A stretch of DNA of 64,000 bases. It comes from Ascidiella aspersa. Lineage: Eukaryota. The position numbers were made by a program, and so were the translations under genes. The DNA is taken from assembly GCA_963924565.1 (NCBI GenBank), contig OZ004608.1:25730001-25794000 (forward strand), read 5' to 3'. The notes beneath the pieces were generated by a model. The model worked only from the letters and a program-made list of their open reading frames with translations. It searched no databases and was not told where the DNA came from. Of the stretch, positions 1 through 64,000 are shown piece after piece (positions within the stretch are counted from its first letter, which is position 1; each line of letters opens with the position of its first letter).

Positions 1-3000
1 TAAAACAGTTTTAATATTTGTTAAATGAGTTGAACAGTTGAGTTGAAATATAAGCATTTTGCATTTAACATTGTTTCACATTACAGCGAGGTCGACCAAA
101 TAAAATATATTGTTTGTAAATTGTTATATTGGCAACCCGCAATACTTGTTTCACGATGTGATAAGATGATAAAATTTTGTGATGTCAGTTTTGAAAAATC
201 CCTTGGTTTCACGATTTTGTGGTATGCTTTAAATTATTATGCTCAGTAGCAAACCAACACAGTTAAGGCTATAATTAATTAGTTTTCATATGTTTGAAAC
301 TTAAGATGTGAGTTCAATTATTTGTCGGACCACTAAAAATAATTTCGGCTTTATAATTTTCAACAAAGTGGCGTAACGGCCACGCTTAATGCATCGCATG
401 GAATGTTGGTATGTCAAACTTTACCAAGCAGACAGAGTCAGAAGCAGTTACACCAAAAATGGATTCGTAGTAATATAATGCTTTCATTGGTAGGCTATAT
501 ACACAAAGCCATAATTATTTCTGACACATGTCCCTGACTTGATTAGGGTTACTGAGAACATTTGTAGGCAACAAGCTTCTGTTAAAACTTTTTGCATGTT
601 GCTGTACTCAGACCTAACCTATATGTACAAATCTTACCTTAGCACACTGGGCAGTGGTCACCCGAGCGCAAAACCTCTAAACAGGCACATTCACACATTT
701 AATTTTACCTTTTTGAAAACTTCGTGTCTTGCGTTACAGCTGTTTCTGTCGATGTTGGCATGATCGCAACTCAGGTTGAACTTTTACGAATAAATCTTGG
801 TTTTTATCGTGGTGTGCAGGTTATACACTTCACCACAGTAACGCTAACTCATAAGGCTGCAACGAGCCAAAACATTGCCCGTGGCAAAACGACATTGAAT
901 TATTGATGCCGAACGCGTTGATGCCTGCGGAGGGATAATACGGTTTACTTACTTGTGAAACATTTAGTTTTGTACAACTTGTTGATAATGACACGCCTTC
1001 CTACGTTTTATTTTGTTTCCACTTTGAGTAACAACTTAAGTTCCCCAACATCGCTTTTCACGCTTGAAAGGTGAATCAATCTGGCGTGGGATTTGCTAAA
1101 GGCAATGCGAACACCTGCTTAATTTTTTTACAAAGACGGTTACCTTCATAATAAAGCATTTCTAAGTTTGTGCAAAAAAAACAAGTTTGACGTTTAATTA
1201 AACCACAGTATCTAATTTTTACGAGTCAATGCCCAAGGATCATTATTTGCCCATTTTAGTTGCTTATTTGAGGACGACGCCGAACGATAAGCACAGGTTT
1301 CATAAGGTTGCTTGTTTCATGACTTAAAGCTGACTTTTTCACGTCACACCTGCAAATTGTTATGCGTCCGGTAAGAATAATATTTCCACTATATTGAGTC
1401 AACATTTTTGCTACTTTGCTGTTATTTAATTGTCGCTAGGTGGTGCTTAACTGAAACCAAACAAAAAGGCAAACTAAAAAAACTAATTAAAGCAAACGAA
1501 CACGTTCTTTTGACAATATTTTATTTAAAGTATGACCATTTGGATTTTATTTGCGAATTTATGGGTTAAACATGATACCAGCTCCCCCAACTGTCTAAAG
1601 TCTATATCTGTATAAGTTAAATTTAATACTAGTAAAACAAAACCATACCAAATGTTAACTTGTGCATTAGTAAATAGGTGTTAAAAAAATCACCAACTTT
1701 GTTATCAAGAATAAAACGCATCAAAACCAACGTGTCTGCCTCATCCCGTTTATTTTGAAGATGCGGTAAATGAAGTGACTCGCCCTTAAGGCAGTTTGAT
1801 TTAGATAAGAGGACCTTAGCAGCAAAGTATAGGTCGTCCTTGACTGGCGAGTAGCATCACATGAAACAAGTCTGCCGTTACGTGAACCCAAGCAACTTTC
1901 ATGCCATAAGCAATTTCTGTTCTTTTCCTATAATTAGGCGGCACAAACTGAATTTTCAGATTTTGAAAACTTGAAAAACTAGCGTAAAAGTTACAGTATA
2001 AAATAATTAAGGTTTTTCTTTGTAAATTAAACTGTGTGGAGGTTTTATGTGATTTATGTCCAAAGGTATAAATAGTAAAGGTAAATCATATTGCATATTT
2101 ATATATTATTATGTTTGAAATGTATCGATTCGTAAAGTGTTCGCTGTCATCGTACCGCATTCAACCTGGCGTATTCTGGCAAAAGCATTTTTTGCAAAAT
2201 TTTAGTTCGCATAAGCATACCAATCAAAGTCCCATACATTATTTGCGTATTATGAATGCCTTGCAAAGTTGATGAATATATTCCAGGTTGTGTTGTTTTA
2301 CGATTTTACATTCAAACCGGCTTCGCATATACCTCGCCTTCCTGTTGGTCATATGTTGATATTATTGCGCTTATAGAATGTGTTAATATTTGAATGCAAA
2401 TAGGATTGTATAAAACACATTTACCAGGACGCCATCGATATTTCCTCTTATTCAATACAAAGTTGTGCCAGAAGTACTACGTAATCTTATTTGATATCCC
2501 GTGGATGAAAATTAACGCGAATAGACTAATCGAGGAAAGGCAGCGAACAAACGAAGGTAGCAGAGAAAACGGGTCAAAAGTTGGCAAGATCAGACAAGTT
2601 CAAGAAAGATAAATCTCCAGGCAGGCGTACAAACGCCTACGCAACTCATGAAGCATTTGTGGCGCTATCGCCTACTGAATACCTGGAGCAGTTTCAGTCA
2701 GCCTAAAGCTGTTTCGAAAATAATTCTCCTTGTCTTGAACCGAAAACCAGTAATAGTATAACATAGTTTGCCGCTAAATTAACTACAGGAGCTAATCCCC
2801 GCGAAGAATTTACAATATTTTAAACAATTAGATATTTTAATCATATCTGTCTAATTGTCTTTTAAGTGAAGGGAAATGTTGTCAAACAAAAACTATTTTT
2901 TTAAAAAGAACAAAAATTAAGTCCACATTTTAAAAGTCGATCAAAATTATGCGTACTGCTATTTATTTGATATGAGCCTCCAAGGACCATAAATTACAAT

Positions 3001-3488
3001 ATTCAAACTAACAAAAGATTTGATGAGATATATTGATAAATAAGAATTGGACAGTTCACGTTTAATGTATTAATAATTTCAAAGCCTTCAATGAAACGGC
3101 ATGATTTTGCCGGAGGCATTATATATTTTTTTGCAGCCTAACTTCAGCAGATAAATAAAGAAATGCATGCGTTCTGAAGTTAGTCAAACAAAAGGTGGTC
3201 ACACTATAACATGCCTTATTTTGAATCGATGCTGAAAATAACCTGTCTTTCTATATTTAAAAAAACCTTGAAGGCAGTTTTTATAATACGCATATCATTA
3301 GATTTGAAGTTCTGATTATTCCGATATTCGATCAAACGTGTACACTGTACAGTATGTATGCTGCAGTACATAGCCTACAATAGCAGTTTATCGCAATCAT
3401 CTAAAAGTTACTCGTATTTTCTAAATGTGATTGTTCGGCACAGGTGTTGTATATATTTCTTTAAAGTGGGTAAAATCGACAGTAAATA

Positions 3489-3561
3489 ATGGCAGCATTC
3501 GCTGTGAAATTGTTCATCTGGTTCGTTGCTTTAAAGGTGGGAAAGTGCAACAGTCAGATAG
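3489..3561 (+). CDS. First coding exon, signal peptide MAAFAVKLFIWFVALKVGKCNS|QI
   Basis: ATG at 3489, hydrophobic core, small residues before the likely cleavage site, phase-1 donor G|gtacgt. It joins in frame to micro-exon 3786-3812 (ETSKSNAFS) and then domain 1. A candidate upstream acceptor 'cacag' ends at 3443. Confidence 0.65.
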
Positions 3562-6500
3562 GTACGTTTCAATATTTAAAAAGCTCTGCTGTTATTGTAT
3601 TATATTTTTCGTTTGCTAGTAAACAAACGCGACATACTGGATAACGTTAAACTCCGAAATGAATAAAAATAATAGAAGAACTTTTAAATTCGCAACTAAC
3701 CTAACTTTGTATCACTGCAAAGACCCCTATACATAAAACGACAAATATGGACTAATCATATAACTTTTGGTATTTAATATTTCAGAAACAAGCAAGAGCA
3801 ATGCTTTTTCAGGTAAACTTATATTTTTTGTTAAGCTTTAAAAGTATTAAACCTAATTTTGTTTTACCATGTATTAACCTAACTTTGTTTTACCCTGATT
3901 GGTTTAATCGTATACATTTAATCTTTTTAAGGGCCGTTTAATGTCAGTCAGGCCTTTGGGCGATGGCGAACGTTTGACACGACAGGCGGCGTCCCCAACT
4001 ACTTCAATTATACCTACGACGAATCGACGTCGAAAAGCATTTTGAATGGCGGGAAGGGCATGTACGATGGCGGAGGAAATATGGTAATCAATCAAACTTT
4101 AACATGGTTACGGGATAAGCATAAGGGCAAAGAAAATGCAAACTTACGCCCCCGAAGAAGCAAGCATATGCGTATGTTACCGTTATTGGGGTAAGGGAAG
4201 TAAAATGGGTTTCAACAAGAACAAAATTGTCTTTCCTTTTTAGTATATATATATATTTTATGTTCGGCTAATAGTAAACGAGTTATGTTCAGTGACACCA
4301 TAGCATTTAATAACAATTTTCCTTGTAGTACGCGGCCTTTCAACGTTGTAATACTTCGCTGTCAGATTAATACTTTAAACGCTCTTTGGATTGCAGAAAA
4401 CTAAGAAAATCGAAAAACCTTCATGCAATTCCACCCTCCCTGCAATACAATAATATCGTAGGTAGTATATCATAACTTATACCATAACTTGACAATCGTC
4501 CCTAATACACGACAGGGCAATAGGTTAATACAGAAGTTCAACATTTTTGTTCAACAATGTGCGTTTTAATCTGCAATGCTTGTCTACAAAGCTGTAATAA
4601 TACAAATAGTTATTTTTCAAATAACAAAACGTTGCGCGGAAAAACATCTCCCGAGGCACACAATTGGTGTGGCGCAGCACACAGCTTGAGAATCACTGCT
4701 TTAACGGGCTTGCTAATTGCTGTTTCAGATACGCTTTATCGTAAATGGAACGCCAACCAACGTCGTGTACAGTGAAACCTACGAGTAAGTAACATGTTTT
4801 GCACTGGGTGTTGTCTTTTCACTTTTATAAAAATACGCAAGTAAATGGTTAATCACACCACTGTGTGGTGTCTGGCCCAATAAAAACTTTAATACCACAC
4901 TTTGATTTAAAAATAACTGCCATAAAAAAACAAGTGATTTACAGCTTCGTTTAAATACGTTCTGAAAAGTTTACTTTTAAAAGTTAGCATTCAAAAAGTC
5001 ATCATAAAAGCTTTTTCTGATGACGTTGCACTTATGTGATAATGGAAATCACCTTGACCCTTGCAAGATAAAAGTTCATAACTCCTGATCAGTAATAGCA
5101 GAAAATGACGTTTTCAACTTTCGCCAGAAAATCCTCCCACGTGTTCTCGTCTTCGAAAACGTACCCGTTTCTCTTTGGTGGCTGGATATCTTCGATCAGC
5201 AACAGCAAGTTTGTGATTGAGGTATAAAGCTTGCGGTATTAGTCGACTCTTTTCCTCGCCAACCGTTTGGGAATGTTTCGTTCTGCTTGAGAATAACTTA
5301 ATTAATTTTCATTCCCATATTAAAAAATGGTTTTGTCCAGTGGCCAATTATGAATAAACAGACACTAGAGTAGCCTATATTAGTTCACACTAGAGGTGTC
5401 CGTAAATTTTATTTCGTTACCGGTATTACGTATAGCAGGGGTCGGCAACCTTTATTGCACTGCGGACCGGTTTTAAATCTGAAATTTTGTTACGGACCGG
5501 CTTTCAAAAAAATATCTGTTCAGTAAAAGAAATTTATTACAATTTTTTTCAATGCGATCTTTAAACTTGTTTTGCCGCAACATGATGCTCGTTTCTAGGA
5601 ATTATTAAACTTAATGAAACCCACGTGCGTTTTTTTTTCGGCCCGTCAAGCAATTAAACCCAGGCCGCGGCTCATTTCAAGCCGCTTTTATAGGCCTTAA
5701 AATGTTGTATTGAATAAGTTACACTTGTTGGCTATACCATTATCACCTATCCCAACTCTTACCAGCTTGTCAGAAAAAGGATAATTAAAGCATTCATTTA
5801 AATTTTAAAATAAGTCACACATTTCGGATCTATTTTTTGTACAGGCCCCAAACGACACTTTTTGTTTCCATAGCAGACGAAACGACTAAATACTTATAGT
5901 GACAATACAAAAAACGTATATGAACCACAGACTGACACCTGAAAAGTATAGAATAGACATTCGTACAAGACTTGCCAGATTGTTTACACCAAATTTAAAA
6001 AAATCTGGCTTTTTCAACGGGGTTGATGTCACAAAATTCATTCAGCATTTTGGCTTTTTTCTATCCTTTTTATAGAGGTTTGCTAAAGCTAATTAAAATA
6101 CATACATGTTTTTCGAAACCTTTTCTGCTTAAATATCAAAATAATAAATCATTTCATTATGTGACATTGTTTATAAATATTGTTTGCATGAATTTATTCT
6201 ATTTCACTTGAACATCAAAAACATGATATTTTAGCCCATTTTTCGATGTATTGTCATGAGGAGATTTTGCAATAAAAATATGCATTTTTGGATGCAACTC
6301 ATATGGCCACAGCACACTTGTTTTGAACCTCACGCGAGCTAATTGTTATTTTTCATCATACCAAACAATCATGAAGTATATTTAAACGAAAGTTAATGTA
6401 TTTGGAATATAAAAATACAGTTAATTGTTTTTTTACTTGTCCGGCTTTTTATGCACAGTTCGGGTTTAAATCAAAGTTTTGATTTGGCAACCCTGCTACG

Positions 6501-9500
6501 CCGGTAACGAACTTCTCGCGGACCGGCACCGGTCCGCGGACCGGCGGTTGCCGACCACTGACGTATAGGACAAAAAACGCATCGTGATCTTATATGATAG
6601 AAAAGTACGTCATTGCTATGCTAACCCAAGGAAAGTAGATTAAATAGAACCTTTAAATGTTTCGTCTTTTGTGATTGACCCAAATTTAGTTTGGCAAGAA
6701 GTTGAATTACCTCCAGGTATAAACCCCTTTTAAACTTGCTAAAAAATACCGTTCCAGATATGATTTGCTTGGTTGGACTGCAATTTTTTTATTAAATATT
6801 AATTTGGTATTGGATCGGCACCAACACGAACGAGTTTTAATACTACCTACCTAGTTTGCATTTAAACGAACAAAAATTCATATTGCCAAGCTTTTGTGTT
6901 TCATTTAGTAAAACAATATGGTCACGGTACCGCTCCGGTCGCTCCTTCAAAAATATATGACTTTATATTGGGTACTGTAGGATAATACAAAATTAGGAAT
7001 TAGTGAGATTGTTTTTGGTAAGCGTGGTACTATCATTACCGAGTTTTCCCCCATCAATGCGGTAATAAAGTATTGAACCATCACTGTCCAGAACAAACTT
7101 TAATGACAGCAAGTGCTTTTCCAGGTTTCTTCCAACTTCGGTTTTCCTGTTGCCGGAAGGGTTATCCAATTCAACGGATCCTTTCTTATTGGCGACCTTA
7201 GTTCCGTGGAATACGTAGTGTTTCAGTACGACAACGCACAAAGGGGACCGTCTGTTTGTGAAGTCTTCTTCACTTACACATATAGACTTCCCTGGGACGC
7301 CATGATAGAACGGGTATGTTTTTTATTATTATTTATATTTAACCAAAGATAGAACAAAAAAAATTTGATTGCATTTAATTGCTCGAAAAAACCTTTACGA
7401 ATTTATTTGCCCCAGAAATCGTTGACCTTGCATACTGGTAATAAAGCGGGAAATGGCATATCTGTACAATCTGCCGTTCTTTTGATAGAAAATTTGCCAC
7501 GCGGCACCTTCTTTGGATATACCCTGCTTTCAAAGTAAGTCGGTTAGATCTTTTTGATAAATTCGTTAAGCATTTACTTGCTTTTAAAGAAACTTCAGGA
7601 AATAAATGCAAGCCCATCAAAAAACTTTAAGACTAGGCGTTATTGTTTCGGAGACGGATTGATTTAGCAGGTGGCACGATGGACAAAAAAATTAGCACGT
7701 TGCACGTTAAACGGATATATCTGAGGGCGGAGTTCATGAAATTGTCCAACCTGGATTTAAGTTAATAAACAGTGTAATAAGAACATTAACGTTATTACTT
7801 TAGCAGCTATAAAATCTTTAAACGATGTAAAAGTTCACGTATATTAATTAAGATTGTTATATTATACTTTTAAAGACTGCCTTAGAACTGAAGGCTCCTT
7901 TAGGCCACTCCACTTCCTTCTTGTTCCGTTTTGTCATTAAACCGTATTCTGTTTTGTCATTAAAAGTGAACTAAATCTGTACTTTGAAGTAATAGTTTTG
8001 CTGTAAGTTAACACTAATTAAGGGCCAGAAATGAATTGAAAGTAAATTAGGAGAACAATGTCAGTAAAAGTGGCCCGCGCCGTAAAAAAAACGGTTGAAA
8101 ATTACTAGCATTATAGTAAATAGAATTTAACGATTTTTCGCTGCAGATATTTTGCAATCTGGCGTGACTTTTCGCATGTTTCAATCGCAACGAACTAATA
8201 TAATATTTAGGTGATTTAAGTATTCCTTTCGGTGATAAAAATATTTTAAGCTGTATGTTATCTATTCCAGAAAAGAAGGTGATACTGTAACAAAGCATGA
8301 AGTCGAAACTATGCTAGGATCGATAAATGCATTGACTTCTAGAAGTGTAGATTTCTTAACGCTTCTCAATGGTAAGTTTAAAATTTATTGTTTAGAGTCC
8401 TAAAATATATAATCAGTTATTAAATTCATGAAAAAATAGTTGTTAATATATTTCAATTTAACCTTTCGACTTTGCTAAACCTTAAGATAAATTAAAGTCG
8501 GCCTATTTAAACCAAATATAAGGCAAATGTTTCACACATGCATTTTGCTTACGCTTAATGAGAACACCATTTTTCAAGGATTATTTGTATTATGACGTCA
8601 TGTTATGACGTAAATTTGCGAAATCTTTCATGAAAATTTCAAAAGCAAAAATTCTGGAACGCTCCTGAACAGGATGCAGCAGGCCATGGTGTTTACTGTT
8701 ACAGTTCACTAAGCACGTATAACTCAGGCGGTATAGATCAGGGGTGGCCAACCAATTAGAGACCAAGAGCCGCAGTTTTTTACTGATTAACCGCTAAGAG
8801 CCACACCTTTCACAAGTACAGATCTAAACTTACAAATGCCTTACTAAGGGTATAGGATTATTATAAATGTTGCACACTAACAACATTGTGTAGGCTACAT
8901 TTAACGATTTTAAGGCACTCTGCAGGAAAGTTAAACAAATTTAGCGCAAAACGCGTGATTTTTTTTCACTAAAAACTGAAACTCAAATATAACCTGAACG
9001 TAAGAGCCGCATGAAACTGGTTGAAGAGCCGCCGTGTTGGCCACCCCTGGTATGAATAGAGCGAACGTCCCGGTTTGGCCGAGTTGCGAGTTTTTCAACC
9101 TCAACACCAGGGCGGATCCCTAAACTGATTTTTTTGCCAATTTGAACAACGTAAATGCGATTGTGATACTGCTATGTATAAGCCTATTTTGTAAAATCGT
9201 TTTAGCCCCAAAGGCGTCGTGAGCCTCATCGCACCCTTGAGAATGACACTTTTGGCAACTTAAACGATATGGAAGCGTTCTTTCGCTTGGCACGAAACGA
9301 TAACATCTCTATAATGTAGATTTTATATTAGAAGCAACACTTACGCAAACGAACTATTTGTGTGCTTTTCGTAAGAGACTTCTGTACGACGTCACGTTGA
9401 ATGTAACTTTGTGACGTCACGTTATTAGATAAATTTGTAACATCATGTATGAAAAAATTCATAGCCCCCTTAAACAAAATACTTAGATCCGGCCCTGCTC

Positions 9501-12500
9501 AACACATAGTATATTTTGTAGCCTGTCTTGCTTGCACTACAATTCGGATTGAGCCGCCTGCTTTCTGCAAGCCTTGCTGAAGGCATCTGGCGTACTCATG
9601 TATATATAGGTTTGCATGCTGAAATACACCCATTTTACCAACGCTAAAAATGTTATTATTTTATCAATTTTCACATCAATACATCACACAGGAATCGAAA
9701 GCAGTGGCGTTGATATGTTCGGTATGTAATTGTGTTAACTTACTAAAACACTCACCGATAAATACGAATGTTACTAGAAAAGTACTTTTATTAATTTCAG
9801 GACCAACAGTATTTTATTCTAATACCGCTTTTCATTACTTGGGTTAAAACGTATTTTGACTTAACCAAGCCAAAAATTAATCTCGTACGCCTTATATGTG
9901 CCAAATTATCAGCTTTTGATGATCGTTAAAATTTGTGAAACAATTAACCCAAACTAACCAAAAACAAATATATATACATAATTATAATTACTTATGGTTT
10001 TGATTACTAGTTAAGCGCGCGGTCAAAATTTGTTTTAACCAAAAATATATTGTAGTCAAATGGGAATGTTACGAACTGCAAAAACAACAGGGTTTTCGGT
10101 CCGATAATATTGCACTTTACTGTTCTTCCCACTGTACATTTAACTATTTACATGATTTCATAAGAAAAAAATTGTAACAATTCTAATAAGCGCTGTTATC
10201 CCCCTAATATTTTGTTGATAGATTTCGAAAATTTCGAAGATTTCGATCTTCCTCAGCCTGATTTGGACTCCATAGCAAACTTTTACGGTAATTGACGTCA
10301 TTTTGATGTTGTGCTCGTATTTGACGTGATTCTGTCATGTTAGGCTATCATTCACAAAAAGTGGCCAGCCGGTTAGATCAGGCCTGCAGGTTTCGATTCT
10401 AAGTCTGCAAAAACTTTAATGATTTCGATTATAAGGTTGTATTTGTTTTAAATGGAAAAGATTGTCAGATGGCAAACTACGAAAAATTTAAATAAATTTT
10501 AAGCTCAGCATATTAATTTTAAGTGTTTTTTTCGTTTTATTGGGTCACATAAGGTCACTACAAATTCTTGAGTTCGTCCCTTGAGTTCGGGACACGATCC
10601 TTTAAACACATTGTATGGATGAAATTGACTTTGTGTTCTCGAGCAAGAAATTTATTGTAGTGCGACAGTCAGTAAATACGGCAAGGGCAAATGCACACCA
10701 AGTTCTCGCATTATTAAAGTGAGTTGGCGGGAAGCCGAACTGAAGCAACTTTTTCGCTGCCAACACATCGCTCCATAATTCAGCTCAAAAGAGCTGCGAC
10801 AATTGAATTTCTGCCATCTCCTAACTGTAGAGTTATCCAGCCCGCGAACATAGAATTCTACGGCTCCCAACATTTTTGGTGACCCCCTACTCTACATGAC
10901 TCATAAAGTATTATAAAACAGTTTAGATTATCTTATTCAACTTTTTTCCACATTTTTTCTTCTATTAACCGTTATACTTTATACTTTGTTTTTGATGTAC
11001 AACAATTGAAGTTAGACTGTCGTTTTTTCAGAAACTACAGCGGATTTGATTCCGGCATCCACAACAAACGCGTTGTCATCTTCACCAAGAGCAGGTCAGG
11101 TTTCAACGAAAAGTTAACATCTCACTTTACAATCATCCCTAAATAATGTATATCGTTATTCAGCGTTACAACAGTAAACTAAACCATTCATTAAAACGTG
11201 GCTTCTTGACATATCATATTTGCTTGCCACGCAGGCCACAGATGGTTTACGTTAATTTAATTTTATAGAAACCAACGCTGCTGCGCGACTTCGTCAATTC
11301 TTGCTGAAGCACTCTGAAAATATCAGTAGCTCAGTGGCGGACTTTTACAAATACAGATACGACCAACTGTCAAATGTTCCCCCAGACAGACAGAATATGA
11401 CCCAGATTAATGACGGAGGCCGCGACATGTACGATGGTGGCAACCGGGTAAACTTTAACCAGTGTTGTAAAAAAGTTTATTTAAAATGGCTGAAGTCTCA
11501 GTCAAGTTATGTGTAAAATAACTTAGGTCCAAGTCAAGTATTTTTAATTAGTGACAAGTCGAGTCCCAGTCCAAGTCATCAGTTGCGCAAGTCAAGTCTC
11601 CGTCATGTCAGAATAAAAGCAAGTCAACTTCAAGTCACGTCCTTTAAGACTATAGTACGATTTTGAACAATAAATGAACTGAAAAATAAGAAAAACGCAA
11701 CATATAGCAAGCAATTTGTTTTATGTGCAAACATTTGGATAAATATCTTAATTATATAAAAAAAAAATCATTAAAGAAAACACTTCATTTCAAGTCAAGT
11801 CATTGTGCCTAAAAGTCAATTCATTTAAAAACAGTGACTTAAGTAATTACAACACTGCGTATAATTATATATGTTATAGAAACATTTAATAAAATCTTAT
11901 AAAATATTTCGCTACCAAACGCCAGCTAGTAATAACAGTTTATTTAGCTATTTTTTGATCAACCGTTTTATAAATAATCTTGGTAGTTATATCGGGCTTT
12001 CCGCAATACTAAGCAAAATGAAAAAAATACAAGAAGTATTCACAACGCGTGAATAACAAACTGGAACAACGTTTAAAAATGGAAACATCTCTGGCATAAA
12101 GAAATCCTTTTTGAAAGAGATTAGAATATGCTAAGCTTAAATAAATATGCATAACGGCCCTGGAAGCTGCTTGGTTTCCAATAAAAAACGACAATTTTTA
12201 ACTCTAACACCTTTACCTCTAATTACATTTTAAAGGTCCGATTTTCTGTTGGGTACAACGAAACATTGGCAATTTATAATCACAACTACACGTAAGTAAA
12301 TTGTTTGTAGATAACAATTGGTCTTTTTTGCTTAACGCATTCTTCGGTATTTTCCCGATACCACCCGGTTCGATTTGTTTTAGACGCTTGTAGCGCTCAA
12401 GTTAGGATCGGGGCTTTGAAGCGTCTGTGTTAAAACGTGTTAGAAATTTTACGCTTCATGCGGACTGTGTTACAACTGGATACAAGTGAACAGCGCATGC

Positions 12501-15500
12501 GCGGACTAATCATCCATAACGAAACGTTGCCAAGCCATACAGACTACAATTTTGTTATCCTACAGTTCTGTATATTATAAATGTTTACAATTTTACCTAG
12601 TTAATAGCAGGTTTTTATTGTTTCTAAAGCATTGGTAATTCAGCATAAGTAAAATTACTTTGGAAATGGCTTTGTTTTTCGGCTAAGGAAATGTATTTAA
12701 TTATACACGTTGTCTGTAGCCTACTGCTGAATAATGCTGTTCCTGATTATCATTTTTCATACTAAATTTGAGCGCTACAAGCGTTTAAAACAAATCGACA
12801 CGGTGCCCATACAATATATAACTCAAACAGAAAGAGAATAGCTGTTAAAAATATTCTTACATTTTAGCAGGTAAACTTTGTTATGGTTTCGACACAATTA
12901 GTTTTGTCGCATTTTTATATGAGTCTAAAAACAGGATGGTGCTGTTTTTACCAACAATATTTTCCATGGAGAGCATTTCTGTGGTAAACGTTTGTTGTAT
13001 TTACAGCGGAGACGGATACACTTTTACTTCGCTTGTTGGTTACCCTTTCATTTCCTTCTTCTTTATCGAATCCAAGAAGCAGCAAGAAGCAGCCAATAAT
13101 AACTACACTATATCGGTAAAGCACTTAAAGGGTGACATTTAGTATAGTGGACATTTTTCTTGTGTAATCTTGTTAACTAAAAAATCCATGAATAAGATTG
13201 CGGTTGCGATGTATATAGATTTTATGTTGTACAAAACTATTTGGCTCTTGTAATACGAAAAATATGTCGTTTTTTTGTAACTTAACTCGTGCTGTGATGT
13301 GCAAGAGTTTTTTAAGTATAACATTATTGCAGGTTGAATCTAATCTGGGAGCGGACGGTGGAGGATCTTATGCTTTCTTCTCAACTGCGCTTGACAAACC
13401 GTCATCCGTGACTTACAAGAATTACACAATTGAGTTCGAGGGAATCCAGGTTTTCGGATCAGAAGATGCGACGGTGTGCGAGGTTTTCTTTGAGGTCAAC
13501 TTATCGCCGGTTAGTCACGAGTTGCATAAATAACAGCTTCTACAAATGTCGAAAATAGTAATCTTCTATATAAAGGCTCTTACAATGTTTAATCTAGAGG
13601 AATCAGATGGACCTACTTTGACCTGATGAAGCACGGTTGTGCGAAAGCTTGGCGATAACTCAATACAATTTGTCTTCATACAGTGCCACCGTATTCCTCT
13701 AATTAGAAATAGACAAATACGGCTATTTACAAAGAATGTTGAATCTGTGATTCCTTTATTCTGTTAATTTAAAACATTTCCGCGACTTTTAGATGGTGTT
13801 AAATAACTTTTTCTATTTTCTGCTACTGCACGCAATGCAAGGTATAGCTTGAAAGTGATCTTTGTTTTGCAGTAATTTTGGTTTTCATATACCGAAAGTC
13901 CAAAATGGTGTAAATAGTAATTTAACACTTTATGTAAAACTGATATAAAGACATACTCGCGATCCCTTAACGCAAGCTAAAACAGGGTCTATAATATCAC
14001 TTTAGGAAGCTCTGACATATATAGTGATTACAACTTTTGTAGTTGTCAAATGACACAAATTGTAATTTTATAGTTCAGTAGTAGTAAATTACCGTAAGAT
14101 GTTGGTTGCCGTTTATACTTCTGATCATTGTATCCCACTTTTAGGCGCATGTTTTAAAGCAACAAATTGTACTTGTTATAGGTAAAAATGTATAATTTGA
14201 GTTTCCAAGCACTATCTAAAACAACCCGTGAAATGAACAATAAGGCATTCCTTGAAGGTCAAGTGAAAAACGCCGTGTTTGGATTCGTGTTGCTGTCGAA
14301 GTAAGACTGTAATGTTCATTCTATCATGTATGACATAATTAGATCTTCCAACTATTAAACAAAACTATGCTTATCATTTACATCGAATGTTCAACTTTTA
14401 GTGGCCATTATAAAACATAATTTAAAAAATAATTCCATTTGATTTAAGTTACTTGGTATAGGTAAAAATTCTTAGAGGCCTGCAGCAGACAATCAACCTT
14501 AAAATTATTTTCTGCACAAATGTTTAAAAATGTTAGTCAAACTGTTATTAAACCCCGCTTCTTTATTGTGAGCCTTTGATATACTCAACAAAGATAATGT
14601 TTGTATAGTTATCCTTCCCGAAGAATTTCGATGACTGAGTTACAAAATGCAATGAAAAACCTCCTTAAGACTATCGTCGAATCTGTAGAATTTGTTCCAG
14701 GTAAGAAAAATAAATTACCTGCTGACGAACACGTCACAATACTATATTAGAATTGACAACAGCATGACATATAGGATTCCACCACCAGCTAGTATGATGA
14801 AGTTAACTGTTATATCGTATGACGTACGTGAGCATTGGGATTTTTGACTTACTAAATATAGATCAATGAAACTAATCAACGGACACGCCGTCGAGAAAGT
14901 TGCACAGTTACTTCAAAGTGCTATGCTGATATGCTTTGTAAAATGTAATCTCGCTGATAGAGTTTGCTTTCTACTCGTTGTACTGTCATCCTTGTCAAAA
15001 GTTCAGTGATTCTGTTCAATGAAGAGTATTCCACACACAAAGATTCCAACAGTTAAAAGTGATTGCGCCTAAAAAATTTTATTTAACAACCAATGTGACC
15101 TCGTGATCATAAATATTGTCTTCCTTACATTGAAAAACCATTGCACGACCCTGTTCTGGAGTAAACCGCTATAGTGTTTGGCAATTTCGTTCAATAAAAT
15201 ATTCGTGATTTTTGCATCAATTTTGGCTTTGAAATGACTTGTTTGTTAAAATTGTTTTACATAACAGCTAACTGATATGTATGTTATATTTTGTCTGATT
15301 TCTACTCTCTTTTAAAAATTACTTATCAACGTAACAGTTGTGCAAGCCACGTCCGCCGCATCGACGACCTCCTCAACCTTCTTGTCGTCCAGCCGGACAG
15401 ATACAACATCACCAAGTTATGTGCTAACATCACCAAATAACGTACCTGTGTCATTGAGTAATGTACCTGTGTCTCCGAGCAGTACTGGTTCAATCATACA

Positions 15501-18500
15501 CACAAGTAGTTTAGCAACCAGCGAAATATCCACAACAACAGTAACCTTAGAAATGGGCGAAATGTTTAAATCGACGGTGGCTCCATCAACCGGCGAAATT
15601 AACACTGCAAAAGTGTTAACATCAACCCAGGAAACTTTAACAGCAACGGCACCATCAGAAACCAGTGAATTAACGACAGAAATAACCGCACAAGCGACCA
15701 GAAATATGACCACCAAAATAGTATCACCAACAACAATAACAACGTCCACAGCAACAAGAGCATCACAGACTAGCGAAACGTCCGAAAAAACAGAGACGCC
15801 AGAAACCAGCAAAGTTATGACAGCAACGGCAGCATTAGTAACTAGCGAATTGACGACAGTAACACCAGCACCAGCGACCAGCGAAACCACCACAAAAGCG
15901 GTAGCACCAGAAATCAGAAAAACGTCCACAGCAACAACAGCAACACAAACTAGCGAAACGTCCGAACAAACGACGCCATTAGCGACTACCGAAGTTCCCG
16001 CAGAAACGGCAACACCATCTACCAGCGAAATGTCACAAGCAACCATCGAGCCATCAACCAGTAAATCGGTCACAGCAACAACAGCACCGGCAACCAGTCA
16101 AAACACCACAGCAACGGCAGCTTTGGCAACCAGCGAAGATACAATGGCAACAACAGCCCCATTATCTAGGGAATTGACTACAACGATGTCATTGACAACC
16201 AGCCAAACATATGCAAGAGCAGGATCGCTATCCGCAGGTAATATCCGCATAATAGCCATAGGTAAGTTCCCTATGTACACGGTGGACAAGAAAATTTAAC
16301 TATGATTTCGAATTAGAAACAGTCTATTAAATCGCATTTTTTATGAATTTGAATGGCAAGGATTCTTATGTTAGTATTTGTACCTTTTTCGTACAGCCTT
16401 TCAAAAGTGTAAAACTCACATCAGAGGCGTAGCCAGGCTATTTTTCCGTCGACCCCTCCTCTATGTTTAACTACATTTTCTATTACATTAACGTAATATA
16501 CCTTATTTTATACAAAAAACAAAACAAAAAAAAAATTCAAGTTTTAATAGAACATTTTTTTTCCTAAAAAATGTTTGCTTCCGGTGGACCACAGTTACAC
16601 GTTTGGCATTTAACGCCATGTTATTTATAACAAATAAAATAAAAATGTTCGGAGTCGAAAACAAGTGACTTCAACCAAACCAAGAATACATGGGTTAAAA
16701 TTACTGTACACTTTAAATATTTTTTTTTTCAACTTTTATGAAAAAAACACCAAAAGTACGGTAATAAAATATTCAACCATTAAAGAAAAAAAAGCAGGTA
16801 TGAATTTTTAAACCATTGAAGGTGATAAAATAAAGAGAATGCTACTTAATTTAAAAGAAGTTAAAAAATGTTTACATACTTTGTTAATACTTAATAATAC
16901 GTAGCCTATTTACACTTATGTAACACTTCTTATGCAGAACTATTTGAACGCGTTCAAACAAACTCTAAAAATCTTACAAGCAATATTGAAAACTTCCACA
17001 ACTATCTACTACCGACGGGTTCAAGTGTAACATCAATAAGTGACGGCGGTGGTGACATGTACGATGGTGGAAACAAAGCAAGTGTTGCCGCATTTTTTTA
17101 AAACTACACTTTTTTAGGATTGCGTTGGTTAATACGAATTGTTGTACGTCTGTTTTTTGCGTCATATTTTAGAAGATGCGGATTTCCTAACGTTCATAAT
17201 TAATAAGTGAAAAAAACAGAGTTTGTTACTGGAATGTTTAGATCAGGATTTTGTCAGAAAGAAACTTCAGGACTAGTTTCCTGCTTTTATATTAAGTATA
17301 TCGTTACGTTACAATGCAGGTTTAAATTAAAATCTTGTTTTCAGGTGTACTTTGCTGTGGGAAATGCCTCTCGTCGCCTTGCAATATACAACAGAAACTA
17401 TACGTAAGTTAAGAGAATTAAATTGATCTTAGTTAATCAAGATAAGCTATATTTTAATATGTGTGCAATGCAGTTTTATTTAACACCATTTGTTTAGGGG
17501 TCCAACGTACATCTTTAAAGCCATTGTCATGCATCCATTCACAGCCATGTTTCTTCTTAATGGGAATTCAGGTCCAGAGAGATATTCGTTTCAGGTTAGT
17601 CACAATGTTTTAAACTGAGTTGTGAAAAATTATAATGTTGAGTTAAAATGAATATTTTATTTTTCATAAAAGGTGGAATCTAATCTTGGATCCGATGGAA
17701 ACGGCAGATTTCGAAGTTTTACAGGCTCTGTCACATTGAGAAACTACACGTTAAAGTTTGAAGGAGCTCAGGTTTATTCCGCTGGCGACTCTACTGTTTG
17801 CGAAGTTTACTATTTCTTGCCACTTACACCGGTAAGTCAGGAAACTAACCATATGTGCATCAACCTTCCCTTGATCTATACGTGGCCTTCTTTGTTACTG
17901 GTACTATGTGCGTTGAACCAACATATTATTGAGTACATCGTAGATGTACATTATTTAGCATTGGAGTTTTCTCATGTTCAATCAATTAGGCCTATTTAGC
18001 ATTGGAGTTTATTAACAAAAAACACAAGGATCAGTTAGCAATTGTGTTTAGAATTCGAACCGAACCTTCACTTTAACGACTCCAGATCGAGGAAGAGCAG
18101 ATATGAGGAATAACGCTTCTGTTCAATCAGGTGGTGGAGAAGCTGTGCTTGGATTTACACTACTATCAAAGTAAGGTTTTCAACAATATTAAGACTAGAA
18201 AAAATTGTCGTGTTAAAAATTTGTGCAGTACGCAGAATAACAGAACTATATTAAAACTCGCGTGGCACAATTCTGTTTTTTTATCATAATTTTATTCTAT
18301 ATTAATGTATATAAAAAAGCAAACGGCAATATTTTTCATTTCTCTACTAATTTCCCAACCAATATTGCAGACCTTCCGGCGAGCTGGTTACGCAAGAAGA
18401 AATATACGCGACAATGTTTACAATGATGCACGTTATTTTGGATATTCCTCAACCAGGTAGTAAAACAACTATTTTATCTGTTTTTATGTTGCTGAAAACA

Positions 18501-21500
18501 GCGAAATGGTATTAGTTCTTATTTCAGCTCAGTCTGCCACTGTACATCAATGGTGGTTAAACGTTTTGTTAAGCGTATACCCTTCAAATTTTGGTTCTCG
18601 TGTGCCAAGGTAGATATGATATTTTTTAGATATGACGTATTGAAACAAGAAGTTTGAAATTTGCTGTTCATGGCAATAATACACTTAACTCAATTGTAAA
18701 TACATTTAAGAAAATCAAAGCCGTTCTTTAATTAATCTCCTTTCTTTTGAGAAAACATTCTATTTTAGATTATACACTCAGTTTTCAATGAGGCCTTTAC
18801 TGACCAAAAATTCTAGTTCATGTATCCCAAGTGGTTTGATCGACCCCCAGTTTTTCGTTTAAAGGCGTATAAATAAGAAAATTCTCCTGACGTTTGCATT
18901 TATTCGAAATCATTGTTACCCATAGACTACAGCGATTAGATTCTGTTACAAACAAACAACTCCTGACAAATGCGTCAAAAGCCCTACAAACTTTGCCGAC
19001 GACGTCGCAAAAACAATTCCAGAAATACTAGTGTTATAATTATATGATGGTTGCGTTTATTGTGACACTGTGCCTATAGTGACCCCTGTTGCGAAATCGC
19101 GTTTACAAAGCGTATGTTTGTATAGAAATAACTTAGTCTTAGTGAATAACAACACAGTGACACCACATTTCTTGACCTTAATTTTTTTCCTATAAGAACA
19201 CGCGTAAATTTATTATGCAATAATAAATGATCTCAGTTCTCTCCGCATAGATTAATTGTGGTTATGTATTTAATCGTTCTATGGCAGGGGTGGGCAAACT
19301 GCGGCTTGCGAGCCACTTGCGGCTCCCCGGCATGTTTTTTATGGCTCTTCTAATCCAATGCTAAAATTCCAAAAAAATTGTTGCTACCAAGAGTAACTTT
19401 TGTGAATGTTTCTCTCCTTTTCATTTCTTTACTAACTCTAAACATAGAATCTGAAGAGTTAGTTAACAGCAAGTCAACGTAATTTCATTGCTAAGGTTTT
19501 AGAGATTAGCAAATCAAACAAAAGACTGAAATTGATAAATACTGTGTGTGTTGTTTTGTTATTACCTTTATTAATATTGTGTTAATTATTACCGTTTTGT
19601 TATATTACAATTCTGCTATATATTGCTAAGTTTGCATTATTTACCGTTTTTGTATTGAAATAATTTTGAGGCTCTCTGGTACTTGTATTTTCTGCAAATG
19701 GCTTTTGCATTGAATACATGTGCCCACCCCTGTTCTATGGTATTTTTTTAAGTTTGTACATTATTCTCAAATATAAATGCTTGTTTGTTGAAAAAAGCGT
19801 TTTAAACATTTCGCGAAATCTGGATAAAGGGTTGATAGCAAAATATATGTTGCTGGTCGCTGGGGACCCATTCAACAATCGCTTTATACATCAGAACTCG
19901 CATTTACAGACACACATATAATAGTTAACGGTTTACAAATAATTAATTATCCAGACCCTTTTCGAAAAATGATGTAAAATACCTCTTCTGTAACGGGTAT
20001 AACCTATAACGGACTGGTGACGCTGGTAGCCTACCTGGTCCGTTTCGTCACGCTCATAACCAAATTGCCTAAGTATTTTTTACTAATTTTCAAAGTTTTT
20101 GCTTCAGTCACTCCTTGTTACCATCACCAGCTATGGAAAATGTGCTTAGGTCATTTTCCATGTGTTTGTGCAAAAAAATGACTAAGGCATTTTTTGACTT
20201 AGGCCTTTTTCTATAGACGGGGATGGTCACAAGGAGTGATTTCGACAAAAACTCTGAAAATAAAAAAAATGACTTGGGCAATTTGGTTATGAGCGTAATG
20301 AATTATGCGTTTCTGCTGTAGTCATCTACCGCCATTTTACTTCTGACATCGTCTAAAGCACTAATCCTCAAACTGTTTTAACCAGGACCTACTTTTCGTT
20401 TAAATAAAACTACTATGTTACATAACGTGAGGTCATAAGGTTACATTTGAACGTTTTTCATGAAAAAAGTATGATCGTAAGCCGGGTTTTTTTAAGGTTT
20501 GGTTTGGTTTGGGTGACCGCTAAGTAGTGTTTCATTTAAATACCAAAAAGTTGCAAGTCCAAAATTTGGGAAACCGCTGGAGAAATTTGCCCAAAAACAC
20601 CTTAAAAAACACTGAATTCGTAAGAACATCACGCAGTTCGTTTGTTTTATTAAAGTTTGAAGTGGAACAGGTTTTACCTGTCTGTACAAAAATGGGAAAA
20701 TCAGATATTATGATATTCAGGTAGTCTGTTCTAAAGTTTGATATTACCATTAAATATCATTTTCACTGTTTTTCACAAATAAACACCATATTGTCGATAC
20801 AAAGAAATAGTGAATAAGCAACTGTTAATTTTGATTAAGCAACTGCTAATTTTCCTTATGCAACGGGACACAGAATGTGGTGATTTTTGTGTTTTACAGA
20901 TTTGCCGTGGAATAAAGCACTGGAAACATTCACCGGTATGTCTATTGCATGCAAAAACTAAAACAGGCAACGTTCTTTTTAACACTTTTGCAACACATAA
21001 AATTAAAAATTGAATAAATTGGTTTTCTGTAAATATGAATTTATGTTCTCACTAGTTTTAATGACATTTTCTGCTTTACTATTTACAACTAAAACTAAAA
21101 TCAAGTTTACATTACGTTATTTTACAAGAGCGTGTTAATATTTTCCTGGCCTGTCATAGCAAAACTCACCAAACGCGTTCGAACGAACTCCGAAAATCTT
21201 ACAAGCCAAGTTACCAACTTCTACAATTATCTGTTGCCGTCTGGCCGGCGAGTAACATCAATAAGTGACGGCGGACGGGACATGTACGACGGCGGAAACC
21301 AAGTATTAAGTAGCCTATAGCAAAACTTGTTTAACCAGCTTTGCTTGTTTAAAACAGTTTATAATACTTATATAATGGCAATGATAAAGACAAATGGCAA
21401 GTGTATGGAGAAGATACCATGAGACGTTTCGTACATAAAAGGCAATTTGTTAAAGATTATTTGTCAGCAAAGTTGTAAAAGCACATATTACAACCAGTTT

Positions 21501-24500
21501 CTCAGGGGAATTGGTGGTAGTCCTCAGCTAAAATTTCCACCTTCTATTGTCGTAAGTTACTGTAGGGCCTAAAAGTTAGTGTTAGATTTAGACCATGGTT
21601 GCCCGTCTCAGGCGTTTGACAAGTCCAAGGAGAAATGTCACGCTATATTTACGTTTATTTATGAGCTTCAAAACTTGTTTCAATCTTTCACATATTGTAG
21701 CAACTAAATACTTTAAATAACGTTTTTGTAAAAATTTAAAAAAACTATTAGCATACATTTGACTTAAAGCAAAACATATCTAATAAGAAAAATAATATTT
21801 AGTAGCTGATGTTCAAGAAAAGTTCTAACAATTTTTATTTGTAGGTGTACTTTAAAGTGGGTGATCAACCTCGCCGACTTGCAACATACAACAAAAATTA
21901 TACGTAAGTTTGGGTAATAAATGGACCTGTGTTTTATAGTCCAACAGTACCAATATGAGTTTTTCACTACTCTTTCTAGGGCACCTACATTCATCTTTAC
22001 AGCACTTCGTATACACCCATTCACAGCAATGTTTGTCTTTGGTGCCGATTCCGGTCCAAATCAATATTCTTTACAAGTGGGATTTAAATATACCTTTCCT
22101 TTACAGAATAAATAAAGAAATACTTTTTTTCCTTTTTCAAAGGTGGAATCTAATTTAGGATCCGATGGAATCGGTCAATTTAGAGACTTTAACGGTTCGA
22201 TTTCCTTGAGAAATTACACGTTATATTTTGGAGGGGCACAGGTTTATGGTGCCGGTGATGCCACTGTTTGCGAAGTTTATTTTTTCCTTCCACTTAAGCC
22301 GGTAAGTAAACAAAGTGACTAGATATACATTAATTATTGTATCTCGTCTTGCAAATTGCTAGATTCTTGAGCCCGTTCTGAGTTTGGGTCAGGCCTGTCA
22401 CTATGTAGAAACATGTTGCTCACACCTCGCTTAGACATAAAGAAGGCTGTTTAACTTTTGACCATATTTGATAGAACGTTAGTTAAGCACACCCAGTTGG
22501 TGTTTTAAAACTCGACTCGTCACGACTATAGATTAATTCTTGCAATGGTCGGCAACATTGGCTATCTGTTATGGATATATATATACAATATACATGTTAC
22601 TGCTTACGAACATCGTAAGGTTCTGGCTCCGGATATTTTATAAAAGTAGGTTTTATTTTTTATTTTACTTCACATATTATAGAAACAATGAAGCAAGCTT
22701 TATTTATTTGCGTGAAACAACTTTGAGTTGGGCATTGTCTTAGATTGCAGTTCGCAAAAATTTAAGTCAATTGTCTTATAACAGTGATACCTAAAATGTA
22801 TGCCAAGCGACTGTTAAGTGATGCTGCGACTTTGTTTTAGCTTTTTTAATGTGTCGTATGCTAAAAAATATATGAAAACCACTACCGTATACCGTTAAAA
22901 TCAGAGTTGACTATGTGTAAATTCTTGCAGCAGCATAAAAGTTTTTACAGATTCTATATTGATAATACCTTCTCTATGCCGGTTGAACCACCGATTTGGT
23001 TAAAGGGTATAGCATTTGAGAGAGAACACACATATTTAGCCACTGCACAATGCAATGTCTAAAGAAATATAAACGCTGCGGACTGAATGGTGATTTAAAA
23101 TTGACGGCTCCTATATAAATTTTCGAAACTAAATTTAATTTGTAAGCGAAATCCTACGCGGGTCCCTCTTGCTTTTGGGCCTCGGTGCAGGACTGCACCC
23201 CTGGTATTTACTGCCCTGAGCGCATATTAAATAACATCCGTGTTTAGAATTTGAACCAAACTTTCGCTGTGACGACTCCAGATCTAGGAAGACGAACGAT
23301 GAGGAATAATGCATCTGTTCAATCAGATGGTGGCGAAGCTGTGTTTGGATATACACTACTGTCGAAGTAAGGTTCACAAAAATGATGTATTGGATTAAGT
23401 AGAAGCATATTTATTCCGCAATATTGTGATAAAACAATTCAAAAGAAGTTCGTCAACAAATATATCAATATTTTAGAGTTTCTGGCGAGGAGATTTTGAA
23501 CACGGAAATTAATGCGACAATGTTTACAATGATGCAAGTTATTTTGGACATTCCTCAACCAGGTGAAACAGTAACCTATGTTTAGTTCCTGAAAACTACG
23601 ACATGCTATTGGTTCTCGTTTCAACTATAGTAGCTCGCTGTTGAAATATTTGTATAGTGTTTGAGAGAGTCTCAAAACAACTCTTTGTTTATGCGGGAAT
23701 ATACAAAATTACTGTTTTGTTCTATGCTGAATTTTTTTTTGTCCACCAATGGTGAATAATAGAACTGTGGGAAAGTAGACTATAGTAAAGAAGATAGGGG
23801 ATGTGGCTGGCTTATTCCCATTGGCCAAGAAAGTTGTTGGAAATTTCTGAATGGGTCAGTAGTATCTGAGCCCATAGTCCTCGGACAACCTGTTTCCACT
23901 AGGGATCAGGTGCTGCCACGAAATAGAGTCTGAGTTTGAATTGAGCATGGCAGTAGTGAACATTTTAATCTATTTGTTTGTGGTGTTGGGTATGGTTAGG
24001 TTTAATATATTGGTAAAGGTGTGTTGAATATAAGTTGAATTTGCCTTTAATTGTATAGCGAAAAAAAAACAGGTTCCCCTAGGGCAGGGATTCCCAACCT
24101 TACGATCTAGTACAACTTGGACGCTCTGAGTACCACTTGGACGCTCTGTACTGCCACGCGTACCATGTAACTGTTATTGAACATTTTATTCCAAAATATT
24201 TTATCTTAAACCTAGCATTTTTACGCTATTTGTAGCTTAAGCTATAAAACAGTAGATGATATTTATCAAGATGATATCTATCATTAAGCTATAAAACAGT
24301 AGATGATATCTATCTAATTACGTAACAATAAGAATAGGCTTCGGGGAATTTGGTTTGGTAAACAAAACAAAATAAACAAAATAAAAAGTTGTAAAATTAT
24401 TTTTTTGTGAAAAAAAAAACAGAAGCTATACTTGCGTACCACCTGTAACACCTTCGCGTACCTCTAGTGCAGCGTTTCTCAACCGGTGCGCCATGGAAGG

Positions 24501-27500
24501 CTGCCAGGTGCGCCGCGAGCAAAAGGAAAAAATAGTTTAATATATAAAACATGTATTTTTACTTTTCTATTAGGCTTAGCTCAGCGTGGTCCAACTGCAG
24601 GCCCGCGGGCCAAAGTTGGCCCGCGAACTGATAGTCAGCTTTGCTTCAATCTAGCAATATCACTTCAATTTTTGTTTTTTTAATTTTTTGGTGTTTAAAT
24701 TATTTCATAACTACCCTAACTGAACAAAGGTATACATTCCATAAAGCTAGTATATACGCCATAGACTATGTATAATTTGCCAGCAATAAGCCTATGAATC
24801 GCAATTTAAAAACATTGGCCCGCAAGATAAAATAAACCTTGTTTTTGGCCCGCGATGAAAAGAAGTTGGACCACCCTGGCTTAGCTGATTTATTCCACAG
24901 TACTTTCAAGTAGAAAACACAGGAATACCTACAAAGCAACAATATCTAAGTCAGATTCTCTATAATACCATATAATTAAGACCAACGACATAATAACGCC
25001 AAATTCGCAATAATATCCACGACAGAATAAAAATCTAAAATAGTCTAGATAAGATCTAAACATGTCGAATTAAGCCCCAAATTAATCGGAATAAGCCAAA
25101 ATTACGCCTAGTACTGTAACGAAAGGGTATGGGATGATTGGGGGACACATGTCTGGCATTGGCCGTTTGCTATCTTTTAGGGCTCCGCTGTTTTGGCCTC
25201 GGATTTTTGCCTCTGTTTGGGCTTATAGGCGGTAGTTGGTGGTGTTAGCAATTGGGCTAGGGTTAGAAATACTCGGGGAGTTTGTGTTAGTTATGGGTGG
25301 TGTTTGGGGTTAGATAAAAGGTTGTATTGGCCTTATTTTGGCGATTTAGGTCTGATTCCGATTTCGTTATTTTTACGCCTTATTCCTAACCGGCTTTTAT
25401 TCCGAAGTTGACGTTGTTCTTATTTTGGTCTCAAGGCTGGATCTCTTCAAAGATATGCAACTATAACCTATATAATAAAAAATGGCAAGCAATTAAGAGT
25501 AATACAGGTACACCTCAAAAATTTTGCGCTCGCTAAACGTTTTAAAATAGCTTTTTAAGAAAATTTAAGAAACACTGCTCTAGCGGTACGCGTACCACAG
25601 GTTAGGAACCACTCTCCTAGGGAAAAAGAGGACTCCTATGCAAATTACATCCACACGAAGCTATTTAACTTATTGAAAAATAAATCTCAAATTTGTATTA
25701 GACCGGATTTTCAGCTGTGACTTGAGAAAAGTGTTTTGTAGATTATTTATTTTAGGACGTCACATTGGGACGAAATGTTGTGATGTCATTTCTAAAAAAA
25801 TTCTAGACCCTCAGCAAAACAAAAATCCTGTATCCCCCCCTGCTCACGTACGACAACGGTTATTATGAAACATATTGTTTAAAATGTAGAGAAAAAATTG
25901 ATTTTTACAAAAGATTAATTTTATTATCTGTTGCAGAAAAATACACTTCTGCCACCAAAGAAACAAACACAGGTATAATTTATTCAATCAATGGAGTGGA
26001 TAAGACAATCAAATAGCCTAAACACTGCTTAAATTAAAATTAGTTCTAAACATGCTTTATATTTTCATAACATTGGCAATATTCTTACCTTTTCCTTCGA
26101 GGAAAATATATATATATATATAATAGATTAACACTTAGGTAAGACCTGTATTTGCAGAATTATTTGAACGCGTTCGAACAAACTCCATAAATCTTACAAG
26201 CAAGGTTGAAAACTTCCACAACTATTTATTGCCGACCGGTTCAAGTGTAACTTCAATAAGTGATGGCGGTGGTGACATGTACGACCGTGGAAACAAAGTA
26301 AGTGTTTCCGCACTTTTTTTAAAGAACCATAGTACACGCCGGCTAAGATTTTCCTACCAGATACAATCGTGAAAAAAGAAGGTTTAGTTTAGCATTTCGT
26401 CCGAAAGTAATTTCATGACTTGATTCCTGTTTTGAAATCTAAATATATCGTTGCATTGTAATGCAAGTTAATATTTCAACTTTTTTTAGGTGTACTTTAA
26501 AGTGGGAAATGCGCCTCGCCGTCTTGCAATATACAACAGAAATTACACGTAAGTTAAGAGAATTAAATTGATCTTGGTTAATCAAGATAATCTATCCTTT
26601 AATATGTATGTAATGCAGTTTTATTTAACACCATTTGTTTAGGGGTCCAACGTACATCTTTAAAGCCATTGTCATGCATCCATTCACAGCCATGTTTTTT
26701 CTTAATGCAAATTCAGGTCCGGAGAGGTATTCTTTACAGGTTAGCCAAAATGTTTTAAATTGACTTGTGAAGAATTATAATGTTGAATTGAAATAAAGAT
26801 AACATTTTTTTATAAAAGGTGGAATCCAATCTAGGATCCGATGGAAACGGTAGGTTTCTAAGTTTTACAGGCTCTGTCAAATCGAGAAACTACACGTTAC
26901 AGTTTGGAGGGGCACAGGTTTATTCCGCTGGCGACTCCACTGTTTGTGAAGTTTACTTTTTCTTGCCACTTACACCGGTAAGTTAACAAACTAACATAAA
27001 TGCATTAACATCCCCTTGATGTACATGTGGCTTTCTTTGGGATTTTGTACATTGAACCACATATTAATGGTGTGAAACTTTTAAAATGTTTATATTGTTA
27101 TTACTGGTGTACACCATATAAACTAGCCTTAAAATACAGGTATATTGTTAAATAATATAAAGTCGTAAATATGTTTCCATTATTTAGCAGGAATTTTATT
27201 AACAAAATGGTTGGAGTTTTCCTAACTGAAAGCACAAGGATCAGTTAATGTAAAAAGGGCTATGTAAAAAATTTGTTAATAATTGTGTTTAGAATTCGAA
27301 CCGAACTTTCGCTGTGACGACTCCAGATCGAGGAAGAGCAAATATGAGGAATAACGCTTCTGTTCAATCAGGTGGTGGCGAAGCTGTGCTTGGATTTACA
27401 TTACTATCAAAGTAAGGTTCAGGGCAAACATGTAGGAACTAACAAAAGCTGATTTGCTTGTAAACTGATTTACCAAAACATTATAATACCTTTGAGATTA

Positions 27501-30500
27501 AGTGGATTTGTTTAATTAATTCACGAATATTGCAGACCTTCCGGCGTAGAGATTTCGCGAGCAGAAATATACGCGACAATGGTTACTATGATGCAGACAA
27601 TCTTGGATGTTGATGATACAGGTAATTAATGGAAGGCATAATGTGATGATGCAGCTGACCATAATAAGCTGACCATAATAACTTATCGTGTTGTTTCATC
27701 TAAATTTAGAACCTGCTGTCGAAACGGGGATGCGAGCATTTTTTTGTCTGACTCTTACTCACACTCAAAACGTGCTCACGTTTTAAAGGCAGTTTAAAAT
27801 GTGCGCACATTCTGAAAAACGCTATACTTTCCGAATCACAAATCTTTGTTTATTTTGTTTAAAATATTATTATATTTTTTATAATAATTTTAAATTAAAA
27901 AAAATTAAAAAGTACGTCCTAAAATACAGTAATAACATTTTTTAATAAACTAAAAATTACTGTTTATTAACACTATCGAAAATACGTTTTACTTTACTTT
28001 GTATTAATAGCAAATTTTACTTGTATTTAATAGTTCTTTGTATTAAATAGTTCCCAAAACAACAAACGCAACGAAATCAACAAAACCAAGATATACAGGT
28101 AAATTTTCAAGAACTGCTTTTTTGATTTTTTAAAAACTATGCCATAGTTACTGTTATAAAATCAGTTGTCAAGCGAATTGTATTTAAATATGTAAACTCA
28201 ACACTGATTTTGTTCATTTTTGCAGCCTGCCAATATAGCACCTAGCTAAACTTAGTAAGCTTTTCTTATGAAATTAGTTGTTTTGACCACGAACACAACA
28301 TCAGCAGCCATTATGAGAAAATGGATTTAAGATAAGTTGAATGTATACCACGTTGACGTTTAATTTAAACGACCTCTTACCAGATCAAAGAATTTTTAAA
28401 CAAACAATATGAAACAGACTATTAAATCGCATTTTTTATGAATTTGAATGTCAAGGATTCTTATGTTAGTATTTGTACCTTTTTCGTACAGCCTTTCAAA
28501 AGTGTAAAACTCACATCAGAGGCGTAGCCAGGCTATTTTTCCGTCGACCCCTCCTCTATGTTTAACTACATTTTCTATTACATTAACGTAATATACCTTA
28601 TTTTATACAAAAAACAAAACAAAAAAAAAACAATTCAAGTTTTAATAGAACATTTTTTTTCCTAAAAAATGTTTGCTTCCGGTGGACCACAGTTACACGT
28701 TTGGCATTTAACGCCATGTTATTTATAACAAATAAAATAAAAATGTTCGGAGTCGAAAACAAGTGACTTCAACCAAACCAAGAATACATGGGTTAAAATT
28801 ACTGTTCACTTTAAATATATTTTTTTTTCAACTTTTATGAAAAAAACACCTGAAGTACGGTAATAAAATATTCAACCATTAAAGAAAAAAAAGCAGGTAT
28901 GAATTTTTAAACCATTGAAGGTGATAAAATAAAGAGAATGCTACTTAATTTAAAAGAAGTTAAAAAATGTTTACATACTTTGTTAATACTTAATAATACG
29001 TAGCCTATTTACACTTATGTAACACTTCTTATGCAGAACTATTTGAACGCGTTCAAACAAACTCTAAAAATCTTACAAGCAATATTGAAAACTTCCACAA
29101 CTATCTACTACCGACGGGTTCAAGTGTAACATCAATAAGTGACGGCGGTGGTGACATGTACGATGGTGGAAACAAAGCAAGTGTTGCCGCATTTTTTTAA
29201 AACTACACTTTTTTAGGATTGCGTTGGTTAATACGAATTGTTGTACGTCTGTTTTTTGCGTCATATTTTAGAAGATGCGGATTTCCTAACGTACATAATT
29301 AATAAGTGAAAAAAACAGAGTTTGTTACTGGAATGTTTCGATCAGGATTTTGTCAGAAAGAAACTTCAGGACTAGTTTCCTGCTTCTATATTAAGTATAT
29401 CGTTACATTACAATGCAGGTTTAAATTAAAATCTTGTTTTCAGGTGTACTTTGCTGTGGGAAATGCCTCACGTCGCCTTGCAATATACAACAGAAACTAT
29501 ACGTAAGTTAAGAGAATTAAATTGATCTTAGTTAATCAAGATAAGCTATCTTTTAATATGTGTGCAATGCAGTTTTATTTAACACCATTTGTTTAGGGGT
29601 CCAACGTACATCTTTAAAGCCATCGTCATGCATCCATTCACAGCCATGTTTTTTCTTAATGGGAATTCAGGTCCAGAGAGATATTCGTTTCAGGTTAGTC
29701 ACAATGTTTTAAACTGACTTGTGAAAAATTATAATGTTGAGTTAAAATGAATATTTTATTTTTCATAAAAAAAAAAGGTGGAATCTAATCTTGGATCGGA
29801 TGGAAACGGCAGATTTCGAAGTTTTACAGGCTCTGTCCCGTTGCAAAACTATAAGTTACAGTTTAAAGGAGCGCAGGTTTATTTCGCTGGCGACTCCACT
29901 GTTTGTGAAGTTTACTATTTCTTGCCACTTACACCGGTAAGTCAGAAAACTAACCATATATGCATCAACCTTCCCTTGATCTACACGTGACCTTGTTTGT
30001 TACTATGTGCGTTGAACCAACATATTTTTGAGTACATCGTAGATGTACATTATTTAGCATTGGAGTTTTCTCATGTCAATTAGGCCTATTTAGCATTGGA
30101 GTTTATTAACAAAAAACAAGGGGATCAGTTAAAAATTGTGTTTAGAATTCGAACCGAACCTTCACTTTAACGACTCCAGATCGAGGAAGAGCAAATATGA
30201 GGAATAACGCTTCTGTTCAATCAGGTGGTGGAGAAGCTGTGCTTGGATTTACACTACTATCAAAGTAAGGTTTTCAACAATATTAAAACGAGAAAAAATT
30301 GTCGTGTTAAAAAATTGTGCAGTACACAGAATAACAGAACTATATTAAAACTCGCGTGGCACAATTCTGTTTTTATCATAATTTTATTCTATATTAATGT
30401 ATATAAAGAAAAGCAAACGGCAATATTTTTCATTTCTCTACTAATTTCCTCAACCAATATTGCAGACCTTCCGGCAAGCTGATTACGCAAGCAGAAATAT

Positions 30501-33500
30501 ACGCGACAATGTTTACAATGATGCACGTTATTTTGGATATTCCTCAACCAGGTAGTAAAACAACTATTTTATCTGTTTTTATGTTGCTGAAAACAGCGAA
30601 ATGGTATTAGTTCTTATTTCAGCTCAGTCTGCCACTGTACATCAATGGTTGTTAAATGTTTTGTTAAGCGTACCGGTATACCCTTCAAATTTTTGTTCTC
30701 GTGTGCCAGGGTAGGTATGATATTTTTCAGATATGACGTATTGAAACAAGAAGTTTGAAATTTGCTGTTCATGGTAATACTACGCTTAACTCAATTGTAA
30801 ATACATTTAAGAAAATCTAAGCCGTTCTTTAATTAATCTCCTTTCTTTTAAGAAAACATTCTATTTTAGATTATAGACCTACACTAAGTTTTCAATGAGG
30901 CCTTTACTGACCAAAAATTCTAGTTCATGTATCCCAAGTGGTTTGATCGACCCCAGTTTACGAACCCCTGCTGCGCGTATAGTTTCGAATCTGAAAGTGA
31001 CTAATAAATCATGGGTGAATTTCGTTTAAAGGCGTATAAATAGGAAAACACTCCTGACGTTTGCATTTCTTCGAAATCATTGTCACGCAAAGACTATAGA
31101 GATTAGACTCTGTTACAAACAAACAACTCCCGAAAAATGCGTCAATAGCCCTACAAAATTTGCCAAAGACGTCGCAAAAACAATTTCAGATATACTAATG
31201 TTTTATATTATTGTTTCGTATATTGTGACACTGTGCCGAGTGACTCCTGTTGCGAAATCGCGTTTACAAACCGTATGTTTGTATAGAAATGACTTGGTGT
31301 ATAACAACACAGTGACACCACATATCTTGACCTCAAATTTCTTCACATAAGAACACTCGTAAATTAATTATGCAATAATAAATGATCTAAGTTCTCTCCA
31401 CATAAGCTCGATTAATTGTGATTGTGTATTTAATTGTTCTATCGTGTTTTTTACGTTTGTACATTGTTCTTAAATATAAATGCTTGTTTCTTGATAAAAG
31501 CGTTTTAAACATTTCGCGAAAGCTGCATAAAGAGATAATAGCAAAATGTCTGTTGCTGGCCGCTTGGGAAGAGCCCATTTAACAATCGCTTTGTACATCA
31601 GAACTCGCATTTACAGACAAGCATATAATGGTTAACGGTACACAACTAATTAATTATCCAGACCCTTTTCCGGAAAAAGATGTAAAATACCTCTTCTACA
31701 ATGGATATAGCCTATAACGGGACTTATGAAAATGGTACATTGGTCCGTTATATGCGGTTTCTGCTGTAGTCATCTACCGCCATTTTCCTTCCGACTTCGT
31801 CTAACTATAAAGCACTAATCCTCCAACTTTTTTAACCAGGCCCTACTTTTCGTTGAAATAAAACTATTATGTTACATAATGTGACGTCATAAGGGTACAT
31901 TTCAACGTATATTTTCAATCGTAAGAACATCACGCAGTTCGTTTGTTTTATTAAAGTTTGAAGTTGGAAAGGTTTTAACTGTCAATACAAAAGTTACTTA
32001 CAAAAGTGTTCAAACTTGTAAATGTGCTAGACTAGGGGGTGTGATGACATTTAAGAGAGATGACGACACTCGTCGTGTGTCACAACAAGCAATTTTTACA
32101 GTATTAATTTTTTTTTTTACAGTATTAAATTTTGTTCTGGATATGGTATACAATTTGATGACTGACAACAATACAATTATTAAATGTACATTTTTTTTGT
32201 ATTCCTTATTCACAAAATTGTCTACCTTCAGATATTATCATATTCGGGTAGCCTGTGCTAAAGTTCTATATTACCACTAGTATCATTTTTACTGGTTTCA
32301 CAATTAAAACACCAGATTTTCAATAAAAAGAAATATTGATTTTTCCACATTAAACATTTAAGAAACACGTAATAAGAATATCAAAGCCCATACAGAAGTA
32401 GGTATCATTTTGAACGTTTCGAATAACTCTTTTATTCATTTTCAACATCTTATTACGTCTTACTACAACCTCCAACCATTATGCTCCAAAATTTAAGGAA
32501 CAGTTCACTTTTCTTATGCAACGCGGCACAAAATGTGGTGATTTTTGTGTTTTACAGATTTGCACACCGCGAATAAAGCTCTGAAAACATTCACCGGTAT
32601 GTCTATTGCATGCGAAAACTAAAACAGGCAACGTTCTTTCACATCGAAATGAATTTTTCAAGTGAACACTTTTGCAACACATAATATTAAAAAAAAGAAA
32701 ATATTGTTTGTTTTCTTGTGAATAAGAATTTGGGTTGTCACTAGTTTTAGTAAAATTTTCTGCTGTTACTATTTAAAACTTAAACTAAAATCAAGTTTAT
32801 ATTACGTTATGTTACAAGAGCGTGTTAATATTTTTCTGTCCTGTCATAGCAAAACTCACCAAACGCGTTCGAACGAACTCCGAAAATCTTACAAGCCAAG
32901 TTCCCAACTTCTACAATTATCTGTTGCCGTCTCGCCGGCGAGTAACATCAATAAGTGACGGCGGACGGGATATGTACGACGACGGAAACAAAGTATTAAG
33001 TAGCCTATAGCAAAACTTGTTTAACCAGCTTTGCTTGTTTAAAACAGTTTATAATACTTATATAATGGCAATGATAAAGACAAATGACAAGTGTATGGAG
33101 AAGATACCATGAGACGTTTCGTACATAAAAGGAAATTTGTTAAAGATTATTTGTCAGCAAAGTCGCAAAGTTGTTAAAGCACATATCACAACCAGTTTCT
33201 CAGGGGAATTGGTGGTAGTCCTCAGCTAAAATTTCCACCTTCTATTGTCGTAAGTTACTGTTGGGCCTAAAAGTTAGTGTTAGATTTAAACCATGGTTGC
33301 TCGTTTCAGGCGTAGCATACATTTTACTTAAAGCAAAACATATCTAATAAGAAAAATAATATTTAGTCGCTGATGTTCAAGAAAAGTTCTAACAATTTTT
33401 ATTTGTAGGTGTACTTTAAAGTGGGTGATCAACCTCGCCGACTTGCAACATACAACAAAAAATATATGTAAGTTTGGGTAATAAATGGACCTGTGTTTTA

Positions 33501-36500
33501 CAGTCCAACAGTACCAATATGCGTTTTTCACTACTCTTTCTAGGGCACCTACATTCATCTTTACAACACTTCGTATACACCCATTCACAGCAATGTTTGT
33601 CTTTGGTGCCGATTCCGGTCCAAATCAATATTCTTTACAGGTGGGATTTAAATATACCTTTCCTTTACAGACTAAATAAAGAAATACTTTTTTTCCTTTT
33701 TTAAAGGTGGAATCTAATTTAGGGGTCGATGGAATCGGTCAGTTTAGAGACTTTAACGGTTCGATTTCCTTGAGAAATTACACGATATATTTTGGAGGGG
33801 CACAGGTTTATGGTGCCGGTGATGCCACTGTTTGCGAAGTTTATTTTTTCCTTTCACTTAAGCCGGTAAGTAAACAAAGTGACTAGATAGATATACATTA
33901 ATTATTGTATCTCGTCTTGCAAATTGCTAGATTCTTGAGCCCGTTCTGAGTTTGGGTCAGGCCTGTCACTATATAGAAACATGTTGCTCACACCTCGCTT
34001 AGACATAAAGAAGGCTGTTTAACTTTTGACCATATTTGATAGAACGTTAGTTAAGCACACCCAGTTGGTGTTTTAAAACTCGACTCGTCACGACTATAGA
34101 TTAATTCTTGCAATGGTCGGCAACATTGGCTATCTGTTATGGATATATATATACAATATACATGTTCCCAGCTAACACACAACGTTTTTTCGACGTTCGG
34201 ATCTTTTTTTTAAACTAAGTAAACGTTGTGGGAATGTGTCCAAACGAACGTTAAGAAAATACGTCGAGGCCGTGTTATCAAAACGTAATGTAAAACGTTG
34301 CACTAACGTCAAAATTAACGTTAAGAAAAACCGCAATGCGACCAAATTTCAACGTCATTTGTAACGTATAAACAACGTTGATTACAGACGTCGATCTTAA
34401 CATGTTTTACATCATTTTGGACGTCACTTCGAACGTTTGTTGAACGTTATTTTTTAACGTTGCGACGAACCACAATGAAACAAATTTACAACGTCATAGG
34501 TGACATGCAAATAACGTTTATTACTGACGTAAAATCTAACATTTTTAGACCGGTTTAGACGTCTTTTACACGTTTAATTAACGCTGTATATTTAACGTTC
34601 CGTAAAACTATAACGAAACAACTTAGAACGTCATACGTGACGTAGAATTCACGTTCATTTCTGACGTCACAATTAACTTGTTATAGACAAATTTTAACGT
34701 AACTTCAAACGTTTGATTAACGTTCTTTCGTAACGTTGAAACAAACCAAATACAACTTATTTTAAAACGTCATAAATCACGTACTAAAACGTTGTTTACT
34801 GACGTCAAAACTAACGTCTTTTTTTTTTTTTTCAATTCAATGGTATTCTTTAAAAATATTGTGGCGCACCACAATGTAACCTGATTATAACGTCAAAGGT
34901 GACGTACGAACAAGGTTAATTACTTACTTCGAGGCTAATAACTTGTTTTAGGCTATTTTGTACGTCAGAGCGAACATTTTGCTAACATTATTTTTAAACT
35001 TTGTGACCACCATTGATGTAACTAATTTACAACGTGATACGTGACGTACAAACAACATTAAATTCTGACATCAAAGCTAATTTCTTGGAGACCAGGACGC
35101 CATTTTAAGCGTTATAATAACGTCATTTTACCGTTTTGACTAACTACAATGTTATATAATTAAAACGTAAAACGTGACGTAACAACAACGTTACCTTTTG
35201 TAACAAGGATAATTTTTTTATGACTATTTTATACATCATTTCTAACGTTTTAATAACGTCATTTCTCAACCTTATTGCAAACCTTAATGTAACCAATTTA
35301 GAACGTCATAGGTGACGTACATGCAACGTTAATTACTCACGTCAAAGTAAACTTGATTTCATTTCATACGTTGTCGTGAGAAACCACAATGGACCCAATT
35401 TATTAAATCCTACGTGACGTACAATCAACGGTGATTTCTGACGTCAAAGCTAACTTATTTAAGACCGTTTTGGATGTAATTTTAAACGTTTTAATAACGT
35501 TATTTCTTGACGTTGCGACAAACTAAGATCCAACTAACTGACAACGTCACGCGTGACGTATAAATGACGTTGAATTCCAAGGTCAAAGCTAACTTCTTTG
35601 ACAGCATTTTGGACGTGATTTTAAGCGTTTTAACAACGTTATTTTTTGGTTTGTAACTAACAACAATGCAATCTAATTAGAACTTCACGTGACGTAAAAA
35701 CTACGGTAAATACTGACATCGAAGCTTACTTGTGTTTAGAATTAGACTATTTTATACGTCATTTTTAACGTTAATATGACGTTATTTTTCAACGTTATTA
35801 CAATCTTCAATATAACCAATTCAAAACATCCTACGTGGCCTATATGCAAAAAGCAATGATAACTGTCGCTGAAGATAACTTATTTGAAACCATTTTAAAT
35901 GCTATTTTCAAAAGTTCCAATAACTTTATTTCTTGACATTACGAAAAACTAAAACGCGACCAAATTTGCAACATCTTGAATGATCGTAGTCATTTCGAAG
36001 GTTACGGCAAACCACAATGCAACCGGATTAAAACGTTAAACGTGACCTATACAACAAGGTATATACCTGAAATCGAGGTCAACTTGTTTTAGACTATTTT
36101 ATACATAAATTAAAACATTTCATTAATATTGTTTAGCGTTTTTACAAACGTCAAAGGAACCCTATTAAAACGTTAAACGTGAGGTAGAAACAACATCAAT
36201 TAGCCTACTTACGTTGAAGGTAACTGATTTTAGACGAATTTCCGTGTCATACACAGTTTTTTCGACTGAGCTGAAGTACAATCGAATCAAAATGTCATAC
36301 GTGTCGTATAAAAAACGTTGTTTACCGACGTCAAAACTAACTTTCCAAGTTTTAATTTTCGTTAAATAGAAATGCTCTCTTTTAAGGAATGCGTCGGGAT
36401 TATGTAGCCTATGTACAAAATATTTGTTTTTTTCTGTAATGTGTTTTGATTAACTTTTTTAGAATATGTAAAGAAGTATACTTAGTTATGCTTACATAAA

Positions 36501-39500
36501 ATAGAGATGTGACTTAATTTAAGATAGCATTTTAGTAACATTGTCTTTATATGAAACAAATCGCATAAAAAAGTACTTAGCGCAGCGACCGCTACAGACG
36601 CAGTTTCCTGGATAGACAAGAATGTCGCTCCCTGCTGCTTTTTTTTCGCGGATTTCGAACGGCGCGTAAACTCGTGATTGGCCAATATGCGGATGACATC
36701 ACAGTCCAGTTTGAACATTTGCTATCAGTCAGGACATTGGAATTCAAAATAAGTTTTGGCAGCTCAGCGCTAGAGTGCTTGTTAGATATTTAGGTTGTTT
36801 TCCTTAAACCATGAAGATTAGGGTTACATAAAAAGATTAGGCTTTGTTATCAAATATATTTTCAGGTTAAATAGTCTAAGCTGTATTTGTAGTTTTATTT
36901 ATAACTTTTATTTTAAGTAGGAAACAAAATAATTTACTGATTGAATGACTTCAAAGCCTCCACTAATTTTCATCTAACATAGAAAAACAAGCTCTATTAC
37001 CTCTGTGGGCAATTGCAGGCACTGGTCTAGAATCCTACCACACAGTGCACAATATTTGGGTTAGGGTGCGGGTTAGCATTTTGGATTAGGGTGGGTCAAG
37101 TATTAAATAATAGATATAATAATACTTCACCCACCCTCACTCAAACGCTAACTCGCACCCTAACCCAAATATTGTGCGTTGATTTAATCAATGTGGTAGG
37201 ATTCTAGACCAGCGCCCAATTGCAGTCTACGGCGAGTGAACACCCAAACTTTTTAGACAATTTTAATGCAAATCTTGATCTTTGTATCATGCCAGCGTAA
37301 ATACCTTGGGTGTGCATAAAACCCCAAATGAACACTTGAAAATTCATTACTGAAGATCTCGACTAAAGGCTTGATTAAAAGTTCAAGGTGGGATTTGAAG
37401 AAGGGTACACGTTAAAGATATTCCTCATGAACTTGGCTGCTCATGAATATTTACAGGTAAATTAGTGATTAATATTTTCAAGATTTTTGTTAATTATAAT
37501 ATTTATTTGACTCTTACTGTTTTGTTTTATGCTTGCAATTGCCCTAGATGCTAACAACAAAGACTTTAAAATGTATCCTGGCTGCGTTTAAATTTCTTTA
37601 TTTGGGCAGCAATTTTTTTCAAAACCTACCAGTGATAGTTATATAATGTCACCAGAATTTTAATTTTATATATTTCTGACCAGTCTGCATTCTGTGGACC
37701 AGAAGCTACACAGCACAAAACGCTATCACACAATAAGTAAAGGCAAAATAAACATAATATGACAGAATTATTGGGAAAAAATTATACCATAGACTAGTAC
37801 TAAGAATGGTCTATATTTTTTTAATATAAAAACAAAGTTTAAAAAATGTAAAAAATACTAATATTCATTATTAAATGTTATTATTGGCAAAAAAATGAGA
37901 TAAAAATTCTTGATCCTAAATTTTACCAAACAAATTCAGGTTGCACAAGAAAATACATTAACAGTGATATAAAATTTCTGTGCTTGGCTAAATTAGTAAA
38001 TGGCACATCTAAATTTTGAAAAAAAAAAAAAAACATGAAATAACTATCAGGTTGTTTTAAATTTTTTGTTTAAGGCAACCAATTGGGCATTTATTGTACC
38101 ATGTAGAAGCACGTGCATCATTGCAATTAGTTTTTTTGGCTTTGCTCATTTCGATTTGGTTTCATAAGGTAAATAAAGTTAAAAGTTATGTTTGTAGTCA
38201 TTAATCACATTTCCCAGTTAATGCAGCTTAAACAGATGAAATGATGGGGTTTTCCTTAGCTTGACAAACACATGAGCCATTTTTATAAGGTATATATTCC
38301 CCTGTTCGACCCTATAGCCCTAGCAGTCACTTCCCTATTCCCTAATTTTTATATTATTTTTCAACAGCTCTCTCGATGTATCACACATGCATTCAGATTC
38401 GGATTAAACTGCTGGATTTTCGTTTAACACCGCTGGATTTGTATTGTTCTTATTTTTTCAATACATTGTTGTTGTTAACGTTACTTTCCTGTTTTAATGT
38501 GCATTGTTTTACACATAGTCTGTGAAATGCAAAACTTTTTCAATTTTGTCTTTTAGACTGTGTTAGTGTAATAGAGCAATTTAAGTAACACTATAAAATT
38601 TGTGTGTTTTGCAGGTCCACAGACCAATTTTCTCAGTTTGCTTGTCTTTTTTACAGTTCTTTATTGTCAACATTTTTATACTGCCGTGTTTGTTTTACTT
38701 CAATACTATATTATTTCTATATTTTCCTGGATGGTAATTGTTTAGAAGATTTAGTAAGAATTTGCAAGTGTAAATAATTACAGTCAGATATGTTACAACA
38801 AGTATAAGTGTTTTAAAAGTGCAAAAACATCGTTATTATGTTTCTTTTTTGCGCATTATACCGTAGTTGCGAACGTAATTTGTAACTCCTTTGCAAACGT
38901 AATTTGTAGGGCATGGAGTCCAAACTATTACGCAAACATAACAATGTGAACGCTTTCAATAACCTAGTTTTACAACGTAGTTTCCAACGTCGCATGAACT
39001 TTGTCCGGATCACACATTTTTACGTAAAAATAACGTCTGTGATAAACTTATAATTAACGTCGCTGAACATCGTAATTTGCAACGTCTAATCTACGTCGTC
39101 TGGAATAGACACTTCTACGTAAAAACAACGTTCATGATAAACGTATAAATAACGTAGTTGCACAACGTCGCATCTAGGTCGTAAAGTGTCGACGCTTTTA
39201 CGTGAAAATAACGTTCATGATAAACGTCTAAATAACGTAGTTGCACAACGTCGCATCTACATCGTTTGGTGTCGACACTTTTACGTGAAAATAACGTTCA
39301 TGATAAACATATAAATAACGTCGCTGAACATCGTAATTTGCAACGTCTAATCTACGTCGTCTGGAGTAGACACTTCTACGTAAAAATAACGTTTATGATG
39401 AACGTATAAATAACGTAGTTGCGCAACGTCGCATCTAGGTCGTAAAGTGTCGACGTTTTTACGTAGAAATAACGTTGGTTGCAACGTCTTATCGACCAAA

Positions 39501-42500
39501 CTTAAACCAAAAATCTACGTCGCTGCGACGTCAAATTGTTAGCTGGGTTACTGCTTACGAACATCGTAAGGTTCTGGCTCCGGATATTTTATAAAAGTAA
39601 GTTTTATTTTTTATTTTACTTCACATATTATAGAAACAATGACGCAAGCTTTATTTATTTGCGTGAAACAACTTTGAGTTGGGCATTGTCTTAGATTGCA
39701 GTTCGCAAAAATTTAAGTCAATTGTCTTACGTATAACAGAGATACCTAAAATGTATGCCGAGCGACTGTTAAGGGATGCTGCGACTTTGTTCTGGCTTTT
39801 TTAATGTGTCGTATGCTAAAAAATATATGAAAACCACTACCGTATACCCTTAAAATCAGAGTTGACTATGTGTAAAGTCTTGCAGCAGCATAAAAGTTTT
39901 TACAGATTCTATATTGATAATACCTTCTCTATGCCGGTTGAACCACCGATTTGGTTAAAGGGTATAGCATTTGAGAGAGAACACACATATTTAGCCACTG
40001 CACAATGCAATGTCTAAAGAAATAAAAACGCTGCGGACTGAATGGTGATTTAAAATTGACGCCTCCTATATACATTTTCGAAACTAAATTTAATTTGTAA
40101 GCGAAATCCTACATTGCGGGTCCCTCTTGCTCTTGGGCCTCGATGCAGGACTGCACCGCTGGTATTTACTGCCCTGGGCGCATATTAAATAACATCTGTG
40201 TTCAGAATTTCAAGCAAACTTTCGCTGTGACGACTCCAGATCTAGCAAGAGAAGTGATGAGGAATAACGCATCTGTTCAATCAGATGGCGGCGAAGCTGT
40301 GTTTGGATATACACTACTGTCGAAGTAAGGTTCACAAAAATAATGTATTGGATTAAGTAGAAGCATATTTATTCCGCAATATTGTGATAATATAATTCAG
40401 AAGAAGTTCGTCTACAAATATATCAATATTTTAGAGTTTCTGGCGAGGAGATTTTGAACACGGAAATTAATGCGACAATGTTTACAATGATGCATGTTAT
40501 TTTGGACATTCCTCAACCAGGTGAAACAGTAACCTATGTTTAGTTCCTGAAAACTGCGACATGCTATTGGTTCTCGTTTCAACTATAGTAGCTCGCTGTT
40601 GAAATATTTGTATAGTGTTTGAGAAAGTCTCAAAACAACTCTTTGTTTATGCGGGAATATACAAAATTACTGTTTTGTTCTATGCTGAATTTTTTTTTGT
40701 CCACCAATGGTGAATAATAGAACTGTGGGAAAGTAGACTATAGAAAAGAAGGTAGGTGATGTGGCTGGCTTATTCCCATTGGCCAAGAAAGTTGTTGGAA
40801 ATTTCTGAATGGGTCAGTAGTATCTGAGCCCATAGTCCTCGGACAACCTGTTTCCACTAGGGATCAGGTGCTGCCACGAAATAGAGTCTGAGTTTGAATT
40901 GAGCATGGCAGTAGTAAACATTTTAATCTATTTGTTTGTGGCGTTGGGTATGGTTAGGTTTAATATATTGGTAAAGGTGTGTTGAATATAAGTTGAATTT
41001 GCCTTTAATTGTGTAGCGAAAAAAAAACAGGTTCCCCTAGGGCAGAGATTCCCAACCTTACGATCTAGTACCACTTGGACGCTCTGAGTACCACTTGGAC
41101 GCTCTGTACTGCCACGCGTACCATGTAACTGTTATTGAACATTTTATTCCAAAATATTTTATCTTAAACCTAGCATTTTTACGCTATTTGTAGCTTAAGC
41201 TATAAAACACTAGATGATATTTATCAAGATTATATCTATCATTAAGCTATAAAACAGTAGATGATATCTATCTAATTACGTAACAATAAGAATAGGCTTC
41301 GGGGAATTTGGTTTGGTAAACAAAACAAAATAAACAAAATAAAAAGTTGTAAAACCATTTTTTTGTAAAACAAAAATAGAAGCTATACTTGCGTACCACC
41401 TGCAACACCTTCGCGTACCTCTAGTGCAGCGTTTCTCAACCGGGGCGCCGCGGCGCACTGGTGCGCCATGGAAGGCTGCCAGGTGCGCCGCGAGCAAAAG
41501 GAAAAAATAGTTTAATATATAAAACATGTATTTTTACTTTTCTATTAGGCTTAGCTAAGCGTGGTCCAACTGCAGGCCCGCGGGCCAAAGTTGGCCCGCG
41601 AACTGATAGTCAGCTTTGCTTCAATCTAGCAATATCACTTCACGTTTTGTTTTTTTAATTTTTTGGTGTTTAAATTATTTCATAACTACCCTAACTTAAC
41701 AAAGGTGTACATTCCATAAAGCTAGTATATACGCCATAGACTATGTATAATTTGCCAGCAATAAGCCTATGAATCGCAATTTAAAAACATTGGCCCGCAA
41801 GATAAAATAAACCTTGTTTTTGGCCCGCGATGAAAAGAAGTTGGACCACCCTGGCTTAGCTGATTGATTCCACAGTACTTTCAAGTAGAAAACACAGGAA
41901 TACCTACAAAGCAACAATATCGATTCTCTATAATACCATATAATTAAGACCAACGACATAATAACGCCAAATTCGCAATAATATCCACGACTGAATAAAA
42001 ATCTAAAATAGTCTAGATAAGATCTAAACATATCGAATTAAGCCCCAAATTAATCGGAATAAGCCAAAATTACGCCTAGTACTGTAACGAAAGGGTATGG
42101 GATGATTGGGGGACACATGTCTGGCATTGGCCGTTTGCTATCTTTTTGGGCTCCGCTGTTTTGGCCTCGGATTTTTGCCTCTGTTTGGGCTTATAGGCGG
42201 TAGTTGGTGGTGTTAGCAATTGGGCTAGGGTTAGAAATACTCCGGGAGTTTGTGTTAGTTATGGGTGGTGTTTGGGGTTAGATAAAAGGTTGTATTGGCC
42301 TTATTTTGGCGATTTAGGTCTGATTCCGATTTCGTTATTTTTACGCCTTATTCCTAACCGGCTTTTATTCCGAAGTTGACGTTGTTCTTATTTTGGTCTC
42401 AAGGCTGGATCTCTTCAAAGATATGCAACTATAGCCTATATAATAAAAAATGGCAAGCAATTAAGAGTAATACAGGTACACCTCAAAAATTTTGCGCTCG

Positions 42501-45500
42501 CTTAGCTCGCAATGTGCGCCGCAACGTTTTAAAATAGCTTTTTAAGAAAATTTAAGAAACACTGCTCTAGCGGTACGCGTACCACAGGTTAGGAACCACT
42601 CTCCTAGGGAAAAAGAGGACTCCTATGCAAATTACATCCACACGAAGCTATTTAACTTATTGAAAAATAAATCTCAAATTTGTATTAGACCGGATTTTCA
42701 GCTGTGACTTGAGAAAAGTGTTTTGTAGATTATTTATTTTAGGACGTCACATTAGGACGAAATGTTGTGATGTCATTTCTAAAAAAATTCTAGACCCTCA
42801 GCAAAACAAAAATCCTGTATCCCCCCTGCTCACGTACGACAACGGTTATTATGAAACATATTGTTTAAAATGTAGAGAAAAAATTGATTTTTACAAAAGT
42901 TTAAATTTATTATCTGTTCCAGAAAAAGACACTTCTGCCACCAAAGAAACAAACACAGGTATAATTTATTCAATCAATGGAGTGGATAAGACAATCAAAT
43001 AGCCTAAACACTGCTTAAATTAAAATTAGTTCTAAACATGCTTTTTATTTTCATAACATTGGTAATATTCTTACCTTTTCCTTCGGGGAGAATGTATATA
43101 TATATATATATAATAGATTCACACTTAGGTAAGACCTGTATTTGCAGAATTATTTGAACGCGTTCGAACAAACTCCATAAATCTTACAAGCAAGGTTGAA
43201 AACTTCCACAACTATTTATTGCCAACCGGTTCAAGTGTAACTTCAATAAGTGATGGCGGTGGTGACATGTACGACGGTGGAAACAAAGTAAGTGTTTCCG
43301 CACTTTTTTTAAAGAACCATAGTACACGCCGGCTAAGTAGATTTTCCTACCAGATACAATCGTGAAAAAAGAAGGTTTAGTTTAGCATTTCGTCCGAAAG
43401 TAATTTCATGACTTGATTCCTGTTTTGAAATCTAAATATATCGTTGCATTGTAATGCAAGTTAATATTTCAACTTTTTTTAGGTGTACTTTAAAGTGGGA
43501 AATGCGCCTCGCCGTCTTGCAATATACAACAGAAATTACACGTAAGTTAAGAGAATTAAATTGATCTTGGTTAATCAAGATAATCTATCCTTTAATATGT
43601 ATGCAATGCAGTTTTATTTAACACCATTTGTTTAGGGGTCCAACGTACATCTTTAAAGCCATCGTCATGCATCCATTCACAGCCATGTTTTTTCTTAATG
43701 CAAATTCAGGTCCGGAGAGGTATTCTTTACAGGTTAGCCAAAATGTTTTAAATTGACTTGTGAAGAATTATAATGTTGAATTGAAATAAAGATAACATTT
43801 TTTTATAAAAGGTGGAATCCAATCTAGGATCCGATGGAAACGGTAGGTTTCTAAGTTTTACAGGCTCTGTCAAATCGAGAAACTACACGTTACAGTTTGG
43901 AGGGGCACAGGTTTATTCCGCTGGCGACTCCACTGTTTGTGAAGTTTACTTTTTCTTGCCACTAGCACCGGTAAGTTAACAAACTAACATAAACGCATTA
44001 ACATCCCCTTGATGTACATGTGGCTTTCTTTGGGACTTTGTACATTGAACCACATATTAATGGTGTGAAACTTTTAAAATGTTTATATTGTTATTACTGG
44101 TGTACACCGTATAAACTAGCCTTAAAATACAGGTATATTGTTAAATAATATAAAGTCGTAAGTATGTTTCCATTATTTAGCAGGAATTTTATTAACCAAA
44201 TGGTTGGAGTTTTCCTAACCGAAAGCACAAGGATCAGTTAATGTAAAAAGGGGTATGTAAAAAATTTGTTAATATTTGTGTTTAGAATTCGAACCGAACT
44301 TTCGCTGTGACGACTCCAGATCGAGGAAGAGCAAATATGAGGAATAACGCTTCTGTTCAATCAGGTGGTGGAGAAGCTGTGCTTGGATTTACACTACTAT
44401 CAAAGTAAGGTTCAGGGCAAACATGTAGGAACTAACAAAGGCTGATTTGCTTGTAAACTGATTTACCAAAAAATTATAATATCTTTGAGATTAAGTGGAT
44501 TTGTTTAATTAATTTACGAATATTGCAGACCTTCCGGCGTAGAGATTTCGCGAGCAGAAATCGACGCGACAATGGTTACTATGATGCAGACAATCTTGGA
44601 TGTTGATGATACAGGTAATTAATGGAAGGCATAATGTGATGATGCAGCTGACCATAATAAGCTGACCATAATAACTTATCGTGTTGTTTCATCTAAATTT
44701 AGAACCTGCTGTCGAAACGGGGATGCGAGCATTTTTTTGTCTGACTCTTACTCACACTCAAAACGTGCTCACGTTTTAAAGGCAGTTTAAAATGTGCGCA
44801 CATTCTGAAAAACGCTATACTTTCCGAATCACAAATCTTTGTTTATTTTGTTTAAAATATTATTATATTTTTTATAATAATTTTAAATTAAAAAAAATTA
44901 AAAAGTACGTCCTAAAATACAGTAATAACATTTTTTAATAAACTAAAAATTACTGTTTATTAACACTATCGAAAATACGTTTTACTTTACTTTGTATTAA
45001 TAGCAAATTTTACTTTGTATTAATAGTTCTTTGTATTAAATAGTTCCCAAAACAACAAACGCAACGAAATCAACAAAACCAAGATATACAGGTAAATTTT
45101 CAAGAACTGCTTTTTTGATTTTTTAAAAACTATGCCATAGTTACTGTTATAAAATCAGTTGTCAAGCGAATTGTATTTAAATATGTAAACTCAACACTGA
45201 TTTTGTTCATTTTTACAGCCTGCCAATATAGCACCTAGCTAAACTTAGTAAGCTTGTCTTATGAAATTAGTTGTTTTGACCACGAACACAACATCAGCAG
45301 CCATTATGAGAAAATGGATTTAAGATAAGTTAAATGTATACCACGTTGACGTTTAATTTAAACGACCTCTTACCAGCTCAAAGAATTTTTAAACAAACAA
45401 TATGTGATCTTTTTAAACTAACATATTGTGTTTTTCAAACAAACGTTATGTGATCTGCGTTTGTAGTCATCTTCGAGAACATTCGCAAGAACTCTGCAAA

Positions 45501-48500
45501 TTTGAGTAGAAAAGTTGAAAACTTTCACAACTATATTTATCCGTCTGGATCTGATATAACTTTTATCAGCGACGGTGGAGGAGACATGTACGATGAAGGC
45601 AACAGGGTTAGTAATTACTATAATCTAAAAACGAGAAGTTATAGGGTAAATAACGAAACATCGTGACACATTATGACGTTACATTCAAAGGGTGCAACAA
45701 AAGGCCTACCTTATATGGCTTGTTTTTTATGGATTGCATTTTCTTTCAGGTGTACTTTGTCGCTGGAAATACTACTCGTCAAAGTGCAACATACAACAGA
45801 ACTTACACGTAAGAAAGGAAATGATCAAAGATAGTCAATTTGTTAACACAATTGAGCTTACAGCGTTATTCTTTGCAGGGGATCTCATTACACGTTTACA
45901 ACCATAGCTAAACATCCATTTACGGCATTGTTTGTCCTTGGTGAATATTCTGGTCCTGGAAGTTACTCGATACATGTAAGTATTAGCACCTTTATTAAAG
46001 GTTGCAGTGTTACAATCTTGTTTTTAGCATTATACCATTATAGACAATCGTCCAGTATACCTCAAATAATATTCAACACTTATATTTCAACACTACACTT
46101 TTTTAAAAGGTGGATTCCAACCTCGGATCTGACGGTACAGGAAAGTTTCGGAGACTTCACGGAACAGTTCCCTGGCGAAACTACACTCTTCGGTTTGAAG
46201 GAGCACAAGTTTACTTCGCTGGGGACTCCACAGTTTGCGAAGTTTTCTTTTACCTGCCTCTAAGTTCGGTACGTTATTTGAATTAAATGTGATGTGGTAA
46301 ACATTCGTAATCAGACCAAATATTTTACAATAATGTAGTACATGCCTTCGTAAACGCTTAACAAAATCAGTCGGCCTTATCAGGTTTATCGTGCAAGCAA
46401 GATCAAATTAGAAAAACAATGAGCCTTTTTGAAGGCATCCAGTGTACTACTTAATGTATGTCTTTATCGTTGGTCAGTACGACCCAGAAGGACTTCATAA
46501 TAGAATATACACCTTGTGTATATGGCTGATATAGTTACCGAAAACGGACTATAGATTCATGTACAAACGGGATGCACCAGTAACGGTGCCTTTTATCGAC
46601 CAGCTCACACTTAGCGTGAGTAAGCTCAGTCTGTGAAACGACGGTCCCGGTTTGACCCAAAGTCGTGAGTTTGCACCCTTTCGCAGGCTGAATGTTTCTG
46701 ACTTAGTTCGGCCTCGTCGGCTACCTCTACGCTTATTCCTACTCTTACCGTACCTCTACTCGTACGTTAATCTGCCCACCAGTAAATCATTCCAAAGCTA
46801 AAATTAAAAGTATGTTTTAGCATGTGTATACAAATAAAGTTATGTGAACATATTACTAAATCCCACTGGTTTATATGTACATATCCGAAACAATGCGCAA
46901 AAAATTTACGAGCATATTGTATATGAAAAAAACCACGTCCCTGTTGTCCATAAGTGATTAAACACCAAATATACACATTTTATGCATAATATAAGGTTGC
47001 AGTTGCAATTAGAGTTTAGGCCTTAAAGCAGGTGGTACCGCTCACTTGTGATCTTTGCGGAATTACAACGTGGTGTTGTAGATCTTTTCTTGATGCTGAG
47101 ACACCAAATGCACATAACATTGCGTTATTAAAATCTAATCGTCTTACAAACTTATTTATTTTAAACCCATTTCAAAAACTATAAAAAAACTATAAAGTTC
47201 AAGTGTGTTATACACAAAACAAAAGTGACAAGTAGATTTATAAGTTTTACGTTTTACCTTGGTTGTATATAAATTACTAAGGTGTGCAAACGTGCGCCTC
47301 CTTGTGGGCGCCAAAAAGTTTTTTGGGGGGCGTTGTGAATCTTCTCTTGATTTTGAGGCACCAAATTCACATAAACGGGCGTTAAAATCTCATTGCATTA
47401 CAAATTTATTTTTACTTAAAGCGCGTTTTAGAGGCTATACAGTTCAAATGTATTATTGATAAAACAATAGTGACAAGTAGGACTCTTACCATACCATTTG
47501 GGAAGGGCAAAAATTTGGTTTAAATTGGCAAAACGTTTAGCGCAGCGATTACATTATAATAATACATTGCTCTATATATGTGAGGGCCATTCACTATACA
47601 CTGCGGCAACGCAAAACAGAAATCACTTATAAAGTTCGCAGAGTTGCGGCTAATGTTATTTTAACGTAAATCGATTTATACGAAGCGCGAAAAATGCATT
47701 TAGTTGGTTAAAGTTGAGAAAAAAAGGCTAGTGTGGGTCATAACTCCGTGGCCTGATAAAGTATTGAAATCACCTTAGGAACAGGCCAAAGAGGTCATTC
47801 AAATGTAATTAAATATTTTGGCGTGTTTAACACATAAATTTAGTTCATAGATTATTGTCTGCCATAAATACTCGACTGATTTAATTTCAAAATCACTTAA
47901 AAAAGAACTATTGAGGATTCGGGGTTATTTCATGTCAATTCAACACAGGAAATAACAAATGTAAACACATCATTTTAGATTTTACTAAAACCTGTAAAAT
48001 TGTTGTCGACAAACTCAAAACAAAAAATCCTAAATTTGTGCCGAATGCTTTCATAAAAATGATATTTTTATGAAGAGAATGTTTTGTGTGTTTTTGCAAG
48101 GAATAGTGCAAATAGTGTCATGCTTTTTGACCTTGGAATTGTATTGTTTTGTCAGTTTGAAATAACACATAACAATATTTATAGGTCGCCATTACAAATA
48201 CGCTTTCGGACATTATATTTGTCTGAATTGGCGTAAGTCGAAATTTAATTTAAGGCAAATTAAGTTAAACAGGACAAAATCTAAATCAGACAATGAATAT
48301 GCAAAATATTTATCACCAAATATTTGATTTAACCTAAATTGAACAACATTGCTTTCCGATTTAGACTAAATCGTACAACAAACATATAAATCGGAAAGAA
48401 CTTTAAATCGACAATTAATGATGTCCCTTTAACGCAAAGTTTATTTAAATTAAATCGGCGAGAATTAATTTCCAAAATACGTTTATCGCGAGTTCTTTGC

Positions 48501-51500
48501 AAGGCGTATTTAAATTTGTCAAATTCCTGTTCTGTCTTAAGTTTACAATCACGCTGATGTGTTCAGGTTAGGCGCGGTTTTGTTGTTCATACTTAATTCA
48601 CAACAAAACTGGTCAAAAAATTAGAAAACGTATAAACATCCAATGGGAACATATACCCCAGAGGGGACATATACGGCATGGAAAAATAAGCAAATACATT
48701 TCCTCAAATAATTCCGCATTTCAACATCTTGAGTTTCGGTGATGAAGCTAATGCACAACGGCACATGAGGGGCTTCGTAGCAACCCCTAAAGAGGTTATT
48801 TCGGACATACGAAGTATATGAGTTACAAATTTATTCATTTTTCTAAAAAAAAGCCTTGTTTTACTACACAGTAGTCCTATATATCGATTTAAAATTCCAA
48901 ATGATTTTTTAGTATTAAAAAAAGTGTGGCCACTAACTTAGAAACAAATGTGGTCTGCCAGTTGACAAAGTTTGAGAATCGCTGTGTTAACCATTAATTC
49001 ATAACTGATCGTCAACACGGAAGTGTAGGCCTTGTGCCCTAAAGTAACTAATTCCTGTCAAAAGTAACTAATTCCTGTTAAACTACGTAAATTGACATTA
49101 ACTTTGGTTCGTGTCGCAATTCTTTTTAGTTTTTTCACTTTTCTTCAATGTAAGGTATGTGTGTTTTATGTGAGGTCTGTATATCTTCCGAGTTAAAAAG
49201 TTGTCTTTTTAAACTCAATAAAACGCTGGTTTGAAAACACTACCTTAATCCAATCCTGATAGCTAATGCGGTATCATTTGACATCAATTCAATAATGCTA
49301 TTTTCTTAAAAATGGATTAATTAAAATTGTGTTCACATTTTCTTTTGTTAAGATATTCTTAGACCATTTATATTTTTAAACGTTGGTAAACTAAATGACT
49401 TTTTTAGTACCGGCAATCTTAAAAATATCGATGCTATTATTTTGTTCAACTATATAACGTTTAAAAGATAATAAGCGTACACGTATTAACATAAATATGT
49501 TAATAAGTGGGGGTGTGGCCTTTAAAATAAAGCCATGTCAAGAATCTTGTCAAAGATTTGCTTTTGCTTTTAGAATTTAGACAGAACCTTTACGGTTAGT
49601 ACCCCCATTCGTAACAGAGAGCGGATGGCAAATAAGGCGTCCGTACAGTCAGGTGGAGGTGAAGCTGTGCTCGGATACACGCTCTTGTCGAAGTAAGCTT
49701 CGTAAATTAATAAAATTTAAAAACAAATATCATCGATTTTGGTAAAAATTGTTTGACATTTTAAAGCAGTGGTTCTTCACCGGAGGGGCGCGCCCCCTAG
49801 CTCTAATTCAATATTTAACTTTATGTAGTGATTTTAATGGTTTCGTTTGGGGTTTATTCTGTTTTTATAATGTCCTATACTTAAAAGTGACAGACGAAAT
49901 TGTTTATGGATTTGCGATTTGCGAGCTTCGCTAGTAATTTGTAAGTTGTGAACATGGGCTGGACACTTGGGTAAGTTGTGAACACGCAATCTAAGTTGTT
50001 TAATTGGGTTGGCCACTACTACTACGTCTCTACAAACTTTGTTTTTTGCCCTACTTTAACATTAAAACTGCAAAAACGTTTCGCGCTACCGGTAGGCCTA
50101 CGCGCAAATGATTTATTTTGTTTTTGTTCTGTTTCGTTGACAACTTTTTTTGAACACAAAGTCTCTGCAAGTACCATTGTATGTTTTTTCGAAGATATAA
50201 TGTTCATCGAAGATATAACGGCCCTATTCGAATTACAGTTTGGCTAACTCATAAATAAACCATAAAAGTTATACCCTTTTTCAACTATTTTATGCTATCA
50301 GGCTAGAAATACTGAGATACGAACCTTTTTTTAGCTAATTCACCTAATTAAACTAAAAAAATTTTACCGAATTGGTTTTCGTAGGGGGGCGCTAAGCACA
50401 GGACAATTACCAAAGGGCCGCGGTTCAATACAGGTTAAGAACCACTCTTTCAAAATGTTTAAGAGCGAAAGCTAAGCTCCTAACTGCTATATTAAACTAA
50501 TTGATATTTATTTTATTTTGGGTAATGTTTCTCTGATGCCAATAAAGCTGCATAACTAGAGAATAACATTATAACCGTTAAGGCAATAATTAAAAACCTT
50601 CATTTCACAATCTCCTGGTTGTTGGGCACATTGCAGACCTTCCGGTAAAAGAATTTCGAGTGCTGAATTAAACGCGACAATGTTTACGATGATGCAGATT
50701 ATTTTGACAGGTCAATCAGGTATGCTTCGTTTTTTATACTTCAAGAATTTTTGTCATAAATGTTACATTTTTCGGTGCAATTTACCTCATGCATTTCAAT
50801 ACACGAATTAGATTCTTTAGAGACAATGGTGACTACGAATACAACGATGGTGACTACGAATACAAGTACGACACCAACAGGTATTTTACTGTACTAAAAG
50901 CAGCAAATCTATATTTATTTTTCTTAAATAAGGCATAGATTCAAAAGAAACATTTAAAAAGACAAATAAGTTAAATTATTTTTGACAGTCCTGTGTTCCG
51001 ACCAAAGTGCGATCGCTCTCAGCTTAATCCTTAATGTGTGAACACGTTTATAGTGTGAACAATAAACATGATTGCCTAACAGTTGTTTTAATTGACTACA
51101 CTTAAATACAAAGCTATGTTCCAAAACTTAAATTGCTGATAACGTCATCTTTTACATATTTTGATATTAATCTTTGTTTTTTTGATCGATGATTTTATTT
51201 CACGATTTCGTTATTTTTTTTAAAACAGCTTCTTCAACATCTTCGACGGCATTTGTAACAAAAACAACTCGAGGGCCCCCTACAGGTATGTTATTTAAAA
51301 GTATGTTTGCTGAAAAGCAACACACATTCTTAATATCCAACATCAATTTTCTCCGTACAAAAAACTTTGTTAAAACTGGAAAAGTAACAACATCGACAAA
51401 TCGTTCGCATAACTTATTTTTCAGTTGCTACATCTGAGCTTATCGCAATGCTGCAAGCAAACTCAAGAAACATCACAAATAATATCCCAGACTTTCATCG

Positions 51501-54500
51501 TTACACATATACTACTGGAAGTTCAGTAAACTCCATTTCGGACGGTGGTGGAGATATGTATGATGGTGGTAACAATGTAAGTCACACGAACGCAAAATTA
51601 AACTTTGTTTTGCATACATGCTTTCTTAACGCCTTGTTTTCTGTTCAATAATACATTTTTAATATCACCGCTTTTAAACTCCTGGTCTTAAGTTTTACTG
51701 GCGACAATTTTTTTTAAGGTATATTACGCCGCTGGAAAACTATCCAAACAAAGGGCGGTTTATAACAGAACTATCAGGTAAGTGCGATCAACCTAAATAA
51801 TTAAACTCGCATTATGCTTGTTTATAAAAAAACGAGTTATTCTATATTTAAAAAATTAAAAAAGCGTAGTTTCGCAGGGTAAGTTCTCTTATCACGCTCT
51901 AAACGTCAAACTGTGCATTATTGTGTCTTAAATTCGCTTTCTTTCAATACTCAACCTGTAAGAAAAACTATATATAGCTGGAAATTTTGTTTTGTTTTAG
52001 ACGTGACACATTTACGTTTACCACGCTGAACATGTACCCATTCATGGCAATGTTTGTCCTTGATCCCAACCCAACTGTACAAAATTATTCAATCCAGGTA
52101 AGCAAAAAAATGTTTGTAAATATATATTTTGAACAAGTCATTCTGTAGCTGTCAAAATCGGATATGCTCACCTCACTTTACACATAACTACAGCTAGATA
52201 AGTGTCTGGTATTTGTCCCGGTTTCACAACTACGTGATTTGCTGTAAATTATGGTCAAGTGCGTACTTTCCAAGTTCACTAATTTTATTTGGACACTTAT
52301 TCAACGAAGGTTCTTTTTAAACTGAGATAAATTAATCAAAATCAAGTTAAATAACCCGTTCTAAAAACACGGTGCTCTGCTTAATTTACTTTTGAAACGA
52401 GGCAATCTACTAAATATGTAAAATTGTAATGCATATACGCCAAATAAATTTTTAAAAAGATTTATTTCGTAACTTTTCAGGTCGAGTCAAACCTGGGAGC
52501 AGATGGAAATGGCGTTTTTGAAAGGTTTAATGGTACAGTTTCATTTCAAAACTACACGTTAGAGTTTCGTGTGGCGCAAGTTCATTCGGCTGGAGACCCG
52601 TCAGTTTGCGAAGTTTACTTTTTTATGCCCTTAAATTCGGTAAGTTATTCCGTTGAATGTAATTTATACTTGCGGATTGTAATTTATGGTTTAGGACTTG
52701 AATATGTTTTATTGGTCAGCCAACTTTTTTTGAAAAGTTGACATCATTTTTTCGTTTTAACGTAGCCTAATGCTTTTACGTAGCCTAATGCAAGTAAAAT
52801 TAAAAATCGTTTTATATATTTTTCTTTGTTTATAGGCAGCAAACATTAAACACCATTTTGTAAAGTTATAGTTATTGTTCGTTGAAAATTCTCAAATAAT
52901 ATTTACTACCTTTTACAGCTTTATTACTGATATATAAATTTACAATATGTTTTCGGATTGTTGATTCTTAGAGTTCAGAATATACGCTAGACTTGGAAAC
53001 GCCCATTCGGAACACCCAAAGTTTTGCAAATAACGCTTCCGTTCAAACGTCGGGTGGAAAAGCTGTGTTCGGATACATTTTGTTATCCAAGTAAAGTTTT
53101 AGGCATAAAGCATATGTGTTAATAGCATTTTTTTGTACGAAAATGTTTATCGCATTGTTTCGTTCTATGGATAAGGTGATTGTTTTCGTAATGATCAATT
53201 TGAATTTTTGGAATTTGGGTATGCAACTATTTTTTTAATAATTAACAATTTTTCAAGAAACGAATTTAATTCAACGCCTGTAATATCTACGCAGAGCTTC
53301 CGGGCAAAAAGTTACTAAGCAAGAAATCAGTGATACTTTGTATACTGTGATGCATATTATCCTAGGAGTGCAACAGACAACAGGTATAGATGTTTAACTC
53401 GTAGATTGGTGTTAAACCTATTTTAGTTATATCTCCTAACGTGAATAGAATATTTTTTAACTTGAAGTTGTTTTACTTAAGAACTTTATAATGTGACCAC
53501 ATCATCACCCATTCAACCAACATCATCTAGTAAAGGTTGGTGTATTGTTATGGAAACCAATTTAGGAGACTTTTAAGATTTTGCTTTTGAGTTTTTGGAT
53601 TTAGTAAACTATATCTAGCTTATTATAACAGATAAGCAAAGAAAGATATCGTTTTTTATAACCCTGTGTGCTACAATTTATGACATATTTTATGATGTAA
53701 ACTTTTATGTGTTAAATTTACAAAAAAATAATGCTGTGTCGTCGACTGTAATACGATTAAAGAATTAACAATTAGCGCGCAACATTGCATTATTTCGTCA
53801 TCTTTAAACATAATTTTTATATTGATCATGTATTCCATTTAAAACATTTGCCTTTATCAAAACTCTTCTTTCTTGATGAATTGATTTTACGATTTCGTTC
53901 TTGTTTTTAAACAGCTTCTTCAACGTCTTCGACGGCATTTGTAACAAAAACAACTCGAGGGCCCCCTACAGGTATATTGTTAAAAAGCATGTTTGCTAGG
54001 TGTATTCCTATGGAACTAATTTAGGAGCTTAAACAAGAATTTGTTTTTGATTTTGTAGATTCAGTAAATTAAATCTAGCTTATTATAACAGGAAAGCAAA
54101 GTAATATATCGTTTTCTTATATACATATTTCCGCTACAATCTATGAAATACTTTAAGCTGCAATCTTTATTCTGCTAAATCGACTTTGTTACGATTAAAG
54201 AATTAACGATGAGTCTTTAAAATATACTTTCGACTTTGTGGTCTGAGTCAAAATCAGTGTCATTGTCGTCATTAACTTGCATAAGGGCGAGGAGATATTT
54301 TATTTTTACATATTCACTGATTTTGACTCAGACAACAAAGTCGAAAGTATACTGATTTTGACTCAGACAACAAAGTCTAAAGTATACTGATTTTTACTCA
54401 GACAACAAAGTCGAAAGTATACTGATTTTGACTCAGACAACAAAGTCGAAAGTATACTGATTTTTACTCAGACAACAAAGTCGAAAGTATACTGATTTTG

Positions 54501-57500
54501 ACTCAGACAACAAAGTCTAAAGTATACTGATTTTGACTCAGACAACAAAGTCGAAAGTATACTGATTTTGACTCAGACAACAAAGTCGAAAGTATACTGA
54601 TTTTGACTCAGACAACAAAGTCCTGATTTTGACTCAGACAACAAAGTCGAAAGTATACTGATTTTGACTCAGACAACAAAGTCGAAAGTATATTGCTAAC
54701 ATTCGAAGTCATTGTCGTCATTGACGTGCTTTAGGGCGAGGAGATATCTTCTTTTTACATATTCACTGATTTTTACTCAGACAACAAAGTCTAAAGTATA
54801 CTGATTTTGACTCAGACAACAAAGTCGAAAGTATACTGATTTTGACACAGACAACAAAGTCGAAAATATATTGCTAACATTCGAAGTCATTGTCGTCATT
54901 GACGTGCTTTAGGGCGAGGAGATATCTTCTTTTTACATATTCAGTTTGCATGAGTCTTTAAAAGTGAGCATTTTCAACACATGTTTAGATGAGATAATCG
55001 TTGAAGTTTTACACTAACGTCTAACTCCTAAGTGAATGTATTCAACTGAATTGTACTCTTTTATGTAGTGACCACAGCGATTTCAATTTCCTCGATCGAC
55101 TTGCCGTTCGATCCAGACAACGTTACAGGTCTGTAACAGAAACACTTTTATTTTTACTTGAAATATAGAAACATTGCTAAACCCTTTAGAAAGTTCTCAA
55201 TAATGTTTACTTAATGTATTTGAGCAAGTTTACCCAAACTTATTTCAAACTAATTTCCACGCCTATTTATTGTCTGTGTTGCGTAGGGTCCGTTTGGAAT
55301 GCAATTGCCAATCAGAGCGCGACGCTGTTGTCAAATATACCTCAAGGTTTTTACTATTACAAATACGACGGAGGAAGATACTACATAAACGATGGTGGTG
55401 ACGATATGTACGACGCGGGAAATCGAGTAAGAGATATAAAAATCATACTGTATAAACAATTCCAATGTCACGTTTATATAACGACATCCAGAGTAAATTC
55501 AAATAGACCTAATAGAGCCATAGGCACCAGCAAAAGGCGGTAAGATGTTTCCAAAGGCACATGCTCGCAAAAGCTTGGTCGTGGACTGACGCAACAACAA
55601 GCTTAACGGGAATCCAGCTTTAATGGCCTCGGGTTTTCCGTTATTCTTTGTTAGAATATGAGCCTCTCTTGTGTGCCGTTCTTCAGTTTTTTAATCACCG
55701 AAACTCGAAGGTATTTAGCTTGTGGAATCGTTTGTTGGATTGTGCGTCAACAGTGTGTCAACGTTTTATGTTACAGTTGTCTTCAGTTAGGCTTTTTCTT
55801 ATGGGCCGGTTTGCCAACAGAAATTGCTTGGTTACATTACGTTTTGATTAAATAGCCCTTTTAAATCCTTTTGTCCTTTCAGGTTGAATTGGGAATAGCA
55901 GGGAACTTTACAGATTACCTCAAGTACAACTCGACAAATGTGTAAGAAAACTAAGAGTTGCGAATAATCGCAATAAAATAAATTTCGATTTTTCAAATTC
56001 GCACACATTCTAACATTTTTTTAATTTTCTTTATAGAAGCGACAATTACCAAGTTGGCGTATACGCCGGTTATCCCTTTACCACCTTGGTATGGATTGAC
56101 CCTCAAGACGACGAGATATACAATTACTCAATTCGGGTAAGGCTGGGCGTTTTGTGAATAATTAGACCCAACCAAAAGATCAAAGACAAGAAAAAATTTG
56201 GTTCAAAAATGAATAAATAAAAAAATTGGGTTTTTACATGATCTTAATATTCCTTTACTTTAAATTGCAAAATTGATATGTAACGCGACAGTAAGTCAAA
56301 ATGATATTTTAAGCGTGCCTTTTTTTTTATACTTAACGTTTGCATTGAAACAACTGTGTAGAATAATGGTAGGTTACTTTAAATGGCTATACTTTACATT
56401 CGAAGTTTATATTGATGCCCACAATCGAATTTAACATTATATTATTTTAATTCTCTGTTACGCATAATCTCGACTAACCCTACTGTTTTGATTGAATAAC
56501 TATTTAAAAAACAAACTATATATAAAGCTAATTAGCATGTTTACTTTGTTTAATACGGAGGTTAAAACGTAAATGTAGAGAACTTTACGTCACATACCAT
56601 TTTTTGCTGTAAAAAAGTACAGGCACGTTAAGCCTAAGGAATTTTTCGCTGAAACAATATTAATCGTTGAAAGTTTACCACCAGTCACCACGAAAGGTAC
56701 ATTTTTAACAAGGTGTCGGGAAATGCTGGTTCTGACGGTGGCGGAAGCCCGGAAATTTTCAAAGGAAGTGTGTCCGAAGGTACGACCACCGTCCACTACC
56801 ACGTGTTCCAAATTAGTGGTGCCGACGACCCTTTAATCTGTGAAGTCTATTTTGTTGTTTCTGATGAGGTGGGTACCTTTAAAATACAATATTTTGAGAT
56901 TTAAATAGAAATGTGGGCTTATATTAAATGGTATACCTAATTGCCTATGACTACTCAAGATAATCATTTTTCATAAAATTTTTGGTAACGGTCATTGTTT
57001 ATCGGTTATAGATCTTAAGATTCCAAAAGCCGTCACAAAATAACGTCTTGTTTAAACAATATACGCGTAAAAGACATTAGAACATAACACAGTATACGTT
57101 CGCAGACGAACGGTAATAAGTGCTGACAAGTCTGCATCACAATGATTTGTAAATAAATAAAAGTGCCGACAAATCATCCTTTCTTGATAAAATAATTTTG
57201 TAGATTTGTTTCGTTTTGTTGTGACAACACGACATAAGTTAGCAACACTGTATAAGGCAGGGGTTCCCAACCTTGTTTACACCGTGGGCTCCTTTAAAAA
57301 TTTTGAGAAATCAATGGCCCCCCTATTTTTTCAACCTTTTGAAAAAATTAAGAAACGTTATTTTAATTAAAAAAATTGGTTTATGCAGAAACCGTTCGAA
57401 TGATAAAATGATATTTATACCACACACAGTAATCATGATAGTACATTAAGTTATTAGTTTTATTAGGCTACATATTCAGTTGATGTGTTGGTTGAGCTTG

Positions 57501-60500
57501 TTTTTGCTCTGCCAATTTCTAAATTGCTGGTTTAGTGGTGGAAAGAGCCAGCAGCATGTCATATTGAATATCCTAGACACTGCACTGCTTTGTCTTCAAA
57601 TGTAACATTGTTGAAAAGCGGTAGTGGGATTCAAATTTCAGCCGGTTCGATCACAAAAATCACATTTTTCAGCCGGTTCTGTCACAAAAAGTCATCTTTT
57701 CCGGGAAATAATTAAAGTAGTTGCAAGAACAGGCTGCAACCCCAGGTTCCAGCGAATGTTGCGAACTGCGAACAGGCTGAATCCCATAAGCAACAGTAGT
57801 CTTCTCATTATGCAACAATTCAATTTTTCGAAAAAATTCACAAGAAAATTACTACAATTATAAAAAGTGATCACAATGGATGACTGATACGTAAGAACCT
57901 GTCCATTGCTCATTTTGAAGAAAAAAACACGTGAGCTACTTCGATTTCAAAAATCGGTGTATCAGATAAGAGATGCAAAAACCATTGACAGTAACCAGTA
58001 ATGCTGCTAACTTTGCATAGTTTTGCCCAAAATGTGGTCAAACCATATCTTTCTCAAAGCGAACTGGGTTGCCGTCTTTTTTGCGGCTTCAAGTGTTCAT
58101 TAAATTTGATTTATTTCTTTTGTGATTGTGGAGTAGACTTAGAGATAATAAACAAAACTTTTTTGTTTTCAAATTTTTTCATGGCCCCCTTAAAAAAGGC
58201 TCATGGCCCCTTGGGGGCCCACAGGTTGGGAACCTCTGGTATAAGGTGTATCGTTTCAGTTGCAAATATATTAATTGTATGTTAAACAGTGTAAAACAAT
58301 TGAAAAAATAAAACAAAACGTCGCGTTCACATCCGGGGACGTCAACCGCAGGTCTCGGTTTAAAGTTGTATTCTTTGTTTTTCAAACTAGAGTTATGAAC
58401 AGGGCAATATAATTACCAAAGACGTTGCTGTTGTTGCTAGACTATCAGAGCTAATTCTACTTACTTATACGCTAAAGTTTCCAATTAATTAGCTTGACTG
58501 CAAAATAGTAACTTTTTAACGCAAATCAGCTTCAGCTAATTTACCTCCATTTTGTGTTGAAACCTATTTAGAGATGGGGTTCATCAAATATTTTCGAGTT
58601 CAAAAAAGTTCGGTTTGACACAAGTCTCAATAATCTTAATAGCAGCGTTAGATTGGTAAGCAACCATCAAAGTGTCATGATGGGATATACACTACTTTCC
58701 TAGTAAGTATAACTATTTTATTTACACTAAAAAATATTATTTTTGTTATGCCGTTTGTACTACAAAAAAGTATTGTTTTTTAAAACGTTGTTCTTGGCCA
58801 ACACCATCCGTCAACATTTACGCTACGTTTTGCACCCGTTTTCCAGATTTAACTATGGTTTTACACAGTTTACCATGTTACTGTTGTCCAAATTATACTT
58901 CTTTAGATTTATATTTTAAGGCATTGCGACCAAAATGCGTTGCTTTTTGAAGTTGTGGTTTTACTTATATGAATATATACTACCCTATATTAGTAAAAAT
59001 TTGCAATTCTGTCAACCAGACCCAAATTAATATTTTTATCAAAACACTTATACAATGTTAACCCTAAAATTCTATCAAATTAAATATTTTTGCAAAAACA
59101 TAAAATACCGGTACTGAATTACATGATTGACTTTTATGAGCTAAACTCTTGATGATACGTTTTTCAGTCCGGAAGATGCTTCAAGGTTTGCCATATCGGA
59201 GGCTGCCATACGGAATTTCCTTATAGATCTGGGAAGAATTATTTCAACAACAATTGGTAAGAAGCATGCACATTGCATACCCATATGTGTGTTAACCATT
59301 GTGATCTAGCCCTTCTGGAGTTGCTTATTGACCAACGATTGCGGCTTTCGAATTATTAATACACCGAAATCCATCGCACACCCACGGAATCTGTCGGCCA
59401 ATGATGTAAGTTCAGTTTGTAGAGCAACGGTACTAGTGTAACCGGAGGTCGTAAGTTCGAACCTCTCTGCAGGCTAGTTGTTTTCTAGCATGACCTGCTT
59501 GCAACATTGGTCGACAGATTCGGTGAGTCTGCGATGGCTTTCGATTTATAATTGGTAAAATTTCGATTGGTGTTGTACCTATTTTAGTTATATCTCCTAA
59601 CGTGAATAGAATATTTTTTAACTTGAAGTTGTTTTACTTTAGAACTTAATAATATGACCACATCATCTCCCATTCAACCAACATCATCTAGTAAAGGTTG
59701 GTGTATTGTTATGGAAACCAATTTAGGAGACTTTTAAGATTTTGCTTTTGGGTTTTTGGATTTAGTAAACTATATCTAGCTTATTATAACAGAAAAGCAA
59801 AGTAAGATATCGTTTTTTATAACTCTGTGGCTACAATTTATGACATATTTTATGATGTAAACTTTTATGTGTTAAATTTACAAAAAAATAATGCTGTGTC
59901 TTCGACTGTAATACAATTAAAGAATTAACAATTAGCGCGCAACATTGCATTATTTCGTCATCTTTAAACATAATTTTTATATTGATCATGTATTCAATTT
60001 AAAATATTTGCCTTTATCAAAACTCTTCTTTCTTGATGAATTGATTTCACGATTTTCTTGTTTTTAAACAGCTTCTTCAACATCTTCGACGGCATTTGTA
60101 ACAAAAACAACTCGAGGGCCCCCTACAGGTATATTGTTAAAAAGTATGTTTGCTAGGTGTATTCCTATGGAACTAATTTAGGAGCTTAAACAAGAATTTG
60201 TTTTTGATTTTGTAGATTCAGTAAATTAAATCTAGCTTATTATAACAGGAATGCAAAGTAATATATCGTTTTCTTATATACATATTTCCGCTACAATCTA
60301 TGAAATACTTTAAGCTGCAATCTTTATTCTGCTAAATCGACTTTGTTACGATTAAAGAATTAACGATGAGTCTTTAAAATATAGACTTTCGACTTTGTGG
60401 TCTGAGTCAAAATCAGTGTCATTGTCGCCATTGACTTGCATAAGGGCGAGGAGATATTTTATTTTTACATATTCACTGCTTTTGACTCAGACAACAAAGT

Positions 60501-62652
60501 CGAAAGTATACTGATTTTTACTCAGACAACAAAGTCGAAAGTATACTGATTTTGACTCAGACAACAAAGTCGAAAGTATACTGATTTTGACTCAGACAAC
60601 AAATCGAAAGTATACTGATTTTGACTCAGACAACAAAGTCGAAAATATATTGCTAACATTCGAAGTCATTGTCGTCATTGACGTGCTTTAGGGCGAGGAG
60701 ATATCTTCTTTTTACATATTCAGTTTGCTTGAGTCTTTAAAAGTGAGCATTTTCAACACATATTTAGATGAGATAATCGTTGAAGTTTTACACTAACGTC
60801 TAACTTCTAGGTGAATGTATTCACTGAATTGTACTCTTTTATGTAGTGACCACAGCGATTTCAATTTCCTCGATCGACTTGCCGTTCGATCCAGACAACG
60901 TTACAGGTCTGTAACAGAAACACTTTTATTTTTACTTGAAATATAGAAACATTGCTAAACCCTTTAGAAAGTTCTCAATAATGTTTACTTAATATATTTG
61001 AGCAAGTTTACCCAAACTTATGTCAAACTAATTTCCACGCCTATTTATTGTCTGTGTTGCGTAGGGTCCGTTTGGAATGCAATTGCCAATCAGAGCGCGA
61101 CGCTGTTGTCAAATATACCTCAAGGTTTTTACTATTACAAATACGACGGAGGAAGATACTACATAAACGATGGTGGTGACGATATGTACGACGTGGGAAA
61201 TCGAGTAAGAGATATAAAAATCATACTGTATAAACAATTCCAATGTCACGTTTATATAACGACATCCAGAGTAAATTCAAATAGACCTAATAGAGCCATA
61301 GGCACCAGCAAAAGGCGGTAAGATATTTCCAAAGGCACATGCTCGCAAAAGCTTGGTCGTGGACTGACGCAACAACAAGCTTAACGGGAATCCAGCTTTA
61401 ATGGCCTCGGGTTTTTCCGTTATTCTTTGTTAGAATATGAGCCTCTCTTGTGTGCCGTTCTTCAGTTTTTTAATCACCGAAACTCGAAGGTATTTAGGTT
61501 GTGGAATCGTTTGTTGGATTGTGCGTCAACAGTGTGTCAACGTTTTATGTTACAGTTGTCTTCAGTTAGGCTTTTTCTTATGGGCCGGTTTGCCAACAGA
61601 AATTGCTTGGTTACATTACGTTTTGATTAAATAGCCCTTTTAAATCCTTTTGTCCTTTCAGGTTGAATTGGGAATAGCAGGGAACTTTACAGATTACCTC
61701 AAGTACAACTCGACAAATGTGTAAGAAAACTAAGAGTTGCGAATAATCGCAATAAAATAAATTTCGATTTTTCAAATTCGCACACATTCTAACATTTTTT
61801 TAATTTTCTTTATAGAAGCGACAATTACCAAGTTGGCGTATACGCAGGTTATCCCTTTACCACCTTGGTATGGATTGAACCCCAAGACGACGAGATATAC
61901 AATTACTCAATTCGGGTAAGGCTCGGCGTTTTGTGAATAATTCGACCCAACCAAAAGGTCAAAGACAAGAAAAAACTTGGTTCAAAATGAATAAATAAAT
62001 AAATTTGGGTTTTTACATGATCTTAATATTCCTTTACTTTAAATTGCAAAATTGATATGTAACGCGACAGTAAGTCAAAGTGATATTTCAAGCGTACTAT
62101 TTTGTTATTCTTAACGTTTGCATTGAAACAACTGTGTAGAATAATGTATAGGTTACTTTAAATGGCTATACTTTACATTCGAAGTTTATATTGATGCCCA
62201 CAATCGAATTTAACATTATATTATTTTAATTCTCTGTTACGCATAATCTGTTATCGACTAACCCTACTGTTTTGATTGAATAACTATTTAAAAAACAAAC
62301 TATATACAAACCTGATTAGCATGTTTACTTTGTTTAATACGGAGGTTAAAACGTAAATGTAGAGAACTTTACGTCACATACCATTTTTTGCTGTAAAAAA
62401 TTACAGGCACGTTAAGCCTAAGGAATTTTTCGCTGGAACAATATTATTCGTTGAAAGTTTACCACCAGTCACCACGAAAGGTACATTTTTAACAAGGTGT
62501 CGGGAAATGCTGGTTCTGACGGTGGCGGAAGCCCGGAAATTTTCAAAGGAAGTGTGTCCGAAGGTACGACCACCGTCCACTACCACGTGTTCCAAATTAG
62601 TGGTGCCGACGACCCTTTAATCTGTGAAGTCTATTTTGTTGTTTCTGATGAG
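3489..62652 (+). CDS. Giant multi-exon gene (3' end beyond window): secreted or cell-surface glycoprotein with signal peptide, >=12 tandem copies of an unassigned ~220-aa 'DGGxDMYDxGN' domain, Ser/Thr linkers and one mucin-like region
   Basis: About 88 exons bounded by AG/GT (two GC donors) join in consistent phase into about 3,200 codons without a stop. The same six-exon cassette (typically 140/59/97/159/119/86 nt) recurs 12 times with conserved motifs and identical intron phases. N-x-S/T sequons are frequent. Confidence 0.85.
3932..8371 (+). CDS. Domain 1 (divergent copy), six exons
   Basis: Exons 3932-4083 (..SILNGGKGMYDGGGNM), 4729-4784, 5128-5221 (..YPFLFGGW..), 7125-7313 (VSSNFG..PSVCEVFF..), 7416-7534 (..FGYTLLSK), 8271-8371. 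Phases 1-0-2-0-0-2-1. Confidence 0.8.
5436..6560. mobile_element. hAT (Charlie-type) non-autonomous element with a nested element at ~5966-6495
   Basis: TIR caggggtcggcaacc..ggttgccgaccactg with a perfect 8-bp TSD acgtatag. The inner element ends tggcaaccctg. Confidence 0.85.
8739..9049. mobile_element. hAT MITE
   Basis: TIR caggggtggccaac..gttggccacccctg with a degenerate 8-bp TSD gtatagat/gtatgaat. Confidence 0.8.
9108..9497. mobile_element. MITE with 8-bp TSD (hAT-like)
   Basis: cagggcggatc..gatccggccctg with a perfect TSD ctcaacac. Confidence 0.8.
9692..11094 (+). CDS. Linker micro-exons between domains 1 and 2
   Basis: Phase 1-1 exons 9692-9721 (GIESSGVDMF), 10222-10287 (DFENFEDFDLPQPDLDSIANFY) and 11032-11094 (ETTADLIPASTTNALSSSPRA). 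All have AG/GT ends and lengths divisible by 3. Confidence 0.55.
11269..14700 (+). CDS. Domain 2, six exons
   Basis: Exons 11269-11447 (..QINDGGRDMYDGGNR), 12236-12291, 13007-13115, 13333-13509 (VESNLGADGGG..TVCEVFF), 14182-14300 (..FGFVLLS), 14609-14700. Confidence 0.85.
11460..11857. mobile_element. MITE with internal CAAGT repeats
   Basis: TIR cagtgttgtaa..ttacaacactg and repeated tcaagtc motifs. No TSD is recognisable. Confidence 0.6.
12362..12805. mobile_element. MITE with ~45-bp inverted termini
   Basis: tcgatttgttttagacgcttgtagcgctcaa matches ttgagcgctacaagcgtttaaaacaaatcga in inverted orientation. Confidence 0.7.
15338..16261 (+). CDS. Mucin-like Thr/Ser/Ala-rich exon (308 codons)
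   Basis: Corresponds to ORF 15340-16299. Acceptor 'aacag' ends at 15337 and donor G|gtaagt is at 16261/16262, phase 1-1. It has a degenerate 36-nt (12-aa, TSE-containing) repeat and a 180-nt higher-order repeat. Confidence 0.85.
16938..18456 (+). CDS. Domain 3, six exons
   Basis: Exons 16938-17077 (GC donor), 17345-17403, 17498-17594, 17673-17831, 18052-18170, 18371-18456. Followed by linker exon 20900-20935 (DLPWNKALETFT). Confidence 0.88.
19285..19732. mobile_element. hAT MITE, present only in duplication copy 1
   Basis: caggggtgggca..tgcccacccctg with a perfect TSD ttctatgg. The empty site is near 31437 in copy 2. Confidence 0.88.
20044..20302. mobile_element. Fold-back MITE, present only in duplication copy 1
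   Basis: ttcgtcacgctcataaccaaattgcc..ggcaatttggttatgagcgtaatgaa with long inverted arms. Absent at ~31748 in copy 2. Confidence 0.75.
21160..23562 (+). CDS. Domain 4, six exons
   Basis: Exons 21160-21302, 21845-21903, 21980-22076, 22143-22301, 23248-23366, 23477-23562. Followed by linker exon 25937-25972 (EKYTSATKETNT). Confidence 0.88.
24085..25614. mobile_element. Triple-nested hAT MITEs (outer 24085-25614, middle 24470-25577, inner 24582-24878)
   Basis: TSDs ccctaggg/tcctaggg, ctctagtg/ctctagcg and gcttagct/gcttagct, each with CAG-type TIRs. Confidence 0.85.
26158..27621 (+). CDS. Domain 5, six exons
   Basis: Exons 26158-26297, 26490-26548, 26643-26739, 26819-26977, 27293-27411, 27536-27621. 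Followed by linker exon 28051-28098 (VPKTTNATKSTKPRYT). Confidence 0.88.
29037..30551 (+). CDS. Domain 6 (duplicate of domain 3), six exons
   Basis: Exons 29037-29176 (GC donor), 29444-29502, 29597-29693, 29778-29936, 30146-30264, 30466-30551. Linker exon 32558-32596 (DLHTANKALKTFT). Confidence 0.85.
32850..40520 (+). CDS. Domain 7 (duplicate of domain 4), six exons; its fourth internal intron is enlarged by a 5.4-kb transposon
   Basis: Exons 32850-32992, 33409-33467, 33544-33640, 33707-33865, 40206-40324, 40435-40520. Linker exon 42923-42958. Confidence 0.85.
34250..36350 (+). repeat. Degenerate ~138-bp subterminal tandem array (about 15 units) of the CACTA-like element
   Basis: A 'cgtgacgta'-like core recurs at about 34637, 34898, 35041, 35173, 35311, 35553, 35689, 36041 and 36179. 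Confidence 0.75.
37018..37216. mobile_element. Palindromic MITE nested inside the CACTA-like element
   Basis: Imperfect ~90-bp inverted arms (ggcactggtctagaatcctaccaca..tgtggtaggattctagaccagcgcc) flanked by the 8-bp direct repeat caattgca. Confidence 0.8.
38860..39530 (+). repeat. Right subterminal array (82-97-bp units) of the CACTA-like element
   Basis: 'ttacgtaaaaataacgtt'-like motif at about 39020, 39117, 39199, 39282, 39378 and 39460. Confidence 0.75.
41043..42601. mobile_element. Duplicate of the triple-nested hAT MITE cluster
   Basis: Same termini and TSDs as 24085-25614. Confidence 0.85.
43148..44614 (+). CDS. Domain 8 (duplicate of domain 5), six exons
   Basis: Exons 43148-43287, 43483-43541, 43636-43732, 43812-43970, 44286-44404, 44529-44614. 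Linker exon 45044-45091. Confidence 0.85.
45467..50719 (+). CDS. Domain 9, six exons
   Basis: Exons 45467-45606 (..FISDGGGDMYDEGNR), 45750-45808, 45879-45975, 46110-46268, 49574-49692, 50637-50719. Linkers 50821-50880 (ETMVTTNTTMVTTNTSTTPT) and 51229-51285 (ASSTSSTAFVTKTTRGPPT). Confidence 0.87.
46612..46690 (+). mobile_element. Degenerate tRNA-derived SINE-like head
   Basis: taagctcagtctgtgaaacgacggtcccggtttgacccaaagtcgtgagtttgcaccc..gcaggct. Similar to 59400-59475 and to the interrupted copy around 8711-9107. Confidence 0.4.
49767..50447. mobile_element. hAT-type MITE
   Basis: cagtggttcttcacc..ggttaagaaccactc with a degenerate TSD ttttaaag/tttcaaaa. Confidence 0.65.
51425..53383 (+). CDS. 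Domain 10, six exons
   Basis: Exons 51425-51576, 51719-51777, 52001-52097, 52481-52639 (VESNLGADGNG..AGDPSVCEVYFF), 52972-53090, 53295-53383. Linkers 53915-53971 and 55069-55128. Confidence 0.87.
54317..54870 (+). repeat. 35-bp minisatellite (11 units including one truncated, spacer, then 3 units) with an inverted copy at 54223-54257
   Basis: Unit ctgattttgactcagacaacaaagtcgaaagtata, arranged head-to-tail. Confidence 0.95.
55287..59256 (+). CDS. Domain 11 (divergent type), six exons
   Basis: Exons 55287-55426 (..YINDGGDDMYDAGNR), 55883-55941, 56037-56136, 56713-56868 (VSGNAGSDGGG..DPLICEVYF), 58572-58702 (..MGYTLLSY), 59168-59256. Linkers 60072-60128 and 60847-60906. Confidence 0.85.
57258..58238 (-). 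mobile_element. Internally deleted hAT (Charlie/Buster) element retaining a transposase C-terminal remnant
   Basis: TIR caggggttcccaacct..aggttgggaacctctg with a perfect TSD gtataagg. The minus strand at ~57480-57575 reads DIQYDMLLALSTTKPAI*KLAEQKQAQPTH, resembling the Buster/Charlie C-terminus. Confidence 0.8.
59400..59475 (+). mobile_element. tRNA-derived SINE-like head or pseudo-tRNA
   Basis: A-box-like taagttcagtttgtagagc, stem cggtac-tagt-gtaaccg and B-box gttcgaacc. The acceptor stem is not convincing. Confidence 0.55.
60476..60649 (+). repeat. 35-bp minisatellite, 5 units (paralog of the 54317 array)
   Basis: Same unit, with an inverted copy at ~60380-60416. Confidence 0.92.
61065..62652 (+). 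CDS. Domain 12 (duplicate of domain 11), first four exons; remainder beyond window
   Basis: Exons 61065-61204, 61662-61720, 61816-61915, 62497-62652. Confidence 0.82.
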
Positions 62653-63040
62653 GTGGGTACCTTTAAAATAGAATATTTTAAGATTTAAATAGAAATGTGG
62701 GCTTATATTAAATGGTATACCTAATTGCCTATGACTACTCCAGATAATCATTTTTCATAAAATGTTTGGTAACGGTTATTGTTTATCGGTTATAGATCTT
62801 GAGATTCCAAAAGCCGTCACAAAATAAAGTCTTGTTTAAACAATATACGCGTAAAAGACATTAGAACATAACACAGTATACGTTCGCAGACGAACGGTAA
62901 TAAGTGCTGCAAGTCTACATCACAATGCTTTGTAAATAAATAAAAGTGCCGACAAATCATCCTTTCTTGATAAAATAATTTTGTAGATTTGTTTCGTTTT
63001 GTTGTGACAACACGACATAAGTTAGCAACACTGTATAAGG

Positions 63041-64000
63041 CAGGGGTTCCCAACCTTTTTTACACCGTGGCCCCCATTTAAAAATTTTGAGAAATCAATG
63101 GCCCCCCTATTTTTTTCAACCTTTTGAAAAAATTAAGAAACGTTATTTTAATTAAAAAAAATTGGTTTATACAGTAACCGGTAGTTAGAATGATAAAATG
63201 ATATTTATACCGCACACAGTAAACATGATAGTACATTAAGTTATTAGTTTTATTAGGCTACATATTCAGTTAATGTGTTGGTTGAGCTTGTTTTTGCTCT
63301 GCCAATTTCTAAATTGCTGGTTTAGTGGTGGAAAGAGCCAGCAGCATGTCATATTGAATATCCTAGACACTGCACAGCTTTGTCTTCAAAAGTAACATTG
63401 TTGAAAAGCGGTAGTGGGATTCAAATTTCAGCCGGTTATGTCACAAAATGTCATGTTTTTCGGTAAATAACTAAAGTAGTTGCAAGAACAGGCTGCAACC
63501 CCAGGTTCCAGCGAATGTTGCGAACTGCGAACAGGCTGAATCCCATAAGCAACGGTAGTCTTCTCATTATGCAACAATTCAATTTTTCGAAAAAAATTCA
63601 CAAAAAGAAAATTACTACAATTATAAAAAATGATCACAGTGGATGACTGTTACGTAAGAACCTGTCCATTGCACATTTTGAAGAAAAAAACACGTGAGCT
63701 ACTTCGATTTCAAAAATCGGTGTATCAGATAAGAGATGCAAAAACCATTGACAGTAACCAGTAATGCTGCTAACTTTGCATAGTTTTGCCCAAAATGTGG
63801 TCAAACCATATCTTTCTCAAAGCGAACTGGGTTGCCGTCTTTTTTGCGGCTTCAAGTGTTCATTAAATTTGATTTATTTATTTTGTGATTGTGGAGTAGA
63901 CTTAGAGATAATAAACAAAACTTTTTTGTTTTCAAATTTTTTCATGGCCCCCTTAAAAAAGGCTCATGGCCCCTTGGGGTACCACAGGTTGGGAACCTCT
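63041..64000 (-). mobile_element. Duplicate of the hAT element at 57258-58238
   Basis: Same TSD and TIR. It ends at the window edge in aggttgggaacctct. Confidence 0.8.

What the first reader, a model, noticed from the sequence alone, without database searches (positions are those of the whole stretch)
3489..62652. Hidden giant secreted 'beads-on-a-string' glycoprotein built from >=12 copies of an unassigned ~220-aa domain
Seen in sequence: the ORF track shows only fragments, but spliced assembly gives a signal peptide plus 12 homologous domains plus mucin and Ser/Thr spacers, over 3,200 aa and still open at the window edge. Motifs I[SN]DGGxDMYDxGN, [YH]PF, N[LA]G[SA]DGxG, [VI]CEV[YF]F and G[YF]xLLS persist even in copies whose introns are unalignable (domains 2, 9, 10, 11; domain 1 partly). 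I do not recognise the domain as EGF, CUB, vWF, SEA, ZP, Ig, FN3 or a C-type lectin. Inference: an undescribed extracellular module used multivalently, for example in mucus or feeding net, tunic, adhesion, microbe binding or gamete recognition.
Basis: partly seen in the sequence, partly recalled or inferred. Interest (0 to 1): 0.9.

Follow-up and report, generated by a model that had tools for sequence, protein, structure and literature searches.

The report
Giant ascidian protein of twelve unnamed modules
The window holds most of one very large ascidian gene for a secreted, mucin-like protein made of twelve copies of a ~220-residue beta-sandwich module that no domain database names. The same module also occurs in bacterial surface proteins and phage or virus proteins, so it is probably an old microbial binding module that tunicates acquired and multiplied.

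Summary
Twelve homologous modules lie on the + strand, each built from six short exons with conserved splice sites and phases. A signal-peptide-like first exon, a 300-aa Ser/Thr-rich exon and short Ser/Thr spacer exons accompany them.

The single-gene reading is supported in three ways:
- All module and spacer boundaries are phase 1.
- Relatives (Phallusia, Ciona, Clavelina, Styela) have a signal peptide followed by 2-8 modules.
- A conserved Cys-containing C-terminal domain lies 3-5.5 kb beyond the window, as in Clavelina and Styela relatives.

It is not confirmed by RNA: the one RNA run available showed almost no reads.

The module has no Pfam, NCBIfam or PDB-sequence match. AlphaFold gives a confident helix, beta-sandwich, helix fold that weakly resembles galactose-mutarotase-like "supersandwich" carbohydrate-binding domains.

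The module is not animal-specific:
- It occurs in at least 120 bacterial genome stretches, mostly giant T9SS-type surface proteins.
- It occurs in 66 viral contigs.
- Among named eukaryotes it was found only in tunicates.
- This genome carries at least 108 copies.

My best reading is a multivalent, probably glycan-binding, secreted glycoprotein. The module probably came from microbes by horizontal transfer. Function and origin are inferred, not shown.

The parts
3489..3561 (+). Exon 1. ATG followed by a signal-peptide-like sequence (MAAFAVKLFIWFVALKVGKCNSQI); donor GTACGT; ends in phase 1.
   Evidence: It resembles the N-terminus of Phallusia P0001. No signal-peptide predictor was available.
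3932..8325 (+). Module D1, degenerate. Exons: E1 3932-4083, E4 about 7110-7274, E5 ending about 7535, E6 about 8251-8325.
11269..14701 (+). Module D2. Exons: E1 11269-11447, E2 12236-12291, E3 about 12966-13060, E4 13333-13509, E5 ending 14299 (donor AA|GTAAGA, phase 2), E6 14608-14701.
15338..16237 (+). Ser/Thr-rich (about 50% S/T/P) mucin-like exon, 900 nt, phase 1-1. An alternative donor lies at 16261.
16938..18456 (+). Module D3, used as the reference copy. Exons: E1 16938-17077 (GC donor), E2 17345-17403, E3 17498-17594 or 17606, E4 17673-17831, E5 18052-18170, E6 18371-18456.
20900..23562 (+). Short phase 1-1 exon at 20900-20935, then module D4 (E1 21160-21302 through E6 23477-23562).
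25937..27621 (+). Ser/Thr spacer exon at 25937-25972 (EKYTSATKETNT), then module D5 (26158-27621).
29037..30551 (+). Module D6, a recent copy of D3.
32558..40520 (+). Short exon at 32558-32596, then module D7, a recent copy of D4. The intron between E4 (ending 33865) and E5 (starting 40206) is 6.3 kb and carries an extra 5.4 kb at 34166-39547.
42923..44614 (+). Spacer exon at 42923-42958, then module D8, a recent copy of D5.
45467..50719 (+). Module D9. E5 lies at 49574-49692 and E6 at 50637-50719.
51229..53383 (+). Ser/Thr spacer exon at 51229-51285 (ASSTSSTAFVTKTTRGPPT), then module D10 (51425-53383).
53915..59256 (+). Spacer exons at 53915-53971 and 55069-55128, then module D11. Exons: E1 55287-55426, E2 about 55883-55940, E3 about 56037-56115, E4 56713-56868, E5 ending about 58698, E6 about 59167-59256.
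60072..64000 (+). Spacer exons at 60072-60128 and 60847-60906, then module D12 (E1 61065-61204, E4 62497-62652). Its E5 and E6 lie just past the window, at window-equivalent 64326-64451 and about 64900-65000.

Best explanation
The window contains exons 1 to about 85 of one large ascidian gene. The predicted product has a signal peptide, 12 tandem copies of a ~220-aa module, one long and several short Ser/Thr-rich (probably O-glycosylated) spacers, and a conserved Cys-containing C-terminal domain that lies beyond the window.

Each module is predicted to fold as two N-terminal helices, an ~11-strand beta-sandwich and a C-terminal helix. Three conserved Asp/Gly-rich loops (DGGxDMYDxGN, GNxGADGxG, GxxDPS) sit between strands.

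I infer that each module is a ligand-binding unit, most likely for a glycan and possibly metal-assisted. The protein would then act as a multivalent extracellular binder or cross-linker, for example of mucus, tunic polysaccharide or microbial surfaces.

The module family is shared with bacterial giant surface proteins and phage or virus structural-region proteins. Among named eukaryotes it was seen only in tunicates, where it has expanded to at least 108 copies in this genome. That pattern is best explained by one ancient transfer from a microbe or virus, followed by intron gain, exon shuffling at phase-1 boundaries and tandem duplication.

Shown: the modules, their exon structure, purifying selection, the homologues, and a confident fold model made from a Phallusia single-module relative. 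Inferred: one transcript, secretion, glycan binding, horizontal origin.
For: Anatomy and selection:
- Module layout, conserved splice phases and open exons.
- Purifying selection between modules.
- Phase-1 compatibility of the signal exon, all modules, the mucin exon and the spacer exons, with no ATG or signal exon in front of internal modules.

Architecture in relatives:
- Phallusia P0001 has a signal peptide and 7-8 modules. Ciona P0002 has 7. Clavelina P0003 has a signal peptide, 4 modules and the C-terminal domain.
- P0006 is 1112 aa on a 3670-nt contig, which leaves no room for introns, so it is transcript-like. It carries 3 modules plus the same C-terminal domain.
- Four exons downstream of the window align colinearly, with conserved cysteines, to that C-terminal domain.
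- No further module lies downstream on this chromosome.

Fold: AF2 model with pLDDT 86.7 and pTM 0.86. The top 50 VIA-align hits are almost all galactose-mutarotase-like supersandwich domains of glycoside hydrolases, phosphorylases, lyases and epimerases, with Z 6.2-8.3. Foldseek's weak hits are of the same kind.

Partner domains are adhesive or glycan-binding:
- CUB, Sushi, Kringle, WSC and Ig in relatives.
- Insertion inside the intelectin fold.
- HYR, FG-GAP, TIG, BACON, LamG and T9SS tails in bacteria.
- A PA14-like sequence, recognised by eye, in one viral protein.
- Tail-fibre-like neighbourhoods.

Microbial homologues. In the tree, tunicate-type domains form one clade with support 0.93-0.94.
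Against: - RNA: the only RNA run of this species gave about 10 reads on the 5.9 kb tested and no joints. So one transcript, or any expression at all, is not shown here.
- Some linkers are unresolved. A conserved exon-like piece after E6 in D3 and D6 (18528-18609) ends in phase 2 and fits no simple chain.
- A stop-containing exon-like piece at 28228 (also 45218) coincides with the few RNA reads and could be an alternative terminal exon.
- The fold match is only borderline: Z about 8 is what unrelated models often reach, and identity is 4-11%.
- No ligand, metal site or expression site was tested.
- For the origin, the tree is unrooted and tunicate domains are not nested inside a microbial clade. 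The search for other eukaryotes used a single-exon profile and a word-indexed search, so distant eukaryotic members could have been missed.
Confidence: 0.6

Rival explanations
1. The locus is a tandem array of several separate genes (for example SP+D1-D5, D6-D8, D9-D12), or produces mainly shorter isoforms, rather than one >3,000-aa protein.
For: - The duplicated block boundary at 28411 lies between D5 and D6.
- An exon-like piece at 28228-28250 (also 45218) would read ACQYST-stop in the phase left by E6. The only RNA reads on the tested stretch lie at 28185-28578 and 27397-27790.
- Single- and two-module proteins exist in relatives (P0082, P0009).
Against: - No ATG plus signal-peptide exon was found in front of any internal module.
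- Every internal module starts in phase 1 and needs an upstream exon.
- Ser/Thr spacer exons with good splice sites sit between modules.
- Relatives carry up to 8 modules in one protein, and the C-terminal domain follows D12.
Confidence: 0.2
2. The module is an enzyme domain (for example a glycan-modifying or epimerase-like unit) rather than a binding module.
For: The conserved residues are mostly Asp, Asn and Tyr in loops. The nearest folds belong to carbohydrate-active enzymes and aldose epimerases.
Against: - Twelve tandem copies separated by mucin-like linkers is an arrangement typical of binders, not enzymes.
- In most of the matched enzymes (glycoside hydrolases, phosphorylases, lyases) the supersandwich is the non-catalytic accessory domain (established knowledge).
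- Partner domains are adhesive.
- D1 has lost the acidic residues but is retained.
Confidence: 0.1
3. The domain is ancient and vertically inherited, and was lost in nearly all other eukaryotes. Alternatively, microbes and viruses took it from tunicate-like hosts. Either way there was no microbe-to-tunicate transfer.
For: The tunicate clade is not nested inside a microbial clade. The tree has three separate groups and no root. One virus protein with a PA14-like C-terminal region, which I took for a giant-virus protein, falls on a long branch with the eukaryotic group.
Against: - The domain spans many bacterial phyla (Bacteroidota, Verrucomicrobiota, Planctomycetota, Cyanobacteria, Acidobacteria and others) and many phages.
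- Named eukaryotic hits are tunicates only, in searches of 1.8 and 5.8 billion proteins.
Confidence: 0.25

Closest known systems
'Uncharacterized protein LOC104266555' of Ciona intestinalis (XP_078491493.1) and Phallusia mammillata (CAB3263223.1); LOC143469517 of Clavelina lepadiformis
   Same: They use the same module (50-60% identity per exon) in the same beads-on-a-string layout with Ser/Thr linkers. The first module is degenerate in the same way. Clavelina has the same C-terminal Cys domain.
   Different: The module number differs (4-8 versus 12). The window's species has its own recent three-module and one-module duplications and a 300-aa mucin exon. None of these proteins has been characterised.
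Galactose-mutarotase-like 'supersandwich' domains (N-terminal domains of GH94, GH65, GH15, GH31, GH63 and GH116 enzymes, aldose 1-epimerases, the PL8 C-terminal domain)
   Same: A large two-sheet beta-sandwich of similar size. These domains fill nearly all of the top 50 structural matches, with Z 6.2-8.3 and 140-197 aligned residues.
   Different: Sequence identity is only 4-11%, with no profile match. The Z values are in the range that unrelated folds can reach. The module adds flanking helices and its own three Asp/Gly loops.
Gel-forming mucins and DMBT1-type multi-module secreted glycoproteins
   Same: A signal peptide, many repeats of one globular module, Ser/Thr-rich spacers and a Cys-containing C-terminal domain.
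   Different: No vWD, CTCK, SRCR, CUB or ZP domain was detected in full-length relatives. The module is unrelated, and the C-terminal domain is predicted helical at low confidence.
Bacteroidota T9SS-secreted giant surface proteins and phage tail-fibre-region proteins that carry the same domain
   Same: The same domain, recognised by HMM, by motifs and by spacing (about 64 aa between motifs 1 and 2). The setting is extracellular and adhesive.
   Different: Microbial proteins usually have one or two copies mixed with HYR, FG-GAP, Ig or LamG domains and a sorting tail. They have no introns and no mucin linkers. They form clades separate from the tunicate domains.
Intelectins (X-type lectins)
   Same: In Ciona savignyi H2YWI5 the module sits inside an intelectin fold. 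Styela LOC120328249 shows a Fibrinogen_C match ahead of its module. This links the module to glycan recognition.
   Different: The window's gene has no intelectin part, and the module itself is not an intelectin fold.

Membership tests
Unnamed DGGxDMYDxGN / GNxGADGxG module family (tunicates, bacteria, viruses) | Motif 1, [YF]xYD...IxDGGxDMYDxGN, at the start of the sandwich | tested here: met
   Present in D2-D12. D1 is degenerate (NGGKGMYDGGGN)..
Unnamed DGGxDMYDxGN / GNxGADGxG module family (tunicates, bacteria, viruses) | Motif 2, (S/G)NxG(A/S)DGxG, 60-80 residues after motif 1, followed by GxxDP(S/T)(V/I)CEV | tested here: met
   Present in all 12 E4 exons. The spacing in bacteria is 63-70 aa in 101 of 132 ORFs.
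Unnamed DGGxDMYDxGN / GNxGADGxG module family (tunicates, bacteria, viruses) | Match to a profile of the whole domain, exon by exon and colinear | tested here: met
   The domain HMM hits E1, E3, E4, E5 and E6 in order. The exon-4 profile gives E down to 6.6e-31 in this genome.
Known extracellular Pfam domains (EGF, CUB, vWD, SEA, ZP, Ig, FN3, C-type lectin and others) | Significant match to the family's HMM | tested here: not met
   There was no Pfam hit on the window's exon pieces at E up to 10. There was none on the module regions of full-length relatives or microbial homologues. NCBIfam also gave none.
Gel-forming mucins | vWD assemblies and a C-terminal cystine knot | tested here: not met
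   Pfam finds none in P0001, P0003, P0006 or P0010. The downstream C-terminal domain aligns to a different, unnamed Cys domain.
Galactose-mutarotase-like supersandwich superfamily | Structural superposition clearly above background | tested here: inconclusive
   The best VIA-align match has Z 8.3, rmsd 3.9 A and 179 aligned residues, and the list of matches is coherent. But Foldseek gave no hit at E<=1e-3, and Z about 8 is near the tool's stated background.
Horizontally acquired tunicate genes (criteria of PMC13390645) | Encoded on a chromosome with introns, with orthologues in other tunicates | tested here: met
   The window lies in a 39.8-Mb contig, and each module has 5 introns. Orthologues exist in Ciona, Phallusia, Clavelina and Styela.
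Horizontally acquired tunicate genes (criteria of PMC13390645) | Absent from other eukaryotes and related to microbial sequences | tested here: inconclusive
   Named eukaryotic hits are tunicates only, and microbial homologues are many. But the eukaryote search used one exon's profile and a word-indexed search, and the tree gives no donor.
Horizontally acquired tunicate genes (criteria of PMC13390645) | Supported by mapped RNA reads | tested here: inconclusive
   There were about 10 reads on 5.9 kb from 6% of one run, and none on module exons at useful depth.

The most novel reading that the evidence does not exclude
A binding module of bacterial or viral origin was transferred once into the tunicate stem lineage, where it gained introns and became a shuffling unit. 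It fused with CUB, Sushi, Kringle and WSC domains, was inserted into intelectin, and expanded to more than 100 copies. It would now build giant multivalent glycoproteins tied to tunicate-specific extracellular matrices such as the cellulose tunic or the mucus net. That would make it a second structural-matrix acquisition beside cellulose synthase.
Probability: 0.35. Interest if true: 0.8.

Novelty: new variant of a known kind. Interest (0 to 1): 0.62.

Why it matters
Tunicates are the vertebrates' closest relatives, and they make unusual extracellular matrices using at least one gene taken from bacteria (cellulose synthase). This report describes an unnamed domain family with a confident predicted fold. 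It has hundreds of microbial and viral members and a large tunicate expansion, and it is absent from the latest survey of transferred genes in Ciona (PMC13390645).

Defining the family would annotate over a hundred gene segments in this genome, many proteins in other tunicates, and many giant bacterial surface proteins and phage proteins. If it binds a glycan, it offers a new lectin class. It would also give a concrete test of how foreign modules are built into animal matrix or immune proteins.

Tried and rejected
- Pfam on exon pieces gave nothing.
- ESM Atlas look-ups of a Phallusia module and a bacterial module gave no usable hit.
- A word-indexed search with the single-module protein P0082 found only its own paralogue.
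- RNA evidence: one RNA run of the species was laid on 27200-33100. There were essentially no reads on exons and no joints, so this gives no verdict on splicing or expression. The two other runs are DNA contigs and did not settle whether the duplicated blocks are real.
I replaced it with a degenerate DNA pattern.
- The AF2 model of the C-terminal Cys domain (within P0049) had low confidence, with pLDDT 35-82, and was not searched further.
- tRNA and Rfam scans of the window found nothing.
- A literature search for the locus name found nothing.
- Earlier notes of this scan held nothing on this locus.
- Several candidate exons were rejected or left open. The piece at 27709-27788 lies in a high-copy repeat and contains a stop. 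The piece at 18528-18609 (and 30625-30708) ends in the wrong phase.
- The bacterial hit P0011 in the first search (14 partial stretches, none of the motifs) was set aside as a repeat artefact.
All searches used single exons by reference or database relatives.

Full report
**What is in the sequence**

The window is AT-rich (about 35% GC) and has no long ORFs except one Ser/Thr-rich frame.

Using the exons of one well-preserved copy as tblastn queries and then an HMM of the full domain, I placed 12 modules. Each consists of six exons:
- E1: ...NFHNY...ISDGGxDMYDxGN
- E2: VYFxVG...YNxxY
- E3: ...HPFTAxF...
- E4: VESNLGSDGxG...GDxTVCEVYF
- E5: ...GYTLLS
- E6: a helix, PSGxxITxxEIxATMFTMM...

Acceptors are AG behind pyrimidine tracts. 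Donors are mostly GTAAGT; the E1 donor of D3 and D6 is GCAAGT. The phases are the same in every copy: 1>0, 0>2, 2>0, 0>0, 0>2, 2>1. The E3 donor of D3, D5, D6 and D8 has two in-phase candidates 12 nt apart, which I left open.

All 48 exons of D3-D10 are open. Pairwise dN/dS summed over exons is 0.14-0.40, with dS up to saturation. The only high value (0.91) is for D4/D7, which differ at very few sites. These are therefore selected coding exons, not chance ORFs or dead copies. D1 is a degenerate copy, as is the first module of the Phallusia relative.

**One gene or many**

The first exon (ATG at 3489) encodes a signal-peptide-like sequence and ends in phase 1. E1 of every module begins in phase 1 and E6 ends in phase 1. 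Several further exons are also phase 1-1 with good splice sites:
- the 900-nt Ser/Thr-rich exon at 15338-16237
- the short spacer exons at 25937, 42923, 51229, 53915, 55069, 60072 and 60847
- the short exons at 20900 and 32558

Any module can thus be spliced to the next in frame. This is the classic signature of a 1-1 shuffling unit. I found no ATG plus signal exon ahead of internal modules.

A profile of exon 4 searched against 1.84 billion proteins returned tunicate proteins with several modules:
- Phallusia mammillata CAB3263223.1: signal peptide and 7-8 modules
- Ciona intestinalis XP_078491493.1: 7 modules
- Clavelina lepadiformis LOC143469517: signal peptide, 4 modules and a C-terminal domain
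- Styela clava LOC120335290
- P0006: a 1112-aa protein on a 3670-nt contig, which leaves no room for introns

Identity to the window is at most about 60%, so the window's species is none of these.

In the species' own genome the exon-4 profile finds the 12 copies of the window and no more nearby. So D12 is the last module. Downstream DNA holds D12's E5 and E6. Four further exons, 2.8-5.5 kb past the window end, align colinearly to the C-terminal domain of the Clavelina, Styela and P0006/P0049 proteins, with the cysteines conserved.

This frames the locus as signal peptide, 12 modules, C-terminal domain. All steps were done exon by exon, or on database relatives.

**What RNA says**

Only one RNA run of the species was offered. 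It was laid on 27200-33100, which covers the D5-D6 and D6-D7 junctions. It gave about 10 reads outside a high-copy repeat and no joints. This is no verdict, either on splicing or on expression.

The few reads lie at 27397-27790 and at 28185-28578. The second interval holds an exon-like piece that would read a stop after six codons in the phase left by E6. An alternative terminal exon there cannot be excluded, and I carry this as the main rival.

**Recent duplication**

The window contains two pairs of near-identical blocks:
- 16316-28411 (D3-D5) and 28411-45404 (D6-D8) are 96-97% identical including introns. The second block has an extra 5.4 kb.
- 53404-58237 and 59565-64000 (D11 and D12) are 97% identical.

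The breakpoints lie in phase-1 introns, so the frame is kept. Contigs of two other DNA runs differ from the window by roughly 0-2%, which is less than the divergence between the blocks. That favours true paralogous copies over uncollapsed alleles, but I could not prove it.

**What the module is**

No Pfam family matches the module. This holds for the window's exon pieces, the full-length tunicate relatives and the microbial homologues. NCBIfam and PDB sequences give nothing either.

An AlphaFold2 model of a single-module Phallusia protein, made with a 20-row alignment, is confident (pLDDT 86.7, pTM 0.86). It shows two N-terminal helices, about eleven strands and a C-terminal helix. A second model shows the same pattern. 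The three conserved motifs fall in loops between elements.

Foldseek against the PDB gives no hit at E<=1e-3. VIA-align against 48,161 chains gives Z 6.2-8.3. Almost every one of the top 50 is a galactose-mutarotase-like supersandwich domain of a glycoside hydrolase, phosphorylase, polysaccharide lyase or aldose epimerase. The tool warns that Z about 8 is near background. I therefore call this a coherent but borderline fold resemblance, not membership.

**The module is not confined to animals**

A profile of the whole domain found microbial proteins with the same motifs in the same order. Two of them are Bacteroidota proteins with Ig-like and SprB domains and type IX secretion tails.

The exact motif DGGxDMYDxGN, written as a degenerate DNA pattern, has a chance expectation of about 0.1 match in the collection by my estimate. 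The phyla include Bacteroidota, Verrucomicrobiota, Planctomycetota, Cyanobacteria, Acidobacteria, Zixibacteria and others. Of these loci, 111 carry a near-full domain by HMM, and 101 of 132 ORFs have motif 2 at 63-70 residues. Most sit inside ORFs of 1,000 to over 2,600 aa, alongside HYR, FG-GAP, TIG, BACON or sorting domains.

The same pattern hit 66 IMG/VR viral contigs, 54 of them with a near-full domain. Foldseek against predicted viral structures found three uncharacterised phage proteins at E 6e-12 to 5e-8. Two small homologues sit beside Laminin_G_3, Gly_rich_2 and Mtd_N genes, or beside DNA polymerase B and T4 gp13 genes. One viral protein carries a C-terminal region that looks PA14-like by eye.

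In a maximum-likelihood tree of 187, then 241, domains, all 56 tunicate or tunicate-like domains form one clade with support 0.93-0.94. It is separate from a bacterial clade and a mostly viral clade. No donor can be named.

Among proteins that carry a species name, the eukaryotic hits are tunicates only. The unnamed metatranscriptome proteins that group with them have animal partner domains: Kringle, WSC, Sushi and CUB. The most recent survey of transferred genes in Ciona does not list this family, and its filters would have missed it (PMC13390645).

**How it most likely works**

The evidence comes from three things: the architecture (many copies on flexible, probably glycosylated linkers), the fold class, and the company the domain keeps. 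That company includes:
- lectin-type and adhesive domains in animals, and insertion into the intelectin fold in Ciona savignyi H2YWI5
- surface adhesin-like giants in bacteria
- tail-fibre-region genes in phages

From these I infer that the module binds a surface ligand, most likely a carbohydrate. The Asp/Gly loops could form the site, possibly with a metal ion. The window's product would then be a secreted multivalent binder or cross-linker. The C-terminal Cys domain could mediate oligomerisation, and a TM-like exon further downstream could anchor the protein. Both are unverified.

No tool here could test ligand, metal, secretion or tissue.

**Verdict**

However, the gene's relatives are already in databases as uncharacterised proteins, and the module is an old microbial and viral domain rather than an animal novelty. 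One transcript and the protein's function remain to be shown.

The added value of this follow-up lies in five results:
- the definition of the family across bacteria, viruses and tunicates
- its predicted fold
- its expansion to at least 108 copies in this genome
- the phase-1 module logic
- a plausible horizontal origin

Noticed in passing
G000: C8 8.52-9.00 Mb and 10.02-10.21 Mb; C6 0.95-0.99 and 20.9-21.0 Mb; also C3 and C1: The same module's exon 4 occurs at least 108 times in this 308.6-Mb genome. Most copies lie in large clusters on another chromosome-scale contig, on both strands. The family is far larger than this one gene.
   Followed up: partly
window 32367-32495: A ~130-bp element with enormous depth in both DNA runs (mean word depth up to about 1.3 million). 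RNA reads pile on it in both orientations. It is a very high-copy dispersed repeat inside the D6-D7 intron, with no tRNA or Rfam match.
   Followed up: partly
window 16316-45404 and 53404-64000: Two recent tandem segmental duplications, 96-97% identical including introns. One has a three-module unit of 12 kb and the other a one-module unit of 5.8 kb. The second copy of the larger unit carries an extra 5.4 kb at 34166-39547.
   Followed up: partly
L001 9418-9624 (about 7.4 kb past the window end): An open frame encodes a hydrophobic stretch followed by RYRRMRRQ and a stop. It looks like a type-I transmembrane anchor with a short tail. Whether it belongs to this gene or the next is unknown.
   Followed up: no
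P0034 (Ciona savignyi H2YWI5), P0053 (Styela clava LOC120328249): In P0034 the module is inserted inside an intelectin (X-type lectin) fold, between residues equivalent to about 216 and 253 of the solved lectins. This is a domain-in-domain lectin architecture. P0053 shows only a Fibrinogen_C match ahead of its module.
   Followed up: partly
window 27594-27987 and 44690-44790: An exon-like ORF piece after E6 of D5 and D8 lies in a segment with 10-20 times the DNA depth of its surroundings. It is probably a transposable-element fragment, not an exon.
   Followed up: no
L150 (IMG/VR contig of 63 kb): A 411-aa viral protein joins this module to a C-terminal region that looks PA14/GLEYA-like by eye (no Pfam scan was run). 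It falls on a long branch with the eukaryotic domains in the tree.
   Followed up: no

Follow-up and report, generated by a model that had tools for sequence, protein, structure and literature searches.

The 64,000-nucleotide stretch of Ascidiella aspersa DNA analysed here (the window) probably contains most of one gene, coding for a surface glycoprotein of around 3,500 residues in which 12 tandem, likely glycan-binding domains, joined by in-order splicing, would form a multivalent stalk. Each domain copy would be encoded by the same six exons (A to F) situated between phase-1 introns, and this cassette is, to judge from its phases, its predicted fold and its insertion into other genes, a true class 1-1 mobile module.

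The gene model was built by placing exons by hand, snapping them to AG/GT and splicing them by script; a self-comparison of the window revealed repeated short coding blocks and two long duplications. The model comprises 88 exons between 3489 and 62652 (9,660 nt, 3,220 codons, no stops), with a signal-like exon followed by a linker and 12 modules, and between zero and three Ser/Thr-rich linkers between successive modules. Its features, all on the + strand, are the following:

3489..3561, +: first coding exon, ending in phase 1, with a predicted signal peptide (by visual inspection, from its hydrophobic N-terminus)
3786..3812, +: linker exon L0, 1-1 (hand-built model)
3932..8371, +: module 1, divergent, grouping in the tree with the first module of the Phallusia protein
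3932-4083, 4729-4784, 5128-5221, +: exons A, B and C of module 1 (hand-built model)
7125-7313, 7416-7534, 8271-8371, +: exons D, E and F of module 1 (hand-built model)
9692..11094, +: three linkers, 1-1 (9692-9721, 10222-10287, 11032-11094; hand-built model, splice scores)
11269..14700, +: module 2, six exons (hand-built model)
15338..16261, +: 924-nt Ser/Thr-rich mucin-like exon, 1-1 (hand-built model)
16938..18456, +: module 3, a mosaic by site comparison with modules 4 and 5
16938-17077 (GC donor), 17345-17403, 17498-17594, +: exons A, B and C of module 3 (hand-built model)
17673-17831, 18052-18170, 18371-18456, +: exons D, E and F of module 3 (hand-built model)
20900..23562, +: linker (20900-20935) and module 4 (21160-23562; hand-built model)
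25937..27621, +: linker (25937-25972) and module 5 (26158-27621; hand-built model)
28411..45404, +: the three-module block 16316-28411 a second time, at 86-97.5% identity depending on the piece, with about double read depth
29037-30551, +: module 6, within the second block copy
32558-32596 and 32850-40520, +: linker, then module 7, within the second block copy
42923-42958 and 43148-44614, +: linker, then module 8, within the second block copy
45467..50719, +: module 9 (hand-built model)
50821..53383, +: two Thr-rich 1-1 linkers (50821-50880, 51229-51285) and module 10 (51425-53383)
53482-53535, 53915-53971, 55069-55128, +: three 1-1 linkers (hand-built model)
55287-59256, +: module 11 (region 53482..59256), grouping in the tree with the last module of a Phallusia protein
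59565..64000, +: repeat of 53404-59566 at 97% identity, with three linkers and module 12
61065-62652, +: exons A to D of module 12, exons 12E and 12F lying just beyond the window end
within 8 kb beyond the window, +: 12E, 12F, a four-exon Cys-rich 1-1 region and a predicted membrane-anchor exon

In the 12-module gene, the membrane anchor, the signal peptide, the linkers and the use of exons are all predicted. The predicted protein carries 76 N-glycosylation sequons, a signal-like first exon and a hydrophobic tail exon. Beyond the window, the Cys-rich region (L001 3838-6500) has four exons with phases 1-2-0-2-1, the second donor being read by eye; it resembles the C-terminal region of the Phallusia and Clavelina homologues, occurs also in unnamed proteins, and is without Pfam match in the homologues scanned. 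The last exon encodes a hydrophobic stretch followed by basic residues, i.e., the predicted anchor, and an exon with an early stop ahead of it could give a secreted form. Between exons C and D of module 1, at about 5435-6565, lies an element that ends in inverted repeats and is flanked by what looks like an 8-bp target-site duplication, repetitive as judged from high read depth, which is presumably akin to a non-autonomous hAT transposon.

Concerning intron phases, an earlier note on this DNA had claimed that the order 1-A-0-B-2-C-0-D-0-E-2-F-1 is invariant, and it is indeed found in all 70 module exons of the window (A to F of modules 1-11, A to D of module 12). Its statement that each linker exon is 1-1 likewise agrees with the hand-built model (17/17, the 924-nt exon among them); the linkers were picked by eye, and 14 of the 17 reach a score of 5 or more at their two splice sites under a matrix derived from this gene itself. 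Phase-1 introns flank the 11 complete modules and, once the adjoining DNA is included, module 12. Within modules 1-11 the stated phase is the sole open phase in 11/11 A, 11/11 E and 10/11 D exons; exons B and C often show open reading in several phases. GC donors occur at exons 3A and 6A, with GC-AG introns beginning at 17078 and 29177. The module phases are identical because all copies descend from one ancestral module by tandem duplication, a common descent that homology and trees suggest. The idea that the invariant internal phases are a design for splicing was rejected, since inheritance through copying suffices and paralogues have the same phases.

These paralogues are numerous: a search of the genome with exon D gave 90 matches, and the fetched C8 regions hold, by profile matches, four genes of six modules and two of around 15. 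When the best splice sites of the C8 paralogues were picked blind to phase, the expected phase was obtained in 646 out of 688 picks, compared with about one third by chance; phase 1 was found at the start of A in 58/60 and at the end of F in 47/56. At remoter loci on C3 and C6, exons A, C, D and E have identical boundaries, apart from some mis-picks. In this lineage the phases are thus constant wherever the domain is encoded and not peculiar to this array. Among the C8 profile matches, 25 of 344 fail the intact-exon test, some by clear frameshifts or stops, some probably being weak or partial. C8:8510000-9010000 carries at least four, probably six, near-identical 6-module genes in both orientations. 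In C8:10010000-10210000 (L008-L028), two inverted paralogues of about 15 modules differ in module order, an out-of-register duplication leaves an orphan A near 10052752 and an orphan F near 10053382, some exons carry frameshifts or stops, and a 74-bp tandem array of around 5 kb lies inside an intron A-B. C6:953000-990000 and C6:20965000-21001000 hold one more gene, with around six modules, plus two genes with a single module each that resemble Phallusia LOC100175507.

The six-exon module encodes one domain of around 215 residues. A profile of exon D retrieved 105 proteins among 1.84 billion representatives, a set that includes unrelated weak rows (e.g., P0014 with an MBG domain), and a whole-module profile aligns over its full length in these proteins. 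Ascidians supply the closest named homologues: 17 of the 30 proteins looked up bear species names, and all 17 are ascidian (Ciona, Phallusia, Clavelina, Styela). The fold was modelled by AlphaFold not on a window module but on the near-stand-alone Phallusia homologue P0082, which leads a 36-sequence alignment and is about 22-31% identical to its alignment partners. The model is a single domain (pLDDT 85.9, pTM 0.86) with an N-terminal helix, an 11-strand beta region and a C-terminal helix. Exon ends mapped onto it by alignment place the first helix and an acidic motif in A and the last helix in F, with the C-D junction inside a strand, such that the six-exon block corresponds to one structural domain in this predicted model; the acidic motif is kept in 55-63 of 63 domains.

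Among solved structures, carbohydrate-active enzymes give the best matches through their beta-supersandwich domains (Z 9.3, rmsd 3.5, 172 aligned residues), a modest likeness, Z values of 8-9 being near background for such models; the top rows of the comparison have Z up to 9.3, TM at most 0.34 and identity at most 10%. Four viral models matched at E < 0.001 (best TM 0.67, 21% identity). Foldseek gave nothing against the PDB at E 0.001 or better, which does not imply a new fold. In Pfam, no family for the module was found in eight single exons (one sub-threshold Sec7 row), in four homologues, or in the top-ranking stretches given for two more sets of 30 and 10 proteins (a weak DUF6540 row, E 0.009, lies below the cut-off). 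The module region was likewise blank in NCBIfam for eight proteins and in PHROGs for seven, a PDB sequence search with the module was blank, and the ESM Atlas offered no usable match (best 0.83). Neither the domain nor ascidian intelectins bearing such an insert are described in the open-literature listings and opening lines of abstracts that were searched. That the domain binds glycans, as its fold, its lectin-type partner domains and the acidic motif would suggest, is nearly as probable as the contrary.

In other proteins, the whole module adjoins CUB, Sushi, VWD/C8/TIL/trypsin, kringle, WSC and fibrinogen-C domains. In the Styela protein P0057, it splits an intelectin (module 295-506, intelectin 107-273 and 545-596), and the same layout is present in proteins of Styela, Clavelina and Ciona savignyi. 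Two intelectin genes of the same genome, at C3:31734000-31742900 (L058-L059) and C3:6812600-6825800 (L060-L061), have all six exons of the module lodged midway in the lectin. In each gene, phase 1 is the top phase-blind pick for the intelectin donor ahead of the module and for the acceptor of exon A, and the phase-1 acceptor of the following intelectin part is the top pick in one gene and the second in the other; five of the six flank sites checked are thus top picks and one a second pick. Candidates for a 2-to-1 exon F are present in both genes. Phase-1 flanks in both are what insertion of a class 1-1 module predicts, and the suggestion that the cassette is suited to domain shuffling is directly supported, the module being a single folded domain by prediction, occurring whole in other architectures, and being bounded by phase-1 introns in two intelectin genes. 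A preference of shuffled exons for 1-1 phases has been described for lancelets (PMC4284660), and symmetric exons are discussed as a source of tandem repeats (PMC3632108).

Within the array, modules 3-5 (block 16316-28411) have a second copy in modules 6-8 (28411-45404), and the stretch 53404-59566 recurs from 59565 onward (modules 11 and 12). All ends of both recent duplications lie in phase-1 introns; whole-module gain that preserves the frame, as the earlier note had proposed, has taken place here. Modules 3-4 show about twice the unique read depth in the DNA data sets X1, X2 and X7 (X7: around 10-13 versus 4-5.5; X1: contig 88 versus 46-57; one X2 bin only about 1.2-fold), and by this low-resolution test in three data sets that duplication is therefore real and shared. 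In the modules 11/12 duplication, two alleles could have been joined in the assembly. It is highly improbable that the assembly has wrongly set two alleles side by side in some stretch of the array: identities of 96-97% are within the allelic spread relative to X2 (as many as 45 differences over 2,207 nt), whereas the doubled depth over modules 3-4 in three data sets and the divergence of the older modules (25-45%) speak against it. In intron D-E of module 7, at approximately 34166-39547, there is a 5.4-kb insertion with an inverted repeat (37009-37223) and two kinds of degenerate tandem array, of 139 bp and 83 bp. A 35-bp minisatellite has 16 units at 54316-54870 and 5 at 60475-60649 in the two copies of the modules 11/12 duplication.

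Module number ranges from 1 to around 15 among paralogues and species, with 12 in this gene and 2-8 per protein in Styela, Clavelina, Ciona and Phallusia. In the tree, modules 1 and 11 pair with the first and last Phallusia modules, and internal modules group by species. The earlier proposal that unequal crossover generates length variants is consistent with the variation among paralogues and species, whereas variation among individuals is unsupported, depth being alike in the three data sets. A length-polymorphic recognition locus, the module number of which would differ among individuals through ongoing unequal crossing-over, is accordingly possible, if rather doubtful. The two recent duplications and the differing module number and order of the paralogues would fit it, as would exon D of modules 3 and 6 (17673-17831, 29778-29936), in which 13/159 sites differ versus 7 in the other five exons together, a possible hot spot of selection or conversion; the similarly doubled depth over modules 3-4 in X1, X2 and X7, at low resolution, is against it.

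Chimeric domains, also foreseen by the earlier note, are represented by one mosaic. In exons A-E, modules 3 and 6 side with module 5 at 91 sites versus 12 with module 4, whereas the respective numbers in exon F are 10 and 15 (Fisher p 1.4e-6, the boundary having been chosen after seeing the data). Module 3 resembles module 5 as far as the middle of F; from there on, the final 40 nt of F and the next intron resemble module 4. These 40 nt match module 4 at 38 positions and module 5 at 27, against a background of around 76%; module 5 as the odd copy instead of module 3 was rejected on account of the match with module 4. As the switch point lies inside exon F, the mosaic points to homologous exchange, in which intron phase is irrelevant.

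Combinatorial splicing, the remaining proposal of the earlier note, finds no backing in the gene or its relatives. Out of 3,828 possible skips, 1,284 (33.5%) leave the frame intact, as expected by chance, and in 708 the module register is retained as well as the frame. Frame-keeping partial skips, e.g., of D alone, would remove core strands of the modelled domain. A phase-blind intron scan of the gene gave four stray candidate places. In the RNA run X8, of which around 6% was read, exon depth was zero, a result that says nothing on expression or splicing. Among annotated isoforms of family members, which are automatic models of two genes, module skipping is absent: the eight RefSeq isoforms of Styela differ solely by Pro/Thr units of 19 and 53 residues, and the four of Clavelina by one residue, by the C-terminal 10 residues or by an alternative start. 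It is very unlikely that the array is a Dscam-like device in which jumps from exon X to a later exon X+1 make many chimeric receptors. The 708 register-keeping skips and the similarity of modules 3-8, sufficient for chimeras to fold, would permit it, but retention of the register is expected of any tandem repeat and frame-keeping overall is at the level given above; moreover, the isoforms of Styela and Clavelina alter linkers, ends or start only, the Phallusia proteins (taken to be transcript-derived) hold complete modules in order, and clusters of mutually exclusive exons of a single type are absent, each type occurring once per module and in order. In-order splicing remains the preferred reading.

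Outside animals, profile searches found homologues in large proteins with subtilase, Ig-like and T9SS sorting domains and in small phage-like proteins, which have the acidic motif, a GADG motif and both helices in common with the module. A motif scan of GTDB gave 116 confirmed stretches, of which 79 loci (L064-L142) were kept, mostly from aquatic Bacteroidota and Verrucomicrobiota and some from cyanobacteria; 70 of the 79 have a match of at least 170 residues at 30 bits or more. A single-sequence fold of the bacterial P0142 (pLDDT 34.7) was left out of the analysis. In a tree of 120 domains (FastTree only, every second of the 70 bacterial loci), bacterial and eukaryote-type domains are on separate long branches with no nesting, such that no direction of transfer is given. 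Tunicate cellulose synthase is a precedent for gene transfer from prokaryotes (PMC3390340). It is conceivable, though on balance unlikely, that a glycan-binding domain of aquatic bacteria or phages reached tunicates by horizontal transfer, gained the phase-1 boundary and five internal introns, became a tunicate-specific shuffled module, and later gave rise to giant arrays and the intelectin insertion; if true, the birth of a class 1-1 module would be caught in one lineage.

Taken together, the 1-1 ends would permit both tandem duplication and, over evolutionary time, drop-in to phase-1 introns of other genes, the latter seen in the sequence of the two intelectin genes; homologous exchange between neighbouring copies would alter module number and make occasional mosaics, as seen in the sequence of module 3. 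Splicing of the mRNA most likely follows exon order, and the Ser/Thr linkers would account for most of the variation, as in the relatives; the protein may form a long, multivalent stalk that binds sugars at a surface or within mucus. Of note is a promiscuous, foldable, presumably extracellular domain, unnamed in the libraries searched, which ascidians have in common with secreted proteins of aquatic Bacteroidota and Verrucomicrobiota and with phage-like proteins, and which is inserted into an innate-immune lectin. It offers a clear-cut and testable example of how a module arises and is inserted by way of introns in a lineage near the vertebrates, and is a candidate for a new sugar-binding fold in ascidian filter feeding, adhesion or microbe recognition.

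Compared with known systems, the gene has with Dscam in common the equal-phase repeated exons in a cell-surface protein (predicted here); Dscam, however, achieves combinatorial splicing via arrays of mutually exclusive exons, whereas here the exon types form an ordered chain. With the galactose-mutarotase-like beta-supersandwich (N-terminal domains, GH94, GH65, GH116 and related; 5h3z_A, 5nz7_A, 7w2t_A), the domain aligns at Z 8.4-9.3 over 172-200 residues, whereas identity is 5-8%, rmsd 3.5-4.8, and the module is smaller with terminal helices, the likeness thus being structural, with homology not established. The tandem domain, Thr-rich linkers and Cys-rich C-terminal region are also those of the uncharacterized LOC104266555-type proteins of Ciona and Phallusia and of Clavelina LOC143469517, and the first and last modules match those of the Phallusia LOC104266555-type protein; the internal modules, however, have expanded independently (to 12 modules in all here), and the present gene has a predicted membrane anchor, whereas the Clavelina LOC143469517 protein is without one. 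The class 1-1 mobile modules of metazoan extracellular proteins in Patthy's scheme (EGF, CUB, Sushi, kringle, Ig) share with the present module the phase-1 introns at both ends, tandem expansion, insertion elsewhere and extracellular partner domains. Most of them consist of one to three exons, whereas this module has six, with five conserved internal introns, and is without a Pfam family; its named animal matches are all ascidian, and homologues occur also in bacteria. The gene is a case of a class 1-1 module with an unnamed domain, the phase symmetry itself being textbook.
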